Shown: piece after piece, positions 1 to 64,000 of the stretch
Position numbering within the stretch: position 1 is the first letter of the stretch
Layout of the letters: the number at the start of each line of letters is the position of its first letter
Source: Styela clava
Lineage: Eukaryota
Direction of reading: 5' to 3'
Length of the DNA: 64,000 nt
Assembly: GCF_964204865.1 (NCBI RefSeq)
Contig: NC_135252.1
Span: 5,456,001-5,520,000 of the forward strand
Translations under genes and position numbers: made by a program
The notes under the pieces: model-generated
Seen by the model: only the letters and a program-made list of their open reading frames with translations
Databases searched by the model: none
What the model was told of the DNA's origin: nothing

Positions 1-1
1 A

Positions 2-160
2 GTTAACGTTTTTGACAAGTTCATTCCCATTTCAAATCAAACTACGGAAAGTAGCTGCAAAGTTGCAGAATGTATCGCCAAGTGCGAGGAGCGTTTTACC
101 AGTGGTGATTTCGTTAAAGAAGCGCAGTATTTATCAATTGTTCCGAAGTTGTATCTCTCC
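2..160 (+). mobile_element. Degenerate hAT (Buster/SPIN, GTF2IRD2/EPM2AIP1-like) transposase fragment
   Basis: Frame 2 reads QTTESSCKVAECIAKCEERFTSGDFVKEA and, after a frameshift, VFINCSEVV. This matches my recollection of the Buster-type motif 'ASYKVA.CIAK.GKPFTDGEFVKEAFL.CSE.L'. It is cut by the window edge and degenerates downstream. Confidence 0.6.
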
Positions 161-816
161 TATTCGGAAAATCTACTTAGTTTCTTTTGTATGCGCTCAA
201 TCAGGTAATTTGTTAAAATCAACAGATAACTTCTACACAAATAGTCATCATCATACAGGATGCCATGATTTCTTCCGTTTTGTTGTTTTTTTGACGTGTA
301 ACGGACGGTCCAATGACTCATACATATCAAACCTGTAAACTGCATCTTCGAATGCTTCAGGAAAGTTGGGCAACAGATTTAGATAGTCGTCAAAATATTA
401 ATTAGCATTAGACAGATTTAGGATATTTCATATTTCCATGCAAGAGTCTTTTTGGTCATATGAAATATAGTTTTCTTTAAGTTTATAGTTATCAAGTCAA
501 CATATTCAAGAAATTGAGAGTATTGTAGGGAGGTCGTAATCTATGCAATCATCCAATCATCCCTCGATCCGCGATAAAAAGTTTTTTTCTTGATTAGGTT
601 TCGAAATTATTCACATTACCAAATACTTTCACTAGTTAAAATGATTTTTTTTATTTGATTTTTCTTCGATTTAATCAAAAAACGTAAAAAGAAAAAACGA
701 TTATTGATACTCTAAGGTTAGGCTGTGAAACTGAGTTTAATTTTGATTGATATATATCTCAGTCTTTACTGTGATGCTATATTCATGTTCTCAGTGCGGT
801 AACTAAAAACTTCATA

Positions 817-3800
817 ATGGGTTGTTGCAGCAGCAAAACGGATAATACAGTCGAATACACTCTCCATATTTTGGTAAGTAACATTCATTTTCATCTAACG
901 TCGGCTTATTTAGGACACAATTTTCTTACAACACGATCAATATGATTTTTTCATTATCTCTTCTCTTATATTTGCAACTCTCAACCACCTCAAATTGCAA
1001 AATTTTAGAAATGATGAAACAAAAAATAATGCATGTACAAAGATAATAATTGTCACAAGAGTTGACAATATTTGATTATTGAATGGTTTATCCATATTTA
1101 TCCCGGAGATGGGAAAGCGTTCAAAAGGATTATTCGTTATTTCGGGTCACGCATTCTTGTACGGTATTCAATGTATATATAGTTAGTTATTGGTCAATGT
1201 TAAGGAAACATTAAGAGGACGCGACGCGTCCATCCATCCCACGCGGTGATGTAGTTTGAACTACGGTATACACAATTGACTCTTTCATATGGAATATTAA
1301 TTTTATCCCGTTTATCTTTCAGACCAGTGATGCATTTAAAGGCGCAGGGTCAGACAGCAGTGTTTACATTGACATGATAGGTGAACAGAATGGAATAGGC
1401 ACCGGGTGGATTAAAGTTCACAACGTCCATAAGAATGATTTTGAACGAGGGAAAATGGACAAATTCAAAATCAAAGCTAAGGATATAGGATTGCCTCTTA
1501 TAATACGTCTTGGTAAGTTCTAGTCCGGGTTAAAAAGATTTCATTTTTCATTCTATTCCGCCAAAATAATAGGAAGGACAGGGGGAAAATGAACAAACTC
1601 AAAATCAAAGCTAAAGATATAGGATTACCTCTTATAATATAGGCCTTGGTAAGTTCTAGCCCGGGTTAAAAAAATCTTTTTATTCCTTCAAAACAACCGC
1701 TAAAGTCGCAATATCAATAGTCTCGTTAGAGTTAAAATCGATTTATTGAAAATTGTATGATATTCGAGTAAAAATGAAAAATTAAACAGAAATTTTTCGA
1801 GTAGCCTATATTATATCTATGTGAAACATGGCAGTAATTAATTTTCGTAATATTACAGAACTCCGTCATCGTAGCAAACCAGACAAATGGGCTTGTGATG
1901 AAATAACAGTTCTGTACGGTAACACGGAAGTTATGTTTCCTGTGTATGATTGGATTGAGAACGAAATCTGGTTCACGCGAGGGAAAGGTTTTTTAATTTT
2001 ATTTCGATATAGTTTAACATGGTTTATTACTCGCAAATATGCTATTTGTCTATCTTATTGTCATTTCACCATAGCAATATGGTGGTATACTGACCTATTT
2101 TTATATTATGGGTTTTATATGATTTTATTTTAATTTCTGTAATTTAGTGACTTTTTTATTCTGCATGAGTTGACTTATTGAAGTATTGTACCGTCGTGAC
2201 TTTAAATTTCTGTACTTCAGTGACTTTTATGTTCAGAATGAATTGACTAATTGTAGTATTATACTATTATTGCCTACTTTTGGTTGCGTGACCTTTTCAT
2301 CCGTTGCCTAGATCTGTAGATAAATTTTAGCATCCTTTCATTTTTTCCCTCTTTGTCTCCAACATTCAAGAATCATACCTCAGTACAGTGCCGTTGTAAA
2401 CAGTGTAAGACGTAGCCCGTCTCAGGCTTTACAATTCAATCATGCTGTCCAGCCTGAGTCACGTTGTCTGGTAATGCCTACACGACCGCAGTTACAAACC
2501 AACTAGCTCATGACATTCTATTTATTACTACCCTTGATTACCTATTTGAATTGCTGTAGTTGTCATGGTTATCTGCCAGTCGCCGCTCGAATTCATATGC
2601 TCCTAGTGATACCGGAAAACCCGGTCTCTTTAAACATATACATATGCCATAGGCGATTTATGTTATTATCTGTATGATTTAAGGTTAGAGTTTTCAAGTG
2701 TTTCTGCTCAATCACTAGTACTGGTTTATCGCGTCTTCTTTCACCTTGAAATGCATGTTTTTAGTTCTTTTTAACTCATTTCGTATGTACAATGTGTATT
2801 TTCAATATGGTGAAAAAATAAATTACTGATTACTGAACACTGAATAAAGTGCTATTTCTGAACTTTTTGCAACCATGGACAGCCGTTACATTTTCAGTGT
2901 TTATGTGCCATGAATTCTATCGAGTATTAACCACGTGATAATAAAAAAAATCAAATATAAAAAAATTCGATTCAAACCTGAATACCCGGTAGAGATCATT
3001 TATTGATATATTTTTCCGATAGCGGGGGAATTTCCTAATAGGTCGCTTCTTCCTCGCATTTTATAACACGCATGCAAGGGTTTAGTATGTTCCTAGCCAT
3101 GGAAGATATAATATATATAAATAAGTACACAATATTGACCACAAAAGATACTATTCTCCTTATAGTTCATTATCACTATCTTTTTTATTGATTGTGAATT
3201 TATCAGTCTTGGTAAATCTCAGTTCATGAAATTATATTGATATACTGTGAAAACTTTTGTTTTTCAGCTCTCACACATACACAAGTAAAAAGTCCAGCGG
3301 TGAAATCCATGAGACAAAGGGAAATCGAAGCAACAAAAGTTAAATTCCAGTGGATTGTTAGACCGAATATTGATGACATTGGATGGGGTTTACCCCGATA
3401 TGTAGATGCAACGACATTCAAAGAATTACCAAAAATTTTCCACGCCACCGACGTTCGCCAGGATAATCTTTTTTCGCGGGGATTTGAAGCAATAGTCAAT
3501 AGAGCTTTGGCGACTGTGAAAAGTAAGAATGAATCATATATATGTCATTTAGAATGCTGGTTGATGAATTGCATTGATTGCTGTGAATTGTACACACATA
3601 CAGTAAATAGATTCGATTAATTGTGAACAGAAGTTAATAACACTCATCTTCATTCAGATGCATTTTCTAAAATTGACGATTTAGATGATTATTCTCGATT
3701 ATACAAGCACTTACAAGAAGATCAGGATCCGGTCTTTATGGACAGGTAGGTCCTGACCACGGTTGCTGCTGCCTTATGATGAATCTGTGTCACTTGGCAT

Positions 3801-4235
3801 TATCAACGAAGCGCATTTTGCAACTTCTGTCAAGACACCCTGATAAAAGTTGTTTTCCTTTCCTAATTGAGCTTCCAAATTCTATGACTTCTATTATCGC
3901 GCTATTCAGAAAAAGGGTGTTGGTTGAGTTGGCATTGATCCATACCAAATTATTCTCATGAAATCTTCATTCTATAGAATGACTATATTTGGACATGAAA
4001 CAGATACGACAAAATATAACACCCTGGCGCGTGTTTTTGTAGTTTAATTTATCACACGTTCTTACTCATAGATGGAAAACCGATGCCGAATTTGGAAGAC
4101 AACAACTTATTGGAATATCTCCAACATCAATATCAAAGTAACTTTGATTTTATTTTTCATGGGAGTTCTTTGCGTTATAGAAATCTGAACTAAAAAAAAA
4201 TTTACCAAGAGGCTTTAGAATAAAATGTATTTAGA

Positions 4236-4272
<37 letters not shown>

Positions 4273-7200
4273 CTGTATCAAAACCAGGATAATGGAAAAA
4301 TTTCACTTCCACTCACATTCCAAGTTCAGGCATTTTGTGATCTATTCAGACGAATAGAGATTTAAATATTATTTAATGTTAATTTTCTCCAGGTGTACAA
4401 CACTTCCTGATTGTTGCCAGATTTCCCACTCACATGTCTACGATATTCTCAACAACGGATACTCTCTTGAACAAGAAATGCAGGTCTTACAATATAAGAC
4501 TTTTGTTAGCAAAATGCAATTCTTAAGCATTAGGAATGTCAATACCCTCGTCTAATTGGTCATTAATATTCTTTTACAAATAGCATTGACGAAAGATAAT
4601 ATCCAATGAAAGCTCTAATTATAGAATTTCATATATTAAAATTAAATTTCTCGTTTTTAGAGGGGAAGAATCTTTATTGGAGATTACAGCGAGGTGTTTC
4701 AAGGAGTGATAAGAAACAAAAATTCCAAGGGAGATGAGTTGTATTGTCCTGATGCCATTTGTCTATATTACGCGAGTCCCGAAGAAGATTTCATCCCCAT
4801 CGCTATTCAACTTGTTCCAAATGATCCTGAAACAATATTCACTCCAAAAGATTCAGCAGAAGACTGGCTTCTTGCTAAAATGTACTTCAAAGTGGCGCTT
4901 TCAAATCTACACGAGGTATTAGAAGTCCGTTTATAAACCGAATTTGGTCAAATGTTTTTTATATTTTTTCATTATTATTATAAGATGGAGAAAAGCACTT
5001 TGCAAAATAGCATTTCGTACTAAACAATAAAAAAAATTATATCTGAAATTGAACTAAAACTCTGATATTTGACTTGGTTGTAATAAATATTTGTAGGGGT
5101 ACTCAAAATTTACCCAATCCCTAAATTTTCAGTGGCATTACCATTTTATGCTGACGCATAATGTGATGGAACCTTTTGCGGTGTCATTATTTCGATGCTT
5201 CCCACGTTCACATCCAATCTATAAGTTGTTGCGACCACATCTTCAGACTGTTTCTATCATCAACGCACTAGCAAGGGATACGTTAATAAAGAAAGGAACT
5301 CTTGCAAACAAAGCACTTGCACTTGGTAAGTAACAGTGGATATCGATAATTGACTATATAATCGGATATTCATCGAAAACCTGAATGTCAAAATCAACAC
5401 ACGATTCTCTTCAATTTTGTAACAGATAACTTTTTCTTGCCTTTGTAGAAATAATTGGCATCCAATTACTTTATATATCTCCAAGAAATTTTGGTTAAAT
5501 GAATATCAATACTTCCAATCTTAGTCGACGAAATGACCAGTCTGCGTGGTGTAACAGACCGTTAATTTTAAAGTTCGAGCAGTTCTTCAGATTTTTCTCC
5601 AAATATCTGTATTTTGTCATGCTTGAACTTGATCCCGTTTATTTGTTTCAAGTTCAACACATTATGTCAATCAATGATTTTGCCAAAAAGTAGTTTACTT
5701 TCCAGGTAAGTACTTTTTCCAATGGCGTTTATCACACCATTAGGAGTGAATTGTTTCGTTCGATAAAGGCAACATAAAAAACCATAACTATTATCGTAAT
5801 AGCACGCATAGTGAACCTATTAATGAAAACAAAAAGATATTTATTTAACATATGAATCACGTTTTATTTGTCATTTCCTACTTCTTTCGCACGCTACCGC
5901 TTACAACTATTTTAAAGTACAAAACATAACATTACTGTACACCGATATGCGGAATCCGAATTTGGTTTAAATATATATTTGTTAAAATATTAAATCGAAG
6001 TCGGTGTCATGCAAAATCGAATGTTTGCATGATTTTCCGAAATACAATTAAACACTTTTAACAGTTATTTTTTTTTACAAAATCAAGTAATCGCACGAGA
6101 ATTCACCACACCTATCAAAATTTTCTCATGCTAACTCAAAGTGACAGCCATGCTTAAACGTTGTTTAAAGTCGAAAAAAAGTTATTACACAAATGTTTTT
6201 AAGAGTAATAAAAGTTGGACGTAACGATTATTGATTTGAAATATATAGCGAATAATTGAAAAAACTCAAAATATTTTTAGAGGGAGAGGACCTTGCACGT
6301 CACACGTTCAAAGATTTTAAAATGGATGATCTTGTCATTCCCAAAGTTCTGAAAGAAAGAGGTAGGTTTCTTTGATAGTGCCCATATAGTAGTAAATACT
6401 ATTATATTATTACTGAGACAATTTAGTATTATTTTCTCAATCTGTGAGCGTTAAGATTAAATTTAAAACATCATTTTGTAGTTCCCCAAACTCCAATCAG
6501 GTTTAGGTCAGGCTGATGCTGGTAAAACAATACAGGGTTGCTGTGTCGCTTGCTACCCGTGTTTTAAATGCATAGCTTATATTGAACAAATCATCAGAAT
6601 TTTACATTTAAGACTAAATTGCCTCACAGGGCTTGATGACAAAGAAATTCTGCCTAAAAATTATTATAGAGATGACGCACTATCGCTGTGGCAGATAATT
6701 GAAAAATTCGTTTCGGATATCATAAAACATTTCTATGAACACGATCAGGTCAGTTATTACGTAAATAAATTAATTTTATTACTTAATTTAGCAATAGAGA
6801 AATATTAACGATCATTGAATCTTAGTTTAGCTTTGGATGAATATCTTTCAGATCTGTTAGAATGAGAACATTTAGTCTGGACATGTTGTATAAATAGATC
6901 AAATTTTTGTTTTTAATTCTATAGAAACAATAGATTTTTCTTTGAAGTTTTCTGATAAAATATTATATTCTATGCCATATTAATACGTTGCAAGTTTTGC
7001 CATTATTTAATCATAGATTGTCAATATGTTTGTGACAACTTTTGTACCATAATCTAAAATTCATCGTTATTTTCAATTCAAAGCCGTTTATTTATATTTT
7101 TGGTATTATATTATTTAAGGACGTTCTTCTTGATGAAGAAATTCAAGCATTTGCAAAAGACATGGCACACGAAGGATTAGGTTGGCAAGATGGGAATACA

Positions 7201-8448
7201 AGAGGATTGGATTCAAAAATAGAAGATGTTGATACTTTGGTATTCAATTTGAATTTATTAATATATATATATATATATAGAGAGAGAGATCATACAGAAA
7301 GTGAGAAATGCAATATTTGATTCGAGCAATCGCACGACAAAGTATTATCAGAATCAAAAATTTGGCTTTATTGAGCTACTTATCATCTCGTTCTCAGATT
7401 TGTTTGTGTACCAGCATCATTTACACCAGTTCAGTGCAGCATGCTACAGTCAATTTTCCTCAGTATGAAACATACAAGTTTGTACCTAATTCGCCGCTTG
7501 CCATGAGACTTCCTCCGCACAAAAGAGGAGAGGTATAGTCATAGTCAATTTTATTTTTTCCAACCAGCAAAAAAAATAACATACAAAATCAAAAGATAAA
7601 CAAAATTTAACACACATTTTTACTGGGGAAGGGAAGCCGCGGGGAACCAAATTTGGTTATCGAGCAGCGACACCCAAGTAGGTAGGTTGATAAAATTTGC
7701 TTTTGAATGGAATCCCGAGAACAGAATTTGAAAGCTTGTGCTAAAAAATTTGAAAGCTATTTATATGCTAGTCCACTTCATCTTGCATTTTAAATCATTC
7801 CAATTCACTAACAGGCAACTATGAGTCGAATATTGAAATCACTTCCTGATGTTGACATGGCAACTATTACCATCACTATTGCCTACACACTCTCTTCATT
7901 TTCACCGGATGAGGCAAGTATCATATACTTAACTAAAATAAGTGACCCAGACTCATCAAAAGTTGAACACTGGAAATAACCATAACTACAATATGTAGTA
8001 ACGAAAGAATTGTCTCTAGACAGACGCGCGATACAAGAACGTCGGAAAAGGTAGAACGGCATTAGTTGGCTTTTATTATTTGTAACATAACTCTCTATTC
8101 GCCTACTCAAATTCGTAGACAACATAACTCACTATTTATGGTCTCTACTTTGCGGCACCGCACTAAAACATCTCCCATATTTTAGTAATATAGGAATCAA
8201 ATCCGTATACTGTTATCGGCACATTTGTAAGATGTTAACTACATCTCACCTAAACTTATATTTAGGTATATCTCGGAGAATATCCAATGCGACTCTTTAC
8301 GGATCCTGAAGTTCTAACTTTCATCGACCATTATCAAAAAGCACTGAAATTATATTCAGATAAAGTAAAGGAAAGAAATGAATATGCTGACGAATATGCT
8401 TACGAATATTTGCTACCAGATCGTGTTCCAAATAGTATTGCTATCTAA
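817..8448 (+). CDS. Arachidonate/polyunsaturated fatty acid lipoxygenase (PLAT + LOX catalytic domain), 15 exons, 686 aa
   Basis: Exons 817-873, 1323-1512, 1859-1987, 3268-3522, 3658-3745, 4072-4137, 4393-4483, 4661-4915, 5133-5325, 6281-6361, 6630-6748, 7120-7239, 7398-7532, 7815-7913 and 8266-8448 join in frame (2061 nt). Motifs: PLAT ([23 protein letters not shown]), [31 protein letters not shown] (Hx4Hx4H), [27 protein letters not shown] and the C-terminal PNSIAI*. All iron ligands are present. Confidence 0.95.
1585..1675 (+). repeat. Local duplicate of the 3' end of LOX exon 2 plus its splice donor
   Basis: 1585-1675 copies ~1451-1540 (caaaatcaaagctaa.gatataggatt.cctcttataata...cttggtaagttctag.ccgggttaaaaa). 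Confidence 0.85.
2129..2270. repeat. Degenerate ~72-bp tandem duplication in LOX intron 3
   Basis: Two copies of aatttctgta..t.agtgacttttt....g.atga.ttgact.attg.agtatt.tac. Confidence 0.6.
4240..4268. repeat. (TA)n microsatellite; a second compound (TA)n(GA)n tract lies at ~7260-7290
   Basis: Read directly from the sequence. Confidence 0.9.
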
Positions 8449-9602
8449 TAGCAAATTTTAAAATGAATAGAAGTCACAGAACTTATAAAACTAATTTGAA
8501 AAGGAAGTACATAACATAATATATGTACAACTGTACATGCATCATAAAAATTCATACTAGTTTTATATGACACAAGTTACTCCGAATAACTACGGTAGTA
8601 AGTATTGTAAACACCTACCCGCAAAAACTATGTTATCTGGAAAGTATTTGGAATAATTTATGAAAATGTAAAATAACAGATTTTTTGGAATATTGTTTTA
8701 TATTTTAGTGGAATGTCTTTGTCATGTTTTCTGACTCATACAATTTTTCGTATAGATTTTACCACTTCATGCCTAATTTAACAGTTGTGTCTGAGACTCT
8801 GAGGGGTTGCTAAGGAATTTTCTTTTTGTACATTTTCAGCAAAATATATTGGCATTAAACAATGCAATGTAAATTTTAAAAATTGATATAAATTTTATTC
8901 TCCAGTTACTTGAGATATGATAACACTTTTATTTTTTGTAAATGTATATATGTACTTGTTTTTTATTATTATTTTGCACAGATGAATGTTATTCGGAAAT
9001 AATATACTCGGAAATGTTTATTCAATTTTGCATTCAAGAAAGTATTGAAACTACTCTCATCAGACAATGTATTGATAAAAACACGTCACTACAGTAAGAT
9101 AGTGATCCACCAGTTCCACAGAAATCCGATCCAAATATATGATAGAAAGTCCGATTTCGTAAGATACGTCCTAGATGTCTGGCAGTAGTTAAATTAACTA
9201 ACCCTGTCAGGGATCAGAGTACCCCAAATTTATATCCCGTCAATCGGGTGAATGCAAACTTTTATTTTGAGCTTGGTTAAGATTTAATTGTAAAAAAAGT
9301 TTTTAGTTCTAACATCCCTAGTTCCCGCATTCTCATCTCAGGGCAGTGTTCAAGTCTAGACACGCTTTTTGGAGAGAACCGATTCAATCAAGTAAAGATA
9401 TGGGTTTAATTGTTGCGAAACTTGTGCTGTCGGTGATTCAAGGCACGCACGAGGTTTTAGTGTACCACTACTAGCGTTTTAGCATTTGTAGTTATCACAG
9501 TCTGTAGTGTAGTTACAGTGTAGTTTCCAAGTGCGTCACATGTTCGATAAACAACAATATCTGTTTTTTTGTGTTTTGTCGAATGATACTAGCAGTCCAT
9601 TA

Positions 9603-11892
9603 TCACAAATTATCTCGAAACTGGGGAATTCTCATTAAAAAATCTCTGACGCCATCTTGTGGCATTTCAAAGTCCAGCATATCTGAAAAAATACACTCTT
9701 TGTTTTCTTTTGTATGCCACCATTCACGTAGAGACTTCACAACCATTGATTTTTTCTCTCCATTCATAGCGTTTGTTTTTTGTTGATGAAGCACTTGGCA
9801 AAGTTTGCAAAAGCTATGTAACTCTTTTTTTCCGTTTGAAATTCGAAATCTATCTTCTGCGAGTTGTGGGATGGCGACCCATTTACGCCACTGTAAATAT
9901 TTTTCATAGTCTGCATCATTCACTGAAAGCTGTATCATGTATTCGACTAAATCCGAAACTTCTTTAAAGTCGTCAACATGAATAAAAGAGTTTTTGGGAG
10001 CCACTGCTTCAATATCTTTTTTCTCGGCTCCCCATACTATCGGGACCGCGCCAGAACGAAGTCCATTGTACCAGAAATTTTCTGTAATATAATCTTTACA
10101 GTGATAACCGTTCTCAAATGATAGGTAAAACTTATATTCTGATAATGTATCGTAGAACGATTCACTATTCTGTTCGTCTCCAATGTCTCTATCATCGAAG
10201 CACTGTCCAAACGTATCAAGATCCAATCCGGCTGCAATCATATCTTTGGCGAGCTTCATCCGACGATGCACAGCACAGTTACTTACCTAAATCACATATA
10301 GAGTAAAATGAATCAAAGGATTAAGTTCAAAAAAGAGAATCAAATTGATAATTATGGATACAAACACTATATTGTATTACCATATTACTGAAGAAGCAAA
10401 AAACTGCAATCTGCACGTGGGCCTATGGGAAGACGCCACGAACATACTCATTCTATATACACATGTAATTCATTTCATGGAAAACTGACTTTCGATTATT
10501 ATAGTTATGCACATACACATTTATCTTAGCTTGTTTAATTCAATATTATGAGCAATTTGGAAAGTATAACATTAAAGTTCTGATTTTCAGCTGCATTAAA
10601 TTGTGAAAAGTCGTTTCAGGTTTTGTACATTTTTTGATGTCGATTTAACAATTGGTTTCATAATCCAGCGTGCCCCATGTTTTTGAAAATGTAAAACACA
10701 AATGGATGCCACAAGAACTACATACCGCCCATGCAGCCATTTTCCTGCTTTTCTTCTTTTTCTGAAGTAATTCTTCAAGATCGAACTGCTTTTCATTTCT
10801 TAATTCTTCAAGAATAATGTTTGTACTTCCGTACGGAGCATAGATTTCCGAATCGCGTCGATAAGTCATAGTTAGATTGAAAAAATTGTCAAATTCTTTT
10901 AAATTACTTTTGTGATTTTTTTCAATTGACCACCACACATAAAGCTGCTCCGATTTTCTGTTTATGAAAAGCAATTTTTAACTGAACTTATTGTATCATC
11001 AGTTTTGATTAATTTAAGACCCTTTGCTTATTTTCATCTGTTCAAATTAATGTAAGAGCTCCAAATACTTGAAGTATGAGGTTCAATTCAGCTCTGGCCA
11101 CAACAATGTCGAGCAATGCAAGTCTTACTAGGGCTCAATACCTAGATCATTTCATGAATTGTATTATTTGTGTATAATTGCAAACCTGTGTTTTGGCATG
11201 CTATTGAGACTGGCAGAATCAAAATGAAAGACGACAGCATCGCTCCTATTCACCAAATCTTGATCATAAGTTAATAAGCAATCGATTTCTTCCCCACACT
11301 CTTCCTCGTCAACTCGATAATCGTTTTCCATGCCCATAGGAAGATTCCATATCAATATTACTGGTTTGTCGACGTGGTGATCCTTGTGATACTTCACTCT
11401 CTTTTCCTTGTAAAGGATCTAAAATATATTTACATTTATTTTATCATGAGAAAATGAGTAGGCTATATGCGCAAATTTGTGTGTATATGTTTAGATATGA
11501 GCACTTCTGGTGATATGTTGTTAAAACAAGATTCGCATAAAACACTCACTTGAACATTTTACCACATGCTGTCATAAAGTGTTTTTGCGAAGAGAGCCTA
11601 TATAGCCCTGTCCTGACCATCATATTCACAAAATAAGAACCGCAACAACAACATATTAACAAAACGATTCATATGTAAATTTTGTGTCCAATAACGTGGG
11701 GATTACTGCAAGAGCAGTACTTTTCTGGTTACTTAGATTCTGTTTACTATTACATTGCTTTGTATAATGTGATTTTCAAATTGCTTAAAGAAGTTTACTT
11801 ACCACGCTACGCAGCAAAATCAGGTTCACAGCCATAAACATTCCAACGGCCAACGCTGTAATCCTGTACTGCTTTCTTGTAGTCACTCCCAT
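9603..11892 (-). CDS. Alpha-1,3/4-fucosyltransferase-like (CAZy GT10) type II membrane protein, possibly inactive or pseudogenising
   Basis: Exons 11892-11803 (MGVTTRKQYR + signal anchor ITALAVGMFMAVNLILL), 11418-11186 (ILIW..C....DCLLTYD..SDAVVFH), 10957-10726 (FFNLTMTYRRDSEIYAPYG..AAWA) and 10286-9603 (VSNC..YKFYLSFENGYHCKDYITENFW..GAVPIVWG..SFIHVDDF) give 412 aa in frame. A candidate 48-nt exon at 11597-11550 contains TAA. Confidence 0.88.
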
Positions 11893-13149
11893 ACTTACTG
11901 ATTTGCCCCCCAAAATTATCTCTGTCAAGTTATTCGCATGTTACAATTCAATAACAGTAGCATAATATAACGATGTATACATGTTAGTTCCTGAATGGCG
12001 AAGATTCGGTATGGTATCAGACGCAAGCATTGCCCTTAGGCTATCTTAGACATAACTGCTAGAAAAGCGATAAATTGCAATCGTTATTTCTGCTTCAATG
12101 GAAATTAATTAAATAAGTCCTAATGAAGATGTTTATTCATATGTAATTAGAGATTACAGGTTGAGCACAGGTAAGCAATTTGGTAAATACCAAATGAAGA
12201 TCTCATTATATTTTGTAACTATTGGACACGAAATGGACCTATGGATCGATTTGTTATTAAGTTGTTGTTGATTTCTCTTTCATTTTTTGTTGTTATTGTG
12301 AAAAAAATGGTTTTCCTTTTAACTACTGGACTTCTCATTTAATTCATCGTAATAATATCTGTGGGTTCTATGGGATTCGTTTTTTAGTATAAATTTTTGC
12401 GTGATGACGTCGGCAGAATTAAAAATTGTGGACCATTTGTAGAAAGCCCGCCACTAATGCAAAAATGTGAGAATCAAGACAAACGACGTGACAACGTTCA
12501 AGTACTGCAGATTGCGATCGCCATGTTTTGAGTAATTGCGCGCTCGCCACCTTTAGTGTAATTGAAGAATGCAATACTTGATTCATTTGCTTCTGGATTC
12601 ATCATCACCCCTGGCAAATGGTCACCGTACAGTGGAATTGGTGAACTTTACTGAATAATTACGAAATAGTATTTTAAAAATACAGTCCGAAATATGATAT
12701 ATTCCCGTAACTTTGTTTGTTTATTTCTGGCCTCAGCTGTGACGTAATGTGATTACTCAAATGATGAGTAGCGCGACAACTCTTAATTAATCCCGTCTGG
12801 CTTACCAATCGCTGCATGGCTGTGTTAACTTGTAGACGTTTGTTTAGGTCATATTGTTAAGTTGTGCTGCTGTTCTCAATAAACGAAGTTTAGTTGTAAG
12901 CTAGTTTCTATTCTGAGCAGATAGCAATTAAGCAACGAAACACTAGCTAGGTCTGCACTTTTGTGAATTTTTTATATGTGTGTTTGCTGGTAAGGGGGCA
13001 CTTGATATTTCCATGTTTCAAACTTTTTTAACAGTTTTGCTCGTTTTTCATTTTTAATTTATGTGTAATATGGAGTTTTAAAAATAAACTATCTATGTAC
13101 CTATCTAGATATTTTTTTGAAGCGGTGAGGGTTATTTTTATTGCATAAA

Positions 13150-13745
13150 AACAAAATCCAAGACATGCAAATAACTGAAATTACACATGTTTCACATATT
13201 CCCGTAGCATTCTTTCACTCTCTTAACTATAACATAAAATTCCAATATTTATTATGTAAAGCTAATTCGTTCTGATTAATTGCATACTTTTTTCGCTTTC
13301 TTTTACACTTTGAATGAAGTTTTGAAAAATGCCAAAGATTGTTTGAATACGCTGAAGTTTACTCCGTTATATAAAAACCCAAGCACAAATTAACATAAAT
13401 TTTTTAAACATGTTATTCGAAGGGTCAAAATAATCTAAAAATGTCAGATTGTCAGTACTAAAATTTAGGTATTGATTAACTTGTGTCCGAAAATCTTGCG
13501 TGATTTGGACAATTAAAAAATGGATAAAGTAGGTCTTCAAATTGCATTTTTCACGAAATCCACGATCAAATCCATAAAAAACATTAGTTAATTAACACAA
13601 TGCCTTTCAGAAAATTTTTTGCTTGAAAAGATCTCAGTTTAGTTTCAATAGTTTAGTAAAAATTTATAGAAAAGTGTGACAGTCGATTAAAGCCTTTAGA
13701 TAAATTTATATTTTCTTTCCAAAACCGCTGTTGTTGTTGAGTTGT
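13150..13745 (-). mobile_element. Degraded L1/Tx1-clade LINE ORF2 3' fragment
   Basis: The minus strand reads [36 protein letters not shown], similar to the post-RT zf-RVT region. 13620-13740 is homologous at the DNA level to ~36780-36895. The left boundary is approximate. Confidence 0.55.
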
Positions 13746-15230
13746 TTTTTGGCGAGGTCGTTTTACAAAAGACTGTGCGCACCGTGTGGCGGTTGTACTA
13801 TCGCGATCTGGTGCCAGTCGAAGACTTGAAGATATAAAAATGTGCGTAAATGCTACTTTTGCTACTACTGTTACAAGCTGCTGATTTCGAAATTTTTGAT
13901 TGACATTTTTAAATATAAATATATACAACAAGTCACTGCAAACAATTTAAGGAAACTTAGTACTGTATCGTCTGTATGTATTTAACATTACAATCAAAGA
14001 GCATTATCATTTCCATTACCATTTCGAAATACTTTGGTTGAAGTCGAATTTGGCTATTCGATATCACTTGACCACATTTGTAGAGTAGATTTTCACTAGA
14101 AAATGAAACTGAAAATAAAACACTTGGAATCTTTCCAGCTTCTACATTTACAAATCCATATTTTCGCAGCTTGTAGAGCAGAAGAAAGGATGGCTACGGC
14201 CATGAAGTGTACGCTTCGTTCATGTATTGGCAAAAGTCAAATAGCAGGAGATCTGGATGTTCCTCTTTGCAGGTCTTCTAAGTTTCTGCGATTAAAATCT
14301 TCCCAGGATACATATAACAAGGAAGTTATGCTCAAATATGTGGACACGTAGGGCAAAACTAAATATTTTATCATAACTTCCCCGAAAATCATAAACCGTA
14401 ACTTACCAGCAACCGTACCGGAAGCCGAAAAACTCGGCTACACCACAAGGACTAAACGGGAAAATCTCAGAGACAACTCCACTACACAGGTTACCGGTGA
14501 CGGTACTACAGGTACTGTCACATATGTAATACCAAATCAGGTCCCACAGTCCACCGTTCCTCATGAAGAACTTCTTATTTTTGCTAAGCACCAGATCCAC
14601 CGGCAATCGATGATCATGGGATCAGCTGATATGCGTTCGCGGAACCGTCAAAAAGTGGCAAATTTTGGTGACGTCATAGCACACAAAAAACGATTTACAT
14701 AGAGCTCACAGAAATATTTGAAATAAATAAAAGTAATAACGTTCTAGAGAAAAATTCCATCCTTATTCACTGAAAATTCTAAAGCAATTGGTCCAGTAAT
14801 CAAAGAGAAAAGCGACTTTTCCACTCATTTTGAAGAATAAGAACAACAACATAATAACAAAACGATCCATAGGCCCACTACGTGTCCAATATTTATTAAA
14901 CGATCCATAGGTTCATTACGTATCCAATAATACTACATTAATACATCCTTTTGCAAATACGAAACAGTCTCTTAGTAGTTGAAACAAACTTTTCCTCCTA
15001 AAATTGTACGGGATTGACCCCTCTAGACGGATTGTATTATTGAGCGTATCACTCTTTTTGAGAGATGGGCCTTTTGGACTCTTCTTTGTATTTACCATAT
15101 TGTGATATTATTTGTGTATTTCCCATTGTAATATTTATGATACAAATTATGTTCGCTTGTGTGCACATGCACTTATGCATCGTAAAGTCAACTACAAGTA
15201 CAACACGCTATAAAAATATCTTTGTACGTT

Positions 15231-15528
15231 ATTACTTATTGATTTTAATCGGTAAGTATGTTGATAGGTATTTGTCTGTCTGTTTGTCTGTTAGATGCAC
15301 GCGATATCTCACGAAAGCGAGATTGAATCTGCTCAAGATTTTGCATGTGCATTCATCATATGTCGGACCAGAATCCTATTGATTTGTGATGAATTACGTC
15401 GTATAATTAGCGAGTTATTAATTAATTAGTGATGGGACACAAGGTGTCACTATGGAGTAAGAGCGCTGTTTTGGGGGTTCCTCTAACTTTCGATCGATAA
15501 GTCTTCGGTCTCTGACCGATATTCTTGT
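15231..15528 (+). mobile_element. Non-autonomous Helentron-associated (HINE/DINE-1-like) element
   Basis: 5' palindrome tacttattgatt-tt-aatcggtaagta, (gtct)n microsatellite, 3' subterminal inverted repeat atcgataagt, 3' hairpin tcggtc-tct-gaccga, and a terminal ttcttgt. Confidence 0.7.
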
Positions 15529-15907
15529 CAGTTACTCTTTAGCTGTTACTTCGGTACTGTAAAAGATTTGGAGCCAGTATTACTTCGTTTCTGATTTTCG
15601 TGTTCGTATATTTGAACATTGGTCTCTTGTCGTCTCTGTCATGATAAATTGTCCACTAACAAAGCAAAATGCACCGGCAGAACACTCAACTAAATAGTGC
15701 TGTGAGCGTGTAAAAGAAAGCCATGAAAAAAAAAAGATTGAGTACCACTGGTCTAGACTAGAGCAAATTAGTTTGTTTCAAGTGTCCCACGCTTGTATCG
15801 CTTGCCACATATGTATCCATTCTCCCATTTGTATTACTCGCACAAAGGCACAAAACACATGGGGACAAATCCAATTATAAATAAGACAAGCGGAAAAAAG
15901 CTGAATC

Positions 15908-16265
15908 CCTAATGAACGAGAAATATGTGGATAAACACTTAATAAATCAGATGTATGTGAATAAAAAACCTAGTGATTTAAATGTATGCGGATAAAACAC
16001 CTGACGATTAAAATGTACGTGGATAAAACACCTAATGTTTAAGATGTATGTGGATAAAACACATAAAGATTAATATGTATGTAGATAAAAAACCTAATGA
16101 TTAAGATGTATGTGGATAAAACACCTAATGAATGAGATGTATGTGAATAAACACCTAATGATTGTGATGTAGGTTGATGAAACACCTAATCCATGAAATG
16201 TATATGAACAAAATACTTGATGGATAGAATGTATGTAGACAAAATCTTTTAGTGAATGAGATGTA
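15908..16265. repeat. Minisatellite, ~30-31-bp unit, about 12 degenerate copies
   Basis: Consensus approximately atgtatgtggataaaacacctaatgattaag, head to tail, decaying at both edges. Confidence 0.9.
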
Positions 16266-17689
16266 AGAGAACATAACATTAGGCGAATTAGATGCACGCG
16301 GTTGATAAGGGACAAGTGAGTAACACACAACACGTGAGTAAAGTAGGACAGGTAGGTCACGGAGTGTTTGAGACATCGATATCAAGGTAGAACTCATACA
16401 CATATACTGTCAATCAATTATTAATACACAGCCATTCATCACTACTTAGCTTTCTATGTCGATCTCGTAACAATGAATTTCAGTATGTCACGCTCTTTGT
16501 TCTGAAATTTTAGGAAGTATCCTTAGTATTGGGCTTTTATGTTTTTAAAGTGACTGTTTTTCATGTTTCATTTTATTGGACACGAAATGTACGTATAAAT
16601 CGTTTTGTTATTATGTTGTTGTCATTCTTGTTCATTTCCTTGGTATTAGTATTTTTCTTGTTGTTGTTGTGTCTTGCTTTTCTCACTAACTACTGGGCCA
16701 ATTACTTTCAAATTGGTTAAAGATTGAAGGCAATTACTTATATTTATTTCAAATATTCCTGTGGGTCCAATAGGATACGTTTTTTGTGTGCAAAGCCGTC
16801 GAAATCATAAATTGCGCACCTTGTGGCGGTGGTTTACTGTGACATGTGGCATATCCGTACAAATTCGTTTTGCCATTCTTGACTATATATTTGAGCATCG
16901 CTCCAAGTCTGTTGTTCAACTTAAGTTTGGAGTGATAGTCATTCAAACAGAGTAAATTGTGAGTAACTGCAGGAATAAACTTAGTCACTGATGTCAATTA
17001 TTGCAATAATAAAATCTCAGCAACATAGATTGAATGTTCTATATGGGATCCGACTTTTTTGGGTGTTTCTAGTATATATTACGCGCACATAAAATCACAC
17101 TATATCACTCAATATCCATATTTGGGTAATAATACCAGTTATTGCATATATTCGTATCCTTGGCTGATTGTGTATACCACGTTGACGACATCCTTCTAAA
17201 ATGCAAGCAATGGTATCTTATAACTCAAGAAACTGCCTGTGACGTCTGGTATAGCACTGGTAGTTTTCAACAAAAAATATCAACTTACAATTTTTGAGAA
17301 ATATATAGAATCGGTTGGAGGAACACAGCAACTTTTGTAACATTCCGAGAAAAGGTGGTGGGGGCTATCGCGACTGCGATCGGCTATTAATTTATCGAAC
17401 GCTATGTTATAAATCAAGTTGTCTTTATTTCTTCTCGTTAAGGACTTGTTTAAAATAATTGCAGCAAAGTCCTTAGCCTACTCTATTATATATTATAGAT
17501 ATTATAGAATAATGATAGCAAAACTTGCCTTTACTCTTTTTAGTCCGGCAGAAAAGGGGGCCTTTTTGGCCCAAGTTTGATTTCAGACATAAAGTATTTT
17601 TTATTTGTGATTATTCATCTTGGGGTCATTGCCCATCATTTCTACATGGGTGTGGAGTTTGCAGCCTTGAGCAATTTTTTTTACGGCTC

Positions 17690-18029
17690 GATATTTGTAT
17701 TAGTGTTTTCTCGTGAAACCTGTGCATCATAATGACGCACAACCTGAACCATAACCTGTTACAATACTATGTTCAGGTTGTGCGCAATCTTGGTGCACAA
17801 ACTACGCAAGCACCAAATTTACGAAGAAATAAAATCAATACCTTTTAGGTATTTATTGAGATATTTGTATTAGTGTTTTTCGTCAAACATGTGCATCATA
17901 ATGACGCACAACCTGAACCATAACCTGTTACAATACTATGTTCAGGTTGTGCGCAATCTTGGTGCACAAACTACGTAAGCACCAAATTTACTAGGAAATA
18001 AAATCAATAACTTCTAGGTATTTGTTGAG
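17690..18029. repeat. Tandem duplication (~170 bp x2), each copy holding a truncated 110-bp hairpin MITE
   Basis: 17690-17859 and 17860-18029 are nearly identical. Each has gcacaacctgaac...gttcaggttgtgc. Confidence 0.9.
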
Positions 18030-20235
18030 CACAGCTTTGGGTCGCGACCCATATACAGTATATGAAAATACTGTCGAAACATACGCGTAAAATAAAGAGT
18101 ACTATTTCAAAATACCCGTTTTTGTTGCAATTAACAACACAAGCCTGCTAATGCAGTCGCCATTTGTTCAAGTGGATATACACCCGGTGGAGAACAGTCA
18201 ATTATTTGTTAGCGAGAATTGTTATGCAGCGGGATGATCACGACGACGCAGTGAAAGATAATGATATCACGAGAACAAGAATGAGAAAATTGCTACATTT
18301 TATAGTATATCCCTGGAAAAGAATGTAGTTCATTCTTATGTTCCATGCCAATGCTCTTCAAACTACCAAAGACTCTCAACACTTTTGCTTCTTCTCTTCT
18401 ATAAAATTCCCCCTTTTAAGAAAACCTGTCATGAACTAAAAGAGGCGACCGTGCTTCTCTTGCCTGTTGTCATGCTGTCCCAGGAATTCTGCTACAACAA
18501 AAATTTCACGAAAACGAATTTTTAAATTTTATGGTTTTATTAATATTCTCAACAATGAATGATATACGGGTGGTAAAATGCCAAGTTATTCCAACAACAT
18601 GATCATGTTTTGCAATTTACAACCAATATTTTGTATGTAACTTTGTTTGACAGAGCCCCAAGAGCTCTAACTACAAATATCAAAAATGTGAGGCCAAAAA
18701 AGTCACACTACAACATTGCCAAATGTACTGTATTTACCATAGATAACAGGTTTACCAAAAAGAATTACATGAAAAATGTTAAAATAAAGATCAATTCAGC
18801 AATATATACTTGGTGATATGCATCTGTTGATGATTTCATGTGTTTCTTTCGGAAGTTTAATAACAGAATTAATTGTGGTTGTTGGGGATGTTTTAAAAAA
18901 AGGTTGCATGGAAAAAAGGTTTTCACAAAATGTCAAGGTTTGATAGTAGTAGAGAAGTAGAAAAAATACTCCCATGTTTTTTTTTTCATTTGATAACCAC
19001 GCCACAGAACTTCCCCGATAAGTATACGCAGCAATTGCGAGAGGCAGAAATGCCAAGATGGGATTTCATCGCATTGCAAACCAATATTAGCAATTCTTAT
19101 ATATATTCGCGCAATCCCATCTGAACAGCGTGGAAAAGATTATACCCATCTACACACTTTAAGAGCTATGTCAGATGAGCGTCATATTATCGAATATCAG
19201 TAAAGGAATAGTGCAATGGGAAAAGACATATAAGGCGGAACTTTCAGTAGTATGCAATCAAATAATCTTATTGTAGAATATATATTTAAAAACATTTCGT
19301 CACGCCAACTGCAGTCCGAACCTTTTGTCTCTGGCTGAGCTTAGATACCAATTAGCACTCATATAAACTGGTAAGACTGTAAGAGGCACGCGATGGAGCA
19401 GATACTAAGAGTATCCATTCCCCAGCTGTCATTTGAGTGGGTACTGCTGTTTTTATTGCAGATGTTACTGATCTTTTTGTATTAAAGATTTACTGGCATC
19501 ACCGATTTAAGGATGTTGGAAACCAACCAACCATATTACAAACATTACTTTCAACACGCGGTTTGAATGAATAAAAAAGCTGAAACTAGTATTCTTTAGA
19601 ACAGCATACAAATTCTATGGAATGAAACCATACACAAAAGCTCGTCAAAAACCTATAGCTCAATAATCAAGTGGAATTTGATGCATGTGCGCAAAAATGT
19701 GCGCGTTACTACGTACAACCGAAGCACGCAGGAAAATGTGTGTGATGTACTAGTATTCAAAACGTTTCACTCAACTGTGTTAGCATAACAGGTGTACATC
19801 TCGGTTTCGCACACGCATACCTTCTATCTCCACAAGGATATATTAATTCTGCCAAAGTCAATGCAGCACTGAAAGGTTGCGGTTTTCCCAAAAGAAAACA
19901 CGTTACACATCTTTAGATACCAGTGGATGGTTTTACATGGCCTTGTTCGGAGTGAAAGACGAGGTCAAATATTCCAATCCAATTCAACTAATAAAATATT
20001 TCCCAAGTCCCTAAGCTTAAACTAGGAAAACGAAATGCGCGCAGCAACGCAAGTGTAGTTTGAAGAGCGCAATAGAAAGTGGCTAGATGCTGTCGATGGA
20101 TCTTGGCTTGTATTAGTGAAATAAACTACCATTTATTCAACTAAAATTGAATTTCTGACATTGTAAGAAGATTCAATGTTACTATGTATGCAAAACTAAA
20201 CCATGTAGTTATGAAATAATTATTTTTAACAAGAA

Positions 20236-20344
20236 GGCGCTCCTGAAGTATTTGTACCAAGATGACGCACAACCTGAACATTGTCTGTTTATCAGGTTAG
20301 GGTTCAGGATGTGCGTCATCTTGGACCGAATACTTTAGATCCAC
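20236..20344. mobile_element. 110-bp hairpin MITE copy
   Basis: ggcgctcctgaagta...ccaagatgacgcacaacctgaac / gttcaggatgtgcgtcatcttgg; same family as 61173-61282. Confidence 0.8.
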
Positions 20345-21400
20345 TTAAAAAAATTTGCTCAACATTATATACTCCACACCCACTTGGGTATCATTATATA
20401 TGTCATATACATTATATCTAAACAATAAAAAAAACTTTATGTCCCAAAACAATGTTAAGGCCCAATTCTGCCGGACTATTTCTAGATTATGGAACAATTG
20501 GCTTATGATAGTAGGCTAAGTTTTTTTCATTGTTGTATATTCCACTTCCGTTGAAATCTATAGTATATATGTAGGAAATCATGAACTAAATATTCTTACA
20601 TATTACAATTTGAATTTTTTTAATGTTGTATATTCCACTAGAATCGTCAATATTATACCTTAAAATAAGATATTTTATTTGAAAAAATTAAATTTGTTTT
20701 ATTAAAAAATAAAAGGCAATAGGAAACGCTCTTCATATAAATGATGCTATGGAATTTATTCCTCATCATATATACATTATTAAAGATTTATTGATCCAAA
20801 TAAAGTTGGCGGAGACCAGTTATTCACAAGGTCATAAGCGTTTCCGTGCCATATAAAATATTAGCATCTTCTGGCTCTGTTAATTAACATTTGAGTGACC
20901 CGAATATTATCTTGATAGCAGGCTTTTCTACAGGGACTGACATATTGGCAGGAAATATAGACAAATATAGTTTTTAAATTACATGCCACGCAGATTAATG
21001 TTGCGTTGATTTTATGACAATATAATCCCCAATGCTACGAATATCAGTACGTTTATACACGATGCTACACGCCATTAGGGAGAACGAAAATTATAGTGGA
21101 GAATAGCATAATCCTTTGTCAATTATGACTGACGTCCATCCGTTATATAGTGTTTAGATTAATCCAAAAATTACCACAAGAGTTTTAAATAAATATTATA
21201 ATAGAATATAATAACTTATTGCCATGTTATAGCGGACGCAATTATCGGTAATGACGATTTGATTTTCTGGGGAAATTATAAATACCATTGTATTAATAAA
21301 AATAATTAGGCAAAATTATCTCAAATTCAGTATAAATATTGATGTCGGGACTAAAGTTACACCAATTTTTTTACCGAAGTTTCTCTTAAGTTATTCTGCC

Positions 21401-24400
21401 ATGAGCGTTTTACGTTCGTGTTTATCGATTTTGTTGCTGGGCTGTGTCGTACAAGGTAAGCTTCTTTTGAATTCGTTTTACTTGATTAATTAATGCGAAA
21501 AGTATATTTAATAAAACGCCAAATAATAAACACATAGTATATATCAAAACCTGATTAAAATTTTATCAAGAACGAGTGTGTTCGTCAAAAAATATGACCA
21601 AGTCTCCAACAAAAGTGCTGATCGTTAGGTATAAATAATATTTGATTACTGATGTGATGTTTTCTGATATTCAAATCCTATTCTAAATTGATTGTGATTA
21701 GAAAGTTTGTCAATGGTATCGAATATAAGATTTTCATTGCCTCGGGTTCCGTTTTAAATTCCGATACCTTGTCTTTTTTTTTTGCATGAGTCAAAAACCA
21801 TACTGTTAATATTTGGCGAGAAAACTTCACGGTCTTGTTTATTCACGATGGGTTCCAGGCTCCGGTAATAGTAATAAAACATTATTATATATTTAAGACT
21901 AATACAGTCCAGTTATAGCTACATATGACACGAGTGCAAAGCAGGTCCGTGTTTAGTATTTGCAGTATATTATCTTATCTTTATAATTAGTTGATTGTTA
22001 TTATCTGAAATGTAATACTACTCTATTTAACTCGTTTAATTAATGTAAAGTTAGGTAAGCTTGAAAGTTAACCTATGCATAGTTGCAAAGGCAATGGTAA
22101 GCGTACAAGGAAAGTCACGTTACTGGTTTTTATTCTAATGTTTTAGGGCGTTTTTTAATTGCAATTTATTTGGAAATAATGTTTGAAACCCAATATTTCA
22201 GTAGCTACTAAAACACGTCACAAATTCGCGTTAGTATTAACAATTTTTTATTTGGCATTCAATGTACAAGGTCATCTAGTTTTAATCACGCGTCGACTTC
22301 TGAAAGTGTGTCTGCAATGTCAGACATCAAAATACAGCGACCTCGCGGAAGATGTTTCAAAATGCCGCATTATAAATTAGCAAACAAGATTCACTTCAAA
22401 GAGGTATTTACTATCATAGGAATAGGCTCCACAAATTAGTTAATTGCCTTTATTAATCGACATTTACGTCAATCGTTAATTAGTCAACATAGCAGAAAAA
22501 TTAACAAATGACGGAGTTAGTAATTTAGGTTAATTGCCCAAATTCATATCTATGTATGTTACAAAAATCTACCCCAAGTTAATTGAATTTAACGACTACT
22601 CAAGAAATTTTTCGTGGTCAAGCATGAAATATATATAGCACGATCTATATATATATCGCGTAATGCAAAATGTTTGTCTTTACTTAAGTACAGTTAAAAC
22701 ATATTGCAACATACTACATCAGATGCCATGACTTCAAAATTATAAATTACGATTAAAATTGAAATTGAATTTTTTGCTGTAGTTGTTGGATTATTTCGTT
22801 TCTCGGTGTGTACATGATTCTTGACCAGCACCGTTGCCGTTAGCGCATAATTGTACCAACAACATTGTTTTATAAATTACAACTCATTTGAAGAAAAACA
22901 CTATAATTTTTATCCGGGTGGTCTGACATATACCAATTGATCTAATGGATTCGCTAAGCTCGTACGACATGACTTATTAAACAGTATTAAAGTTAAAATA
23001 GTATTAATGAATTGAGTATGACAATGTACCATACTCAATTAACTTAATTAAACTTAAGTAACAATTATCTGCACTTAGTAAAATACCAAATAACACAACA
23101 CTAAATATAGCATTTTTCATGATAATAGCGGAAATATGCTTTGCTAACTTATTATTAAGATTCATTTGGTGTCGAACAGGTGGTCAGGTTAATAACGTTT
23201 ATGACGTTTGTACTCCAAATAGCTTTAGTCTCCAAGCGATGTCGAATATTTAAGCTTTAGTTTTGTTCTTTAATATTTATAGTAAACACGTCATATCCGA
23301 ATTCAATTATTCTTCCATTTATGTGTTCATAAATATATTCCCCATATTTGTTCATGAAGATAAATTTTAATTTTTCTTATTTCTTCATATACGACAGCCT
23401 GCGTTCTGATTATAGCTTTCAATAATTGAATATGATTTTTCACAGGCCATTACAAATGTCGCGAAAATGAAATATGGAAATCTTCTTTGTTTGGAGGATC
23501 TTGTCAATGTGTAGAAGGATACAAACCAAACGTTCTTGGAATATGCGAAAGTAATTTTTGTCTTTTTTCTAAGATATAAAAAAATTCAAACTGTTTTTGA
23601 TGGTAAAACTAACAATTCCTTTTTCCTTATTAAAGTACATGCTTTATTTTGAATTTTAGAACCCGATCTTTGTTCCGGTAAAAACTGTCCTAAACATAGT
23701 CACTGTGAAAATGGAGTCTGTGTATGCGATCCTGGTTGTGAAATAAGACACGGAATATGTGAAGGTAAATCTTTATTTTCCCATTGGAATAGACAATTTC
23801 AAAAGTGCGGGTGCGCTTTGCCTTTGCTGAATCCTCGTAGCGATTTGTCCTTTTGATGCAATATCGAATTTATCCGAATAAGAATCTAGTGAAATATTCA
23901 TTCAAAAGGACCTTGTCATCAAAGAAATCAACCATACCTTTTGATGGGTCTTATTTTACTTCGGTTGTGGAAGAAACAGTCACTAGACTGATCGAATATG
24001 CAAGTCTCAATATTTAACGTATCATGAGTTAATTTTATTTATTCAAAATTATTATTTTCCTTTTCAGAAAGTTTATCTAAGCGATTCAATAACGAAGGAA
24101 AAGAATTGATATATGGTATGATTTTGAGAATATATCGTTACCTCCGTTGAGCACAAATTAATTTATAAATAAAACCGCGGGAATTTAAATTAGTTTTCTT
24201 CTCGAATGAAACTACTACTCAGTTTTAAATAGTCTATTACCTCAGTGTAAAACAAATTATATTTATACCACCAAACTTACATCATGAATCAGTTTGTTTG
24301 AAAGTATGTAAACGTAAAGCAGTTTAGTTGCAAGATGTTCGAGTGACAATATACAATGCAGACTGTAACAGGTGAATACACTTCCAGTAGATACCATATT

Positions 24401-27400
24401 AATCTTATGGGGTGAATAATAAGGCTCCATACATTTTCAGATGCCTGTAAGGACGTTACATGTCAACTGAACGAAATTTGCATCAGACTTCCTTACTCCG
24501 ACCAAGGAAAATGTGTCTGCAAACCAGGATATGTTTACAAGATTGGAGTTTGCGTCAGTAAGTCGAAATGCTATTCACAAGATTTGCACGTGATTTTCTG
24601 TTACTTGTAATATAACTATCTTGATTTCTCAAATTATGATGTAATATTATAATATAAAATTTGGATTTTGTTATATTCTGACAATTATATAAACTTGAAA
24701 AAGATTCCATATGTGTTAAGCAGTTGTATATGTTCCGTCGACAGTAATGATTTTCATTCACCTGCCTGTCAAGTTGAGAATGATACTCAATCAAGTTCGA
24801 ATCAATTGTAATTTGAGGCATTATATTTTGATTAGATGAAATGATGAATTGTCAACAAAAAGGATTTCATGTAAATTGGTTTAAAAATCTGATTATAAGC
24901 AGAGTATCGAATATTTGATCCCAAAGTTGAACAAATTTATTAAACCGATCCCATTTTTTATATTTCAACCTTTATGGGGCAATTTCATGTAAATATATTC
25001 AATTGTTTTTGTAAAAAAAAACACAGTTTGCACCTAAAGTAATTATGTGTCGGAAATGTTATTGAACTCGACTAACTGTCTCCATATATTATTTTGATGT
25101 AGGAGCGATTTCAAACCCATGTGCTTACATGTCGTGTCGAGAGAATGAAGAATGTATGACTTTTGATGGAAATGGTTATTGCGTTTGTAAGTTTGGATAC
25201 ATGAAAACCAAAGAAGGTGTATGCGAAAGTGAGTATTAAACGTAGTCATATATTATATTAAATGTAAATTAATTAACCTCTCTGACAAACATACTACTTA
25301 AAAGTGCGTTTGATTAATGGAAATACATATAATCTATACAGACACGATCATCTCAAACATAATCTAAAATAGGATAAAGTTTTTTGAATCAGCTTGAGAA
25401 TTCGCAACCGGAGCATATATTGTCATGGATGTCATTCATGTTCAGAATTAGGTACATCCAATCATATCAGCTTTATTTTAACTAATATTGCTCAAATCTG
25501 CCGATATGAAACCAATTTTATAAGCGGTGGTTTTTCGAAGTGTTGTTAAAATATTACTACTACTTTTTACATCTTCAGGCGCATTTTAAAAACACAATTT
25601 GTCATACTTTAATCATTATAATGGGTTTATCTTTGCGTTTACTGAGATTTTATTTTGCAGAAAAAAGTGTCTGTCATGACCACTCATGTCCAGCGAATGG
25701 ATATTGTGTAGTTGATAATGGAAATCCTGTTTGCAAGTGCCTAGAAGGATATTATATGTCATATAGCTCATGCAAAAGTAAGTTGTCCATAAATTGAGCA
25801 ATTATAATCCCAGCAAACCAGTTCGCAAATTGATTGATGAGATAAGATGAACAAACGAATATATTTTAAAGTTATATTAAATTAAACAGAAATAGTGGCA
25901 GATCCTTGTGCCTCAGTGTCCTGCAATAAACATGAAGAATGTATCGTACATAGCGGAAAAGGTTACTGCGTTTGTAAAGTTGGATACATGAAGAACGGTC
26001 ATGGGGAATGTGCATGTAAGTCTGTATACTACATATTTTGAGTTTAATATTTAAAAAAAGAAATGATAGTTTTGAATTTCAAAACGTGGCAATTTATTTA
26101 GAAATCAAACTAGCGTCTCTATTTAATACTCCTTGCTCTTTCTTTCTTATGCTACATGTTGACCAGCTAGAGATATTTTTTATTGAACTGGGCAGGACGA
26201 TTATCTTCCGAATGCTCAACTCTGATCAACTGTATCAATTAAATTCAATTGTGTTTAGTGAGAAATCCTTGCGACGATAAAGTGTGCTTCGACAACAGTT
26301 ACTGTATTATGGAAGACGACAAGCCGGTTTGCAAATGCACTGATGGATACAAGTTAGATGGCGGATTATGCATCAGTAAGTTTAATATATTTCCTTGTTT
26401 TGTGATTGGCTGACTATTGAGGGAGTAAAGAAAATGCTGCCAAATAAATAGTAAAAAAGATTTTAGATGAATGTCTGGCAATGCGAATATTCAGATCCTG
26501 GTAGTGAACTGTCTTACTGTTCAACTAACTAATTGTTTAACACATTTTCCAATAGAAATCATCGTGTTGAGCCCTTGCGCTGCAATGAAGTGTGGAGTTC
26601 ATGAAGAATGCCTAGTACATGAAAACAAGGGATATTGTGTATGTAATCCTGGATACATGAAAAACATCGATGGAATTTGTGGAAGTGAGTATAAATTAAG
26701 TAAAACATATGGTATCAATCTATGTTTTTCGATTGTGCCACAACCATTCCGCTTCTAATAATACTAATAGTATATATGTATATATATATATTAGAAATGC
26801 CAATGGTATTTTTGTTGTTACATATTGTACTATTTCACCAAATTTTAACGATAATTATATAATTTAAAGAAAAATCTCTTTGCCACGATCACAAATGTCA
26901 TGAACACAGTTACTGTGTAGAGAAAAACAACAAGGCATACTGTGAATGCATGGAAGGATACGTTTATTTGGATGGCGTGTGCAAAAGTAAGAAAATTTAA
27001 TTTTGATAATTTGCCATGCAATTAAATCCGGTATGTTTTACCTTGATTCCATTCAGATGGTATTACAAAATGCTGTTTCATGTACAACTAATACATATTC
27101 GTTTTTCGTAATACTTCAACAGCTAAAGTAATCGTTGTCAACCCGTGCGATTTCATGAAATGTGGTCTCCACGAAGAATGCGTGACTCACGAAGGAGAGG
27201 GATATTGTGTGTGCTTATATGGATACAGAAAAAATTCTAACGGAATTTGCGAAAGTAAGTTACTCGTTTTATCGGTATCTATGGCATGATTATGACATAA
27301 ACGATAGAGGTTATGCAACTTAAAATATTCAGCAATTGCCAAGAGTCACAGTCATGTGAAAGATATGTTGCTCGAATTAGATTTTATTAGATTGCATTCT

Positions 27401-30400
27401 GTTACTTCCAAATTATTCATTCATTCATTTCAATTTCGAGACATCTTAAGAACGCCCTGAAAGTTTTTAGATTCGTTTTGCAATATATATATAACGTCAC
27501 TTTTTTACTTGTTCATTAATTTTGAACAATGGACGTAATGCAATGCAATATACATAATGCATGTACATATAATTTACAGAGAAAACACCTTGTCATGATC
27601 ATATTTGTCAAGAAAACAGCTACTGTATTTTGGAAGGAGATAAAGCAATGTGCAAATGTTTAGACGGTTACGCAAGCTCCGACGATGGTTGCAAAAGTAA
27701 GCGAGACTCTTAATCTTACGGTTCCGTAAAATTATATTTAATCGATGTTATACTTTGATATATAATCACTTTGTAAATCTTTGCAATATGTTATACTTTA
27801 ACAAACAAATTACTCTTCCATTCAGAAATTTTCAGCGATCCTTGCAATTTGAGAGTTTGTGGAAATTATGAAGAATGTGTCAGTCAGGAAGGAAAAGGAT
27901 ATTGTGTGTGTAAACCTGGATACACCAAGAACACGAATGGAATTTGTGAACGTATGCTACTACTGTTATTATCTTTCGCTCATTTTAATGCAAACGATCC
28001 AAATTATTTCATTTCATAAGCTAGAAGATGTTAATAGCAAGAAAATACTAATGCCAAGACGTTGTGGGCCTTGAAATAGATCGGTCAATATACTCGACAC
28101 CAATTTTTACTGTGTGTCAATAAATTTATATTATTTTAACGTTTCAGTTCACAATTAGCTTTTTATTTTACACTTAAAAATCTTTGCAGTGAAACAGTAT
28201 GCCGATCCCACAGTTATTGTCTTTTGCATTTCTTAGCGATATTGCCCTGACTCTTTCCTAAGCAAACTTTCTACTTTTTTCAGTAAATAATCCATGCGAA
28301 AAGAAACAATGCCAACCGAATAGTTACTGCGTTCTACCTCAAGGTGAACCAATTTGCCAATGCATTCAAGGATACTCGCTCTCTCCATCAGGCGATTGCA
28401 AAAGTAAGTCATACTTATATATATAAATCGTTTGCTTCCGTAGTATGTGCACCAAGATGGCGCACAACCTGAACAAGGTATGTGTACCGGGTTACGATTC
28501 AGGTTGTGCGCCATCTTGATGCAAGTTCTACGGGAGCGCCCAGAATACAGTAGAAAATATTTGAAAAATAGGATCACAAGCCAAGTAACCTATGAACAAA
28601 TATTTCAATCGGTTTCAACCCAACTGATATTATATTCTAGATTTACCGTTTTCATTTTCCTAATCCGTGATTTTTTTTCTTTGCGCCAAAGAAATCTCCG
28701 TTGATCCATGTTTCTTGAAAAAGTGTCTACCTAATGAAGTGTGCGTTAATAGTGATGGTCAGGGAGTCTGCACTTGTAAAACTGGTTATAGGAGGAACCA
28801 GTACGGATTCTGCGAAAGTATGAGATTTATTCATTTTAACTAATAAGAATATTTCAACCACAAAATAAATAAATAACTGTTGTGAAAAGTAAAAATGATA
28901 TAGTTTGTGACTTGCATAATCATTATTATTTTCCATTATCAGAAGCTACTATGATAGCTTTAAGATACTCAGTGGCCCCCATTTTTTTTAATCCGTGATT
29001 TTTTTCGTGCCTAAGAAATCTCCACTGATCCATGTACCTTGACAAAATGTCTACCTGATGAAGTGTGCGTTAATAGTGATGGTCAAGGAGTCTGCACTTG
29101 TAAACGTGATTATAAGAGGAACCAGTATGGATTCTGCGAAAGTATGATATCGATTTATCATTCATTTTAGCTAATAACAATATTCTAACTTGAAAATAGT
29201 TATCTATTATCTTCTACCTTTATCAGAGGCTTTTATGATAGCTCTAAGATACTTGGTGGTATTCATGTTCTTTATCGTAACCAGTCTTTATATTTTATTG
29301 TATTTATTCATGCCGCTTAAACAGTGCTCAAACTTTCAACAGAAATTGATCCTTGTGTGTATACGAAATGCTTTGAAAATAGCTACTGCGTTGTCGTTGG
29401 CAAACAGGGTATTTGCCAGTGCAAAGATGGCTACAAGATGTCTGCTGATGGAATTTGCCAAAGTATGTTTTACTCTTCTTTCTTACCACGAAGAAGCAAC
29501 AGTCAGGCTGTTGCGAAACAGTTAATATTAAATATTGCATAAATTTTATGATATCATAATGCGGATGTACGAGACTGAAATGTAAAAACGGAAGTAAAAA
29601 TACTGGTAATTTACGATAATTGAATGTAGGCATGTTGACAAATGGAGAATGAAGCTTTGTATTAAATCGAGCGTAGATATTACGAATACTTGACATCGAC
29701 CACTTAAATTAATATGGTAATTTAAATATGGTATATTACGTCATAATATATGTAAAATTTCATCAAATCCTTGAATTAATGATATTTCATTCGATTCGTA
29801 TTTCATAAAGGCGTGAGCACAGATCCTTGTGAGACCAAAATATGCAATTTTCGAAAGGTTTGTGTTGCATATGAGGGACGAGCCCACTGTATTTGCCAAG
29901 CTGGATATTCAGAAAACACCAATGGAAATTGCGAAGGTATGGTTGGAAAATCAACAGGAAAAATTACATATTGAGTTGCAGAATACAAGCTTTCTTACCA
30001 AATATATTATTTTATGCTTTAGCTGACAAGCATCCATGTCATGGCATCGTATGCCCATCATACAGTCACTGTGAGGTCGAGGGATCTTATGGAGTGTGCA
30101 GATGTGACAATAAATACATGGCTAAAGAGGGTCTATGCATACGTGAGTGTTATTTGAAATATGATCCTCATCAGTTGTTATATCAAATGTGGTCTCAAAT
30201 CATACCGCGGTGTCTTCATATTTCTCTTATCTATACTGAATAATATGAGTATGAGAAACACTTATATGATACAATAATATTAATAAGATAATTTGAAATT
30301 TACAAGAAATGTACTGCAATATGACATTCATAACGTTGACTGAAAATGCTATTTGCAGAGTCAGAGAGTATTTAATTTAACTTTACTCTCCAACTTAATT

Positions 30401-33400
30401 TTTTGTCGACTACTGATTTTTTGTAACATTATAATTTTTGGACCTCCTGAAGTATGCTCACCAAGATGGCGCACAACCTGAACTCACGTTGTGTACCAGG
30501 TTAGGGTTCAGGTTATGCGACATCTTGATGCGCATACCTCAGGAGCCCCTCATTTTTGAATATTGCCAATTCTAATGCACTATTTAACAAACAGCTACTT
30601 ATCCATGCCTGGACAAACTGTGCCCAATCGGTAGTCACTGCGTGGATGGACACTGTGTTTGCAAAAGAGGGTATTCAAAGGGTCTTGGTGGCGTTTGCAT
30701 AGGTTTGATATTATTTGTATCCATTGGTATTCAGCATTTTTTAAGATAATCCGCCTGTTTCCCTTTCTATCATGCACAGTAGCTGAATATTCGGTATGCA
30801 TATAACGTAACTTCATGCAAATGTTCTATAATCTTTACGATTTTAATACAAAATGATGTACGATGAACGTTTTTTTACCGTTATCTTGATTTATCTGCAG
30901 ATCGTTGTTCAAACATAAGATGTGCACTTCCGAATACTCATTGTTACGATGGTCAATGCGTATGTAAGGAAGGATTCAGAATGAACCAATATGGGCAATG
31001 CGTGGGTGAGTACAAAACATCTGTGGAATATAGCACTATGCATGCTTTCTGCAATAAACAATGATGGTGCAAAACTAAACATGGCATGTTTTTTTATCAG
31101 AATTTGACCACTGCAGAAACGGACGTCAATGCTCACTAAATAGTTATTGCAACGAAGACAGAATTTGTGTTTGCAATCAGTATTATCATCGAAACATGAA
31201 CGGACTTTGCATAGGTAGGATAATACATATCGTACTCTATAAATACTATTTTGGAATTAAATAAACTTTAGTCATCAACCTACTTTTTTGGTACAATACA
31301 GTGGTATACGATGTTTATAATCCAGTAGGAATTTTCGAACGAAAAAAGATGTGTGTTACGCACATGTATGCTGTGAGAGAAAAATAAGAAAACTATACGT
31401 CGAGCCGAATTTTTACCTCACGCATAGCCGTGATGAAATTTCGTGATCTTACCTCCTGAGTTGCTACTTTTCCCCACTTTAAACTTTTTCATTTGAATAC
31501 AATTCTCAAACATGTATTTTATCCGATTTCTTTGAATATTGACTGGTGTAATCTGTTTTAAAGGTGATAACCCCTGTCTCGGGTTCAAATGCGGATTCAA
31601 TCAAGTTTGCAAAGTGAATGAAGTCAGCCAAAAACCACAATGCGTTTGCTCCTTGGGAACAATATATCTTCCTTTCATGAAAGGATGCATCTGGATTCAT
31701 CTCTTGAGTAAGTAATGCCCTTGACTGTAGTAAAGATTAAGGTCATACATTCATGCGTTAAAATTAACGATTTTTAGTTATAGCAAATCTCGTATTGAGA
31801 ATGCATAGAATCAGAAATATTATAAAAATATTTGAAAATAAACTTGTTTCTGAAAAATCAATGAATATCCTATTTGCTCAACTTTAGTTTTTAGGTTATC
31901 AAACACCGATATATTCCTCTATATTTTCATACTCTGGTGAGTGCCACATACGGATCCGAAGTAGAAAGTAATCAAGGAGAACGGACCTGCAGTTCAATAC
32001 ACAATATCTAAGTTCCCCTAACATAAAATGGCAATTAAAAATAAAATGATTTTATTGAATTTGCACAAATAATTATGATATGAATATTGTTTTCATTTCA
32101 AGTACCTAAAAAGAAGAAGTGCGACCCCGAGTGTCCTCCAAAGTCTTATTGTTCCAAAGGGGAATGCGTGTGTAAAGCTGGATATGTGAAAGATGATTAT
32201 GACCGATGTATTGGTAAGTTTATTTACGTTTTCCGAAATAAATTTGAAAGATCATTTTTTAGACGGCATTTTTGTGTGTAGTTCCTCGTTCAAGATGCGC
32301 TGCATTCATTAGTAAGATACAATCCTTAATAAAGAGTTAAAATGTTGTAAGAAAATGTTTTTGGGTCACAACTTCCATTCTGATTTTTTAAACCATAATT
32401 TGTAATCTTTGATTTTTCAGATCCCGATAGCACTCCGCCACCACGTAAGTACTTAGTAACAATATTGAGAGTATTTTTTACGTTACATTAAATTATTTCT
32501 TTCAAATTAAACATATAATAACACCATTCCGTGACTATTAAACCATAATAATTATTAAAGAGAATAACGTTATCGTCTTTTGGATGGATGAATTATTTAC
32601 GATATTAGTCAAATATTGACAACTAATGGCCAATATGATCATGTATACCTGTCATCTGAAGAGATTCACACAAATAATAACAAATTCCTACCAAAATATT
32701 AGATTTGAATTATTTTTCATTATTTGAATTCAGCAATTGATGAATGCGACTTAGAGCTGGATAATTGTGATCGCACAAACGGATACTGTGTTGATACGCC
32801 TTACTCATATTATTGCCAATGCAACGAAGGATATGTGGGCGATGGAAGAATTTGTAAAGGTATAAATATTTTCTTTTTGGGTGGAAAAATCGAATTTTTG
32901 ATCAAGCTTTTCAGTTATTTTCTGCGCACAGTTCGACTGATTGTGTTTGTCTGATACGATGTTTCAATGAGGTTCGTATGTTTGCTCGTCAATTTGACAT
33001 AGGATAAGGAGTTTCATTCTAGATAGCAAATAGAAGGGAATTGAATGCTTGAATCGGCATTGACAAAAAAAATTATAATTATAGAAAGCCGCTTAGTAAA
33101 ATTATTCTCAATTTTCTTTAATCGATGATTTTCTAATTTTTTTTCATCTTCAGATATCAATGAATGTAATTCTGTTATTCCATCCTGTGATTCGACACAA
33201 AACTGTATCAACACTATCGGTTCGTTTTATTGTGAATGCAAGGATGGATATATCCAGTATGGAGATACATGTAAACCAAAAGGTGAGTCTTCAAAAAACC
33301 TACAATCGTGGGGTTTTCAGCATTTACTCAAAAAACATGAAAATGCAGTCATGCCTGTGAAGCATATCAAAAAAAGAAATATCAAATTCTATTCGAATTT

Positions 33401-36400
33401 GAAATTTCAAACCTTTGATGTTAATTAATGCTATCCCATTAGTCGTTATATTTATTATTTAGTTATAATCCTTGTAAAGGAACTTTTGTAATACATTGTT
33501 TAGGGGTCCTAATCTCTTCTATCTAAATCATACTTTGTACTCTTTGATTTTTAGATCCCGATAGCACTCCGCCACCACGTAAGTGCTTAGTAACAATATT
33601 AAGAGTAATTTTTACGTTACATTAAATTATATTTTTTAAGTCAAACTTATAATAACACCATCCCTTGACTAATAAACCATAATAATCATTAAAGAGAATA
33701 ACGTTATCGTCTTTTGCATTGGATGAATTATTTAAGATATTAGTCAAATTTCGACAACTAATGGCTAAGATAATTATATATACATGTCAATTAAAGAGTT
33801 TCGAATAATTTCTAATTATCACACTAATATTAACAAATTCTTACCGAAATATAAGATTTGAACTATTTTCTAATATTGGAATTCAGCAATTGATGAATGC
33901 GACTTGGAAATGGATAATTGTGATCGTATAAACGGATACTGTGTTGATACGCTTTACTCATATTATTGCCAATGCAATGAAGGATATGTGGGCGATGGAA
34001 GAACCTGTGAAGGTATAAAAATTTTCTTTGTGGGTGGAAAAATTGAATTTTTAATCAAGCTTTCAAGTTTTTTTTTTCTGAACACAAAAAAAAACAATGA
34101 CTTGTTTCGACTGATTGTGTTCGTCTGATACGATGTTTGGATAAAGTTTCAATTTGTTCGTATATGTTTGCTTATCATTTTGATATATGACAAGGAGTTT
34201 TATTCTGGATAGCAAATAAAAATGGAATCGAATGCTTGATAATGTAAATAATAATAACAGAAAGTCGCTTAGTCAATTTATTCTCAATTTGCTTCGATCG
34301 ATGATTTTCTAATTTTTTTTTCATCTTCAGATATCAATGAATGTAATTCTGTTATTCCATCCTGTGATTCGACACAAAACTGTATCAACACTATCGGTTC
34401 GTTTTATTGTGAATGCAAGGATGGATATATTCCGAATGGAGATACATGTAAACCAAAAGGTGAGTCTCTGAAACTCGTGGGGTTTTCAGCATTTACTCAA
34501 AAACATGAAAATGCAGTCATGCCTGTGGAGCATATCAAAAAAATAAATATTAAATTCTATTCGAATCTGAGATTTTAAACCTTTGATGTTAATTAATGCT
34601 ATCCCATTAGTCGTTATATTCATTAGTTAGTTATATAATCCCTGTAAAAGAACTGTTGTAATGACATTTTTTTTCGGTCATAAACTCTATCTCTTCTATC
34701 TCCAATCTAAATTCTAAATCATACTTTGTACTCTTTGATTTTCAGATCCCGATAACACTCCGCCACCACGTAAGTGTTTAGTAACAATATTAAAAGTAAT
34801 TTTTACGTTACATTAAATTATATTTTTAAAGTCAAACTTATAATAACACCATTCCTTGACTAATAAACCATAATGATTATTAAAGAGAATAACGTTATCG
34901 TCTTTTGCATTGGATGAATTGTTTACGATATTAGTCAAATATCGACAACTAATGGCTAAGATAATTGTGTATACCTGTCAATTAAAGAGTTTCGAATAAT
35001 TTCTAATTATCACACTAATATTAACAAATTCTTACCGAAACATTAGATTTGAATTATTTTTTAATATTCGAATTCAGCAATTGATGAATGCGACTTAGAA
35101 ATGGATAATTGTGATCGCATAAACGGATTCTGTGTTGATACACTTTACTCATATTATTGCCAATGCAATGAAGGATATGTGGGCGATGGAAAAATTTGTA
35201 AAGGTACAAAAAAAAATTTGTTTGTGGAAAAATTGAATTTTTGATCAAGTTTTTAAGTTATTTTCTGAGCACAGTAAAAACAATGACTTGTTTCGACTTA
35301 TTGTGTTCGTCTGATACGATGTTTGCTTATCAGTTTGATATATGACAAGGAGTTTGATTCTGGATAGCAAATAAACATGGAATCGAATGCTTGATAATAA
35401 AAATAAAAATAACAGAAAGTCGCTTAGTCAATTTATTCTCAATTTGCTTTAATCGATGATGTTCTGAATTTTTTATCTTCAGATATCAATGAATGTAATT
35501 CTGTTATTCCATCCTGTGATTCGACACAAAACTGTATCAACACTATCGGTTCGTATTATTGTGAATGCAAGGATGGATATATTCCGAATGGAGATACATG
35601 TAAACCAAAAGGTGAGTCTCTGAAACTCGTGGGGTTTTCAGCATTTACTCAAAACATGTAAAGCCAGTCATGCCTGTGAAGCTTGGTTGGACATAGCATA
35701 TCAAAAAAAGAAATATTTAATTCTATTCGAAACTGAGATTTCGAATCTTTGATGTTAATTAATGCTATCCCATTAGTTGTTATATTCACATGCATTAGAA
35801 ATTACTTTATTTTATCACAGAATCCGAAGATCCATGTGATCCAAACCCATGTACGAATGGAAACTGTATTCGCTTGAGTAAAACCGAATTCAAATGTTCG
35901 TGTCCCAAATGGTATGAAGGAAATTATTGCGAAATATGTAAGTATCAACTTTTTCTGGTTTTATTTCTTTGTGATGCACTTGAATATTTGAAAATAATCA
36001 ACATTGACGCTTGTTTGGCATCTTTTTGAAAAAAAATTGGAGAGGATATTGGTTAACAAGAATATATACACAAATAATACATCCATACTTAACAAACAAT
36101 CAACATGTTATCAATCAATTAAAAATGTCTATAATCTTATGACTTTCAAGTTTCAACACATATATCACATTCAATAAATGGAAAACTAACTTTTGACATT
36201 CACGCAATTTTAATTGAACAACTGAACTGCGTATTATTTAATTTCTTTTGATCCGGTTTGGCTTTGTGATCGCGTTATTTGAATAGCGCTACATTGTATT
36301 GTTATTCCAATATCATTCCTTTCAATTTTTCTCCAATTGCAATAACTTAATATTAATTTTGCCACATTAAACAGATAATCCACCCACGGATCCATGTGAC

Positions 36401-39400
36401 CCAAATCCATGTAACGGACATAGCTGTAATAGTTTTAAAGGACTTTACTCGTGTAAATGCAGAAAGGGATATTTTGGAAAACATTGTGATAAAGGTGAGA
36501 CCAAGTTTTTTCATAATTGTAAAACCAAAAACTGGAATTGATTGGAGTCACGCGGAATGGCCCAATACTAATTCGTCTCTAGTGCAACTCTTTCCATATA
36601 TACAATGCAACGTTCCTTCTAGGAATAATTCGAAGTTATTCGACTTCATTTTTCTTAAGTGTTTAGCAAATCTTTTAATTCCTATTTTAGATTGAAAATT
36701 TTCACCTCATTACATTACTTAGGTCAAACCCCATTAAACTCCAAACCCGAGATGGTAGGGTCATTTGTGTAGTGTTTAGTTTGAAACGATCTTAGTTTAG
36801 TTTCAATTGTTGAATAGTAATTATTTGCAAAGTATGACAGCCAATTAAAATTATTGGGTAAATTTACATTTTCTTTCCAAAACCTCTGTTGTTTTTTCCG
36901 TGGGAATAAATTTATTTTCTATAATACATTTATACGATTTGCGGCACGTATTTTCACAAAATGTACTGAATACAAATTTATTAAAATCCAACATATTTAT
37001 ATTCTGTAAACAATTAAAATCACTAGGATTCCCAATACAATCCATCCAATATTCTGGTATGCAGCCAACTAATGTATAGAAGTCTCGATACTCATTTGCA
37101 TTATATTTTATACCGTAACGTTCTATCTGTTGAAAATAAGAGAATAGAAAATTTCTGTTCACCAAATGGTGTAATTCACAGACTCCTTGTTCTTCCCAGT
37201 TTTTTTTTTTTTTTTTATAAAAAATGGCATTCTTGCATATTGGAATTTCTTGTTGTACCATAATGATTCATTATATAGATGGATATTGGCATTACATGTT
37301 AATTCCTTGTATATGTACTAGGTACGAAGTGTATCCCTAAATGTTACAAAATGAAGATTTTTTATGAAGCGCGAGAGTTATACCATAAATTTCCTTTTAG
37401 TATACAATGTATTTCTATATCTCGTAAATAATAAAGTTGAATGGTTTTCCAATTACTCTCTTTCCACTCAACCATACAACCATTTCAGTTTTTCAGAAAT
37501 AATGACACTTTCAACATCTACCATATCAATTCCACCTTTCATTTTCAATCAGTGTTTTACGCTTGACTCTTTCCCAATTTAAATTTCCACAAAAAACGAA
37601 ATATTAAAGAATTCAGTGATTTTACAATTTTTTTGGGTATCGTAACTGGTGAAAATGTAAATTGATAGTAAAAAAAAATAGGATTAATGATTTGATTGCA
37701 AACACTTTTCCCAGAATTGTTAAATATGTTGTATGTATTCATATACTTTACAGAGGATCCACCTAACGGATGTGACCCAAATCCATGCATGAACAGCGTC
37801 AAGTGTATTCCAAAACCCTTCGGAAAGTTTCAATGCCTCTGTAAGAAAGGATATTTTGGAAAACATTGTGATAAAGGTAAGACCAAGTAACTTCATAATT
37901 GTAAAACCATAAACTGGAATTGATTGGAGTCACGCAGAATGAACCAATGCTAATTCGTCTTTGGTGCATCTCTTTACATATATATATACAATGCAACGTT
38001 CAAAGTTATTCGACTTCATTTTTTTCAATTGTGTAGCAAATCTTTTAATTCCTATTTTAGAATGAGCATTTTCACATCATTACATTACTTAGGTCAAACC
38101 CCATTAAACCCCAACTCCGAGATGTTAAGGTCATTTGTGTAGCATTGCAAACAATGGCTATGTTGTAAAATACCTAATTAAATATCTTGACATTGTGTTT
38201 TTGTCTAATATTCTGAATGGTGTTGATAAAACATGGAGTTTTTATATACTGGTGCAAAAATGGAGAATTTAAATTTATAGCTATCACTATACAGCAGGGG
38301 TCGGCAACCTTTTGTCGCTCGCAGGCCAAAATTAGGGATTGCAAGTCATTGGCGGGCCGCACATATTTATAGAAAGTTGAAAACCGAACGGATGATACTT
38401 TTTATAATAAAAATCAAGCAGTGATACATCTCTCGAATAAAATATAGAAATATTTCCTTATTGCATTGCATCTCAAAAAATTTCATTTGAATATTTTCGG
38501 CGCCATTGAACCCTTTGCACTTAGCCTCAACTTTTCTGCGTTTTTTTGTCTAACTATAATCCAATTATAGGTTATAATATTAAACGCGTAATTGTGAATT
38601 ATATATTTGTAGGTTACAGTATAATTTAGTCTACACGTGTCTCACAATAAATTCTGTTACGTATAGAATATAATCATCAAAACAGCTGTTTTGTTACTAT
38701 AATACAGTGAAGCATCACGGGCCGTGGGTTGCCGACCCCTGCTATACAGGTTGTGTCGAGATCTAATGATCCCGATTAAACAAATACTGTGGCCAACAAT
38801 ATAGTTTTTGGAATATTGCAGCATTGATGTTTGACATCTTGGTTTCAATGCATGAATTTGGTTGAATTAGTTTTTCGATTGAGGCCCAAATTTTTTTATT
38901 AATATGCTCAAAACAAATATGTTGTATGTATTTATATATTTTACAGAGGATCCACCTAACGGATGTGACCCAAATCCATGCATGAACAGCGCCGAGTGTA
39001 TTCCAAAACCCTTCGGAATATTTCGATGCATCTGTAAAAAAGGATATTATGGAATGTATTGTGATAAAAGTGAGAAGTTTATTGTTGTTTTCATCCTTAG
39101 TTTGCACGTAATACATTCAATCATTGGTTGCTAATCTGACTCGAGAGATCTACGACTTCTGCCAATAAATTGTATTTTAACTTAGAGATCTTGTGCAGTA
39201 ACAATTATGGAGACGCCAAACAATAGATAAAAGCGAACTGAATAAAATGTAAAAGTTCGTTTATATTAAAAAAATATTATCAATGCAGAAACCTCACCTG
39301 TCAATCCGTGTTATCCAAACCCATGTAAACATGGAGGGAAATGCAATTAGTGAATATACCTTATAGTATGGATTATGAGTATGCGCCTATCAAATATTTC

Positions 39401-42400
39401 TGAATGTCAGCGAAAATCGTCGTTTTTATTCAAAGTCTAAGTTGAAACGGAAAACAAATTCCAAAACTATAATTTTATTCTTCCTACAGAAGACGAAACA
39501 CCCAAAACACCAAAGAATCCTTGCTATCCCAACCCATGTCAAAACGGAAAATGTTTGTCACCACCTGGACAAAAAGGAGGATATAAATGCATTTGCTATA
39601 AAGGTTATAGAGGGGATCACTGCGAATATAGTAAGTTAAATATATCATTTGTGTTCACAGGGTATTACGGCATAAATCGCCTGTATCGGTATATTCTTTA
39701 CATTCTATTTGAGTCCATATAACTTTAAGTAAATTGCTTAATTTGTTTTGTGGTGATTAGTGCATTCCTAAACTCCAGCGAAAAAACGTGTACAACCACA
39801 AGTAGCATTCATTAAAAATACCTGTCTGACTGTCAGCTGAAATTTTAATGCATTTTATTATATTAGTGTAGCATGCAACAAATGCACATTTAAATATGCA
39901 TCTTGTAATTTAGTGAAGGTTCAGATGAAACGTCATGTATGTAAATTGCTGCAAAACCTGTATTTAGCAGTTAGCACTCAATGAGCTGCTGCGTAAATCC
40001 CAATAACATCTATAGTTATTATAGCTATTTACTCGCATTCGGAGTGGAATAATTTAGTGAAGTACAGTAATCTTGATATTGTTGCAAAAGGAAACTGTTA
40101 GTTAGAAACCAAATTCATTTTATTTTAAAACTACCACCAACAGTTATTAATTCAAAAATTGTTAAATTGGCTGATTCTTCTGGAAATTCACTTGCATGTT
40201 TTTGAGTTACATCCACATAACAACTTATTTAACTCTTTTGTTCAGAAAATCCAAAAACACCTAGTAAATGCTACCCGAATCCGTGCCAAAACGGTGGAAA
40301 GTGCTACAAGAAAATGTTTGGATATCAGTGCAGTTGTGCGAAAGGATACTACGGAAAACACTGCGAATATTGTACGTAACTCAAAGGAACTAGATCAACT
40401 TTTACTTGTTCATTTGCATGCCAAATTGTGAAAATGCTGATCCCCAGCTATTATTGAGCGAGGTTGGAGACATTCGAATCCCTACCATTGGTGGCTTATG
40501 TCCTATGTCTACTATGAAGAATTCTTTTTTTTTTAACATATCAACGAAAAACGCGTGTAACTTACAAATCCATATAGAAAATGTATTACCTTTTTTCAGA
40601 CAAACCAAAAACACCTACTCCGAAAAATAAATGCTACCCGAATCCATGCCAACACGGTGGAAAATGCTTTGAAAAAATGTATGGATACGAATGCCGGTGC
40701 GCGAAAGGATACTGGGGCGAAAACTGCCAATACAGTAAGTAGATAAAGTTGTGTGATATTCACCACTTCATTATTTTCTGCAAAAACCTAGTTAATAGTG
40801 TTGATATTAAAAAAAATGTGGCATTACTCTACTCTTGTATATGGCTTGTTTATGCTCAAAATTACCATTTGTTTGCGAGCCAACTTGTTAGTTAAAGACT
40901 AAGTTAAAACGGAAAACAAATCCCAAACATTTATTTTTATTCTTCCTACAGAAGACGAAACACCCAAAACACCAAAGAATCCTTGCTATCCTAACCCATG
41001 TCAAAACGGAAAATGTTTGTCACCACCTGGACAAAAAGGAGGATATAAATGCATTTGCTATAAAGGTTATAAAGGGGATCACTGCGAATACAGTAAGTTA
41101 AATATCCTATTTAGGTTCACAATAACTTACGGCATAATTCGCCGGTATCGGTATAGACTTTACAATCTGTTAGAGTTCATATGACTTTAAGCAAATCACA
41201 GACCTTTGTTTTGAGGCAATTAGTACATATCTTGGTATGGATTATGCGTATGGGCATATCAAAAATTCTTAAATGTCAGCGAAAATCGTGTAATTAGCAT
41301 CCATTAAAAATAACTATCTGACCGCCAGCTGAAATTTGAATGCATTTTATTATATTAGTATGAGGCACGTTTAAAATGCATCATGCAATTTAAAAAGGTT
41401 CAGACTAATGAATCTTCATATATGTAAATTGCTGCAAACACTGTGTTTAGCACTCAATGAGCTGCGTAAATCTCAATAACATCTATAGTTAATAGCTATT
41501 TGGTCTCATTCGGAGTGGAATCGTTTAGTGAGGTACAGTAATCTTGATATTGTTGCAAACGAAAACTGTTAATTAAAAATCGAATCCATTTTAGTAAAAC
41601 TACCGCCAAAAATTATTAATTCAAAAATTGTTAAATTGGCTGTTTCTTCTGGAAATTTACTCGAATTTGTTTGAGTTACCATCCACATAACAACTTATTT
41701 AACTCTTTTGTTCAGAAAATCCAAAAACGCCCAAAACACCAAAAACACCTAATAAATGCTACCCGAATCCGTGTCAAAACGGCGGAAAGTGCTACAAGAA
41801 AATGTTTGGATATCAGTGCAGTTGTGAGAAAGGATACTATGGAAAACACTGCGAATATTGTACGTAACTCAAAGGAACTAGATCAACTTATACTTGTTCA
41901 TTTGCATGTCAAATTGTAAAATTGCTGATCCCAAACTATTAATACGCGAGGGTGAAGACATTCGAATCCCTACCATTGGTGGCTTATGTCTTATGTCTGC
42001 TATAAAAAATTCTTTTTATTTCAACACATCAACGAAAAACGTGTGGATCTTACAAATCCATATAGTAAATGTATTACCTTTTTCCAGACAAACCAAAAAC
42101 ACCTACTCCAAAAGATAAATGCTACCCGAATCCATGCCAACACGGTGGAAAATGCTTTAAAAAAATGTATGGATACGAATGCCGGTGCGTGAAAGGATAC
42201 TGGGGCGAAAACTGCCAATACAGTAAGTAGATAAAGTTGTGTGATATTTAACACTTCATTATTTTCTGCAATAACCTAGTTAATAGTGTTGATATTGAAA
42301 AAATGTGGCATTACTCTACTCTTGTATATGGCTTGTTTATGCTCAAAATTACCATTTGTTTGCGAGCCGATTTGTTAGTTAGGGACTAAGCTAAAACGGG

Positions 42401-45400
42401 AAACAAAACCCAAACATTTATTTTTATTCTTCTTACAGAAGACGAAACACCCAAAACACCAAAGAATCCTTGCTATCCCAACCCATGTCAAAACGGAAAA
42501 TGTTTGTCACCACCTGGACAAAAAGGAGGATATAAATGCATTTGCTATAAAGGTTATAGAGGGGATCACTGCGAATATAGTAAGTTAAATATCGTCACGC
42601 TAATAACCGAACTGCGTAAGTCATTTTTGGCGATTTTGAGTTTTTTTATAAAATAGGTATTTATGTAATGCTGCGCACCTGTCTGTTAACTCAGATTTCA
42701 TTTCAAGAATTCCGAAACCAATAAAAATGGAGATTTAGTATAACATGCACATTTGTGCAATTGTTTCGTCATAATGAATTATCATTGGTGCCGTAGGACT
42801 ATTGTGACGTCACAAAGGAAAAATAACCTCGGCTAAGTATTTTCGAGTTTTTGCATCTCGAATTCTAGCTTAACACGTATTAATTTGAATTTATACTACA
42901 GTATAGGAAGGCGTGCACTTGTGATATTCACTGTCCGAGTCCAATTCACCTTGGTAGGCTTTTATATTGGGTGCATTGCTGTTTTATTCTTTATAATTAA
43001 TCTTAGTCTTATTTCGGTGGGTGCGCAGAACTTGTTATATTATTGAAATATATATTTTTAAACATAAAAAATAATGTAATTGAAACTGATTAGCTATTTT
43101 TGGGATTAGACATTGTAGATACTGAAAATAACATTCGTTTTTGGAATGTTTAGTTTTCAAGACAGGTGCATATAGTAAAGTTGCAAAATTGCGTATGTCC
43201 CCAAGTCATAGACACATTTCTGCCTAAGTCACAGTGCGCCATTATGACGTCACTTAACTGCGTCATACAAATTAACTTAAATCCGGCTACGATTAAAAAA
43301 TTGAACCACGGCAAATTATTGACTCTCAATGACAAAACAATATCATTAGGAAGTTTTTTACGTTTTTCTCAAAACTGCTAAAAATGACTTACGCAATTCG
43401 GTTATTAGCGTGACGAATCATTTGTGTTCACAGGAAATTACGGCATAACTCGCCTGTATCGGTATATTCTTTACATTCTGTTTGAGTCCATGTAACTTTA
43501 AGTAAATTGCCCATTTTTTTGTGTGGTAATTAATGCATACTTAGCATGGATTGTGCGTATGTGGCTATGAAAGATTCCTAAACTTCAGCGAAAAAACGTG
43601 TACAACCACAAGTAGCATTCATTAAAAATAACTATCTGGCCGTCAGCTGAAATTTTAATGCATTTTATTATATTAGTGTAACATGCAACAAATGAACATT
43701 TAAATATGCATCTTGTAATTTAGTGAAGTTTCAGATAAAACGTCATGTATGTAAATTGCTGCAAAACCTGTATTTAACACTCAATGAGCCGCGTAAATCC
43801 CAATAACATCTATATTTTTTAGCTGTTCACTCGCATTCGGAGAGGAATAGTTTAGTGAAGTAAAGTATTCTTGGTATTAAAAAAAACTGTTAATTAGAAA
43901 GCGAATCCATTTTAGTTTAAAACTACCGCCAAAAATTATTAATTCGAAAATTGTTAAATTGGCTGTTTCTTCTGGAAATTCGCTCGCATTTTTTAGAGTT
44001 AGCCTACATCCACATAACTTATTTAACTATTTTGTTCAGAAAATCCAAAAACGCCCAAAACACCAATAACACCTGATAAATGCTACCCGAATCCATGCCA
44101 AAACGGCGGGAAGTGCTACAAGAAAATGTTTGGATATCAGTGCAGTTGTGAGAAAGGATACTACGGAAAACACTGCGAATATTGTACGTAAATCAAAGGA
44201 ACTAGATCAACTTTTACTTGTTCATTTGTATGTCAAATTGTAAAAATGCTGATCCCCAGCTATTATAATAATTCTTCTATAAAAAAAAATTTCTCAACAC
44301 CTCAACGAAAAACGTGTGAAACTACAGATCCATATATATAGTAAATGAATTACCTTTTTCAGACAAACCGAAAACACCTACTCCAAAAGATAAATGCTAC
44401 CCGAATCCATGCCAACACGGTGGAAAATGCTTTAAAAAAATGTATGGATACGAATGCCGTTGCGTGAAAGGATACTGGGGCGAAAACTGCCAATACAGTA
44501 AGTAGATAAAGTTGCGTGATATTTAACACTTCATTATTTTCTGCAATAATCTAGTTAATAGTGTTGATATTAAAAAAATGTGGCATTACTCTACTCTTGT
44601 ATATGGCTTGTTTATGCTCAAAATTACCATCTGTTTGCGAGCCGATTTGTTTTTAACATATCTTTAAAAAAGGACAGTTTCAGTCCTGTATCACACCTTT
44701 AATAAATAATTTTTGTAAAATATATGTCAGATGATACACTAAAAAATGCTGAAAGTAGAGTGTTGCTCTTGAGAAATATCCCGTTAACAACTACTTGCAA
44801 ACAGTAACATTTCCTAGCAAATCTAATTTTTTTTGGTATTTTCGACCATTAGGATGCTGATATCATCTTTCCATTAAATATTCTCATGTTATTCTCAATT
44901 TTAAGTAATAGCAACTTTTATTTATCTTTGTTTCAGAAAAAAATAGTCCGAAAACTCCCCCAAAAAGCAAATGTTATCCAAATCCATGTATGCACGACGG
45001 TGAGTGCTACGTAACTATGTTTGGGTACAAATGCAGTTGCAAAAAAGGATATACTGGGAATAACTGTCAATACAGTAAGTATTTATCAATATACATTCAT
45101 TCTGTCATGACGAGGTTATAACCGTTTTTATTTGATAGAAGTTTGAATATTGATGGGACGGTCTCGGTTCGTTGTTATTAAATTCGCCATAACGTGGTTA
45201 CCAAACGCTTACACAAAATGAAATATTTTAACTTGAGTATCACTCAATAAATGGCAATTATTACGACATTCCGCCCGTTTAACGCTACTTTCAACCAAAT
45301 TTGAAGATTGTGGATGTTTACTATTCGTAGTTTTAGCTTTGTCCATCGAAAAAGTGCCCGGACAGTACTTTTGACGTAGTAGTGAATGAAATTACAGAGA

Positions 45401-47024
45401 ATAAGTTTATTCTACAGCTTTTTTTATAGGTTTTATTGGCGAAAGTGCTTGTTTGTGATTGATTCCAACATTTCTTTAGAATACAATTCATCTCCTAAAC
45501 CCAAAGACCGGTGTGATCCTAACCCATGTGCAAACGGTGGAACGTGCAAGAAATCGTTTTATGGATACAAATGCGATTGTCCCAAGGGATATACTGGAAA
45601 ACATTGTGAATCAAGTAAGTTTCTGATTTGACAAAATTATAAATTATTTTGAATAACGCTTAAAAATAAACATTTTGAGGAAATAATACTTCAAGAATAT
45701 TCACGTATTTTTCCTACTCCTGGTTTACGCCAGACTTCATAAACAAAAAGTTACCATTTGCAATAAAAAATCTGGTATAATTTACTCGACTGGTAAAAAC
45801 AGAGTCGGTGTGACTGAAATACATTTTTAATGCGCCGAAGAATATCTATTAGAACAATTTGATTTATTTTGAGAAAACAAAATTAAATCAAATTAAACAA
45901 CAGAAAATAATGATGCAATTTTGCAGCGAGTTTATATATAAGAGTGTCATGAATTCATTGTGAATTTAATCTCCAGTATAAGGCGTGTTGAGCTTATTTT
46001 TGTTTTCTTTTTAGAATACAACAACCCATCTCCTAAACCAAAAGGACGATGTAATCCTAACCCGTGCAGAAATGGTGGAACGTGTAGATCTTCGTTGTTT
46101 GGATACAATTGCAACTGTCCCTATGGGTATTATGGAAAACGATGCGATTCGAGTAAGCTTATTTTTTAAGTTGTGTCACGAACAAACGATATCAGCCAGG
46201 GGTTAACACGTGTATTACATTATTGTCATTGCTCACTTTACCAATGTACAAGATTTAGATTAGGTAAGATTTTAATAGACAAATGGTCATCCACAAACAT
46301 CACTTGCAAATTATTTGTTTTAGTCTTTAAACAATAAGAAATATTTTAGGCAATACCTATCAGTATTTTTCGTTATAAAAAAAAAACAGATAAGAATATT
46401 TAGCACTAAGAGTGCGTTGTATCTTGCTGGACCAGCGTTAATGCCAAATCTTATCGTAATTGTCACGATAAATTGATAATTATCGCCATTATCACTTATT
46501 ACAAGTTGCGCTGTTGGAATAGTGGTGCGTCTAAGTACGTATGTTTAATCATCTTCCATCAGTTCGTTTGTAAGTACTGATCTTCGACTATAATTAGTGG
46601 AATTCATCTCGGGGCGCTCCGCTTGATATCAAACAATATTGACTAAATGACATCTCCAATACCATTTTTTTTATGAAGTCATTTAATACTCTATTGAAGT
46701 CATATATCTATGTATAAAAAGTGAAAATTAGAGTTGTAAAATCTATTTTTTTTCTCGTTTGACACTGATTGCTCTAATAAACTCTTTACTTTTGTAGAAA
46801 AGGGTGGATCTCCGAAGAGCAAGGGTTCGCCAAAAGGATCACCTAAAAAAAACTCGCCGAAAGGTTATTCACCCAAGAAAAAAACATCAAAAGGTTATTC
46901 ACCCAAGAAAAAAACACCAAAAGGAGATTCACCTAAGAAAAAATGGCCTAAAGGAAATTCACCAAAAAGTAATTCCCCAAAAGGTGGTAACAAAAAAAAG
47001 AAGGGCTCACCAAGAAGAGGTTAA
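21401..47024 (+). CDS. Large secreted EGF-repeat protein (~52 exons, ~45 EGF modules including 6 calcium-binding type, ~2030 aa) with a basic SPKK-repeat C-terminal tail
   Basis: Signal peptide exon 21401-21455 ([19 protein letters not shown]). Phase 1-1 exons start at 23446, 23660, 24068 (linker), 24441, 25103, 25661, 25890, 26259, 26556, 26870, 27123, 27580, 27826, 28284, 28692, 29016, 29343, 29811, 30023, 30595, 30901, 31101, 31564, 31895 (linker), 32103, then 3x[24-nt microexon + 2 cbEGF] from 32421/33555/34746, then 35821, 36375, 37754, 38947, then 3x[3 EGF] from 39490/40952/42439, then 44937, 45480 and 46015. The last exon is 46798-47024. All introns are GT-AG, all exons are open, and the total is 6099 nt. 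The two short linker exons are less certain. Confidence 0.88.
28431..28540. mobile_element. 110-bp hairpin MITE copy (intronic)
   Basis: gcaccaagatggcgcacaacctgaa...ttcaggttgtgcgccatcttgatgc...gggagcgcc. Confidence 0.85.
28661..29260 (+). repeat. Recent ~324-bp tandem duplication of one EGF exon plus flanking intron
   Basis: Exons 28692-28817 and 29016-29141 are nearly identical, and the intron flanks (taatccgtgattttttt; ttatcaga.gct..tatgatagct.taagatact) are shared. Confidence 0.9.
30440..30549. mobile_element. 110-bp hairpin MITE copy with imperfect 8-bp TSD
   Basis: ggacctcctgaagtatg...catacctcaggagcccc, flanked by taattttt / tcattttt. Confidence 0.85.
32400..35790 (+). repeat. Tandem triplication (periods 1134 and 1191 bp) of microexon + two calcium-binding EGF exons
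   Basis: Microexons at 32421, 33555, 34746 (DPDSTPPP); IDECDLE.DNCDR exons at 32734, 33887, 35078; [12 protein letters not shown] exons at 33154, 34331, 35483. The introns also align. Confidence 0.95.
36773..37720 (-). mobile_element. Degraded L1/Tx1-clade LINE ORF2 fragment (post-RT region) in an EGF-gene intron
   Basis: The minus strand, across frameshifts, reads [48 protein letters not shown] and later [30 protein letters not shown], which are typical L1/Tx1 ORF2 motifs. Confidence 0.75.
38295..38741. mobile_element. hAT (Buster/Charlie-type) MITE, 447 bp
   Basis: Perfect 15-bp TIRs caggggtcggcaacc / ggttgccgacccctg and a perfect 8-bp TSD ctatacag (38287-38294, 38742-38749) with central TA. 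Confidence 0.95.
39289..39350 (+). pseudogene. Truncated EGF pseudo-exon inside the EGF gene
   Basis: After the acceptor ...tgcag the frame reads [19 protein letters not shown] (3 of 6 Cys), then runs into sequence homologous to the intron at ~41218-41290. Confidence 0.8.
39430..44650 (+). repeat. Tandem triplication (periods 1462 and 1487 bp) of a three-EGF-exon unit
   Basis: Exon triplets 39490/40246/40600, 40952/41716/42089 and 42439/44040/44363. Introns align, and copy 3 carries an 825-bp insertion. Confidence 0.95.
42592..43416. mobile_element. Non-autonomous DNA transposon, ~825 bp, with ~49-bp TIRs
   Basis: TIR tcgtcacgctaataaccgaa(c/t)tgcgtaagtcattttt at both ends. The element is absent from the paralogous introns at 39631 and 41093. 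The TSD is ambiguous (AT/TA-rich). Confidence 0.9.
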
Positions 47025-47628
47025 TTAAACTGTCGGTCTCCCAGCAATGAGATACTATTTATAACAGAAGGAACATAACAATACATTTGTGTAATTTAAT
47101 TTATAATATGTATAATCCTGAATTTATGTATGGAGCAATGCCTGCTGAATCTGTAATAGATTAACGCAAGATGCAAAAAAATGTTTTTCATTATTTCGAT
47201 ATACGGGTGTGGAACTGACATCAGGACTGACATCAGAAGATTTCTTAAAGCTTGTACAGTCGAGACTTCGCAAAGTGATCACGCACGATATCGCCCCTCG
47301 CGGAATTGAAAGTTTCGAATATTCGACGCGTGTGGGACTCATTATTCTCAGATAGTTTCCGTACGCGTTTTTTGACAGGTAGATTATATTAATGAGTTAC
47401 GCCTCCATTCACAAGTCACGTAGTTGCACCTGGACTTACGATAAAGCCATCTTATAAGCTTCAATCCCCAATTGTAACATATACGCTTTCTATAGTTGAA
47501 ACATATCCAAACTACTCACAGTTTCAAACGCATAAGACTATGCCGAATATCTGCGGCATCATTCGTCAGTAGTTTGGTTTACATTCCTAATAAAGTCCTT
47601 GTCGAGGTAGAAATAAAATATTTCGGAC

Positions 47629-47817
47629 CTTTGTACAAAGCCCCCGAAAAAAATAAAAAGCACCCCCCCACCGCTCAAAATTTAAAAAATTGGTAATTAA
47701 CCGGTTGAGGTTAGGGTGAGGGAGAACCCTTACTGGATAATTACTAATCTTTTAATTTTGAGCGCTGACGGGGGTGATTCCTCACATTTTCGCATAGGGG
47801 GCGGGGTTTTGTGCAAG
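47629..47817. mobile_element. Fold-back (MITE-like) element, ~190 bp
   Basis: Imperfect inverted arms ttgtacaaagcccc..cacccccc..cgctcaaaattt..ggtaatta / taattacta..aattttgagcg..gggggtg..ggggttttgtgcaa. The spacer contains ggttagggt. Confidence 0.7.
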
Positions 47818-50800
47818 AGATTCAATATTCCTGGCTGGGCTAACCTGCGCGAATCATGGCAGGTGGGGTGGTTGGTATGGGATGACTCCATGACGGACAA
47901 ACTTCAATTTATAATCTGTCATGTTAGCATTGCAAGGTCATTTCTCTCATCACTTGTGTTAAAACGAAATGTAGAGAGTTTAGATTGGAAGGTAATTTCG
48001 GAGTGTTTGCTTTTCATTGAAGTAGTTGCCATATTTTACCAAAACAAAAATCTTTTTTTTTCATTACACCAGTGACTGCTGCACATCCTCAATAATGCTA
48101 TGACAATAAAAAAAAAAAAATTCTGAGGAAACATCTAAGGTTAAAATACTTAGCTCGTCTTTATTTCCGTTTTGTCAAGTTTGATGGTAAGTATTTTTTA
48201 ATAAATTCTGCTTTTGAATTCAAATGAATGGGTAGGTTTCCGTGGATTGATTTCACTAACAAGTATAAAGATTGGGTACAAAAACCGCGCATTTTGCGTA
48301 GTTCTCTGCAACGCCGAGATAAGAGGGGGATGTGTATTCATATTGCCGGTTTCGCAATTCAAACGTGCAAATTCAGTCAAAATTTGCAATAAATTTTATC
48401 ATTGTTGAGTCAGCGAATTCCAAAACTCTGTAAAATACCATAAAAATTTACTCAACCTTTTTTGTCGAATGTATTTTTATCCCCAGTAAAGCATTCAAGT
48501 GGAAAAACATCAGCAATCGGCTTTCCTGTTTGGCCGAAATTCTATATGCTCTATCCCTTGTCGATACGCGCTTTTAACCGTAAGGATTTTTGGTTTCCGC
48601 TTTTTTTTCAAAACTAGCTTGCGCAGCATTTCTCAAATTTCAAATGATTCCACCCAAAATATCATTTCACTAACTAGGGATGTCGTTTATTAAGGCAATA
48701 TTTGTACTTCATGAAGATTATAAGATATAAACATATAAAATAACATGTGAAATACTTTGGTATGAATTTGATCACCCCATATTTTTTCATCATTGATCGA
48801 TGTGTAAGCAAGTGAATCATTCTTGACAATGCAATTTATAACGTCTGATTGGTCTATAGTCCAACATTTTTTTATTGATGCACATTGGTCCTAGGACACT
48901 TTTGAATCCATTTTCAGAGAATACTTATATTGCAGATTATTGAAAAGAGCTTGCACTACACTATTCTTCCAATCATAAGTTACTTTCTTTGGAATTTTCA
49001 ATTTATTTGCTTTTGATCACGTACAGACAGTCTGCGCGAAAATTTTTCCTGTGTGTCTAGACTTGAAGAACTCATGATTCACGATTCTCAACAGTTTACT
49101 CATTATTGCTAGTCAAAAATAATCATCCTTGGCCCTGTTCAGATATTGAGAAAATGTACATCCACTCAAAATTTTGAATATCACCCCTTTTCAAGTTTCT
49201 TTGTGTCGCAATAAAGCTACAAGTTTTAAAAAGGGGACTGGTAATACATAAAAGTATTTTTGCGGCAGCTTCCACGTGCGAATCTGAAGCAATAAGTTTG
49301 CAAACATGGAGCAAAGACTTGCAGTTAGATTACACATTTTCTAGTTCCCATAGCTTTCCACAAAAGTCACGAAATTTGAACCTGAGAATAACAAATGCAC
49401 ACTCAGAATACTGATATTGTTACATCAAGAATTCAAAGACCGAATATTTCACAATTTCGATAAAATGTGCGCAGACAAATCAAATATTTCGAAACATTTG
49501 ATGATTTCACATCTAGTTCATTTATTGTATATTATTCTAAAATCTTGGAATAAGTTTCTCTAATATATTTTCCCAGGCAGCTGTAAATTAAATAAAAGCC
49601 AATAAATTTTTACGACCTTAGCAAATATTGCAGTCGACCTCAATTTTGTTATTTTCATTTGTATATTAGCCGTAAATGCATTGTGCGATTCCAAACAATT
49701 GTTAATGAATGAATTAATTGTGTTTACGATCCTATCGGTCGATCAAACAATAAAAAACATTAGCAACCGAGCGAAAGATCATGGGAAATCAAAGAATGAC
49801 TCCAACGTGAGCGACCTAATTTAATCTATGTGTGAAATTCTGAAAGTTTGATCCAACAATAGCTTCGATGTTTTACAACTTACGTTTCCCGTCTTATGAT
49901 GCTGTTATCGACGCTTGATGCTTGTCAAACCGTTTAGTACATTTTGAAAATAATTTAAAATTGTGAAAGGTTCAGAAGTTGATTTTTCAATGTGAGATGA
50001 TTTTATCTAAACACGAGTAATACGTAAAAGCGTTGTACAGTATTCCAAATCAAATATATAACAAAATCAGTGATATAAACAATTTATACACTACCACGGC
50101 ACATCTGTATATTCTTTAACTAATTTTGATGCAAAAACACTAAATGGTAGGAAATTCTTTCAACTTTTATATCATCAATGTCGATTCCAACGGATTTTAC
50201 ATTTATTTTACTTTCTATTCAGAACACAAAACATTCATTATTCATTATGGATTTACTCTGGGGAATTCACGGTTTTAAAGATTCTACGATCAACGGAAAA
50301 TATCACTTAACTGTATATTTTTCTTTCAAAAAGTCCTTGAATGAATATAACGAAATCTGTTTGAAAGGCATTCTTTGCTGCAATTGAGCAAAGGTAGACA
50401 TCTCTTGCACGCCATGATTAATGCAAGTCGATATTAGTAAATTTAAACCGTCAATATACTGTATTTGTAACATATATATTTCACCGACAACGCATTTGGC
50501 GGATCGATTTTATTAATCCAACTATTAATTATTATTTAAAATGGAAAAATAAAAAAAAACTAGTGTAGTAAGGTGCCAGGGATGTCTTCATAATGGTTTC
50601 TGCATCTAATAACTCGAACGCAGATTTTGGTACAAAATAATGTATTATAGATAGATATCTTCAGGAAAGGGTGTATGATGTACATTTACTTTTTGATCAC
50701 GCAAATGTTATCTGATGCTTTGTATATATTTTCTGAAAATGAGTTGAGTGATGATGCATTGTCAGAATTTTGATTCATTTGTTATTCGTTGGACGTCACT

Positions 50801-51555
50801 ATATATTGTCGAACGTCCATAGGAAGCAATTGAGCAGCGGGGAGACTCGTTGAGAAACTATTTGTCTGGAAATATTTATTTGACGCACAAAAACTGACTT
50901 TTGGCTGAATTGTATTCACTCAAAATGTTATGGTCTCTTGCAGAAATCCTTTCACCAGAGTGCCATATTTAGACACAAGCAATGTGAGGCGTATACTTTT
51001 ATCTTTGATGAGGAAGACAGACCATCCGCGAAGCATTAACGACGTTCAGCCTATGTTAGACGTATCGAATCATTCCCACCGAGGATTAACGGGAGAACAA
51101 GGAGAATAAGTAGGGTGTGATTTCAAAAGAGAGGAAATTACGGCGGTCCTAAGTGATCGCCGAGGCGTAAAAGTTTTAGACAAATGTTATACCAATAAAC
51201 AGCTGAGGCAGATATAAGAAAAAAACCAAAGAAAGAGAAAAAGGGCTTTCTCTTTATAGAAAGGGTCCGGGCTATCACTCCATTAGTTCGTCTTAGTTGT
51301 GCGTTGGCAAAGGTGAGGCGCCGGGTTCGTAAGGCCTCTCTGTTGCTGACGAAAGCTTTTCTTCTAATTTGCGGTATCAAAACTTTTTTCTATTGCGCCA
51401 GTCAACCAAGAAGATCTTTAACAGTAGCTGCATTCCTTTCGAGCAAGCGCATTGAGTGCAGACAGTTTCTGCCAAAACGCTTGCAGAGGCGAAGAAGCGG
51501 ATATTTTGCGGGAACGTGCGCAGGGTGACCCCCACTCTGTCGACAACGTTCGATA

Positions 51556-51592
51556 GGATTATACATGTCTGCACAATCGGGCATGTATAGCC
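51556..51592 (+). promoter_or_regulatory. Stem-loop over the collagen start codon, resembling the vertebrate fibrillar-collagen 5' stem-loop
   Basis: ggattatacatgtct-gcacaatc-gggcatgtatagcc: tatacatgtct pairs with gggcatgtata (11 bp, two G-U pairs). One AUG lies on each arm (51565, 51583). Confidence 0.65.
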
Positions 51593-54500
51593 AAAGAATG
51601 ATGGACGGACGACGCTGGCACCTAGTGCTGGCACTGATTTTTGGCGTGTTTCTTACTACCGCACATGGACAAGGTCAGTAACTTTTAATATTGAATATTT
51701 CGCACAGTAAATGTAACTTTCGACAACCAATAATTTCGAAAATGGAAAAGTAGGAAATATTCATTCTTTTTGTCGGTATTGAAGTAGGTTTGTATTTACG
51801 AATGGTATACTACAATAAATATTAGAGTTAAAATACGTTGGATAAAAGCACAACCCTAGCCTAAAAATTATTCATCTAGTATAGTTCAATAAACGCATCC
51901 AAAAATACCTTGGCTAGTAAGAACAATATGGATAGAGCGCGACTCGAAGTTGCGTTCCATCTCTTGTTCTTATTGTATGCAAAAGCAATTATATTTTTTA
52001 TAGTTATATTTTTAACTCCCTCGAAAGCTTTCTGAACCACGATATCAGCCTGATTCTTATTCTTAAATTTGTGTTTTTGTGTATAACAGTGCATTTTCTG
52101 TGCAAAGTTGATCAGGGAAAAATATTGTAGTTTGTTTAATTTTGATAGTTCCAGCACATTTAACATCATGGCATACTAACAAACATTCTTTCAAACTGCT
52201 TCTTCGATCGAACTATGTGGTCTGCAGTCTTGCCCGGCGATTCACAGATCTCGTTCGTGTTATTTGTGATTTTTTCTTCTTTTTATGTTTTTTTTCTCCA
52301 AAATATCAGTATCATATTGTATATAATGTTGTACTGTACAATTTGATGTTGTACTGTTCAATAAAGTGCATTTGATATTGATATTTTGACAATGTAACCA
52401 TCACTTAGCTTCCGTCATTTACCGATTATTTTATGCATAAAATTAACACTGGCTATTGCGCTTTATATGTCGTCCGTCTTGTTGTTGTCTTAAATGTTTT
52501 GGTAATGTTCTATACACAGATAATAATAACATGATCATACTATGGGTGTTCTTATTGAGAATAGTAAATTATGGTGATCATGTTTTATTATCCCTCATCC
52601 ATTGCATGCGCTTTTCTTATCTCGCTAAGTAACCGATGCATAACCTCACGGAACACCGTAATTTTCGACATCAATTCCAACCATCTACCCAATGTTAGTT
52701 TAATCCAAAATATCTAGATGTCGATTCGTGGGCTATACATGAAACGCGATGCAGTTTTGGTTTCCATGTATGGTTCACGATCGATTGAGCTCGAAATAAC
52801 GTCAACCGTTTGAGGAAATCTCCATATTTCATGGTCTGTTTAACTTTGCACAGAAAGCACATTTTTTCTAAAAAAAACGTTGCGATAAAGCTGACAGAAA
52901 TGATCTTGCAGATACTGAGAGGTTCCGCTCGGTCGGAAGCTGAAAGAATTTCAACTATTTCCGCCGCAATTGACGGCGGTTTCGCCCAAAAGGTCAAATG
53001 CGGCGAGGATGTAGTTTGCCATTCACGTGATTGTCTGCAAAATCCTACGCCATTTTCTCATCCTTCCTTTCATCTTATATCCCGCTAAGTTCAATCACTT
53101 GTCTTCTATAGTGTAAATAATGCGTTCAATCTTCAAACAAAACAATTACGCGACGACATCTATTTTGTTTGCCTACATTTAAACACGAACTGCGATTTTG
53201 CCGGGCAAGCGTAACCACAATATTCGACCGAATAAGCGTTACGGTTTGAAGAATGCTTGGCGAAAATGAATCCTATTTAGGTACCTCAATAGAAAATGAA
53301 AAGCACTGCACCAGAAATGGCGTCACTTTCGCGAGTGGGGACGTTTTTAAACCATTTCCTTGCGAGGTGTGCGTATGTGTTAACGGCGAGCTAATCTGTG
53401 ATGAGGTTCAATGCGACAAGCTGGATTGCCCCAACCCTGTTGTACCAGAAGGAAAATGTTGTCCCGTTTGCGCCGGAGGTAACTATCCGCTCAACATTAT
53501 TAGCTTTTGTAATTATTGAACTTTTCACTCTACTCTTATCTTTTCTATCCTATTTTGCGCAATCGCGTGAGTGGCATAGAGTCATCTAACTTTTGTTGGC
53601 TGATTCGATTTATTTCAAATAACCTTTCTTCAGTGCAATATTCAAGGTAATTTATAGTAACGTTTGTCAAAGCATTACAAATGTCCACAGTCCCCTTAAA
53701 CCTCGTTTGATATTAGAATGAACGCATCTGACAATTGCTTTTTATTTTGTGTTTTTCAGGACAAAAAGTGAGTGCTCGTCAGAAACAATTCTCTTTATCC
53801 AGTATCATCTATCTTGTAGCGGCATATCAAGCTTTCCATCGCTGAAAATCAATTTCCACATATCGTTATAGTATTCCTGTTTTGTTGTCTAATTTAATAA
53901 GGAACAAACCACAAGTACTATCGAAAATAGGGCATAAACGAAGTGACGTTTCTACACCTACGTTATATGATTTGAAAAATGCAAACACAATCTTTTATCG
54001 GCCATGAATTTATATTAATATAACATTCGCACCTAATCAATACGGTTTTAATTAAGTTTCAAGAAAGCTAGTATATTTACATTATGGTCGTCCATTGACA
54101 TTTTCTGAGTGTGAGGAACATCGTTAAAAAATGCATCTATATAGTTAATGAAATGACGTAATAATAAAATAATCACTGAGTGATTTAGAAATAATTCAAC
54201 AAATTATTTCCGAAATGTTAGAAAATAGAGAACAAAAAGTGATTTTTAATTTTTTCAGGGACAAAAAGGAGAACCTGGCTCTCCGGGAGATACGACGGTA
54301 AATGCAAAAAATCATTTCATTTCATTATAACATTTAATCTCCAGAAAATGGTAGAAATAGTCAATTTAGAATGACAATTCATATGTGTTTTTCATCACGT
54401 GCTTACAATTTATTTTTCAGGGACTTGGAATACCGGGAAACCCTGGACCAAAAGTGAGTATTATCTCAAATAATTAGCTTTGTGATGTAGTCTGGTGAAA

Positions 54501-57500
54501 AATAAAACGGATCGTGTCCTACAGCACACAATATAACAATGTAGTACTGTTTCTGAATTTTTAGACTGCTATGAGGAATTTTTCACGAACATACGCAAAT
54601 TTATAGGAATAAAATATTACTCTCCATGAGCATAAGGAATGAAGAAATTCCACTGCCAAACATAATTTTCTCGGGTCACCCGATGCCTTTTTAACCAACC
54701 AAATCTTTCTTTGTTGTCAGGGCGAGGCAGGTGACCAGGGACCAGCAGGTGAAGATGGATTACAAGGACAACAGGTATGTTATATAAGCTTTGCTATAAT
54801 CTTTCAATTGTATACTGTCAAGGGTTAATTAATAGCAGTATAACTACCCACAAAATACAATACATCATATTCTGTTTGCAAAGTACTGTTATAAATCTCG
54901 TACATACATTTCGACTTGAAGACGATTGCTCTTCGGTCTTGGTGGTTGTCGCCGAATGTTTGTGTTGAGAAATCCCCTTTTATTTTTACTTACATATTTA
55001 GGCCTGAGGTTATGAAAATCTTGTTTTATTACAGGGTGATATTGGACCAAGAGGAGCAAATGGTTCCCCCGGAAGACCAGGCCCACCAGGACCTCCCGGT
55101 CCTCCTGGACCTGCTGGAGACGGCGTGAGTATTTCGCAATGTTTGTATAGTGTAAATGCTGCATTTGGTATAACATCGGTATAAATGTAATCACATAGCG
55201 ACGTGGTTTACTCATGTAACCAATGACAAAAAAAAAATCTAGACAAATATCCTGAAATCATATTTGTTGAGTAAAACTTGATTAGATGAAAATAGGATAA
55301 TGAAAGCTATCGACCATATTCATTGGTTCAAACATTCGATCATTGGAAACCATAGTTTGCAAAACGTTACAGAAATACAATTGTGATAGTGTGCAGCAAA
55401 GCTCTTGAATTAAATAGGATTGAAACATTACTGCCAACTAAACACTTCCCGCTCGGTCAAATATGAAGATCATTGAAATGTAAAGACAGCAACTCAAAAA
55501 TATTTAATAATTGTCCTTGTTTCTATATTTTTATAGGGTGGATACCCCTCAGATGACAAGGGACCAATTAACAGAGGATCGAGAGGTGTACCGGTGAGAT
55601 ATTTGTGTGTTATCCACACACTATTTTATGAACACAATTGATACTCTATTGTATATTGTTTGGAAAAGATAATTTGAAGACGAAATAACTTTTTCCCTGA
55701 TGACAATCTTGGCTCGAATTTCATTATCTATTATATTTACAGGGCTCAATGGGACCTCGAGGACCACAAGGGCGAACTGGACCATCTGTGAGAATGAAAT
55801 ACTATACTATGAGTTATAATTAAACATATTTATATGAGCATTAATTATCGAATTCTATATTAACCACTGTCTTATAGCTATGAACACATATATACAAATA
55901 AAATTCGCAAAAGATCGTGTTACTGATTTCAAAATGTTTCACATAAGCATAAATAAACTCTAAATCTGCAGTCAAATTTTCATTTATAATTCGCGTAAAT
56001 AGCATATTCCCATCTTTTTTCAGAAAAGTTTTTTTTACTATAATTTTAGGGACCTCAAGGATTCATGGGACCCCCAGGGGAACCTGGACCAGTAGGATCA
56101 ATGGTAAGTTTCAAATATTATAATTGTCTTAAGTTGAACCTTCTCATTAAAAATTTTTCGCTTATTTTTGCCTGAAAATATGTGATTAATTTAAAAAAAA
56201 AAATTAATTAAAACTCACTAACTAGCACTGCCTGAAGTACAGTGGTTATTGATATAAGTTAAAGTAACACATATACATACATTACCTAATAATTTTCATT
56301 ACTATAATACTTTTTGTAAATATCAAGTTATCATTTTCATAGTTATCACTGACTACAACTTTTATTCAGGGACCCCCCGGATCTCCAGGAGTCATAGGAT
56401 TGCCTGGAAAAGACGGAAAAGATGTAGGTTTTTACGAATTATCTCATTGCAATTTTTTTTCTTAATGTTATCAGATTCTGATATAATTATTTATTATCAT
56501 TATCGTATCTTTCATTTTAGTAAGTATATATGATATCTTTGTGTAAAAATATTCTACAGAATTTCTATAATATCAACCCACCAGACAAGAAATTAAGTAC
56601 TGAAAACGTATAGACTACTATGAATTATTTATCCTAAATTTTAATTTGTATACGCTGTATATGTGTTAGTTTGAGCATATTTGAAAACATATATATATCA
56701 TTTCACTACAGGGCGAAGACGGCAAACCTGGAAAGTCTGGCGCGATGGGACCGCCTGGTCAAATGGTAAGCTTTCCTGATTAATTTATGCGTTTTGTATA
56801 TTTTTTCAACACTAACAAAATATTTTGTTTTAAATTTCAGGGTCCAAGAGGTGTACCCGGAAATCCCGGAATGCCAGGAGCTAAAGGTCACCCGGTAAGA
56901 AGCGTTAAATTCCATGAATTCATTGCAGGCAGCTGTCTTATTTAAGAAGGTTTTTTATTTACATTCGACTACCCCAATGTAGCGAATAAATTACATGCAT
57001 ATTGATTCAACGCATATTGATTCAACGCTTACACAGCAGTGCATTTGAAAAAAAAAACTATTTATGATGACTTGTTTCTAGGGTTACAACGGTCTAGATG
57101 GAGCAAAAGGAGAAAATGGCCAGGAAGGCGAAAAGGTAATATTACTGATAACTTAGTCAACGTGGAATTGATTATAATCATAGTCTGTAACAAATTATAC
57201 AGTATAAATGTGTATTATGATCTTCTGATACATCCTCAAATTGAAATTTAGCGTTCTTCTGAAATAGCCTGATTTGGCTTTGAAATCACATCAAAGCGTA
57301 AAGTTGCTTTTGCAACCAACCTAAACAAATTTTTCACTGCTCAACAATGTCCCTCTATGAAACCAGCACACGCCATTTGGGATCCTTGTATATAATGCTC
57401 TCATATTTGACAAAGCCATCTTTTGATGATTTGAAGAAAAATTTTTGTGGTTGAGACTGTCTGCTATTTTGTATTGGTAACCAAAGATAGGCGCCTTTGA

Positions 57501-60500
57501 ATTACTGGTTTACACCATTGACGTCAATGACTCTGTCTTTATCCCATGAACCGTGAATAGACAGATGTACTCCTTGCACGAATTTAATAACTTTTAGAGA
57601 GGTGGAGGGAAATGGGTTCAGCTGTATACACATTTTCAGTGATGTATTTAAAAAAGTTTGCATGCATAATATTACACAATTTTCTAGTCGGATAGACCCC
57701 GCCCAATAGAACTAAGTGAATTATAATGAATAGACCATTTTGGAAAAAATTGAAAATAATACTTCGCGGTCGATGACTCGACGTGAAGTCGGAAACCAAT
57801 GTTACTCAGCTCTGTTCAAAATTTTGTAACCACAGATGTGCAACGATGTAACATTTTCCCCATCAACAAATAGTCGTAATATTTTGAATTTAATGGCCGT
57901 TAATTTATTTAAATACATATTGCCGGTGCGCTTATGTTTTATATTAAATTATTTGAGGATACACTTAAATCACAGCGGTCTGTAACAAGTGTTTAAAAGA
58001 AGAAAAAATGAAAATGTCTCAAATGGAAAAACTAAAATCCGTTTCAAATCTATTTTTTGTACCTTGTACCTTACACAATTACATATCCCTTTTACACTTT
58101 ATTTTTTATAATAGGGAGACAGTGGTGAAACCGGAGAACAAGGAAGAGATGGTGCACTTGTGAGTATTCTATCATAGCATAATTTTATTGTGTGTTTATA
58201 ATTCCTAATAGAATTTTTTTGAAATGGTTGTCGAGTTCACGCATTCAATTAGGTGTCCAAATACTTTCTGAAATTATAAGTATTTTGTTATATATATACT
58301 AATATCCGCTTATTTATATTTTAGGGACCTCGTGGCATACCAGGAGAGAGGGGACGACCCGGAGCATCAGGACCACCAGTAAGTGTGCTATTATTGTTAT
58401 GTCCCCAATTATCTGACGCAGATTTCAGGATACGTCCTCCATTGTCAGCATTGTCATTTTTTTTATCTAATTTTGTTTAGCGGTTTGGTTATAAAATTGT
58501 ATTTTCTAAATTTACGATAAGATGATTTGTACAATTGTGATAACTCAAAGAGGTATTTTTAGTTGAGGCTTCAATAAAACGCATTTTCTATATAGCGCTA
58601 TAAGATATTTAAGCTTTACTTGTACATTCCTACCAGTCATGAATCATCACATTGAGTTTTTCACCTCTTTTTTTAATAAACAAATTTTTTTTTAAGGGAT
58701 CAGCTGGATCTGATGGCGCTGCAGGACAATCTGGACCGCCGGTATGTAAATTATTTATATTTTTTGGGTTTAATAGTGTCTGAAAATGTCATATATTTGC
58801 CAGGCACTACTAATACATATGGTATTTCTTGGACGATAATTAAGTGATTGAAGCACTTTCAAAATCATAATGCATCGGAGGTTCCAAAAAATCACGATTC
58901 TGAGTTCTCGTAATTACGGTTATCATCATACCAGCAGTAATTATCACAATGTCGTAAAAATACCAGACTCTATATCAAATCCAGATAAATGTAAGAAAAT
59001 TTTTATATTGCATTTATGAATCAGGGGGCAATGGGACCGTCAGGTTCAAGAGGTTTCCCAGGAACCCCCGGAAGTAAAGGTGAAAGAGGACCCACAGGCG
59101 CAGGTGGCCCTGAAGGTCCCCAAGGACAGCGTGGAGAAAGTGGAACTCCTGGACCACCAGGTCCTTCTGGAGCAACTGTGAGTCATAATTATTTATGAAA
59201 ATATATAGCATGTTCTCAAATTCAAGCATTCTTTATTTAAATAATAATAGAAAACTATGAAAAATATCAATTTTCAAACTTGTGTTACATCCGCAACATC
59301 ATGACTAACTAGTCTTCTTTAAACATTTTTTTCAGGGCAATCCAGGAACCCCAGGAGGTGCAGGTGCTAAAGGATCTTCGGTACGTATAACTCAATACAT
59401 GTACATTGGTGAACAGACGGAGGAAATATATAAAATATAGTAAACTGACTCTCAATCTTAATTTTCTAGGGTTCACCAGGTATCAGCGGACCACCAGGTA
59501 TTCCAGGATCACAAGGACCACCTGTAAGTGCAACATTATTATACATATACATTGAAAGGTGTCGCAACGAGTTGCAAAAAAATCAGCGGTTTAGTCAATT
59601 GATCGTTCGCAATTTAAACATTATTTCTATAGACTATTTAACATAAATTTTATACATTACCTTTATGTACCCAATTATTAACTACTTTCTTAAATCGACA
59701 GGGGCCTCAAGGAAGCGTCGGGCCGGGTGGACAAAAAGGAAACCAGGTACGTTGTCCCGCTTATTTACTTTTCATAAAAATTGAAGGTGACACAAATATG
59801 TTCTGTTGTGGATTTTATTTTATTTTCTTATCTCAAGCTTGATCAGGTCAAACTAAGAGAAGGTTTTAAAACTCACTTATCGCTTATCAAATGATAATTC
59901 ATATATTTCAATTCTAAAATCGGAAATAAAACTTTAAAAAGCTCACAATATTTCAATTGAAAAAACTATTTAAAACATGTAGTAATTAACAAGTGATGTG
60001 TATTCTGACTTTCTTTTTGCACTCTTCAGGGCACACCGGGCACGACAGGGTACAAAGGAGACCAGGGACCAAAAGGATCACAAGTAATATTATATGCTTT
60101 AAAATTTGAGTATTGAAATATTCGCATAATCAATTATTACTTCGTATCACTCTGTCAAAGCTAGCTTATAAAAAAAAAAACTTGAATTCAAGTAATCTTT
60201 AAAATTATATCATGGTCATCCACCTTTATCGAGTGCGATACGCATACTGATCGTTTGCGAGATATAACTTACTGTGATTTTACCGATTGATTACACATTT
60301 TAGGGATCAATGGGATCTCAAGGCATACAAGGACCACAGGGAGAAGAAGGAAAGAGGGTATGTAAATTTTGAAATATGGCTTTTAGAAGATTCTTGAAAT
60401 GACAATTTTAGTCTAACACATTATTGTATAATTCAGGGTCAGCGTGGAGAGTCAGGACCTGAAGGAGCTCCCGGACCAGTTGGCGCGCGGGTGAGTGAAC

Positions 60501-63500
60501 TATTCAATTTGAATTATGCCATGATATTAAAGCGACAATATGTCTGATTAATGAATATGACGAAGCAGACGTATTTATGTCAGATATAGCAATATATAAA
60601 TATTCGTTATATTCTAACAGGGTTCACCAGGTAATCGTGGTTTCCCAGGAAGCGATGGAGCCGTTGGGCAAAAGGGTCTAAGAGGAGAGCGTGGAAAACC
60701 TGGAAAAATTGGTTCAAAGGGTTCAACTGGTGATCTTGGACGTACAGGAGAACCCGGAATGCCAGGGTCGAGGGTACGTATCAATTATAGAGTTATATAT
60801 TATATTGTCAAAATTAGGATGCTATGGAAAGAAATATATATTAATGAAGATTTGCGCATTTAATAAAGTGCCATGTACCACGTCAAGGCCTGGTCGAAGG
60901 TACGAAGGGCCATAAAAATAAAAATGCTGAATGAGTGAGACTGTAAATTTGGTAACTCATAAGGTGGTTATTTGTTGATAAAATGCTACTTGAGTAAATA
61001 TCTCGAGGGAGCATAGTGGGAAAAAATTGAATTTTTGTTGCGGAGTCATTGCCGTTTTTAAATATTTGTTGTTATATTTAAGGGACTTTCTGGTAGACCT
61101 GGACCCGAAGGAAGAGAAGGAAAAGCCGGACCTGTCGTGAGTTTATTTTAATTCCACGGACATAGTTTTGCAGGTACTCTTGAAGTATGCGCACCAAGAT
61201 GTCGCACAATCTGAACCCTAGCCTGGTACCCAACCTGAGTTCAGGTTGTGCGCCATTTTGGTGCGCATACTTCAGGAGGTCCGTTTTGCAATATAGATTC
61301 AGCTAATCAAATATGAATAATGCCGAACTACTCTTCAATACACGTTTAGAAAAGAGTATTTCTCGCTTTTTACTCTCAAATCATTGCTAGTGAATCGATT
61401 TTTTGTTTGCTGTCAATAACAAAACAAACTTTTTTGCAGGGAAAACCTGGTGCTGATGGTCGTGCGGGAGCAGCCGGCCCTCCTGGTACTCGTGGTCCAC
61501 CGGGACAGATGGGTTTTACTGGTCAAAAAGGAACTTCGGTAAGTTTTTATTCAGCATAACGACGTGGGTTATTTCGAAAACGTAAATACCGAACCTAAAA
61601 CCGAGTAGTAATTTTATGAGCAAAAGTGATTATAAGTTACATTTCCATTAGCGCAACAGCGTAAGATATTTAAAATACTCTCAAATTGATGACATAATGA
61701 CGTCAAGCTTCTTTTCTTTAGAATTAAATAATTCTGTTATATCTCACACTTTGTGTATTTGCAAATTCATTTAGGGAGAATCAGGTAAATCTGGAGAAAA
61801 GGGTGCAGGTGGACCCCCAGGTCCAAGAGGAGCTGCAGGTAAACCTGGCGAAATTGGACCACAAGGAATAGCAGGACCTCCGGTAACTTTAAATTTTCTT
61901 TATAGATAATTATAGATACATTCTACATTGGTAACTTGTGACGAATTCGAATTCAATATAATACGGTAGTGGGCTCAACCAGTGGGCCATATTGAAAATT
62001 GCTGAAGCTATTGATAAATTTAGTTAAATTGACGGTAGTAGTATTGAACAACGAACGATGCCGCTTTTTTTTTATATAGGCTAATATTTATCATTCTAAT
62101 TATTAAAGTGAAAGTCTAGTTTTGAGGAAAAACCCTTTTGTGTTTTTTGCAGTTTTTCCCTTGTATGAAAAAGTTATCAGGCCATAGAATGTCTGTGAAA
62201 ATTTCAATCTCCTTGTGATTTAGTGTGCGTGTAAGTTTCATTGCTTCCAAATGGTTACTTTTAGGGAATGGTTGGAGAAAGAGGTGAACAAGGACAACCC
62301 GGTTCTCCCGGATTTCAAGGTCTTCCTGGACCGATGGGTATATCAGGACCACCAGGAAAACCCGGTGAATCGGTAAGTAATTAAAGAAATAAAATTTTCA
62401 AACATGGAACATACTAGAGAATTTTTTTCAATAATTGAATTGCAATTTTACTATATTAAGGGAGTCCCTGGCGAAATGGGATCATCCGGACCAGCAGGTG
62501 ATCGAGGACCTCAAGGATTTCCAGGGGCTAGAGGAAAAGCAGGATCAGTTGGGCAACCAGGACCAAGAGGTATTGCCGGTGTTCCAGGAGATGATGGTCT
62601 CAAGGTATATTTCAGAATATATTATTATCAATCAATTTGGATATAAAATCGGTTGTATTTCCTCATCAACCATGCTAATTCAATTTTATATTTGCAGGGT
62701 GCTACAGGAGGTGAAGGTAACAAAGGAGAACAAGGTCCAGCCGGACAATCAGGTGTTCCTGGACCTCGAGGACCTGTTGGTATGGAAGGAGCTAAGGGTG
62801 AAATTGGAGATTCAGGTCCTCAAGGCAAGGAAGGAGAACCAGGAAGTCAGGGAGTACGTGGACCTCCAGGTCTGATAGGAGCAAATGGTGCTCCAGGACC
62901 AAGCGGACTCAAAGGGGATAACGGAGAACCTGGAGAAGCAGGGCCAGTTGGAGCTCGCGGAGAACCCGGATTAAGAGGGGATTCCGGACCGGTTGGATCT
63001 CCTGGATTCCCAGGGTCACCAGTAAGATTTCTATATTTGTAGCCAACAGTTTAACATGACAACATGAGAATAACTTCGTATTTTTATTATGCCATTCGGC
63101 GCTAGTTATGTGATAAAAGTTTTAAATCCGATTTCAGGGACCAGGTGGACAATCAGGTAAAAAGGGTGACTCTGGAGCACGAGGACAGAAGGGAGATTCA
63201 GGATCACCTGGCTCTCAAGGGCCATCTGGCGGACCAGGACCTCAAGGCGAGCCCGGAGTACAGGGTGTTAAAGGAGGCCGAGGATCACAGGGGGCACCTG
63301 GAGCAACTGGATTTCCCGGACCGACTGGAAGACCAGGAGCACCAGGATCACAGGGACCAGCTGGACAACAAGGATCGGGTGGTGAACCAGGAAAACCTGG
63401 ACCAAGAGGCGCAAGGGGTGATAACGGAAAAGCTGGAGCCCGAGGACAGGATGGTAAGTATTTTAATTTAAAGTCATCAATACCAATGGTACACATAAAA

Positions 63501-63843
63501 AATTAATTAGTCAAATTCAAAACATTTAATTCAAATATAATTGGTATAATATACACATTAATATCTTTATAAACATGCAAAGTAGAACATTGACTTCATT
63601 AGCATGCATTTTTACAACATTGATGTTACCAACTGTGATATTTTGCTCTTTCATAATGTAAAATAAAGGTTTAAATTGTACTAAATTTTGATATAATAAT
63701 AATTACAAATAAAAACAACATTGTTAAAAAATAATATTTAGTAGTATACTTGATTTACTAAAATACATTCTATCATGTTAGGTCCCCCAGGACCCGCCGG
63801 AAATGAAGGACCTTCGGGAAAACCAGGACCACCAGGAAAACCG
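51583..63843 (+). CDS. Clade A fibrillar collagen alpha chain (COL1/2/3/5A2-like), 3' end beyond the window
   Basis: Signal exon ends at 51673 (in-frame ATGs at 51565, 51583, 51598, 51601). VWC exon 53281-53478, microexon 53760-53767, minor helix exons at 54259, 54421, 54721 and 55035, N-telopeptide exon 55537-55593 (YPSDDK). An uninterrupted Gly-X-Y major helix follows from 55743, with exons of 45,54,54,54,54,54,45,54,45,153,45,54,45,54,54,54,153,54,99,108,108,144,324,316,62 nt. It is colinear with COL1A1 (GPQGF.GPPGEPG, KGH, GLDGAKG, GEEGKRG, GFQGLPG, GATGFPG). Confidence 0.95.
61173..61282. mobile_element. 110-bp hairpin MITE with perfect 8-bp TSD
   Basis: GG...CC termini, arms tgaagtatgcgcaccaa.atg.cgcacaa.ctgaac / gttcaggttgtgcgccattttggtgcgcatacttca, flanked on both sides by gttttgca (61165-61172, 61283-61290). 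Confidence 0.92.
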
Positions 63844-64000
63844 GTATGTAAATACAAAAACATCGTTAAAAATTATTATGATATTCTATGATATTTTTTA
63901 TTTATCTCATATTCCTAAACTGAATAAGATACACAGGATTGTCTAAATTAGCGTTATCGTGAATAAACGTATCGTACCATTTTAAAATAAACCACCTTTT

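What the first reader, a model, noticed from the sequence alone, without database searches (positions are those of the whole stretch)
21401..47024. Candidate bioadhesive/matrix protein: secreted ~45-EGF rod with zoned chemistry
Seen: signal peptide, no transmembrane segment, no ZP/TB/vWF/CUB domain. There are four zones: ~23 EGF modules (many His-containing), 6 cbEGF, 16 Tyr/Lys-rich EGFs (for example [35 protein letters not shown] and [11 protein letters not shown]) with PKTPK linkers, and a cationic tail. Established: mussel foot protein-2 is a secreted tandem-EGF plaque protein rich in Lys and Tyr/DOPA, and neighbouring Lys and DOPA promote wet adhesion. Inference: an independently evolved, much larger adhesive, tunic or wound-sealing scaffold with a metal-binding end and a catechol/cationic end. 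The architecture does not match Notch, fibrillin, SCUBE or MEGF proteins as I know them.
Basis: partly seen in the sequence, partly recalled or inferred. Interest (0 to 1): 0.8.

Follow-up and report, generated by a model that had tools for sequence, protein, structure and literature searches.

The report
Secreted 45-EGF sea-squirt matrix protein
A sea-squirt (Styela clava) gene of 47 exons encodes a secreted, membrane-free chain of 45 EGF domains whose rear half and tail are unusually rich in lysine and tyrosine, much like mussel glue proteins. This makes it a good but unproven candidate for a tunic or adhesive matrix protein.

Summary
On the + strand, 47 exons (21401-47024) all have AG/GT borders and phase-1 introns. 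They give one open frame of 1,975 codons: a signal-peptide exon, 23 divergent EGF-like modules, 6 calcium-binding EGFs, 16 classical EGFs and a Lys/Ser/Pro tail of 30-nt repeats.

Contigs of RNA-like runs confirm the last four predicted splice junctions exactly. They show a poly(A) end at 47181 and no spliced exon downstream to 50200, so there is no transmembrane exon.

The last 12 EGF cores carry 25% Lys+Tyr, against 10.6% in 33 other EGF modules of the same genome. They are joined by PKTPK-type linkers.

The genome is Styela clava. No orthologue or paralogue with these modules was found.

The adhesive/DOPA reading is only partly supported. Composition, secretion and abundant spliced RNA fit a structural matrix or glue protein. 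Tissue, tyrosine modification and metal binding are untested, and the "His-rich metal-binding end" is weak (His 3.2%).

EGF-repeat glue proteins are already known in mussels, scallops, echinoderms and Ciona (APAP-1). I therefore class this as a new variant of a known kind, of moderate interest.

The scan noted the tail separately (s1-825880) and another Mfp-2-like EGF gene elsewhere in this genome (s1-816034).

The parts
21331..21338 (+). TATAAATA box 63 nt upstream of the start codon. A possible AG trans-splice acceptor lies 10 nt before the ATG.
   Evidence: Read directly from the sequence. Function is inferred.
21401..21455 (+). Exon 1: [18 protein letters not shown] + 1 nt, a signal peptide. 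Predicted cleavage is after VQG.
   Evidence: Kyte-Doolittle mean is 2.3-2.9. It is the only such phase-1 first exon between 8.5 and 46.7 kb.
23446..23550 (+). Exon 2: 4-Cys half EGF module ([10 protein letters not shown]...)
23660..32213 (+). Zone 1: exons 3-24, 22 divergent six-Cys EGF-like modules, one per exon. Two subtypes largely alternate: 42-aa 'DPC..EEC..GYCVC..GY.KN..G.CE' and 39-aa 'C(HDH).C..NSYC....CKC..GY'. Exon starts: 23660, 24441, 25106, 25661, 25890, 26259, 26556, 26870, 27129, 27580, 27826, 28284, 28692, 29016, 29343, 29811, 30023, 30595, 30901, 31101, 31564, 32103.
   Evidence: Exon table; alignment A2. Pfam matches are mostly below the cut-offs (Pvs28, MSP1, EB, EGF). The AF2 model has pLDDT 89.7 and an EGF fold. 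These modules are almost unique to this locus in the genome.
32734..35611 (+). Zone 2: exons 25-30, six calcium-binding EGFs arranged as three copies of a two-exon cassette. The zone is acidic (pI 4.05, net -30).
   Evidence: PF07645 above the cut-off. Asx-hydroxylation pattern in all six. Exon identity is 92-99% and intron identity 71-89%.
35821..39069 (+). Zone 3a: exons 31-34, four classical EGFs (CDPNPC...) with Pro-rich DPPNG/NPPTDP linkers. Lys 12%.
39490..44497 (+). Zone 3b core: exons 35-43, three copies of a three-exon cassette (A: [29 protein letters not shown]; B: ...[15 protein letters not shown]; C: ...[15 protein letters not shown]) with PKTPK-type linkers.
   Evidence: Exon identity is 96-100% within types A and C and 83-96% within type B; intron identity is 36-94%. 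The B>C and C>A junction letters appear as loose ends in RNA-like contigs.
44937..46152 (+). Zone 3b end: exons 44-46, single-copy Lys/Tyr-rich EGFs. Exons 45 and 46 carry the only O-fucose-type C2-x4-T-C3 sites.
   Evidence: All borders are confirmed by GT..AG joints in contigs of runs X1, X5 and X8. Motifs.
46798..47024 (+). Exon 47, coding part: a 74-residue tail with 34% Lys and S-P-K-K-like decapeptide repeats (K-G-x-S-P-K-K-K-x-P). Stop codon TAA at 47022-47024.
   Evidence: TRF finds a 30-nt period with 4.2-4.9 copies. The joint 46152>46798 appears in four runs. One 30-nt unit is missing in run X8.
47025..47181 (+). 3' UTR and poly(A) site.
   Evidence: A contig of X1 ends at 47181 followed by 19 A, against 7 A in the genome. 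There is no canonical AATAAA.

Best explanation
This is one real Styela clava gene. Its product is a secreted, non-membrane protein of about 1,975 residues and works as an extracellular structural (matrix or cohesive) protein.

Shown:
- The exon chain and the secretory leader.
- The absence of any anchor.
- The 3' splicing and the poly(A) site.
- The block charge pattern.

Inferred mechanism:
- 45 disulfide-locked EGF modules form a long, protease-resistant rod.
- The six acidic cbEGFs bind Ca2+ and stiffen the middle.
- The C-terminal third (12 EGFs with 25% Lys+Tyr, Pro/Lys/Thr linkers carrying exposed Tyr-Lys pairs, and a polycationic decapeptide tail; net charge about +94) sticks to polyanionic or glycan partners. 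Candidates are sulfated tunic glycans, cellulose or GlcNAc polymers, and surfaces. It may also pair with the acidic block of neighbouring molecules, as a block polyampholyte would.
- The many surface and linker tyrosines are candidate sites for oxidative cross-linking by peroxidase or phenoloxidase.

This would make it a functional analogue of mussel plaque protein Mfp-2 in tunic, holdfast or larval/juvenile glue.

The gene grew by tandem duplication of 2- and 3-exon cassettes.
For: - Gene model: 47 AG/GT exons, all phase 1, one open frame. There is a unique signal exon with a TATA box.
- RNA: four predicted junctions are confirmed to the base. There is a poly(A) end at 47181 and nothing spliced downstream. 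Exon k-mer depth in X1 is 1,500-26,000 against 8-45 on introns and 10-85 in X5.
- Domains: PF00008 and PF07645 score above their cut-offs. The zone-1 module has an EGF fold.
- Composition: zone pI values and net charges. Lys+Tyr in the EGF cores is 25% against 10.6 +/- 4.4% in 33 other EGF modules of the same genome, p=3e-7. Linkers read [13 protein letters not shown] and similar. No hydrophobic segment lies beyond exon 1.
- Selection: exons are better conserved than introns between cassette copies, so the duplicated coding sequence is kept.
- Uniqueness: the modules are unique to this locus.
- Literature: tandem EGF proteins are recurrent cohesive components of marine glues, and mefp-2 makes up 25-40% of the plaque and binds GlcNAc polymers without oxidation (PMC11697411). 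Ciona papilla protein APAP-1 has multiple EGF-like domains (PMC12817120).
- Enzymes: tyrosinase genes exist in the genome.
Against: - Tissue and stage of expression are unknown because run and sample names are coded. Depth from contigs is a poor measure of expression.
- No data exist on DOPA, dityrosine, glycosylation or binding partners.
- The characterised ascidian holdfast adhesive consists of 1.5-2 kDa halogenated-DOPA peptides (PMC13079984).
- DOPA-forming enzymes were not localised to ascidian papillae (PMC4275875).
- Similarity to mussel EGF glue proteins is no greater than to Notch EGFs.
- No orthologue was found that could lend a function.
Confidence: 0.5

Rival explanations
1. One reading: a mussel-type catechol glue. 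Tyrosines next to lysines are converted to DOPA/TOPA and the His-bearing N-terminal end binds metals. The protein is then the interfacial adhesive or wound sealant.
For: - Tyr is 11.8% and Lys 16.7% in exons 35-46, with YK/KY/YYK pairs in flexible Pro-rich linkers.
- The tail of K/P/S/Y/T decapeptide repeats resembles mussel Mfp-1 in composition (the resemblance is from my own knowledge).
- Tyrosinase genes are present, one of them an intronless ORF 0.9 Mb away on the same chromosome.
- Ascidians make DOPA/TOPA and halogenated-DOPA peptides (PMC13079984, PMC4275875).
Against: - No modification data exist.
- His is only 3.2% in zone 1.
- Known ascidian DOPA carriers are small peptides, not EGF proteins (PMC13079984).
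- DOPA enzymes have not been localised to ascidian adhesive organs, and phenol tanning was considered unlikely there (PMC4275875).
- EGF-repeat glue proteins can adhere without oxidation (PMC11697411).
Confidence: 0.17
2. An egg-coat, follicle or test-cell product, that is a gamete-recognition or envelope protein like the EGF-repeat vitelline-coat proteins of ascidians. Tyrosines would then serve peroxidase hardening of the envelope.
For: - Long arrays of divergent EGF modules that expand by recent cassette duplication.
- Length polymorphism in the tail.
- Zone-1 modules resemble uromodulin, RIPR and Pvs25-type surface EGFs.
- Ascidian VC70/VC120 are EGF-repeat proteins (my own knowledge).
Against: There is no ZP domain and no membrane anchor, and the 3' end is defined by RNA. 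The strongly cationic Lys/Pro tail is not a feature of those proteins as far as I know. No sequence relation was found.
Confidence: 0.1
3. A feeding-mucus or endostyle secretion. The EGF rod would be part of the pharyngeal mucus net, with its tyrosines as iodination or peroxidase substrates.
For: It is a secreted, Tyr-rich, abundant, repetitive protein. The Styela endostyle secretes large repetitive proteins that get iodinated (PMC12992692).
Against: The identified Styela thyroglobulin-like precursor is a Tg1-domain protein, not an EGF protein (PMC12992692). No EGF-rod protein is named among endostyle markers (PMC9953650). There are no tissue data for this gene.
Confidence: 0.07
4. A signalling molecule: a Notch/Delta-type ligand, a growth-factor precursor or a receptor ectodomain.
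For: The zone-3 EGFs score best against Notch1 and Delta-like EGFs in the PDB.
Against: - No transmembrane, DSL, LNR or ankyrin exon. The transcript ends at 47181.
- Only two O-fucose-type sites and no O-glucose site in 45 EGFs.
- Extreme Lys/Tyr bias, and apparently very abundant RNA in one study's runs, which is unusual for a ligand.
Confidence: 0.04
5. A model artefact: the locus holds two genes (zones 1-2 and zone 3), or some cassette copies are assembly duplicates.
For: Cassette copies are 96-100% identical in exons.
Against: - No stop-bearing terminal exon and no second signal-peptide or first exon lie between the zones.
- All 46 introns keep phase 1.
- Introns between copies have diverged (36-94%), and paralogue-specific variants appear in RNA contigs.
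Confidence: 0.1

Closest known systems
[quoted passage not shown]
   Same: Secreted tandem EGF domains of the CxPNPCxNGGxC...GY.G..C class. Basic and rich in Lys and Tyr. Abundant cohesive matrix of a glue (PMC11697411). Pvfp-5 (7qab) matches at about 35 bits per EGF.
   Different: - About four times longer (45 EGFs, against 11 in Mfp-2 by my recollection).
- Has three chemically distinct zones, a cbEGF block, Pro/Lys/Thr linkers and a decapeptide polycationic tail.
- Found in a chordate, not a bivalve.
- Similarity is no higher than to Notch EGFs, so analogy rather than orthology.
- DOPA not shown.
[quoted passage not shown]
   Same: An ascidian secreted protein with multiple EGF-like domains, assigned a cohesive role in larval glue (PMC12817120).
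   Different: APAP-1 is listed at 47 kDa, against about 215 kDa here. Its sequence was not on hand, so orthology and Lys/Tyr content could not be compared.
Fibropellins and Notch-type multi-EGF proteins (top hits P0001-P0150)
   Same: Long arrays of one-exon, phase-1 EGF modules. These are the best sequence matches in 1.84 billion representatives.
   Different: They are acidic cbEGF arrays. In 33 Styela modules K+Y is 10.6% and D+E 11-16%. No top hit exceeds 20% K+Y in its cores or has PKTP linkers. Many have TM or other domains.
Fibrillin/LTBP
   Same: A secreted rod with tandem cbEGFs that carry the Asx-hydroxylation consensus.
   Different: Only six cbEGFs and no TB/8-Cys domain.
Heparin-binding basic tails of secreted proteins and SPKK motifs of histones H1/H2B
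   Same: A C-terminal run of S-P-K-K-like units, 34% Lys.
   Different: Here it sits on a signal-peptide-bearing extracellular protein and is organised as 30-nt (decapeptide) tandem repeats with Tyr/Trp. Its likely partners are extracellular polyanions, not DNA.

Membership tests
Pfam EGF (PF00008) / EGF_CA (PF07645) domain families | Score above the curated gathering cut-off; six-Cys pattern | tested here: met
   Tested exons of zone 3 (32, 35, 39, 40, 46) score 25.7-33.1 bits against a cut-off of 21.5. Exons 25 and 26 score 30.6 and 41.2 bits against 27. All 16 zone-3 modules have the six-Cys pattern.
Pfam EGF families, zone-1 modules | Score above the gathering cut-off | tested here: inconclusive
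   Most modules match several EGF-type models (Pvs28, MSP1, EB, EGF, EGF_3) at E 1e-7 to 1e-2, mostly below the cut-offs. The AF2 model has pLDDT 89.7 and superposes on RIPR, NELL and EMR2 EGFs with TM up to 0.75 but weak E-values.
Mussel Mfp-2-type plaque protein | Secreted tandem EGF repeats, basic, Lys/Tyr-rich | tested here: met
   (exons 35-46: K 16.7%, Y 11.8%, pI 9.2).
Mussel Mfp-2-type plaque protein | Specific sequence relationship beyond the general EGF class | tested here: not met
   Pvfp-5 scores 69 bits for 2 EGFs, and Notch1 scores 101 bits for 3 and 146 bits for 5 EGFs, so the per-domain score is about the same. Mfp-2 itself was not on hand.
Mussel Mfp-2-type plaque protein | Tyr converted to DOPA; located in an adhesive plaque or secretory gland | not testable with these tools
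   No proteomic data are available and sample names are coded.
Notch / DSL ligands | Transmembrane segment plus LNR/ANK or DSL domains | tested here: not met
   No hydrophobic segment beyond exon 1. The transcript ends at the poly(A) site 47181 with no downstream spliced exon.
Fibrillin / LTBP | TB (8-Cys) domains interspersed with long cbEGF arrays | tested here: not met
   All 45 Cys-rich exons are 6-Cys (one is 4-Cys) EGF modules. Only 6 are cbEGF.
ZP-domain EGF proteins (uromodulin, ascidian VC120/VC70) | C-terminal ZP module and membrane anchor or cleavage site | tested here: not met
   The last exons are EGF, EGF, EGF and the Lys-rich tail, confirmed by RNA joints.
Ciona APAP-1-type papilla glue protein | Orthology and expression in papilla collocytes | not testable with these tools
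   Only the review description is available (PMC12817120). There is no sequence and no tissue data.

The most novel reading that the evidence does not exclude
A chordate has independently assembled, in one 215-kDa polypeptide, the three ingredients of mussel glue: Mfp-2-like Lys/Tyr EGF modules, Pro/Lys/Thr/Tyr flexible linkers, and a decapeptide polycationic tail. To these it adds an acidic Ca-binding block. The protein would self-coacervate as a block polyampholyte and be cured through DOPA or dityrosine, making it the main cohesive glue of the Styela tunic or holdfast.
Probability: 0.15. Interest if true: 0.75.

Novelty: new variant of a known kind. Interest (0 to 1): 0.5.

Why it matters
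Styela clava is a major invasive fouling ascidian, and the proteins that build and anchor its leathery tunic are almost unknown. This gene offers a concrete, abundant, secreted candidate whose chemistry is testable.

If it proves to be a tunic or holdfast matrix protein, it would be a clear case of convergence between chordate and bivalve wet adhesives. It would also extend the idea that tandem EGF domains are a general cohesive module that binds glycan polymers.

The three-exon Lys/Tyr cassette would then be a compact natural design (about 140 residues) for recombinant biomaterials.

If it turns out to be an egg-coat or mucus protein instead, the zoned charge design still needs an explanation.

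Tried and rejected
- Profile search of 1.84 billion representatives with the 12 Lys/Tyr EGF exons. It gave 27,812 hits, but the top 150 are generic Notch, fibropellin or uncharacterised multi-EGF proteins. I screened all 150 locally and none has Lys/Tyr-rich cores or PKTP linkers. The gene's own product and any orthologue were absent, although other Styela RefSeq proteins are in the collection.
- The search for homologous proteins with the tail exon and with exon 39 found nothing. The tool only sees proteins of 0.55-1.75 times the exon's length, so this says little.
- ESM Atlas look-up: the service was closed.
- Attempt to learn tissue or stage: run, sample and organism names are coded, and the Styela papers read name no such gene.
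- Thyroglobulin-like or endostyle idea: the published precursor is a Tg1 protein.
The genome was then identified as Styela clava.
- The reading frame of the tail listed by the ORF finder (MDLRRARV...) is the wrong frame. The spliced phase gives the SPKK-like frame.
- An alternative donor inside exon 23 would delete the sixth Cys, so I rejected it.
- Joined step left out. Exons were searched apart. Composition totals were computed in scripts without printing a joined sequence.

Full report
WHAT IS THERE

The window is AT-rich (GC 0.30-0.40) and eukaryotic. A three-frame scan of the + strand finds a regular series of stop-free segments between 23.4 and 46.2 kb, each holding one six-cysteine EGF pattern.

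Each pattern is preceded by an AG acceptor that leaves two bases before the frame, and followed by a GT donor that leaves one base after it. Every module is therefore a symmetrical phase-1 exon.

Chaining the best sites gives 47 exons, all AG/GT, with a CDS of 5,928 nt (1,975 codons). The CDS runs without a stop to TAA at 47022-47024.

Exon 1 (21401-21455) reads [18 protein letters not shown] plus one base, with donor GTAAGC. It is the only Met + hydrophobic exon with a phase-1 donor anywhere between 8.5 and 46.7 kb. A TATAAATA box lies 63 nt upstream of its ATG.

The upstream gene is a lipoxygenase that ends at 8445 with the canonical ...PNSIAI terminus. The downstream gene is a fibrillar collagen that starts after about 51.2 kb.

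RNA EVIDENCE

One run search and one laying of contigs were allowed. I laid four runs from four studies on 44300-50200.

Contigs of X1, X5, X6 and X8 show these GT..AG joints:
- 44497>44937
- 45074>45480
- 45614>46015
- 46152>46798

These are exactly the borders predicted from sequence alone, which validates the method used for the other exons.

Loose ends before 44363 spell the end of a B-type exon (...[10 protein letters not shown]). Loose ends behind 44497 spell the start of an A-type exon ([10 protein letters not shown]). The cassette order B>C>A is therefore spliced as modelled.

A contig of X1 ends at 47181 and continues with 19 A, while the genome has seven. This marks a poly(A) site. 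Between 47255 and 50200 only three short, unspliced contigs of X1 lie, at depth below 4, and nothing from the other runs. No downstream transmembrane exon exists.

In X1 the exon k-mer depth is 1,500-26,000, against 8-45 on introns and 10-85 on the same exons in X5. The spliced RNA is thus very abundant in that study's samples. The tool warns that contig depth is a poor measure of expression, and I could not compare with other genes.

Run X8 carries a different organism label. It lacks exactly 30 nt at 46927, which is one tail repeat unit.

RNA support covers exons 42/43-47 only. Joining exons 1-41 to them is inferred from the unbroken phase and frame, the lack of any internal terminal or first exon, and the single signal exon.

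ANATOMY AND COMPOSITION

Zone 1, exons 2-24:
- 23 divergent EGF-like modules; exon 2 is a 4-Cys half module.
- Two subtypes largely alternate.
- pI 7.2 and His 3.2%. CHDHxC occurs in three modules.
- Pfam matches are to several EGF-type models, mostly below their cut-offs.
- An AlphaFold model built on the 21-module alignment has pLDDT 89.7. It superposes on the EGF domains of RIPR, NELL, EMR2 and uromodulin (E-values are weak, as expected for 41 residues).

Zone 2, exons 25-30:
- Six calcium-binding EGFs, with PF07645 above its cut-off and the Asx-hydroxylation pattern in all six.
- pI 4.05 and net charge -30.
- Three copies of a two-exon cassette.

Zone 3a, exons 31-34:
- Four classical EGFs with Pro-rich linkers.

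Zone 3b, exons 35-46:
- Twelve classical EGFs (PF00008 above its cut-off).
- K 16.7%, Y 11.8%, P 12.3%, pI 9.2, net charge +68.
- Nine of them are three copies of a three-exon cassette.
- The EGF cores alone, without linkers, hold 25% Lys+Tyr. In 33 EGF modules taken from three other EGF-array loci of the same genome the figure is 10.6 +/- 4.4% with a maximum of 19.4% (Mann-Whitney p=3e-7).
- Each module ends in C-(E/Q)-Y. It is joined to the next by K or Y plus a linker such as [23 protein letters not shown] or [10 protein letters not shown]. One or two tyrosines flanked by lysines therefore sit in a flexible, proline-rich segment between every pair of domains.

Tail, exon 47:
- 74 residues, 34% Lys, with Ser, Pro and Gly at 16-18% each, pI 11, net charge +26.
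- Built of 4-5 tandem 30-nt units. The consensus is K-G-x-S-P-K-K-K-x-P.

Other features:
- No hydrophobic stretch occurs outside exon 1.
- Only exons 45 and 46 carry an O-fucose-type site, and no module carries an O-glucose-type site.

HOW THE GENE GREW

Exons of the same cassette type are 96-100% identical (A and C types, cbEGF II) or 83-96% identical (B type, cbEGF I). The introns that follow them are 28-94% identical.

The cassettes are thus real, diverged tandem duplicates in which the coding parts are kept alike by selection or conversion. They are not assembly copies. Paralogue-specific variants also appear in the RNA contigs.

WHOSE GENOME

Earlier notes of the scan called this genome Styela clava. 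I tested this.

One of the representative hits, P0140, is XP_077968899.1, "uncharacterized protein LOC120344327 [Styela clava]". It is encoded on a contig of 24,897,793 nt. That is exactly the length of G000:C5. P0140 maps exon by exon to G000:C5:18.82-18.84 Mb at 85-98% apparent identity.

The assembly size of 377 Mb fits the 340-407 Mb reported for this species (PMC7540406).

RELATIVES

Within the genome, the PK-linker EGFs and the zone-1 modules occur only at this locus. Other EGF arrays match at 58% identity or less and only over the core.

A profile of the 12 zone-3b exons against 1.84 billion representatives gave 27,812 hits. The top 150 are Notch, fibropellin or uncharacterised multi-EGF proteins from cnidarians, amphioxus, annelids, a choanoflagellate and others. 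None of the 150 has EGF cores above 20% Lys+Tyr, and none has a PKTP motif.

The gene's own product would have scored far above the list's floor, yet it did not appear. Either it is not in that library or it is only there in pieces.

Searches with single exons in the word-indexed collection found nothing. The length window of that tool makes this uninformative.

Against solved structures, the zone-3b profile hits Notch1 EGFs (about 29-34 bits per EGF) and the mussel adhesive Pvfp-5 (69 bits for two EGFs) equally well. The likeness to mussel glue EGFs is therefore that of the common hEGF/Notch class plus a convergent composition. It is not a special relationship.

WHAT IT MOST LIKELY DOES

Shown:
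- The product is secreted and unanchored.
- It is very long and disulfide-rich.
- It has a neutral block, an acidic Ca-binding block, a strongly cationic Tyr-rich block and a polycationic tail.
- Its spliced RNA is abundant in at least one study.

Inferred:
- It is an extracellular structural protein. Its cationic third and tail bind polyanionic or glycan partners: sulfated tunic glycans, cellulose or GlcNAc polymers, and foreign surfaces.
- They may also bind the acidic block of neighbouring molecules.
- The exposed Tyr-Lys pairs are candidate sites of oxidative curing.

This matches the role given to tandem-EGF proteins in many marine glues. Mefp-2 makes up 25-40% of the mussel plaque and binds GlcNAc polymers strongly without oxidation (PMC11697411). 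EGF-like proteins are main components of scallop byssus (PMC9168380). The Ciona larval papilla protein APAP-1 has multiple EGF-like domains and a cohesive role (PMC12817120).

- It is untested.
- The genome has tyrosinase genes, but none is adjacent.
- The one characterised ascidian holdfast glue is made of small halogenated-DOPA peptides (PMC13079984).
- DOPA-forming enzymes were not localised to ascidian papillae (PMC4275875).
- The "metal-binding end" has little support.

Rivals are an egg-coat or follicle protein (no ZP domain), an endostyle or mucus protein, a signalling ligand (no anchor, few glycosylation-type sites, extreme composition), and a mis-joined model. Odds are given in the fields above.

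VERDICT

The protein is a new architectural variant within a known kind, the secreted tandem-EGF matrix or glue proteins, in a fouling chordate. I rate its interest as moderate (0.5). It would rise sharply if tissue data and Tyr chemistry place it in the tunic or holdfast.

Two procedural points:
- No step had to be referred.

Noticed in passing
window 817-8445 (+): Lipoxygenase gene upstream. Its last exon ends at 8445 with the canonical ...[13 protein letters not shown] terminus. About 13 kb without an obvious + strand coding exon separates it from exon 1 of the EGF gene.
   Followed up: partly
window 51199-64000 (+): A fibrillar collagen gene starts about 4 kb after the EGF gene's poly(A) site. 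A VWC-type Cys-rich exon lies at 53250-53516 and Gly-X-Y exons run from about 59.6 kb.
   Followed up: no
window 28434-28537; also 17721-17981, 20236-20323, 30451-30531, 61184-61271: A short (about 85-100 nt), partly palindromic interspersed repeat, 74-87% identical between copies. Two copies sit in introns of the EGF gene. It looks MITE- or SINE-like. It produces the recurring 'PRWRTT/DGAQPE' pseudo-ORFs.
   Followed up: partly
window 36851-37802 (-): Minus-strand ORF fragments in intron 32 (136 aa and 81 aa). They look like remnants of a retroelement (a LINE-type '...FLW...' motif). This explains why the intron is long (1.26 kb).
   Followed up: no
window 46927 (30 nt): A run with a different organism label (X8) lacks exactly one 30-nt tail repeat and carries two A>G changes. 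This is copy-number variation of the decapeptide tail between populations or close species.
   Followed up: partly
G000:C3:6426341-6427099 (+): An apparently intronless tyrosinase ORF (690-aa open frame, 144 bits to PF00264) on the same chromosome, about 0.9 Mb downstream of the window.
   Followed up: no
G000:C18:12109000-12176000 (+): A giant array of at least 60 EGF exons spread over about 67 kb on another chromosome (many hits). Probably one very large fibropellin- or Notch-like gene.
   Followed up: no
window 31564-31707 (exon 23): This module ends with an odd hydrophobic extension (...[10 protein letters not shown]) before the Lys-rich start of exon 24 (PKKKKC). The donor could not be checked with RNA.
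   Followed up: partly

What the first reader, a model, noticed from the sequence alone, without database searches (positions are those of the whole stretch)
46798..47024. Histone-like SPKK tail on a secreted protein
Seen: the last exon encodes [75 protein letters not shown]. That is 75 aa with 26 Lys, 2 Arg, 1 Asp and ten SP(K/R) motifs, built partly from a 30-nt repeat. This frame is missing from the ORF track. Established: SPKK/SPRR repeats are the DNA minor-groove-binding motifs of histone H1 and sea urchin sperm histones. Inference: outside the cell the tail may bind polyanions (sulfated glycans, extracellular DNA, mineral or microbial surfaces), drive coacervation, act as an antimicrobial peptide, or supply lysines for quinone cross-linking.
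Basis: partly seen in the sequence, partly recalled or inferred. Interest (0 to 1): 0.75.

Follow-up and report, generated by a model that had tools for sequence, protein, structure and literature searches.

The report
Lysine-rich SPK tail on EGF protein
The last exon of a very highly transcribed gene for a giant EGF-repeat protein, predicted to be secreted, really does encode a 75-residue, strongly positive Ser-Pro-Lys tail; it looks like an overgrown inter-domain linker of a glue- or matrix-type protein, not a histone relative.

Summary
Exon 46798-47024 (+) encodes the quoted 75-residue tail: 26 Lys, 2 Arg, 1 Asp, ten SP(K/R), and five 30-nt repeats. RNA contigs from 3 of 4 runs laid (2 studies) join 46152^46798 at GT..AG. 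One 811-nt contig spans the last four exons, and a poly(A) tail follows 47181.

The tail has no relatives. It occurs once in its own genome. It matches no Pfam family. None of 43 HMMER hits among 1.84 billion proteins carries an EGF array, and no histone appears in the PDB search.

In my exon model (only the last four exons are RNA-confirmed) the gene has 47 phase-1 exons: a signal peptide, 45 EGF modules and the tail. The last twelve EGF modules are Lys/Tyr/Pro-rich (+68 net charge) and are joined by (T/S)PK linkers. The tail reads as the terminal, expanded linker.

Best reading is a disordered polycationic anchor or cross-link module of a secreted matrix/adhesive protein; this function is inferred and untested. 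"Histone-like" applies to the motif only. The tissue is unknown.

Earlier scan notes call the genome the sea squirt Styela clava and record polybasic tails on other secreted proteins elsewhere in it.

The parts
46798..47024 (+). Terminal coding exon (phase 1) encoding the 75-residue SPK/SPKK polycationic tail plus the TAA stop
   Evidence: Translation; composition and shuffle test; splice joint 46152^46798 in RNA contigs of X1, X2 and X5.
46839..46988 (+). Five tandem 30-nt units encoding decapeptides SPKK(K/N)xxKGx
   Evidence: TRF period 30, 4.2 copies, 83% matches; register printed. The decapeptide DNA pattern clusters only here in the genome (4 of 33 hits, against 30 hits for the reversed-pattern control).
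47025..47181 (+). 3' UTR up to the poly(A) addition site
   Evidence: Contigs of X1 and X2 end at 47181 and run on as 19 A's that are not in the genome (table 7).
46153..46797 (+). Last intron (GT..AG, 645 nt)
   Evidence: Joint table. Unspliced contigs have word depth 43 (X1) and 28 (X2), against about 3,700 and 2,900 for the spliced joint.
44937..46152 (+). Last three EGF exons (44937-45074, 45480-45614, 46015-46152), RNA-confirmed, each starting with an SPK-type linker ([26 protein letters not shown])
   Evidence: Joints 45074^45480 and 45614^46015 in 4 of 4 runs; Pfam EGF; peptides.
39490..44497 (+). Nine Lys/Tyr-rich EGF exons forming a 3-exon cassette repeated three times, with TPK linkers (e.g. 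[14 protein letters not shown])
   Evidence: EGF scan; exon model; direct repeats with 1462-1488 nt spacing at 72-92% identity.
35821..39069 (+). Four Notch-type EGF exons with acidic or neutral linkers (class c1)
   Evidence: predicted.
32734..35611 (+). Six calcium-binding EGF exons (a pair repeated three times), net charge -29
   Evidence: Pfam EGF_CA at 2.1e-11 and 7.1e-07 for 2 exons tested; charge; repeat D3. Predicted.
23446..32213 (+). 23 divergent EGF-like exons (class a), near-neutral
   Evidence: The 2 exons tested hit EGF-type Pfam families only weakly: EGF_MSP1_1 at 6.9e-05 and Pvs28 EGF at 2.1e-07. Predicted.
21401..21455 (+). Predicted first coding exon: signal peptide [18 protein letters not shown] with a phase-1 donor; TATAAATA lies at 21331-21338
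   Evidence: Hydrophobicity scan; sequence. Inference only: no RNA evidence was obtained for this end.

Best explanation
The exon encodes the C-terminal end of a roughly 1,970-residue secreted protein built from 45 EGF modules. The tail is an intrinsically disordered polycation (+27 net charge in 75 residues). It probably arose by slippage-type expansion of the (S/T)PK linker that precedes each of the last twelve EGF modules. Together with that Lys/Tyr/Pro-rich EGF block (+68) it forms a strongly cationic C-terminal third. I infer that this region sticks the protein electrostatically to polyanionic partners outside the cell. Candidate partners are sulfated glycans of a tunic, mucus or cell coat, anionic catechol peptides, or the protein's own acidic calcium-binding EGF block. 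Its lysine amines would also be available for oxidative (quinone) cross-linking into a matrix. Shown here: the splicing, the reading frame, polyadenylation, very high RNA contig depth, the composition, the uniqueness of the tail, and the linker series. Inferred: secretion, the full 47-exon model, disorder, polyanion binding and cross-linking.
For: The splice joint and poly(A) are seen in RNA contigs, and exon contigs have word depths of about 2,000-19,000 in X1/X2. There is no hydrophobic core: apart from Gly, Pro and 4 Asn, the only uncharged side chains are Ser, Thr, two Tyr and one Trp. Net charge by block is class a +3 over 914 aa, cbEGF -29 over 255 aa, last twelve EGFs +68 over 551 aa (K 16.7%, Y 11.8%, P 12.3%), and tail +27 over 75 aa. 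The linkers grade into the tail: [40 protein letters not shown], then [16 protein letters not shown]. Just after the acceptor, the tail's CCGAAGAGCAAGGGT lines up with exon 44's CCAAAAAGCAAATGT, so the tail has Gly where the first Cys codon of the EGF exons stands. The Lys/Tyr-rich EGF exon matches the mussel adhesive PVFP-5 (7qab, 3.2e-13) as well as Notch. Flatworm cohesive adhesive proteins combine EGF-rich cores with Gly/Arg/Lys low-complexity flanks, and heparin abolishes attachment (PMC9229212, passages read). In a stolidobranch tunicate holdfast, anionic sulfo-Ser/halogenated-DOPA peptides are cross-linked oxidatively into a protein-rich cuticle whose matrix proteins are not identified (PMC13079984, abstract, section 8 and passages).
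Against: No tissue or cell type is known because the run labels are coded, so 'matrix/adhesive' rests on composition alone. No orthologue could be examined, so conservation of the tail is unknown. It could be a neutral, recent slippage product. The only within-species data are one synonymous change (46847 A>G) and no indels in 3 runs. The 5' two-thirds of the gene model, including the signal peptide and the acidic block, are predicted and not RNA-confirmed. The EGF exon scores higher against Notch1 (3.2e-26) than against PVFP-5, so the similarity to mussel proteins is generic EGF plus composition. Polybasic runs (KKKK, RR) could be trimmed by proteases before or after secretion.
Confidence: 0.5

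Rival explanations
1. The tail is a functionally neutral or merely spacer-like expansion. On this reading it is the last inter-EGF linker, expanded by replication slippage. It might be O-glycosylated or Pro-hydroxylated like other Ser/Thr/Pro linkers, would serve at most as a flexible hydrated end, and would have no specific binding partner.
For: The five 30-nt units are 83% alike, which suggests a young repeat. (T/S)PK linkers occur throughout the last twelve EGF exons. The gene is full of recent tandem duplications. There are no homologues anywhere and no second copy in the genome.
Against: The tail is far more basic (35% Lys) than the linkers and ends in [10 protein letters not shown], which is not linker-like. 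All spliced contigs of 3 runs carry it at the same length with only a synonymous change. It sits on an already cationic block, which suggests that charge is the selected property.
Confidence: 0.2
2. The tail is a packaging or processing segment. It would neutralise acidic cargo or the protein's own acidic cbEGF block inside secretory granules, and it would be clipped at its polybasic sites on or after secretion.
For: The protein has a charge-block architecture: -29 in the cbEGF block against +95 in the C-terminal third. Polybasic KKK/KKKK/RR runs are present. RNA contig depth is very high, as expected of a bulk secretory product.
Against: There is no canonical furin-type R-x-K/R-R site in the tail (read by eye). 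No protein-level data exist. The acidic block is only predicted to lie in the same transcript.
Confidence: 0.1
3. The tail is a releasable cationic antimicrobial or antifouling peptide carried by a matrix protein.
For: The charge is +27 with one Trp and two Tyr. From recall, ascidian haemocytes make Lys-rich modified antimicrobial peptides.
Against: No amphipathic or hydrophobic face is possible with this composition. No release site is evident. Pfam gives no antimicrobial family for the tail.
Confidence: 0.07
4. The tail is a true histone-like DNA binder. It would bind the DNA minor groove through SPKK beta-turns, either on extracellular DNA or after entry to a nucleus.
For: There are five canonical S/T-P-K/R-K/R motifs plus seven SPKx, TPKx or WPKx. 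The SPKK motif is a known minor-groove binder in H1 and sea-urchin sperm histones (recalled: Suzuki 1989).
Against: The tail is attached to 45 disulfide-rich EGF modules behind a predicted signal peptide. There is no histone domain. No histone appears among PDB matches up to E = 10. None of the 43 best library hits has an EGF array, and no linker-histone family is among the 25 of 42 Pfam families shown for them.
Confidence: 0.03

Closest known systems
SPKK motifs of histone H1 and sea-urchin sperm H1/H2B tails (recalled: Suzuki 1989)
   Same: Tandem S/T-P-K/R-K/R tetrapeptides in a Lys-rich, disordered terminal tail. Five canonical motifs occur here.
   Different: There is no histone fold or H15 domain and no sequence homology. 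The tail is attached to an EGF array behind a predicted signal peptide, so it is extracellular. Half of the motifs are SPKG or SPKS, not SPKK.
Flatworm temporary-adhesion cohesive proteins (Mlig-ap1 with Gly/Arg/Lys flanks; Tmed-ap1 with 19 EGF domains plus the separate GRKHS-repeat protein Tmed-ap3), PMC9229212 (passages)
   Same: A secreted, EGF-rich protein combined with a highly basic low-complexity terminal region. The positive charge is proposed to mediate binding to a negatively charged partner, and heparin blocks attachment.
   Different: The flatworm flanks are hundreds to thousands of residues of GRK(HS) repeats, and the cores also carry C-type lectin, vWD, C8, TIL and vWC domains. 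Here I found only EGF modules and a 75-residue SPK tail, with no sequence similarity.
Mussel EGF-type foot proteins (Pvfp-5beta, PDB 7qab; Mfp-2 from recall)
   Same: Tandem six-Cys EGF modules that are unusually rich in Tyr and Lys. The last twelve modules have K 16.7% and Y 11.8%, and PVFP-5 is hit at 3.2e-13.
   Different: Notch1 and DLL1 score higher (3.2e-26, 7.7e-24), so the similarity is generic EGF plus composition, which points to convergence rather than orthology. To my recollection the mussel proteins have no SPK tail. DOPA is unknown here.
Ascidian vitelline-coat EGF proteins (HrVC120/HrVC70, CiVC57), PMC9265791 (passages)
   Same: Ascidian secreted proteins with 12-24 EGF repeats. 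The O-fucosylation consensus C2-X-X-G-G-S/T-C3 is present in the last two EGFs here (CANGGTC, CRNGGTC).
   Different: Those proteins end in a ZP domain (CiVC57 also has a transmembrane domain). This transcript ends in the SPK tail and is polyadenylated 157 nt later.
Lys-rich heparin-binding tails of small secreted Cys-rich factors (pleiotrophin/midkine, HB-EGF, amphiregulin; recalled)
   Same: A disordered Lys-rich segment beside disulfide-rich modules that holds a secreted protein on sulfated glycans.
   Different: Those are small signalling proteins with short tails and no SPK periodicity. This is a giant, very abundant, structural-looking protein.

Membership tests
Histone SPKK tail (H1, sperm H1/H2B) | Repeated S/T-P-K/R-K/R tetrapeptides | tested here: met
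   Five canonical motifs, ten SP[KR] in 75 aa; shuffle mean 0.79, maximum 5 in 20,000.
Histone SPKK tail (H1, sperm H1/H2B) | Tail attached to a histone fold or linker-histone globular domain | tested here: not met
   Pfam finds 0 families in the tail. The three preceding exons are EGF PF00008, and 44 EGF-pattern exons lie upstream.
Histone SPKK tail (H1, sperm H1/H2B) | Detectable sequence relationship to histone tails | tested here: not met
   PDB phmmer up to E = 10 gives 5 hits: four designer SAKe proteins and LPP2, no histone. The 43 library hits are unrelated xPK-type repeats. No linker-histone family is among the 25 of 42 Pfam families shown.
Histone SPKK tail (H1, sperm H1/H2B) | Nuclear protein that binds the DNA minor groove | not testable with these tools
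   A predicted signal peptide and the EGF body argue for an extracellular location. Binding needs an experiment.
Mussel-type EGF adhesive proteins (Mfp-2, Pvfp-5) | Tandem six-Cys EGF modules | tested here: met
Mussel-type EGF adhesive proteins (Mfp-2, Pvfp-5) | Tyr- and Lys-rich composition | tested here: met
   The last twelve EGF exons have K 16.7%, Y 11.8% and net charge +68 over 551 aa.
Mussel-type EGF adhesive proteins (Mfp-2, Pvfp-5) | Specific sequence kinship beyond generic EGF | tested here: inconclusive
   PVFP-5 7qab scores 3.2e-13, but Notch1 scores 3.2e-26 and DLL1 7.7e-24 with the same exon.
Mussel-type EGF adhesive proteins (Mfp-2, Pvfp-5) | Tyr converted to DOPA; protein present in the adhesive or gland | not testable with these tools
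   There are no protein data, and run labels are coded, so the tissue is unknown.
Flatworm ap1-type cohesive protein | EGF-rich secreted core with a basic low-complexity flank | tested here: met
   the family description comes from PMC9229212.
Flatworm ap1-type cohesive protein | C-type lectin, vWD, C8, TIL and vWC domains in the core | tested here: inconclusive
   My exon scan looked only for EGF Cys patterns. The introns are short and no other domain was seen, but I ran no search for the other domains.
Ascidian vitelline-coat EGF-ZP proteins (VC120/VC70, VC57) | C-terminal ZP domain (CiVC57 also has a transmembrane domain) | tested here: not met
   After the last EGF the coding sequence continues only into the SPK tail, reaches the stop at 47022-47024, and poly(A) follows 47181.

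The most novel reading that the evidence does not exclude
A chordate (tunicate) has independently built a mussel-foot-protein-like glue or cuticle protein. It is a 45-EGF giant whose acidic calcium-binding block and +95 Lys/Tyr C-terminal block, capped by the SPK tail, would make it coacervate. It could do so with itself, with sulfated tunic glycans, or with the anionic halogenated-DOPA peptides of the holdfast. The tail would act both as the electrostatic sticker and as the Lys donor that fixes those catechol peptides into the cuticle. If so, the tail names the missing matrix partner in tunicate adhesion.
Probability: 0.2. Interest if true: 0.65.

Novelty: new variant of a known kind. Interest (0 to 1): 0.42.

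Why it matters
If the reading holds, this is one of the most abundantly transcribed secreted proteins in the samples that hold it. It would be a candidate structural or adhesive component of a fouling sea squirt, built on the same Lys/Tyr-rich EGF theme as mussel glue proteins. It adds a lineage-specific polycationic end that is small enough to synthesise and test. That would give a concrete protein partner to look for in tunicate cuticle and holdfast chemistry, where only small catechol peptides have been identified. It would also be another independent case of 'EGF array plus basic low-complexity flank' in animal bioadhesion. As a histone analogue it does not matter, because the resemblance is only a motif.

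Tried and rejected
**Relatives of the tail**
- HMMER against 1.84 billion representatives gave 43 hits at E <= 0.001, best 1.9e-19.
- I read 10 of the 43 hits in full, printed 6 more, and scanned all 43 by regex and Pfam.
- None of the 43 has an EGF array (one has a single Cys-pattern match). All are unrelated x-P-K or x-P-x tandem repeats.
- There was no self hit, which says nothing because the library holds only 50%-identity representatives.
- The word-index search with the tail gave 0 hits. It sees only proteins of 41-129 aa, so it cannot exclude long relatives.
- Rejected: the idea that the tail belongs to a conserved family.

**Literature**
- Three peptide motifs from the gene were not found in the held full texts.
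- Searches on Styela clava, EGF, adhesive and tunic found no description of this protein. These are the only searches behind 'not seen in print'.
Protein lists in the supplements of PMC13079984, PMC12992692 and tunicate transcriptome papers could name this protein, and I could not see them.

**Readings rejected**
- Egg-coat protein of the VC70 type: there is no ZP domain.
- Alternative 3' ends: only one minor joint, 46260>46795, at depth 8 in X2, plus unspliced contigs at about 1% of the exon depth.

**Organism**
- I did not identify it myself. Earlier AI notes say Styela clava.
- A GH6 domain in the own genome, absent from the 14 control genomes, fits a tunicate. That GH6 in animals is a tunicate trait is from recall.

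**Not done**
- The spliced protein model was never joined and never sent to any search or fold.
- No structure prediction was run, because the tail has no foldable composition.
Full report
**What is in the sequence**

Positions 46798-47024 on the + strand follow an AG acceptor at 46796-46797. Read from 46800 they give [74 protein letters not shown], then TAA.

The counts are 26 Lys, 2 Arg, 1 Asp, no Glu, ten SP[KR], and five canonical S/T-P-K/R-K/R. Shuffling the same residues 20,000 times gives a mean of 0.79 SP[KR] and never more than 5. The motif density therefore comes from repeat structure, not from composition.

TRF finds a 30-nt period with 4.2 copies at 83% matches. In register there are five decapeptides SPKK(K/N)xxKGx at 46839-46988.

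The frame is missing from the mechanical ORF list, which needs an ATG/GTG/TTG start. Only the other frame, 46804-47028, is listed.

**Is it expressed and joined as claimed?**

Yes. I laid contigs of four runs on 44800-47400.
- The joint 46152^46798 (GT..AG, 645 nt skipped) is present in X1, X2 and X5, which come from two studies.
- In X5 a single 811-nt contig covers 44937-45074, 45480-45614, 46015-46152 and 46798-47169.
- X6 carries the two upstream joints and a contig over 46922-47166, but no contig across the last joint.
- Contigs of X1 and X2 end at 47181 and continue with 19 A's that are not in the genome, so the mRNA is polyadenylated there. The tail exon is the last exon.
- Exon contigs have word depths of thousands in X1 and X2. 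Contigs that retain the introns have depths of 8-45. Contig depth is a poor measure, but the spliced form clearly dominates.
- The only difference in the tail is a synonymous A>G at 46847 in all three runs. No indels were reported there.
- One minor joint (46260>46795, depth 8, X2 only) was seen.

The three upstream exons are 138, 135 and 138 nt and phase 1-1. They hit Pfam EGF at 3.7e-07, 3e-10 and 2.6e-07. This fixes the tail's reading frame.

The run labels are coded and none is on record as RNA. The spliced joints and poly(A) show that these contigs derive from RNA.

**The gene around it**

A scan for six-Cys EGF patterns finds 44 such open segments on the + strand between 23671 and 46145, and none on the - strand. 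Every one has AG/GT boundaries in phase 1.

At 21401-21455 there is an ATG followed by [18 protein letters not shown] and a phase-1 GT donor. TATAAATA lies at 21331-21338.

My model has 47 exons and 1,974 residues: a signal peptide, 23 divergent EGF-like modules, six calcium-binding EGFs (a pair repeated three times), 16 Notch-type EGFs, and the tail. Only the last four exons are RNA-confirmed. The rest is prediction.

Net charge by block:

| Block | Net charge | Length (aa) |
|---|---|---|
| Divergent EGF-like modules (class a) | +3 | 914 |
| Calcium-binding EGFs | -29 | 255 |
| Last twelve EGFs (K 16.7%, Y 11.8%, P 12.3%) | +68 | 551 |
| Tail | +27 | 75 |

Those last twelve EGF exons each begin with a (T/S)PK linker. 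Examples are [59 protein letters not shown] and [12 protein letters not shown]. The tail then starts [18 protein letters not shown].

Aligning the four last acceptor regions puts the tail's CCGAAGAGCAAGGGT against exon 44's CCAAAAAGCAAATGT. The tail thus has a Gly codon where the EGF exons have their first Cys codon. This is suggestive rather than conclusive for such simple sequence.

I read the tail as the terminal linker of this series, expanded by tandem duplication. The gene is otherwise full of recent tandem duplication: a 3-exon cassette repeated three times at about 1.46-1.49 kb spacing, and a cbEGF pair unit at 1.19 kb spacing.

**Relatives**

- The tail is unique in its genome. A six-frame protein search finds only itself at E <= 10.
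- The degenerate decapeptide DNA pattern gives 33 genome hits against 30 for the reversed control. The only cluster is the 4 hits in this exon.
- The linker-bearing EGF exon finds 119 EGF exons in the genome. The linker part (query positions 1-9) aligns almost only in this gene; three other loci start at 5-7.
- Pfam finds nothing in the tail.
- HMMER against 1.84 billion cluster representatives gives 43 hits at E <= 0.001. None has an EGF array and all are unrelated proline-lysine type tandem repeats.
- The word-index search gives nothing, but it is blind outside 41-129 aa.
- PDB sequences give only designer repeat proteins and one LPP2 chain up to E = 10, and no histone.

I therefore could not retrieve a full-length annotated model or long orthologues. 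No other tunicate genome was reachable. Conservation of the tail across species is unknown, and this is the main gap.

**What it most likely does**

The protein body is made only of disulfide-rich EGF modules behind a predicted signal peptide. The tail therefore works outside the cell.

It has almost no hydrophobic residues and a net charge of +0.36 per residue, so it should be a disordered polyelectrolyte (inference). It caps an already strongly cationic, Tyr-rich EGF block.

That composition is what mussel EGF-type foot proteins look like. The exon tested hits PVFP-5 (7qab) at 3.2e-13, although Notch1 (3.2e-26) and DLL1 (7.7e-24) score higher, so this is generic EGF plus convergent composition.

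A secreted EGF-rich protein with basic low-complexity flanks is a known design in flatworm temporary adhesion. There the positive charge is proposed to mediate binding, and heparin blocks attachment (PMC9229212, passages).

In the holdfast of the stolidobranch tunicate Halocynthia, small anionic peptides with sulfo-Ser and about 50 mol% (halogenated) DOPA are cross-linked oxidatively into a protein-rich cuticle. Its matrix proteins are not named (PMC13079984, abstract, section 8 and passages). A Lys-rich tail would be a natural electrostatic partner and amine donor for them. This is my inference and is not stated in that paper.

I therefore favour an electrostatic anchor and cross-link module of a matrix or adhesive protein (confidence 0.5). 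The rivals are:
- a neutral or spacer expansion (0.2);
- a granule-packaging or clipped segment (0.1);
- a releasable antimicrobial peptide (0.07);
- true DNA binding (0.03).

**Comparison with known families**

The tail meets the SPKK motif definition. It fails every other feature of histone tails that I could test.

The protein is not a vitelline-coat EGF-ZP protein, because it has no ZP domain (PMC9265791, passages).

It works like, but cannot be shown to be a member of, the mussel or flatworm adhesive families.

**Organism and earlier notes**

Earlier AI notes of this scan call the genome the sea squirt Styela clava. They list other secreted proteins with polybasic Lys/Pro segments and another Mfp-2-like EGF gene elsewhere in the genome. 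None covers this locus.

I checked only that the genome holds a GH6 domain. This fits a tunicate; that GH6 in animals is a tunicate trait is from recall. The 376.8-Mb assembly size and the roughly 33% GC of this window are compatible with that.

**Verdict**

The histone analogy is superficial. The tail is the charged tip of a lineage-specific, very highly transcribed, Lys/Tyr-rich multi-EGF secreted protein. It is a new variant of a known design principle. Its function, tissue and conservation are still untested.

Noticed in passing
window 39423-44497: A three-exon EGF cassette (about 1.46-1.49 kb) is tandemly triplicated at 72-92% identity. The third copy has a longer intron (2,324 nt spacing).
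   Followed up: partly
window 32734-35611: A pair of calcium-binding EGF exons (AIDECD... and DINECN...) is repeated three times (about 1.19 kb unit, 95% identity). It forms an acidic block (-29) in an otherwise neutral-to-basic protein.
   Followed up: partly
window 45480-46152: The last two EGF modules carry CANGGTC and CRNGGTC. These fit the O-fucosylation consensus C2-X-X-G-G-S/T-C3 quoted in PMC9265791. The nine cassette modules (exons 35-43) have Lys at that position (e.g. QNGGKC).
   Followed up: no
window 45575: All three RNA runs that cover it read T where the assembly has G. By my hand count this changes Asp to Tyr in KCDC of the penultimate EGF, so it is an allele or an assembly difference.
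   Followed up: no
window 46260-46795: A minor alternative joint that skips 534 nt is seen in one contig of X2 only (depth 8, against about 2,900 for the main joint).
   Followed up: no
window 9603-10271 (-): A 222-aa open frame looks to me (recall only, not searched) like the C-terminal catalytic part of a glycosyltransferase of the fucosyltransferase type.
   Followed up: no
window 62653-63042 (+): An open frame of Gly-X-Y triplets, i.e. a collagen exon. It belongs to the downstream gene that another first-stage note places from about 51.5 kb.
   Followed up: no
G000 C18:12.11-12.18 Mb; C5:11.795-11.805 and 18.81-18.84 Mb; C1:15.84-15.99 Mb: The own genome holds several other very large arrays of single-exon Notch-type EGF modules. 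Most of the 119 hits at E <= 1e-5 lie there (a lower bound). Nearly all start at query position 8-13, so they lack the TPK linkers of this gene.
   Followed up: no

What the first reader, a model, noticed from the sequence alone, without database searches (positions are those of the whole stretch)
51549..51600. Apparent homologue of the vertebrate collagen 5' stem-loop (LARP6 element) in an invertebrate-type gene
Seen: GG-AUUAUA-CAUGUCU-loop-GGGCAUG-UAUAG-CC, with an AUG on each arm. Established (sequence recalled, not looked up): human COL1A1/1A2/3A1 mRNAs have a 5' stem-loop, CAAAG-AGUCUA-CAUGUCUA-loop-UAGACAUG-UUCAG-CUUUG, that contains an upstream AUG and the start AUG and binds LARP6 to control translation. 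The match covers UACAUGUCU, CAUGU..AGC and the encoded start (MYS versus MFS). Differences: the two AUGs are 18 nt apart and in frame with no stop, and the internal-loop bases can pair. Inference: this regulatory element may predate vertebrates, and the true start is probably 51583.
Basis: partly seen in the sequence, partly recalled or inferred. Interest (0 to 1): 0.78.

Follow-up and report, generated by a model that had tools for sequence, protein, structure and literature searches.

The report
Collagen start-codon stem-loop in sea squirt
The main fibrillar collagen gene of the sea squirt Styela clava has a conserved RNA hairpin over its start codons that closely resembles the stem-loop controlling vertebrate type I/III collagen translation, so that control element may be older than vertebrates.

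Summary
At 51547-51600 (+) the mRNA folds into two stems: a lower 5-bp stem, a 4+3 nt internal loop, and a 15-bp upper stem with one bulged A and a 6-nt loop. It scores -21.9 kcal/mol, z -5.5, and only the sense strand folds this way. All four in-frame AUGs are buried in it.

The gene is the only VWC-bearing (clade-A-type) fibrillar collagen found in Styela clava; I confirmed the genome identity. RNA-like contigs place the hairpin in the mature, highly expressed mRNA. In a diverged relative, all 31 stem bases are unchanged, while the loop and flanks differ.

The two share a 9-nt run, match at 12 of 14 and 9 of 15 aligned arm positions, and place the 3'-arm AUG at the human start codon's position. 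Styela also has a LARP6 gene with the long RRM loop 3 described as vertebrate-type.

Homology is plausible (about 0.6) but unproven:
- The positions matching the vertebrate internal loop, which LARP6 needs, are predicted paired.
- The element lies at least 378-581 nt from the 5' end.
- No other tunicate, amphioxus or lamprey could be examined.
- Binding is untested.

The parts
50984..51673 (+). Exon 1 as covered by the main RNA-like contig: 5'UTR, the stem-loop and the signal-peptide coding part. It ends at a GT donor in phase 1.
   Evidence: record 1 of run X1 is 691 nt, depth 1249, and spans 50984-51674 with 3 differences, none in the hairpin. Intron depth is 46. Searches give the sequence and frame.
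51187..51564 (+). AUG-free leader of 378 nt that ends at the first hairpin AUG.
   Evidence: 0 ATG against a mean of 6.9 in 5000 shuffles; P(0) = 0.0002.
51510..51618 (+). Island of exon 1 that still aligns at 80% or more with the main contig of a related species (organism D).
   Evidence: record 16 of run X12 (depth 2824) matches only this stretch, with 14 substitutions and 1 gap. The flanks run on unlike.
51547..51551 (+). Lower stem, 5' strand (pairs with 51596-51600).
   Evidence: pair probabilities 0.97-1.0 in 60-91 nt contexts. The stem is not kept in the 174-nt fold.
51552..51555 (+). Predicted internal loop, 5' side (4 nt).
   Evidence: One base is deleted here (51554) in organism D.
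51556..51592 (+). Upper hairpin: 15 bp with bulged A51558 and the loop at 51572-51577. It holds AUG1 in the 5' arm and AUG2 in the 3' arm.
   Evidence: in organism D, 0 of 31 stem bases changed and 2 of 6 loop bases changed.
51562..51570 (+). 9-nt run identical to the 5' arm of the human COL1A1 5'SL.
   Evidence: (sequence printed in PMC11988235) compared by eye.
51565..51567 (+). AUG1, the first AUG after the AUG-free leader; A at -3, U at +4.
51583..51585 (+). AUG2, at the position that aligns with the human start codon (M-Y-S against the M-F-S read from the printed sequence).
51593..51595 (+). Predicted internal loop, 3' side (3 nt).
   Evidence: 51593 is changed in organism D.
51596..51603 (+). 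Lower stem 3' strand (51596-51600), overlapping AUG3 (51598) and AUG4 (51601; A at -3, G at +4).
53281..53478 (+). Exon 2, the VWC domain, phase 1 at both ends. It is skipped in the main RNA junction seen.
   Evidence: 50-58% identity to vertebrate clade-A VWC exons. One search shows exon 1 joined directly to the microexon.
53760..53767 (+). 8-nt microexon with a CAG acceptor and GTGAGT donor. It restores phase 0 before the next exon.
   Evidence: letters following exon 1 in records of X1 and X12.
54259..54297 (+). First Gly-X-Y exon (39 nt) after the microexon.

Best explanation
This is a functional, sense-strand RNA stem-loop that buries the start codons of the Styela clava clade-A fibrillar collagen mRNA. 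It is most likely the tunicate counterpart, by common descent, of the vertebrate collagen 5' stem-loop. Shown: the structure is predicted with high confidence; it lies in the mature, abundant mRNA; its stems are invariant in a diverged relative; and it shares sequence, AUG placement and a two-stem build with the human element. Inferred: it controls where and how efficiently ribosomes start, or how the mRNA is handled, through a protein that recognises the weak, A-bulged lower half of the long stem. The candidate is the Styela LARP6 orthologue, which has the long RRM loop 3. That part of the stem aligns with the vertebrate internal loop. My odds: a real conserved RNA element about 0.9; homologous to the vertebrate 5'SL about 0.6; bound by LARP6 about 0.35.
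For: - Structure and strand: -21.9 kcal/mol, z -5.5, 0 of 200 shuffles. The antisense strand is much weaker, because 4 of the 20 pairs of the two stems are G-U.
- Expression: a 691-nt contig at depth 1249 ends exactly at the exon 1 donor, against an intron depth of 46. A 67-nt contig (depth 2851) joins exon 1 to downstream exons.
- Selection: the dominant contig of organism D keeps 31 of 31 stem bases. The only 2 changes inside the 37-nt hairpin fall in the 6-nt loop (P = 0.023).
- Divergence around it: about 10 of 14 substitutions lie in the outer 50 nt of the island. My by-eye alignment of the next 30 upstream letters gives about 63% identity. All 3 listed substitutions between AUG1 and AUG3 change the amino acid, so the constraint is not on the peptide.
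- Likeness to the human 5'SL as printed: a 9-nt run; 12 of 14 and 9 of 15 arm positions; the 3'-arm AUG at the position of the human start codon.
- Critical bases: 4 of the 5 nucleotides whose mutation abolishes LARP6 binding are present at the aligned positions. The aligned loop A is the one unpaired, bulged base here.
- Orthology: this is the only VWC-bearing fibrillar collagen found in the genome. Exon 1 carries the UTR and signal peptide, and exon 2 carries the VWC domain.
- Uniqueness: BLAST, a pattern search and a covariance model found only this copy. The shared pattern occurs once in the window and in 0 of 100 shuffles.
- LARP6: La-motif exon E 2e-16 to LARP6 against 1.6e-5 to LARP7. 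The RRM exon aligns without gaps to human LARP6 RRM1 across loop 3. PMC4615758 reports that loop as needed for 5'SL binding and as short in invertebrates.
Against: - The bases that align with the human internal loop are predicted paired (above 0.97). Opening them costs 7.6 kcal/mol. PMC12288881 reports that continuous hairpins without the internal loop do not bind the LARP6 La domain.
- The internal loop that is predicted here sits lower, has a different sequence and is not conserved in organism D (2 of 7 positions changed).
- One of the five critical bases differs (C to U).
- The element lies at least 581 nt from the contig start, or at least 378 nt by the AUG-free leader, against 75-85 nt from the cap in vertebrates.
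- No compensatory change was seen, so the stem has conservation but no covariation support.
- Only one diverged sequence could be read in full, and the species behind the coded runs are unknown.
- No other tunicate, amphioxus, echinoderm or jawless vertebrate was available.
- The sequence comparison was made by eye on shared positions chosen after the fact. My rough estimate is that a 9-nt run arises by chance about 1 time in 60 between two stretches of this size (inference, not a tool result).
- Pfam SUZ-C was not detected in the presumed C-terminal exon of the LARP6 gene.
Confidence: 0.6

Rival explanations
1. A lineage-specific start-codon hairpin of styelid collagen mRNA that arose independently of the vertebrate 5'SL. 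It would tune start-site choice or translation rate by its stability alone, or through some other protein such as a helicase. The sequence likeness would be coincidence, helped by the self-complementary CAUG core.
For: Any stem containing CAUG puts an AUG on both arms, so part of the likeness follows automatically. There is no internal loop at the aligned position. The distance from the 5' end is very different. Hairpins of this stability occur in 131 of 31,974 windows. No intermediate taxa were seen.
Against: The element sits in the orthologous gene, at the same place relative to the start codon. It shares a 9-nt run and 21 of 29 arm positions, has the aligned AUG as the start-codon equivalent, and keeps 4 of 5 LARP6-critical bases. 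The stem sequence is invariant where a purely thermodynamic role would tolerate compensatory change.
Confidence: 0.27
2. A palindromic DNA element in exon 1, such as a binding site for a dimeric transcription factor, conserved at the DNA level and incidentally able to fold as RNA.
For: It is an inverted repeat with two CATG cores 18 nt apart. From memory, each 10-mer is one mismatch from the p53-family half-site consensus; I did not test this.
Against: Four of the 20 pairs of the two stems are G-U, which pair only in the sense RNA. The antisense fold is weak and different (-12.7, z -1.58, against -21.9, z -5.5). The element lies about 580 nt inside a highly expressed transcript.
Confidence: 0.06
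3. The conservation reflects a constraint on the encoded N-terminal peptide (an extension of the signal peptide), and the fold is incidental.
For: AUG1 is in frame with no stop, and by the scanning rule it should be used.
Against: All 3 listed substitutions between AUG1 and AUG3 in organism D are non-synonymous (Q to R, S to P, Q to L by my translation). No synonymous site in the stems changed.
Confidence: 0.03
4. A chance hairpin with no function.
For: About 0.4% of 52-nt windows fold as well.
Against: 31 of 31 stem bases are kept in a relative whose flanks are 20% or more diverged. The chance of that is 0.001 at 20% divergence.
Confidence: 0.02

Closest known systems
Vertebrate collagen 5' stem-loop (5'SL) of COL1A1, COL1A2 and COL3A1 mRNAs, bound by LARP6
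   Same: It sits in exon 1 of a clade-A fibrillar collagen mRNA and spans the UTR/coding junction. It has two stems and an internal loop, an AUG on each arm of the upper stem, and the 3'-arm AUG aligned with the start codon. It shares a 9-nt identical run, and 12 of 14 plus 9 of 15 arm positions. The stem sequence is strongly conserved. A LARP6 gene with a long RRM loop 3 is present.
   Different: The aligned internal-loop bases form a weak helix (four A-U pairs, one G-U and a bulged A), and the predicted internal loop is displaced downwards. The upper stem is 15 bp against 10, the lower stem 5 bp against 8, and the loop 6 nt against 3. The two arm AUGs are in frame with no stop. The element is at least 378-581 nt from the 5' end instead of 75-85. 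Only one gene in the genome carries it. Binding is untested.
General start-site hairpins in eukaryotic mRNAs (structure at or just after an AUG alters initiation; helicase-dependent leaders)
   Same: A moderately stable stem (-16 to -22 kcal/mol) over and just before the AUGs, in a long, otherwise AUG-free leader.
   Different: Such hairpins need no particular sequence. Here the stem sequence is invariant between diverged species and matches a specific known element.
Alternative splicing of the VWC exon 2 of vertebrate COL2A1 (IIA/IIB forms; recalled, not looked up)
   Same: The VWC exon directly after exon 1 is skipped in the dominant RNA junction seen here.
   Different: This concerns the side observation, not the stem-loop. 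Tissue and stage of the coded runs are unknown.

Membership tests
Collagen 5' stem-loop (LARP6 element) | Lies in the mature mRNA of a clade-A fibrillar collagen and encompasses the start codon | tested here: met
   Searches identify the gene. One search shows a contig at depth 1249 covering 50984-51674. One search places the AUGs at 51565, 51583, 51598 and 51601 inside the fold.
Collagen 5' stem-loop (LARP6 element) | Two helical stems flanking an internal loop (PMC4615758, PMC12288881, passages read) | tested here: inconclusive
   Local folds give a 5-bp stem, a 4+3 nt internal loop and a 15-bp stem. However, the loop is not at the position that aligns with the human loop, the lower stem is lost in the 174-nt fold, and all of this is prediction only.
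Collagen 5' stem-loop (LARP6 element) | Nine-nucleotide internal loop with five bases whose mutation abolishes LARP6 binding | tested here: not met
   At the aligned positions 4 of the 5 bases are present, but apart from the bulged A they are predicted paired with probability above 0.97, at an opening cost of 7.6 kcal/mol. The loop predicted here has another sequence.
Collagen 5' stem-loop (LARP6 element) | Sequence similarity to the vertebrate element | tested here: met
   By eye against the 48-mer printed in PMC11988235: a 9-nt run, then 12 of 14 and 9 of 15 positions. The shared pattern occurs once in the window and in 0 of 100 shuffles. The pattern was chosen after the fact.
Collagen 5' stem-loop (LARP6 element) | Located 75-85 nt from the cap (PMC4813270) | tested here: not met
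   The contig starts 581 nt before AUG1. The AUG-free leader is 378 nt. The true cap site was not mapped.
Collagen 5' stem-loop (LARP6 element) | Conserved across species | tested here: inconclusive
   The stems are identical in one diverged relative, and the block is present in at least four further low-depth contigs with different signal-peptide sequences. No covariation was seen, and no other tunicate order or outgroup was examined.
Collagen 5' stem-loop (LARP6 element) | Specific high-affinity binding by LARP6 | not testable with these tools
   Only the presence of a LARP6 orthologue with a full-length loop 3 was shown.
LARP6 (for the gene at G000:C16 about 7587336-7601083, minus strand) | La motif closest to LARP6, an RRM1 with the long loop 3, and a C-terminal LSA/SUZ-C motif | tested here: inconclusive
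   La motif: E 2e-16 to LARP6 against 1.6e-5 to LARP7. RRM exon: ungapped alignment to 2mtg positions 45-93, E 2.3e-7. Pfam SUZ-C gave no hit on the presumed last exon, and the genome's only SUZ-C hit lies elsewhere. The exons were not joined.

The most novel reading that the evidence does not exclude
The LARP6/5'SL control module of fibrillar collagen mRNA predates vertebrates. It was already present in the single clade-A collagen gene of the tunicate-vertebrate ancestor, before the genome duplications that produced COL1A1, COL1A2 and COL3A1. Its original job therefore cannot have been to coordinate the alpha1 and alpha2 chains. In Styela it survives in a 'closed' form: four base differences turn the vertebrate internal loop into a weak A-U helix with a bulged A. 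The tunicate LARP6, which already has the long RRM loop 3, would recognise or open this helix.
Probability: 0.35. Interest if true: 0.78.

Novelty: new variant of a known kind. Interest (0 to 1): 0.62.

Why it matters
The papers I read describe the collagen 5'SL as something vertebrate type I and III collagen mRNAs acquired, found in no other mRNA (PMC4615758 and PMC4813270, passages). They describe the long RRM loop 3 of LARP6 as vertebrate-specific.

A tunicate counterpart would move the origin of this antifibrotic drug target's RNA-protein pair back to the common ancestor of tunicates and vertebrates. It would separate the element's origin from heterotrimer coordination. It would also provide a natural variant in which the internal loop is closed.

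That variant makes a direct test possible. If Styela or human LARP6 binds it, the current view that a continuous helix cannot bind needs refining. If neither binds, the loop, and with it LARP6 control, is a vertebrate addition to an older start-codon hairpin.

My full-text searches found no paper linking LARP6 with Ciona and collagen (0 papers). Searches for LARP6 with tunicate (1 paper), chordate (4) and lamprey (1) returned only titles I judged unrelated. Subscription journals and older collagen gene papers are largely outside that library.

Tried and rejected
- **Rfam.** It has no family here. The 6 weak matches in 50500-52500 were all far below their gathering scores, and none lay on the hairpin.
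- **Second copy in the genome.** BLAST of the 141-nt block found only itself. So did a two-arm pattern and a covariance model built from the single sequence (150 of 1312 candidates were scored, so this is not exhaustive). The other two COLFI loci, both on contig C5, were not examined for start-codon hairpins of a different sequence.
- **Relatives through proteins.**
  - The big representative search with the VWC exon gave 910 hits at E up to 0.001. The 150 listed were mostly multi-VWC proteins.
  - I fetched 25 of those 150. They were vertebrate clade-A exon-2 reading frames or N-terminal fragments and contained no tunicate collagen.
  - Word searches with the exon 2 open frame and with the exon 1 open frame were blank.
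  - A metagenome scan with the VWC exon matched 226 stretches to a pattern, none confirmed by tblastn.
- **Microexon.** I first read the extra letters at the exon 1 junction as a 9-nt duplication (note 2) and found no 9-nt exon. That reading was wrong: it is an 8-nt microexon at 53760-53767.
- **Covariation.** It could not be tested. Read laying lists only differences that reach 10% of depth, so the low-depth divergent contigs cannot be read base by base. I infer from the from_end column that differences within about 25 nt of a piece's end are not listed.
- **Supplementary files.** I did not request them. They may hold 5'SL alignments that bear on which loop U is critical.
Full report
**What is there**

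The window is AT-rich animal DNA (GC 0.30-0.40). From about 51000 to its end, the + strand carries a fibrillar collagen gene:
- An exon with a signal peptide.
- A VWC exon at 53281-53478.
- Many 45, 54 and 108-nt Gly-X-Y exons, plus larger ones.
- C-propeptide (COLFI) exons just beyond the window, at G000:C3:5522344-5523554.

The genome is Styela clava. An 856-residue single-exon reading frame from contig C4 is exactly XP_039247804.2 [Styela clava], on a contig of the same length. That confirms a lead from earlier notes of this scan.

The genome has COLFI matches at three places (7 matches). A search with this gene's VWC exon gave 27 matches at E up to 1, none near the other two COLFI loci. 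This is therefore the only VWC-bearing, clade-A-type fibrillar collagen I could find. Its VWC exon is 50-58% identical to VWC exons of vertebrate clade-A collagens (25 of the 150 listed hits were fetched).

**The observation**

The hairpin is real.
- Upper hairpin 51556-51592: 15 pairs, one bulged A (51558) and a 6-nt loop.
- Lower stem: in 60-91 nt contexts a 5-bp stem (51547-51551 with 51596-51600) forms below a 4+3 nt internal loop. Pair probabilities are 0.94-1.0.
- Stability: the 60-nt element folds at -21.9 kcal/mol, z -5.5, with 0 of 200 shuffles as good.
- Strand: the opposite strand reaches only -12.7 (z -1.58, 15 of 200 shuffles as good) with another fold, because four pairs are G-U.
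- Background: 131 of 31,974 52-nt windows in this window fold at -18.1 or better. Stability alone is therefore worth roughly P = 0.004 per position.

Four in-frame AUGs (51565, 51583, 51598, 51601) all lie in helices.

**It is in the mRNA and it is conserved**

Runs of the same organism, coded A, behave as RNA.
- One 691-nt contig of depth 1249 spans 50984-51674 and stops at the exon 1 donor.
- The intron is covered at depth 46.
- A 67-nt contig of depth 2851 joins exon 1 to letters that match an 8-nt microexon (53760-53767; CAG acceptor, GTGAGT donor) followed by the exon at 54259. The VWC exon is skipped in that junction.

So the hairpin lies about 580 nt inside a highly expressed transcript. 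The 378 nt before AUG1 contain no ATG, against 6.9 expected (1 of 5000 shuffles had none). That marks a scanned leader ending at 51565.

In a run of another organism, coded D, the dominant contig (depth 2824) aligns at 80% or more only over 51510-51618.
- It has 14 substitutions and 1 gap.
- Only five differences fall in the part of the piece where differences are listed: 51550, a deletion at 51554, 51575, 51577 and 51593.
- None touches the 31 stem bases of the upper hairpin, and two fall in the 6-nt loop (P = 0.023).
- The remaining 10 or so lie in the outer 50 nt.
- Beyond the island the sequences no longer align. By eye the next 30 upstream letters are about 63% identical.
- At 20% divergence, the chance that 31 bases stay unchanged is 0.001.
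- The three substitutions between AUG1 and AUG3 all change the amino acid, so the constraint is on the nucleic acid, not the peptide.

At least four more low-depth contigs (three in X12, one in X1) carry the same block. In each it is followed by a different hydrophobic signal-peptide sequence in frame. Their stems could not be read, because differences below 10% of depth are not listed. No compensatory change was seen, so there is no covariation evidence.

**Comparison with the vertebrate element**

The 48-nt human COL1A1 5'SL ligand is printed in the Methods of PMC11988235. Pairing it by eye gives an 8-bp stem, a 5+4 nt internal loop, a 10-bp stem and a 3-nt loop. This matches the "nine internal loop nucleotides" of PMC12288881.

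Anchored on the shared 9-nt run (51562-51570), the likeness is:
- 5' side: 12 of 14 positions identical.
- 3' side: 9 of 15 positions identical.
- The 3'-arm AUG (51583) aligns with the human start codon.
- The next two codons read aromatic-Ser in both.
- The review PMC4813270 lists five bases whose mutation abolishes LARP6 binding. Four are present at the aligned Styela positions, and one C is a U.
- The aligned loop A is the bulged A51558.

The four other differences in that segment turn the human internal loop into four A-U pairs and one G-U pair.

I did not type the human sequence into any tool, so there is no computed alignment statistic. My rough estimate for a 9-nt run between stretches of this size is about 0.016, before counting position and structure. 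A pattern of the shared letters occurs once in the window and in 0 of 100 shuffles, but it was chosen after the fact. Rfam has no model for this element.

**The protein partner**

The genome has a LARP6 orthologue on contig C16, minus strand, at about 7587336-7601083.
- Its La-motif exon matches human LARP6 structures at E 2e-16, against 1.6e-5 for LARP7. It keeps F114, R121, K130, L131, T133, F135 and K139 by my numbering of the alignment.
- Its RRM exon aligns without gaps to human LARP6 RRM1 across the long loop 3.
- PMC4615758 reports that loop as necessary for 5'SL binding, 22 residues long in vertebrates and 4 in invertebrate LARP6.
- Pfam SUZ-C was not found on the presumed last exon.
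- Two further LARP6-like La-motif loci exist.

I searched exon by exon and did not join exons.

**What speaks against a simple "LARP6 element"**

- PMC12288881 reports that hairpins forming a continuous helix without the internal loop do not bind the La domain.
- In Styela the aligned loop bases are predicted paired (above 0.97), and opening them costs 7.6 kcal/mol.
- The internal loop that is predicted lies lower, differs in sequence and varies in organism D.
- The vertebrate element sits 75-85 nt from the cap, and this one at least 378-581 nt.
- Only one gene carries it.

**Which AUG**

By the scanning rule, 51565 comes first and has A at -3. 51601 has the best context and gives the most typical short n-region. 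All four give the same protein after signal-peptide cleavage, so the data cannot decide.

**Verdict**

- This is a real, expressed, strand-specific and strongly conserved start-codon stem-loop (about 0.9).
- It is probably homologous to the vertebrate collagen 5'SL (about 0.6).
- LARP6 binding is possible but unsupported by structure prediction (about 0.35).
- In the library searched, no paper links LARP6 or the 5'SL with tunicates or other non-vertebrate chordates. The papers read call the element a vertebrate acquisition.

Noticed in passing
window 53281-53478 (exon 2) and the junction at 51673: In the RNA-like contigs, the dominant junction joins exon 1 directly to the microexon and skips the VWC exon. 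This recalls the alternative splicing of the VWC exon of vertebrate COL2A1 (recalled). Exon 2 is covered only at intron-like depth, 46 against 1249-2851.
   Followed up: partly
window 53760-53767: An 8-nt microexon with a pyrimidine tract, CAG acceptor and GTGAGT donor lies between the VWC exon and the first Gly-X-Y exon. It is needed to restore the reading frame and is seen in RNA contigs of two runs.
   Followed up: yes
window 50984-51564: The 5'UTR is long. Two short upstream reading frames start at 51008 (33 codons, with an internal AUG at 51053) and 51184 (4 codons). A 378-nt AUG-free stretch follows. There is also a second strong hairpin at 51301-51352 (-23.0 kcal/mol) and a GC-rich 7-bp hairpin near 51521-51539.
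   Followed up: partly
G000:C16:8212411-8212581 (L021) and G000:C6:11617254-11617394 (L024): These are two further La-motif loci that resemble LARP6. L021 scores E 1.3e-17 to LARP6 against 8e-16 to LARP7, so its family is unclear. L024 was read only by eye.
   Followed up: partly
window 39568, 41030, 42517: The 9-letter run that contains the microexon (its 8 letters plus the following G) occurs 7 times in the window against 1.3 expected (0 of 100 shuffles reach 7). Three of the copies are spaced about 1.47 kb apart upstream of the collagen gene, which suggests a tandemly repeated unit there.
   Followed up: no
window 51429-51674, runs X10, X12, X14: Runs labelled as other organisms (B, D, E) hold low-depth contigs (depth 2-3) identical to the window. 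This looks like carry-over between samples or mislabelled close relatives. The 'share of words' in the run search therefore overstates cross-species conservation.
   Followed up: partly
G000:C5:24289682-24291739 and G000:C5:21800758-21800859 (minus strand): Two further fibrillar collagen C-propeptide loci have no VWC exon like this gene's nearby. Their 5' ends were not examined for start-codon hairpins.
   Followed up: no
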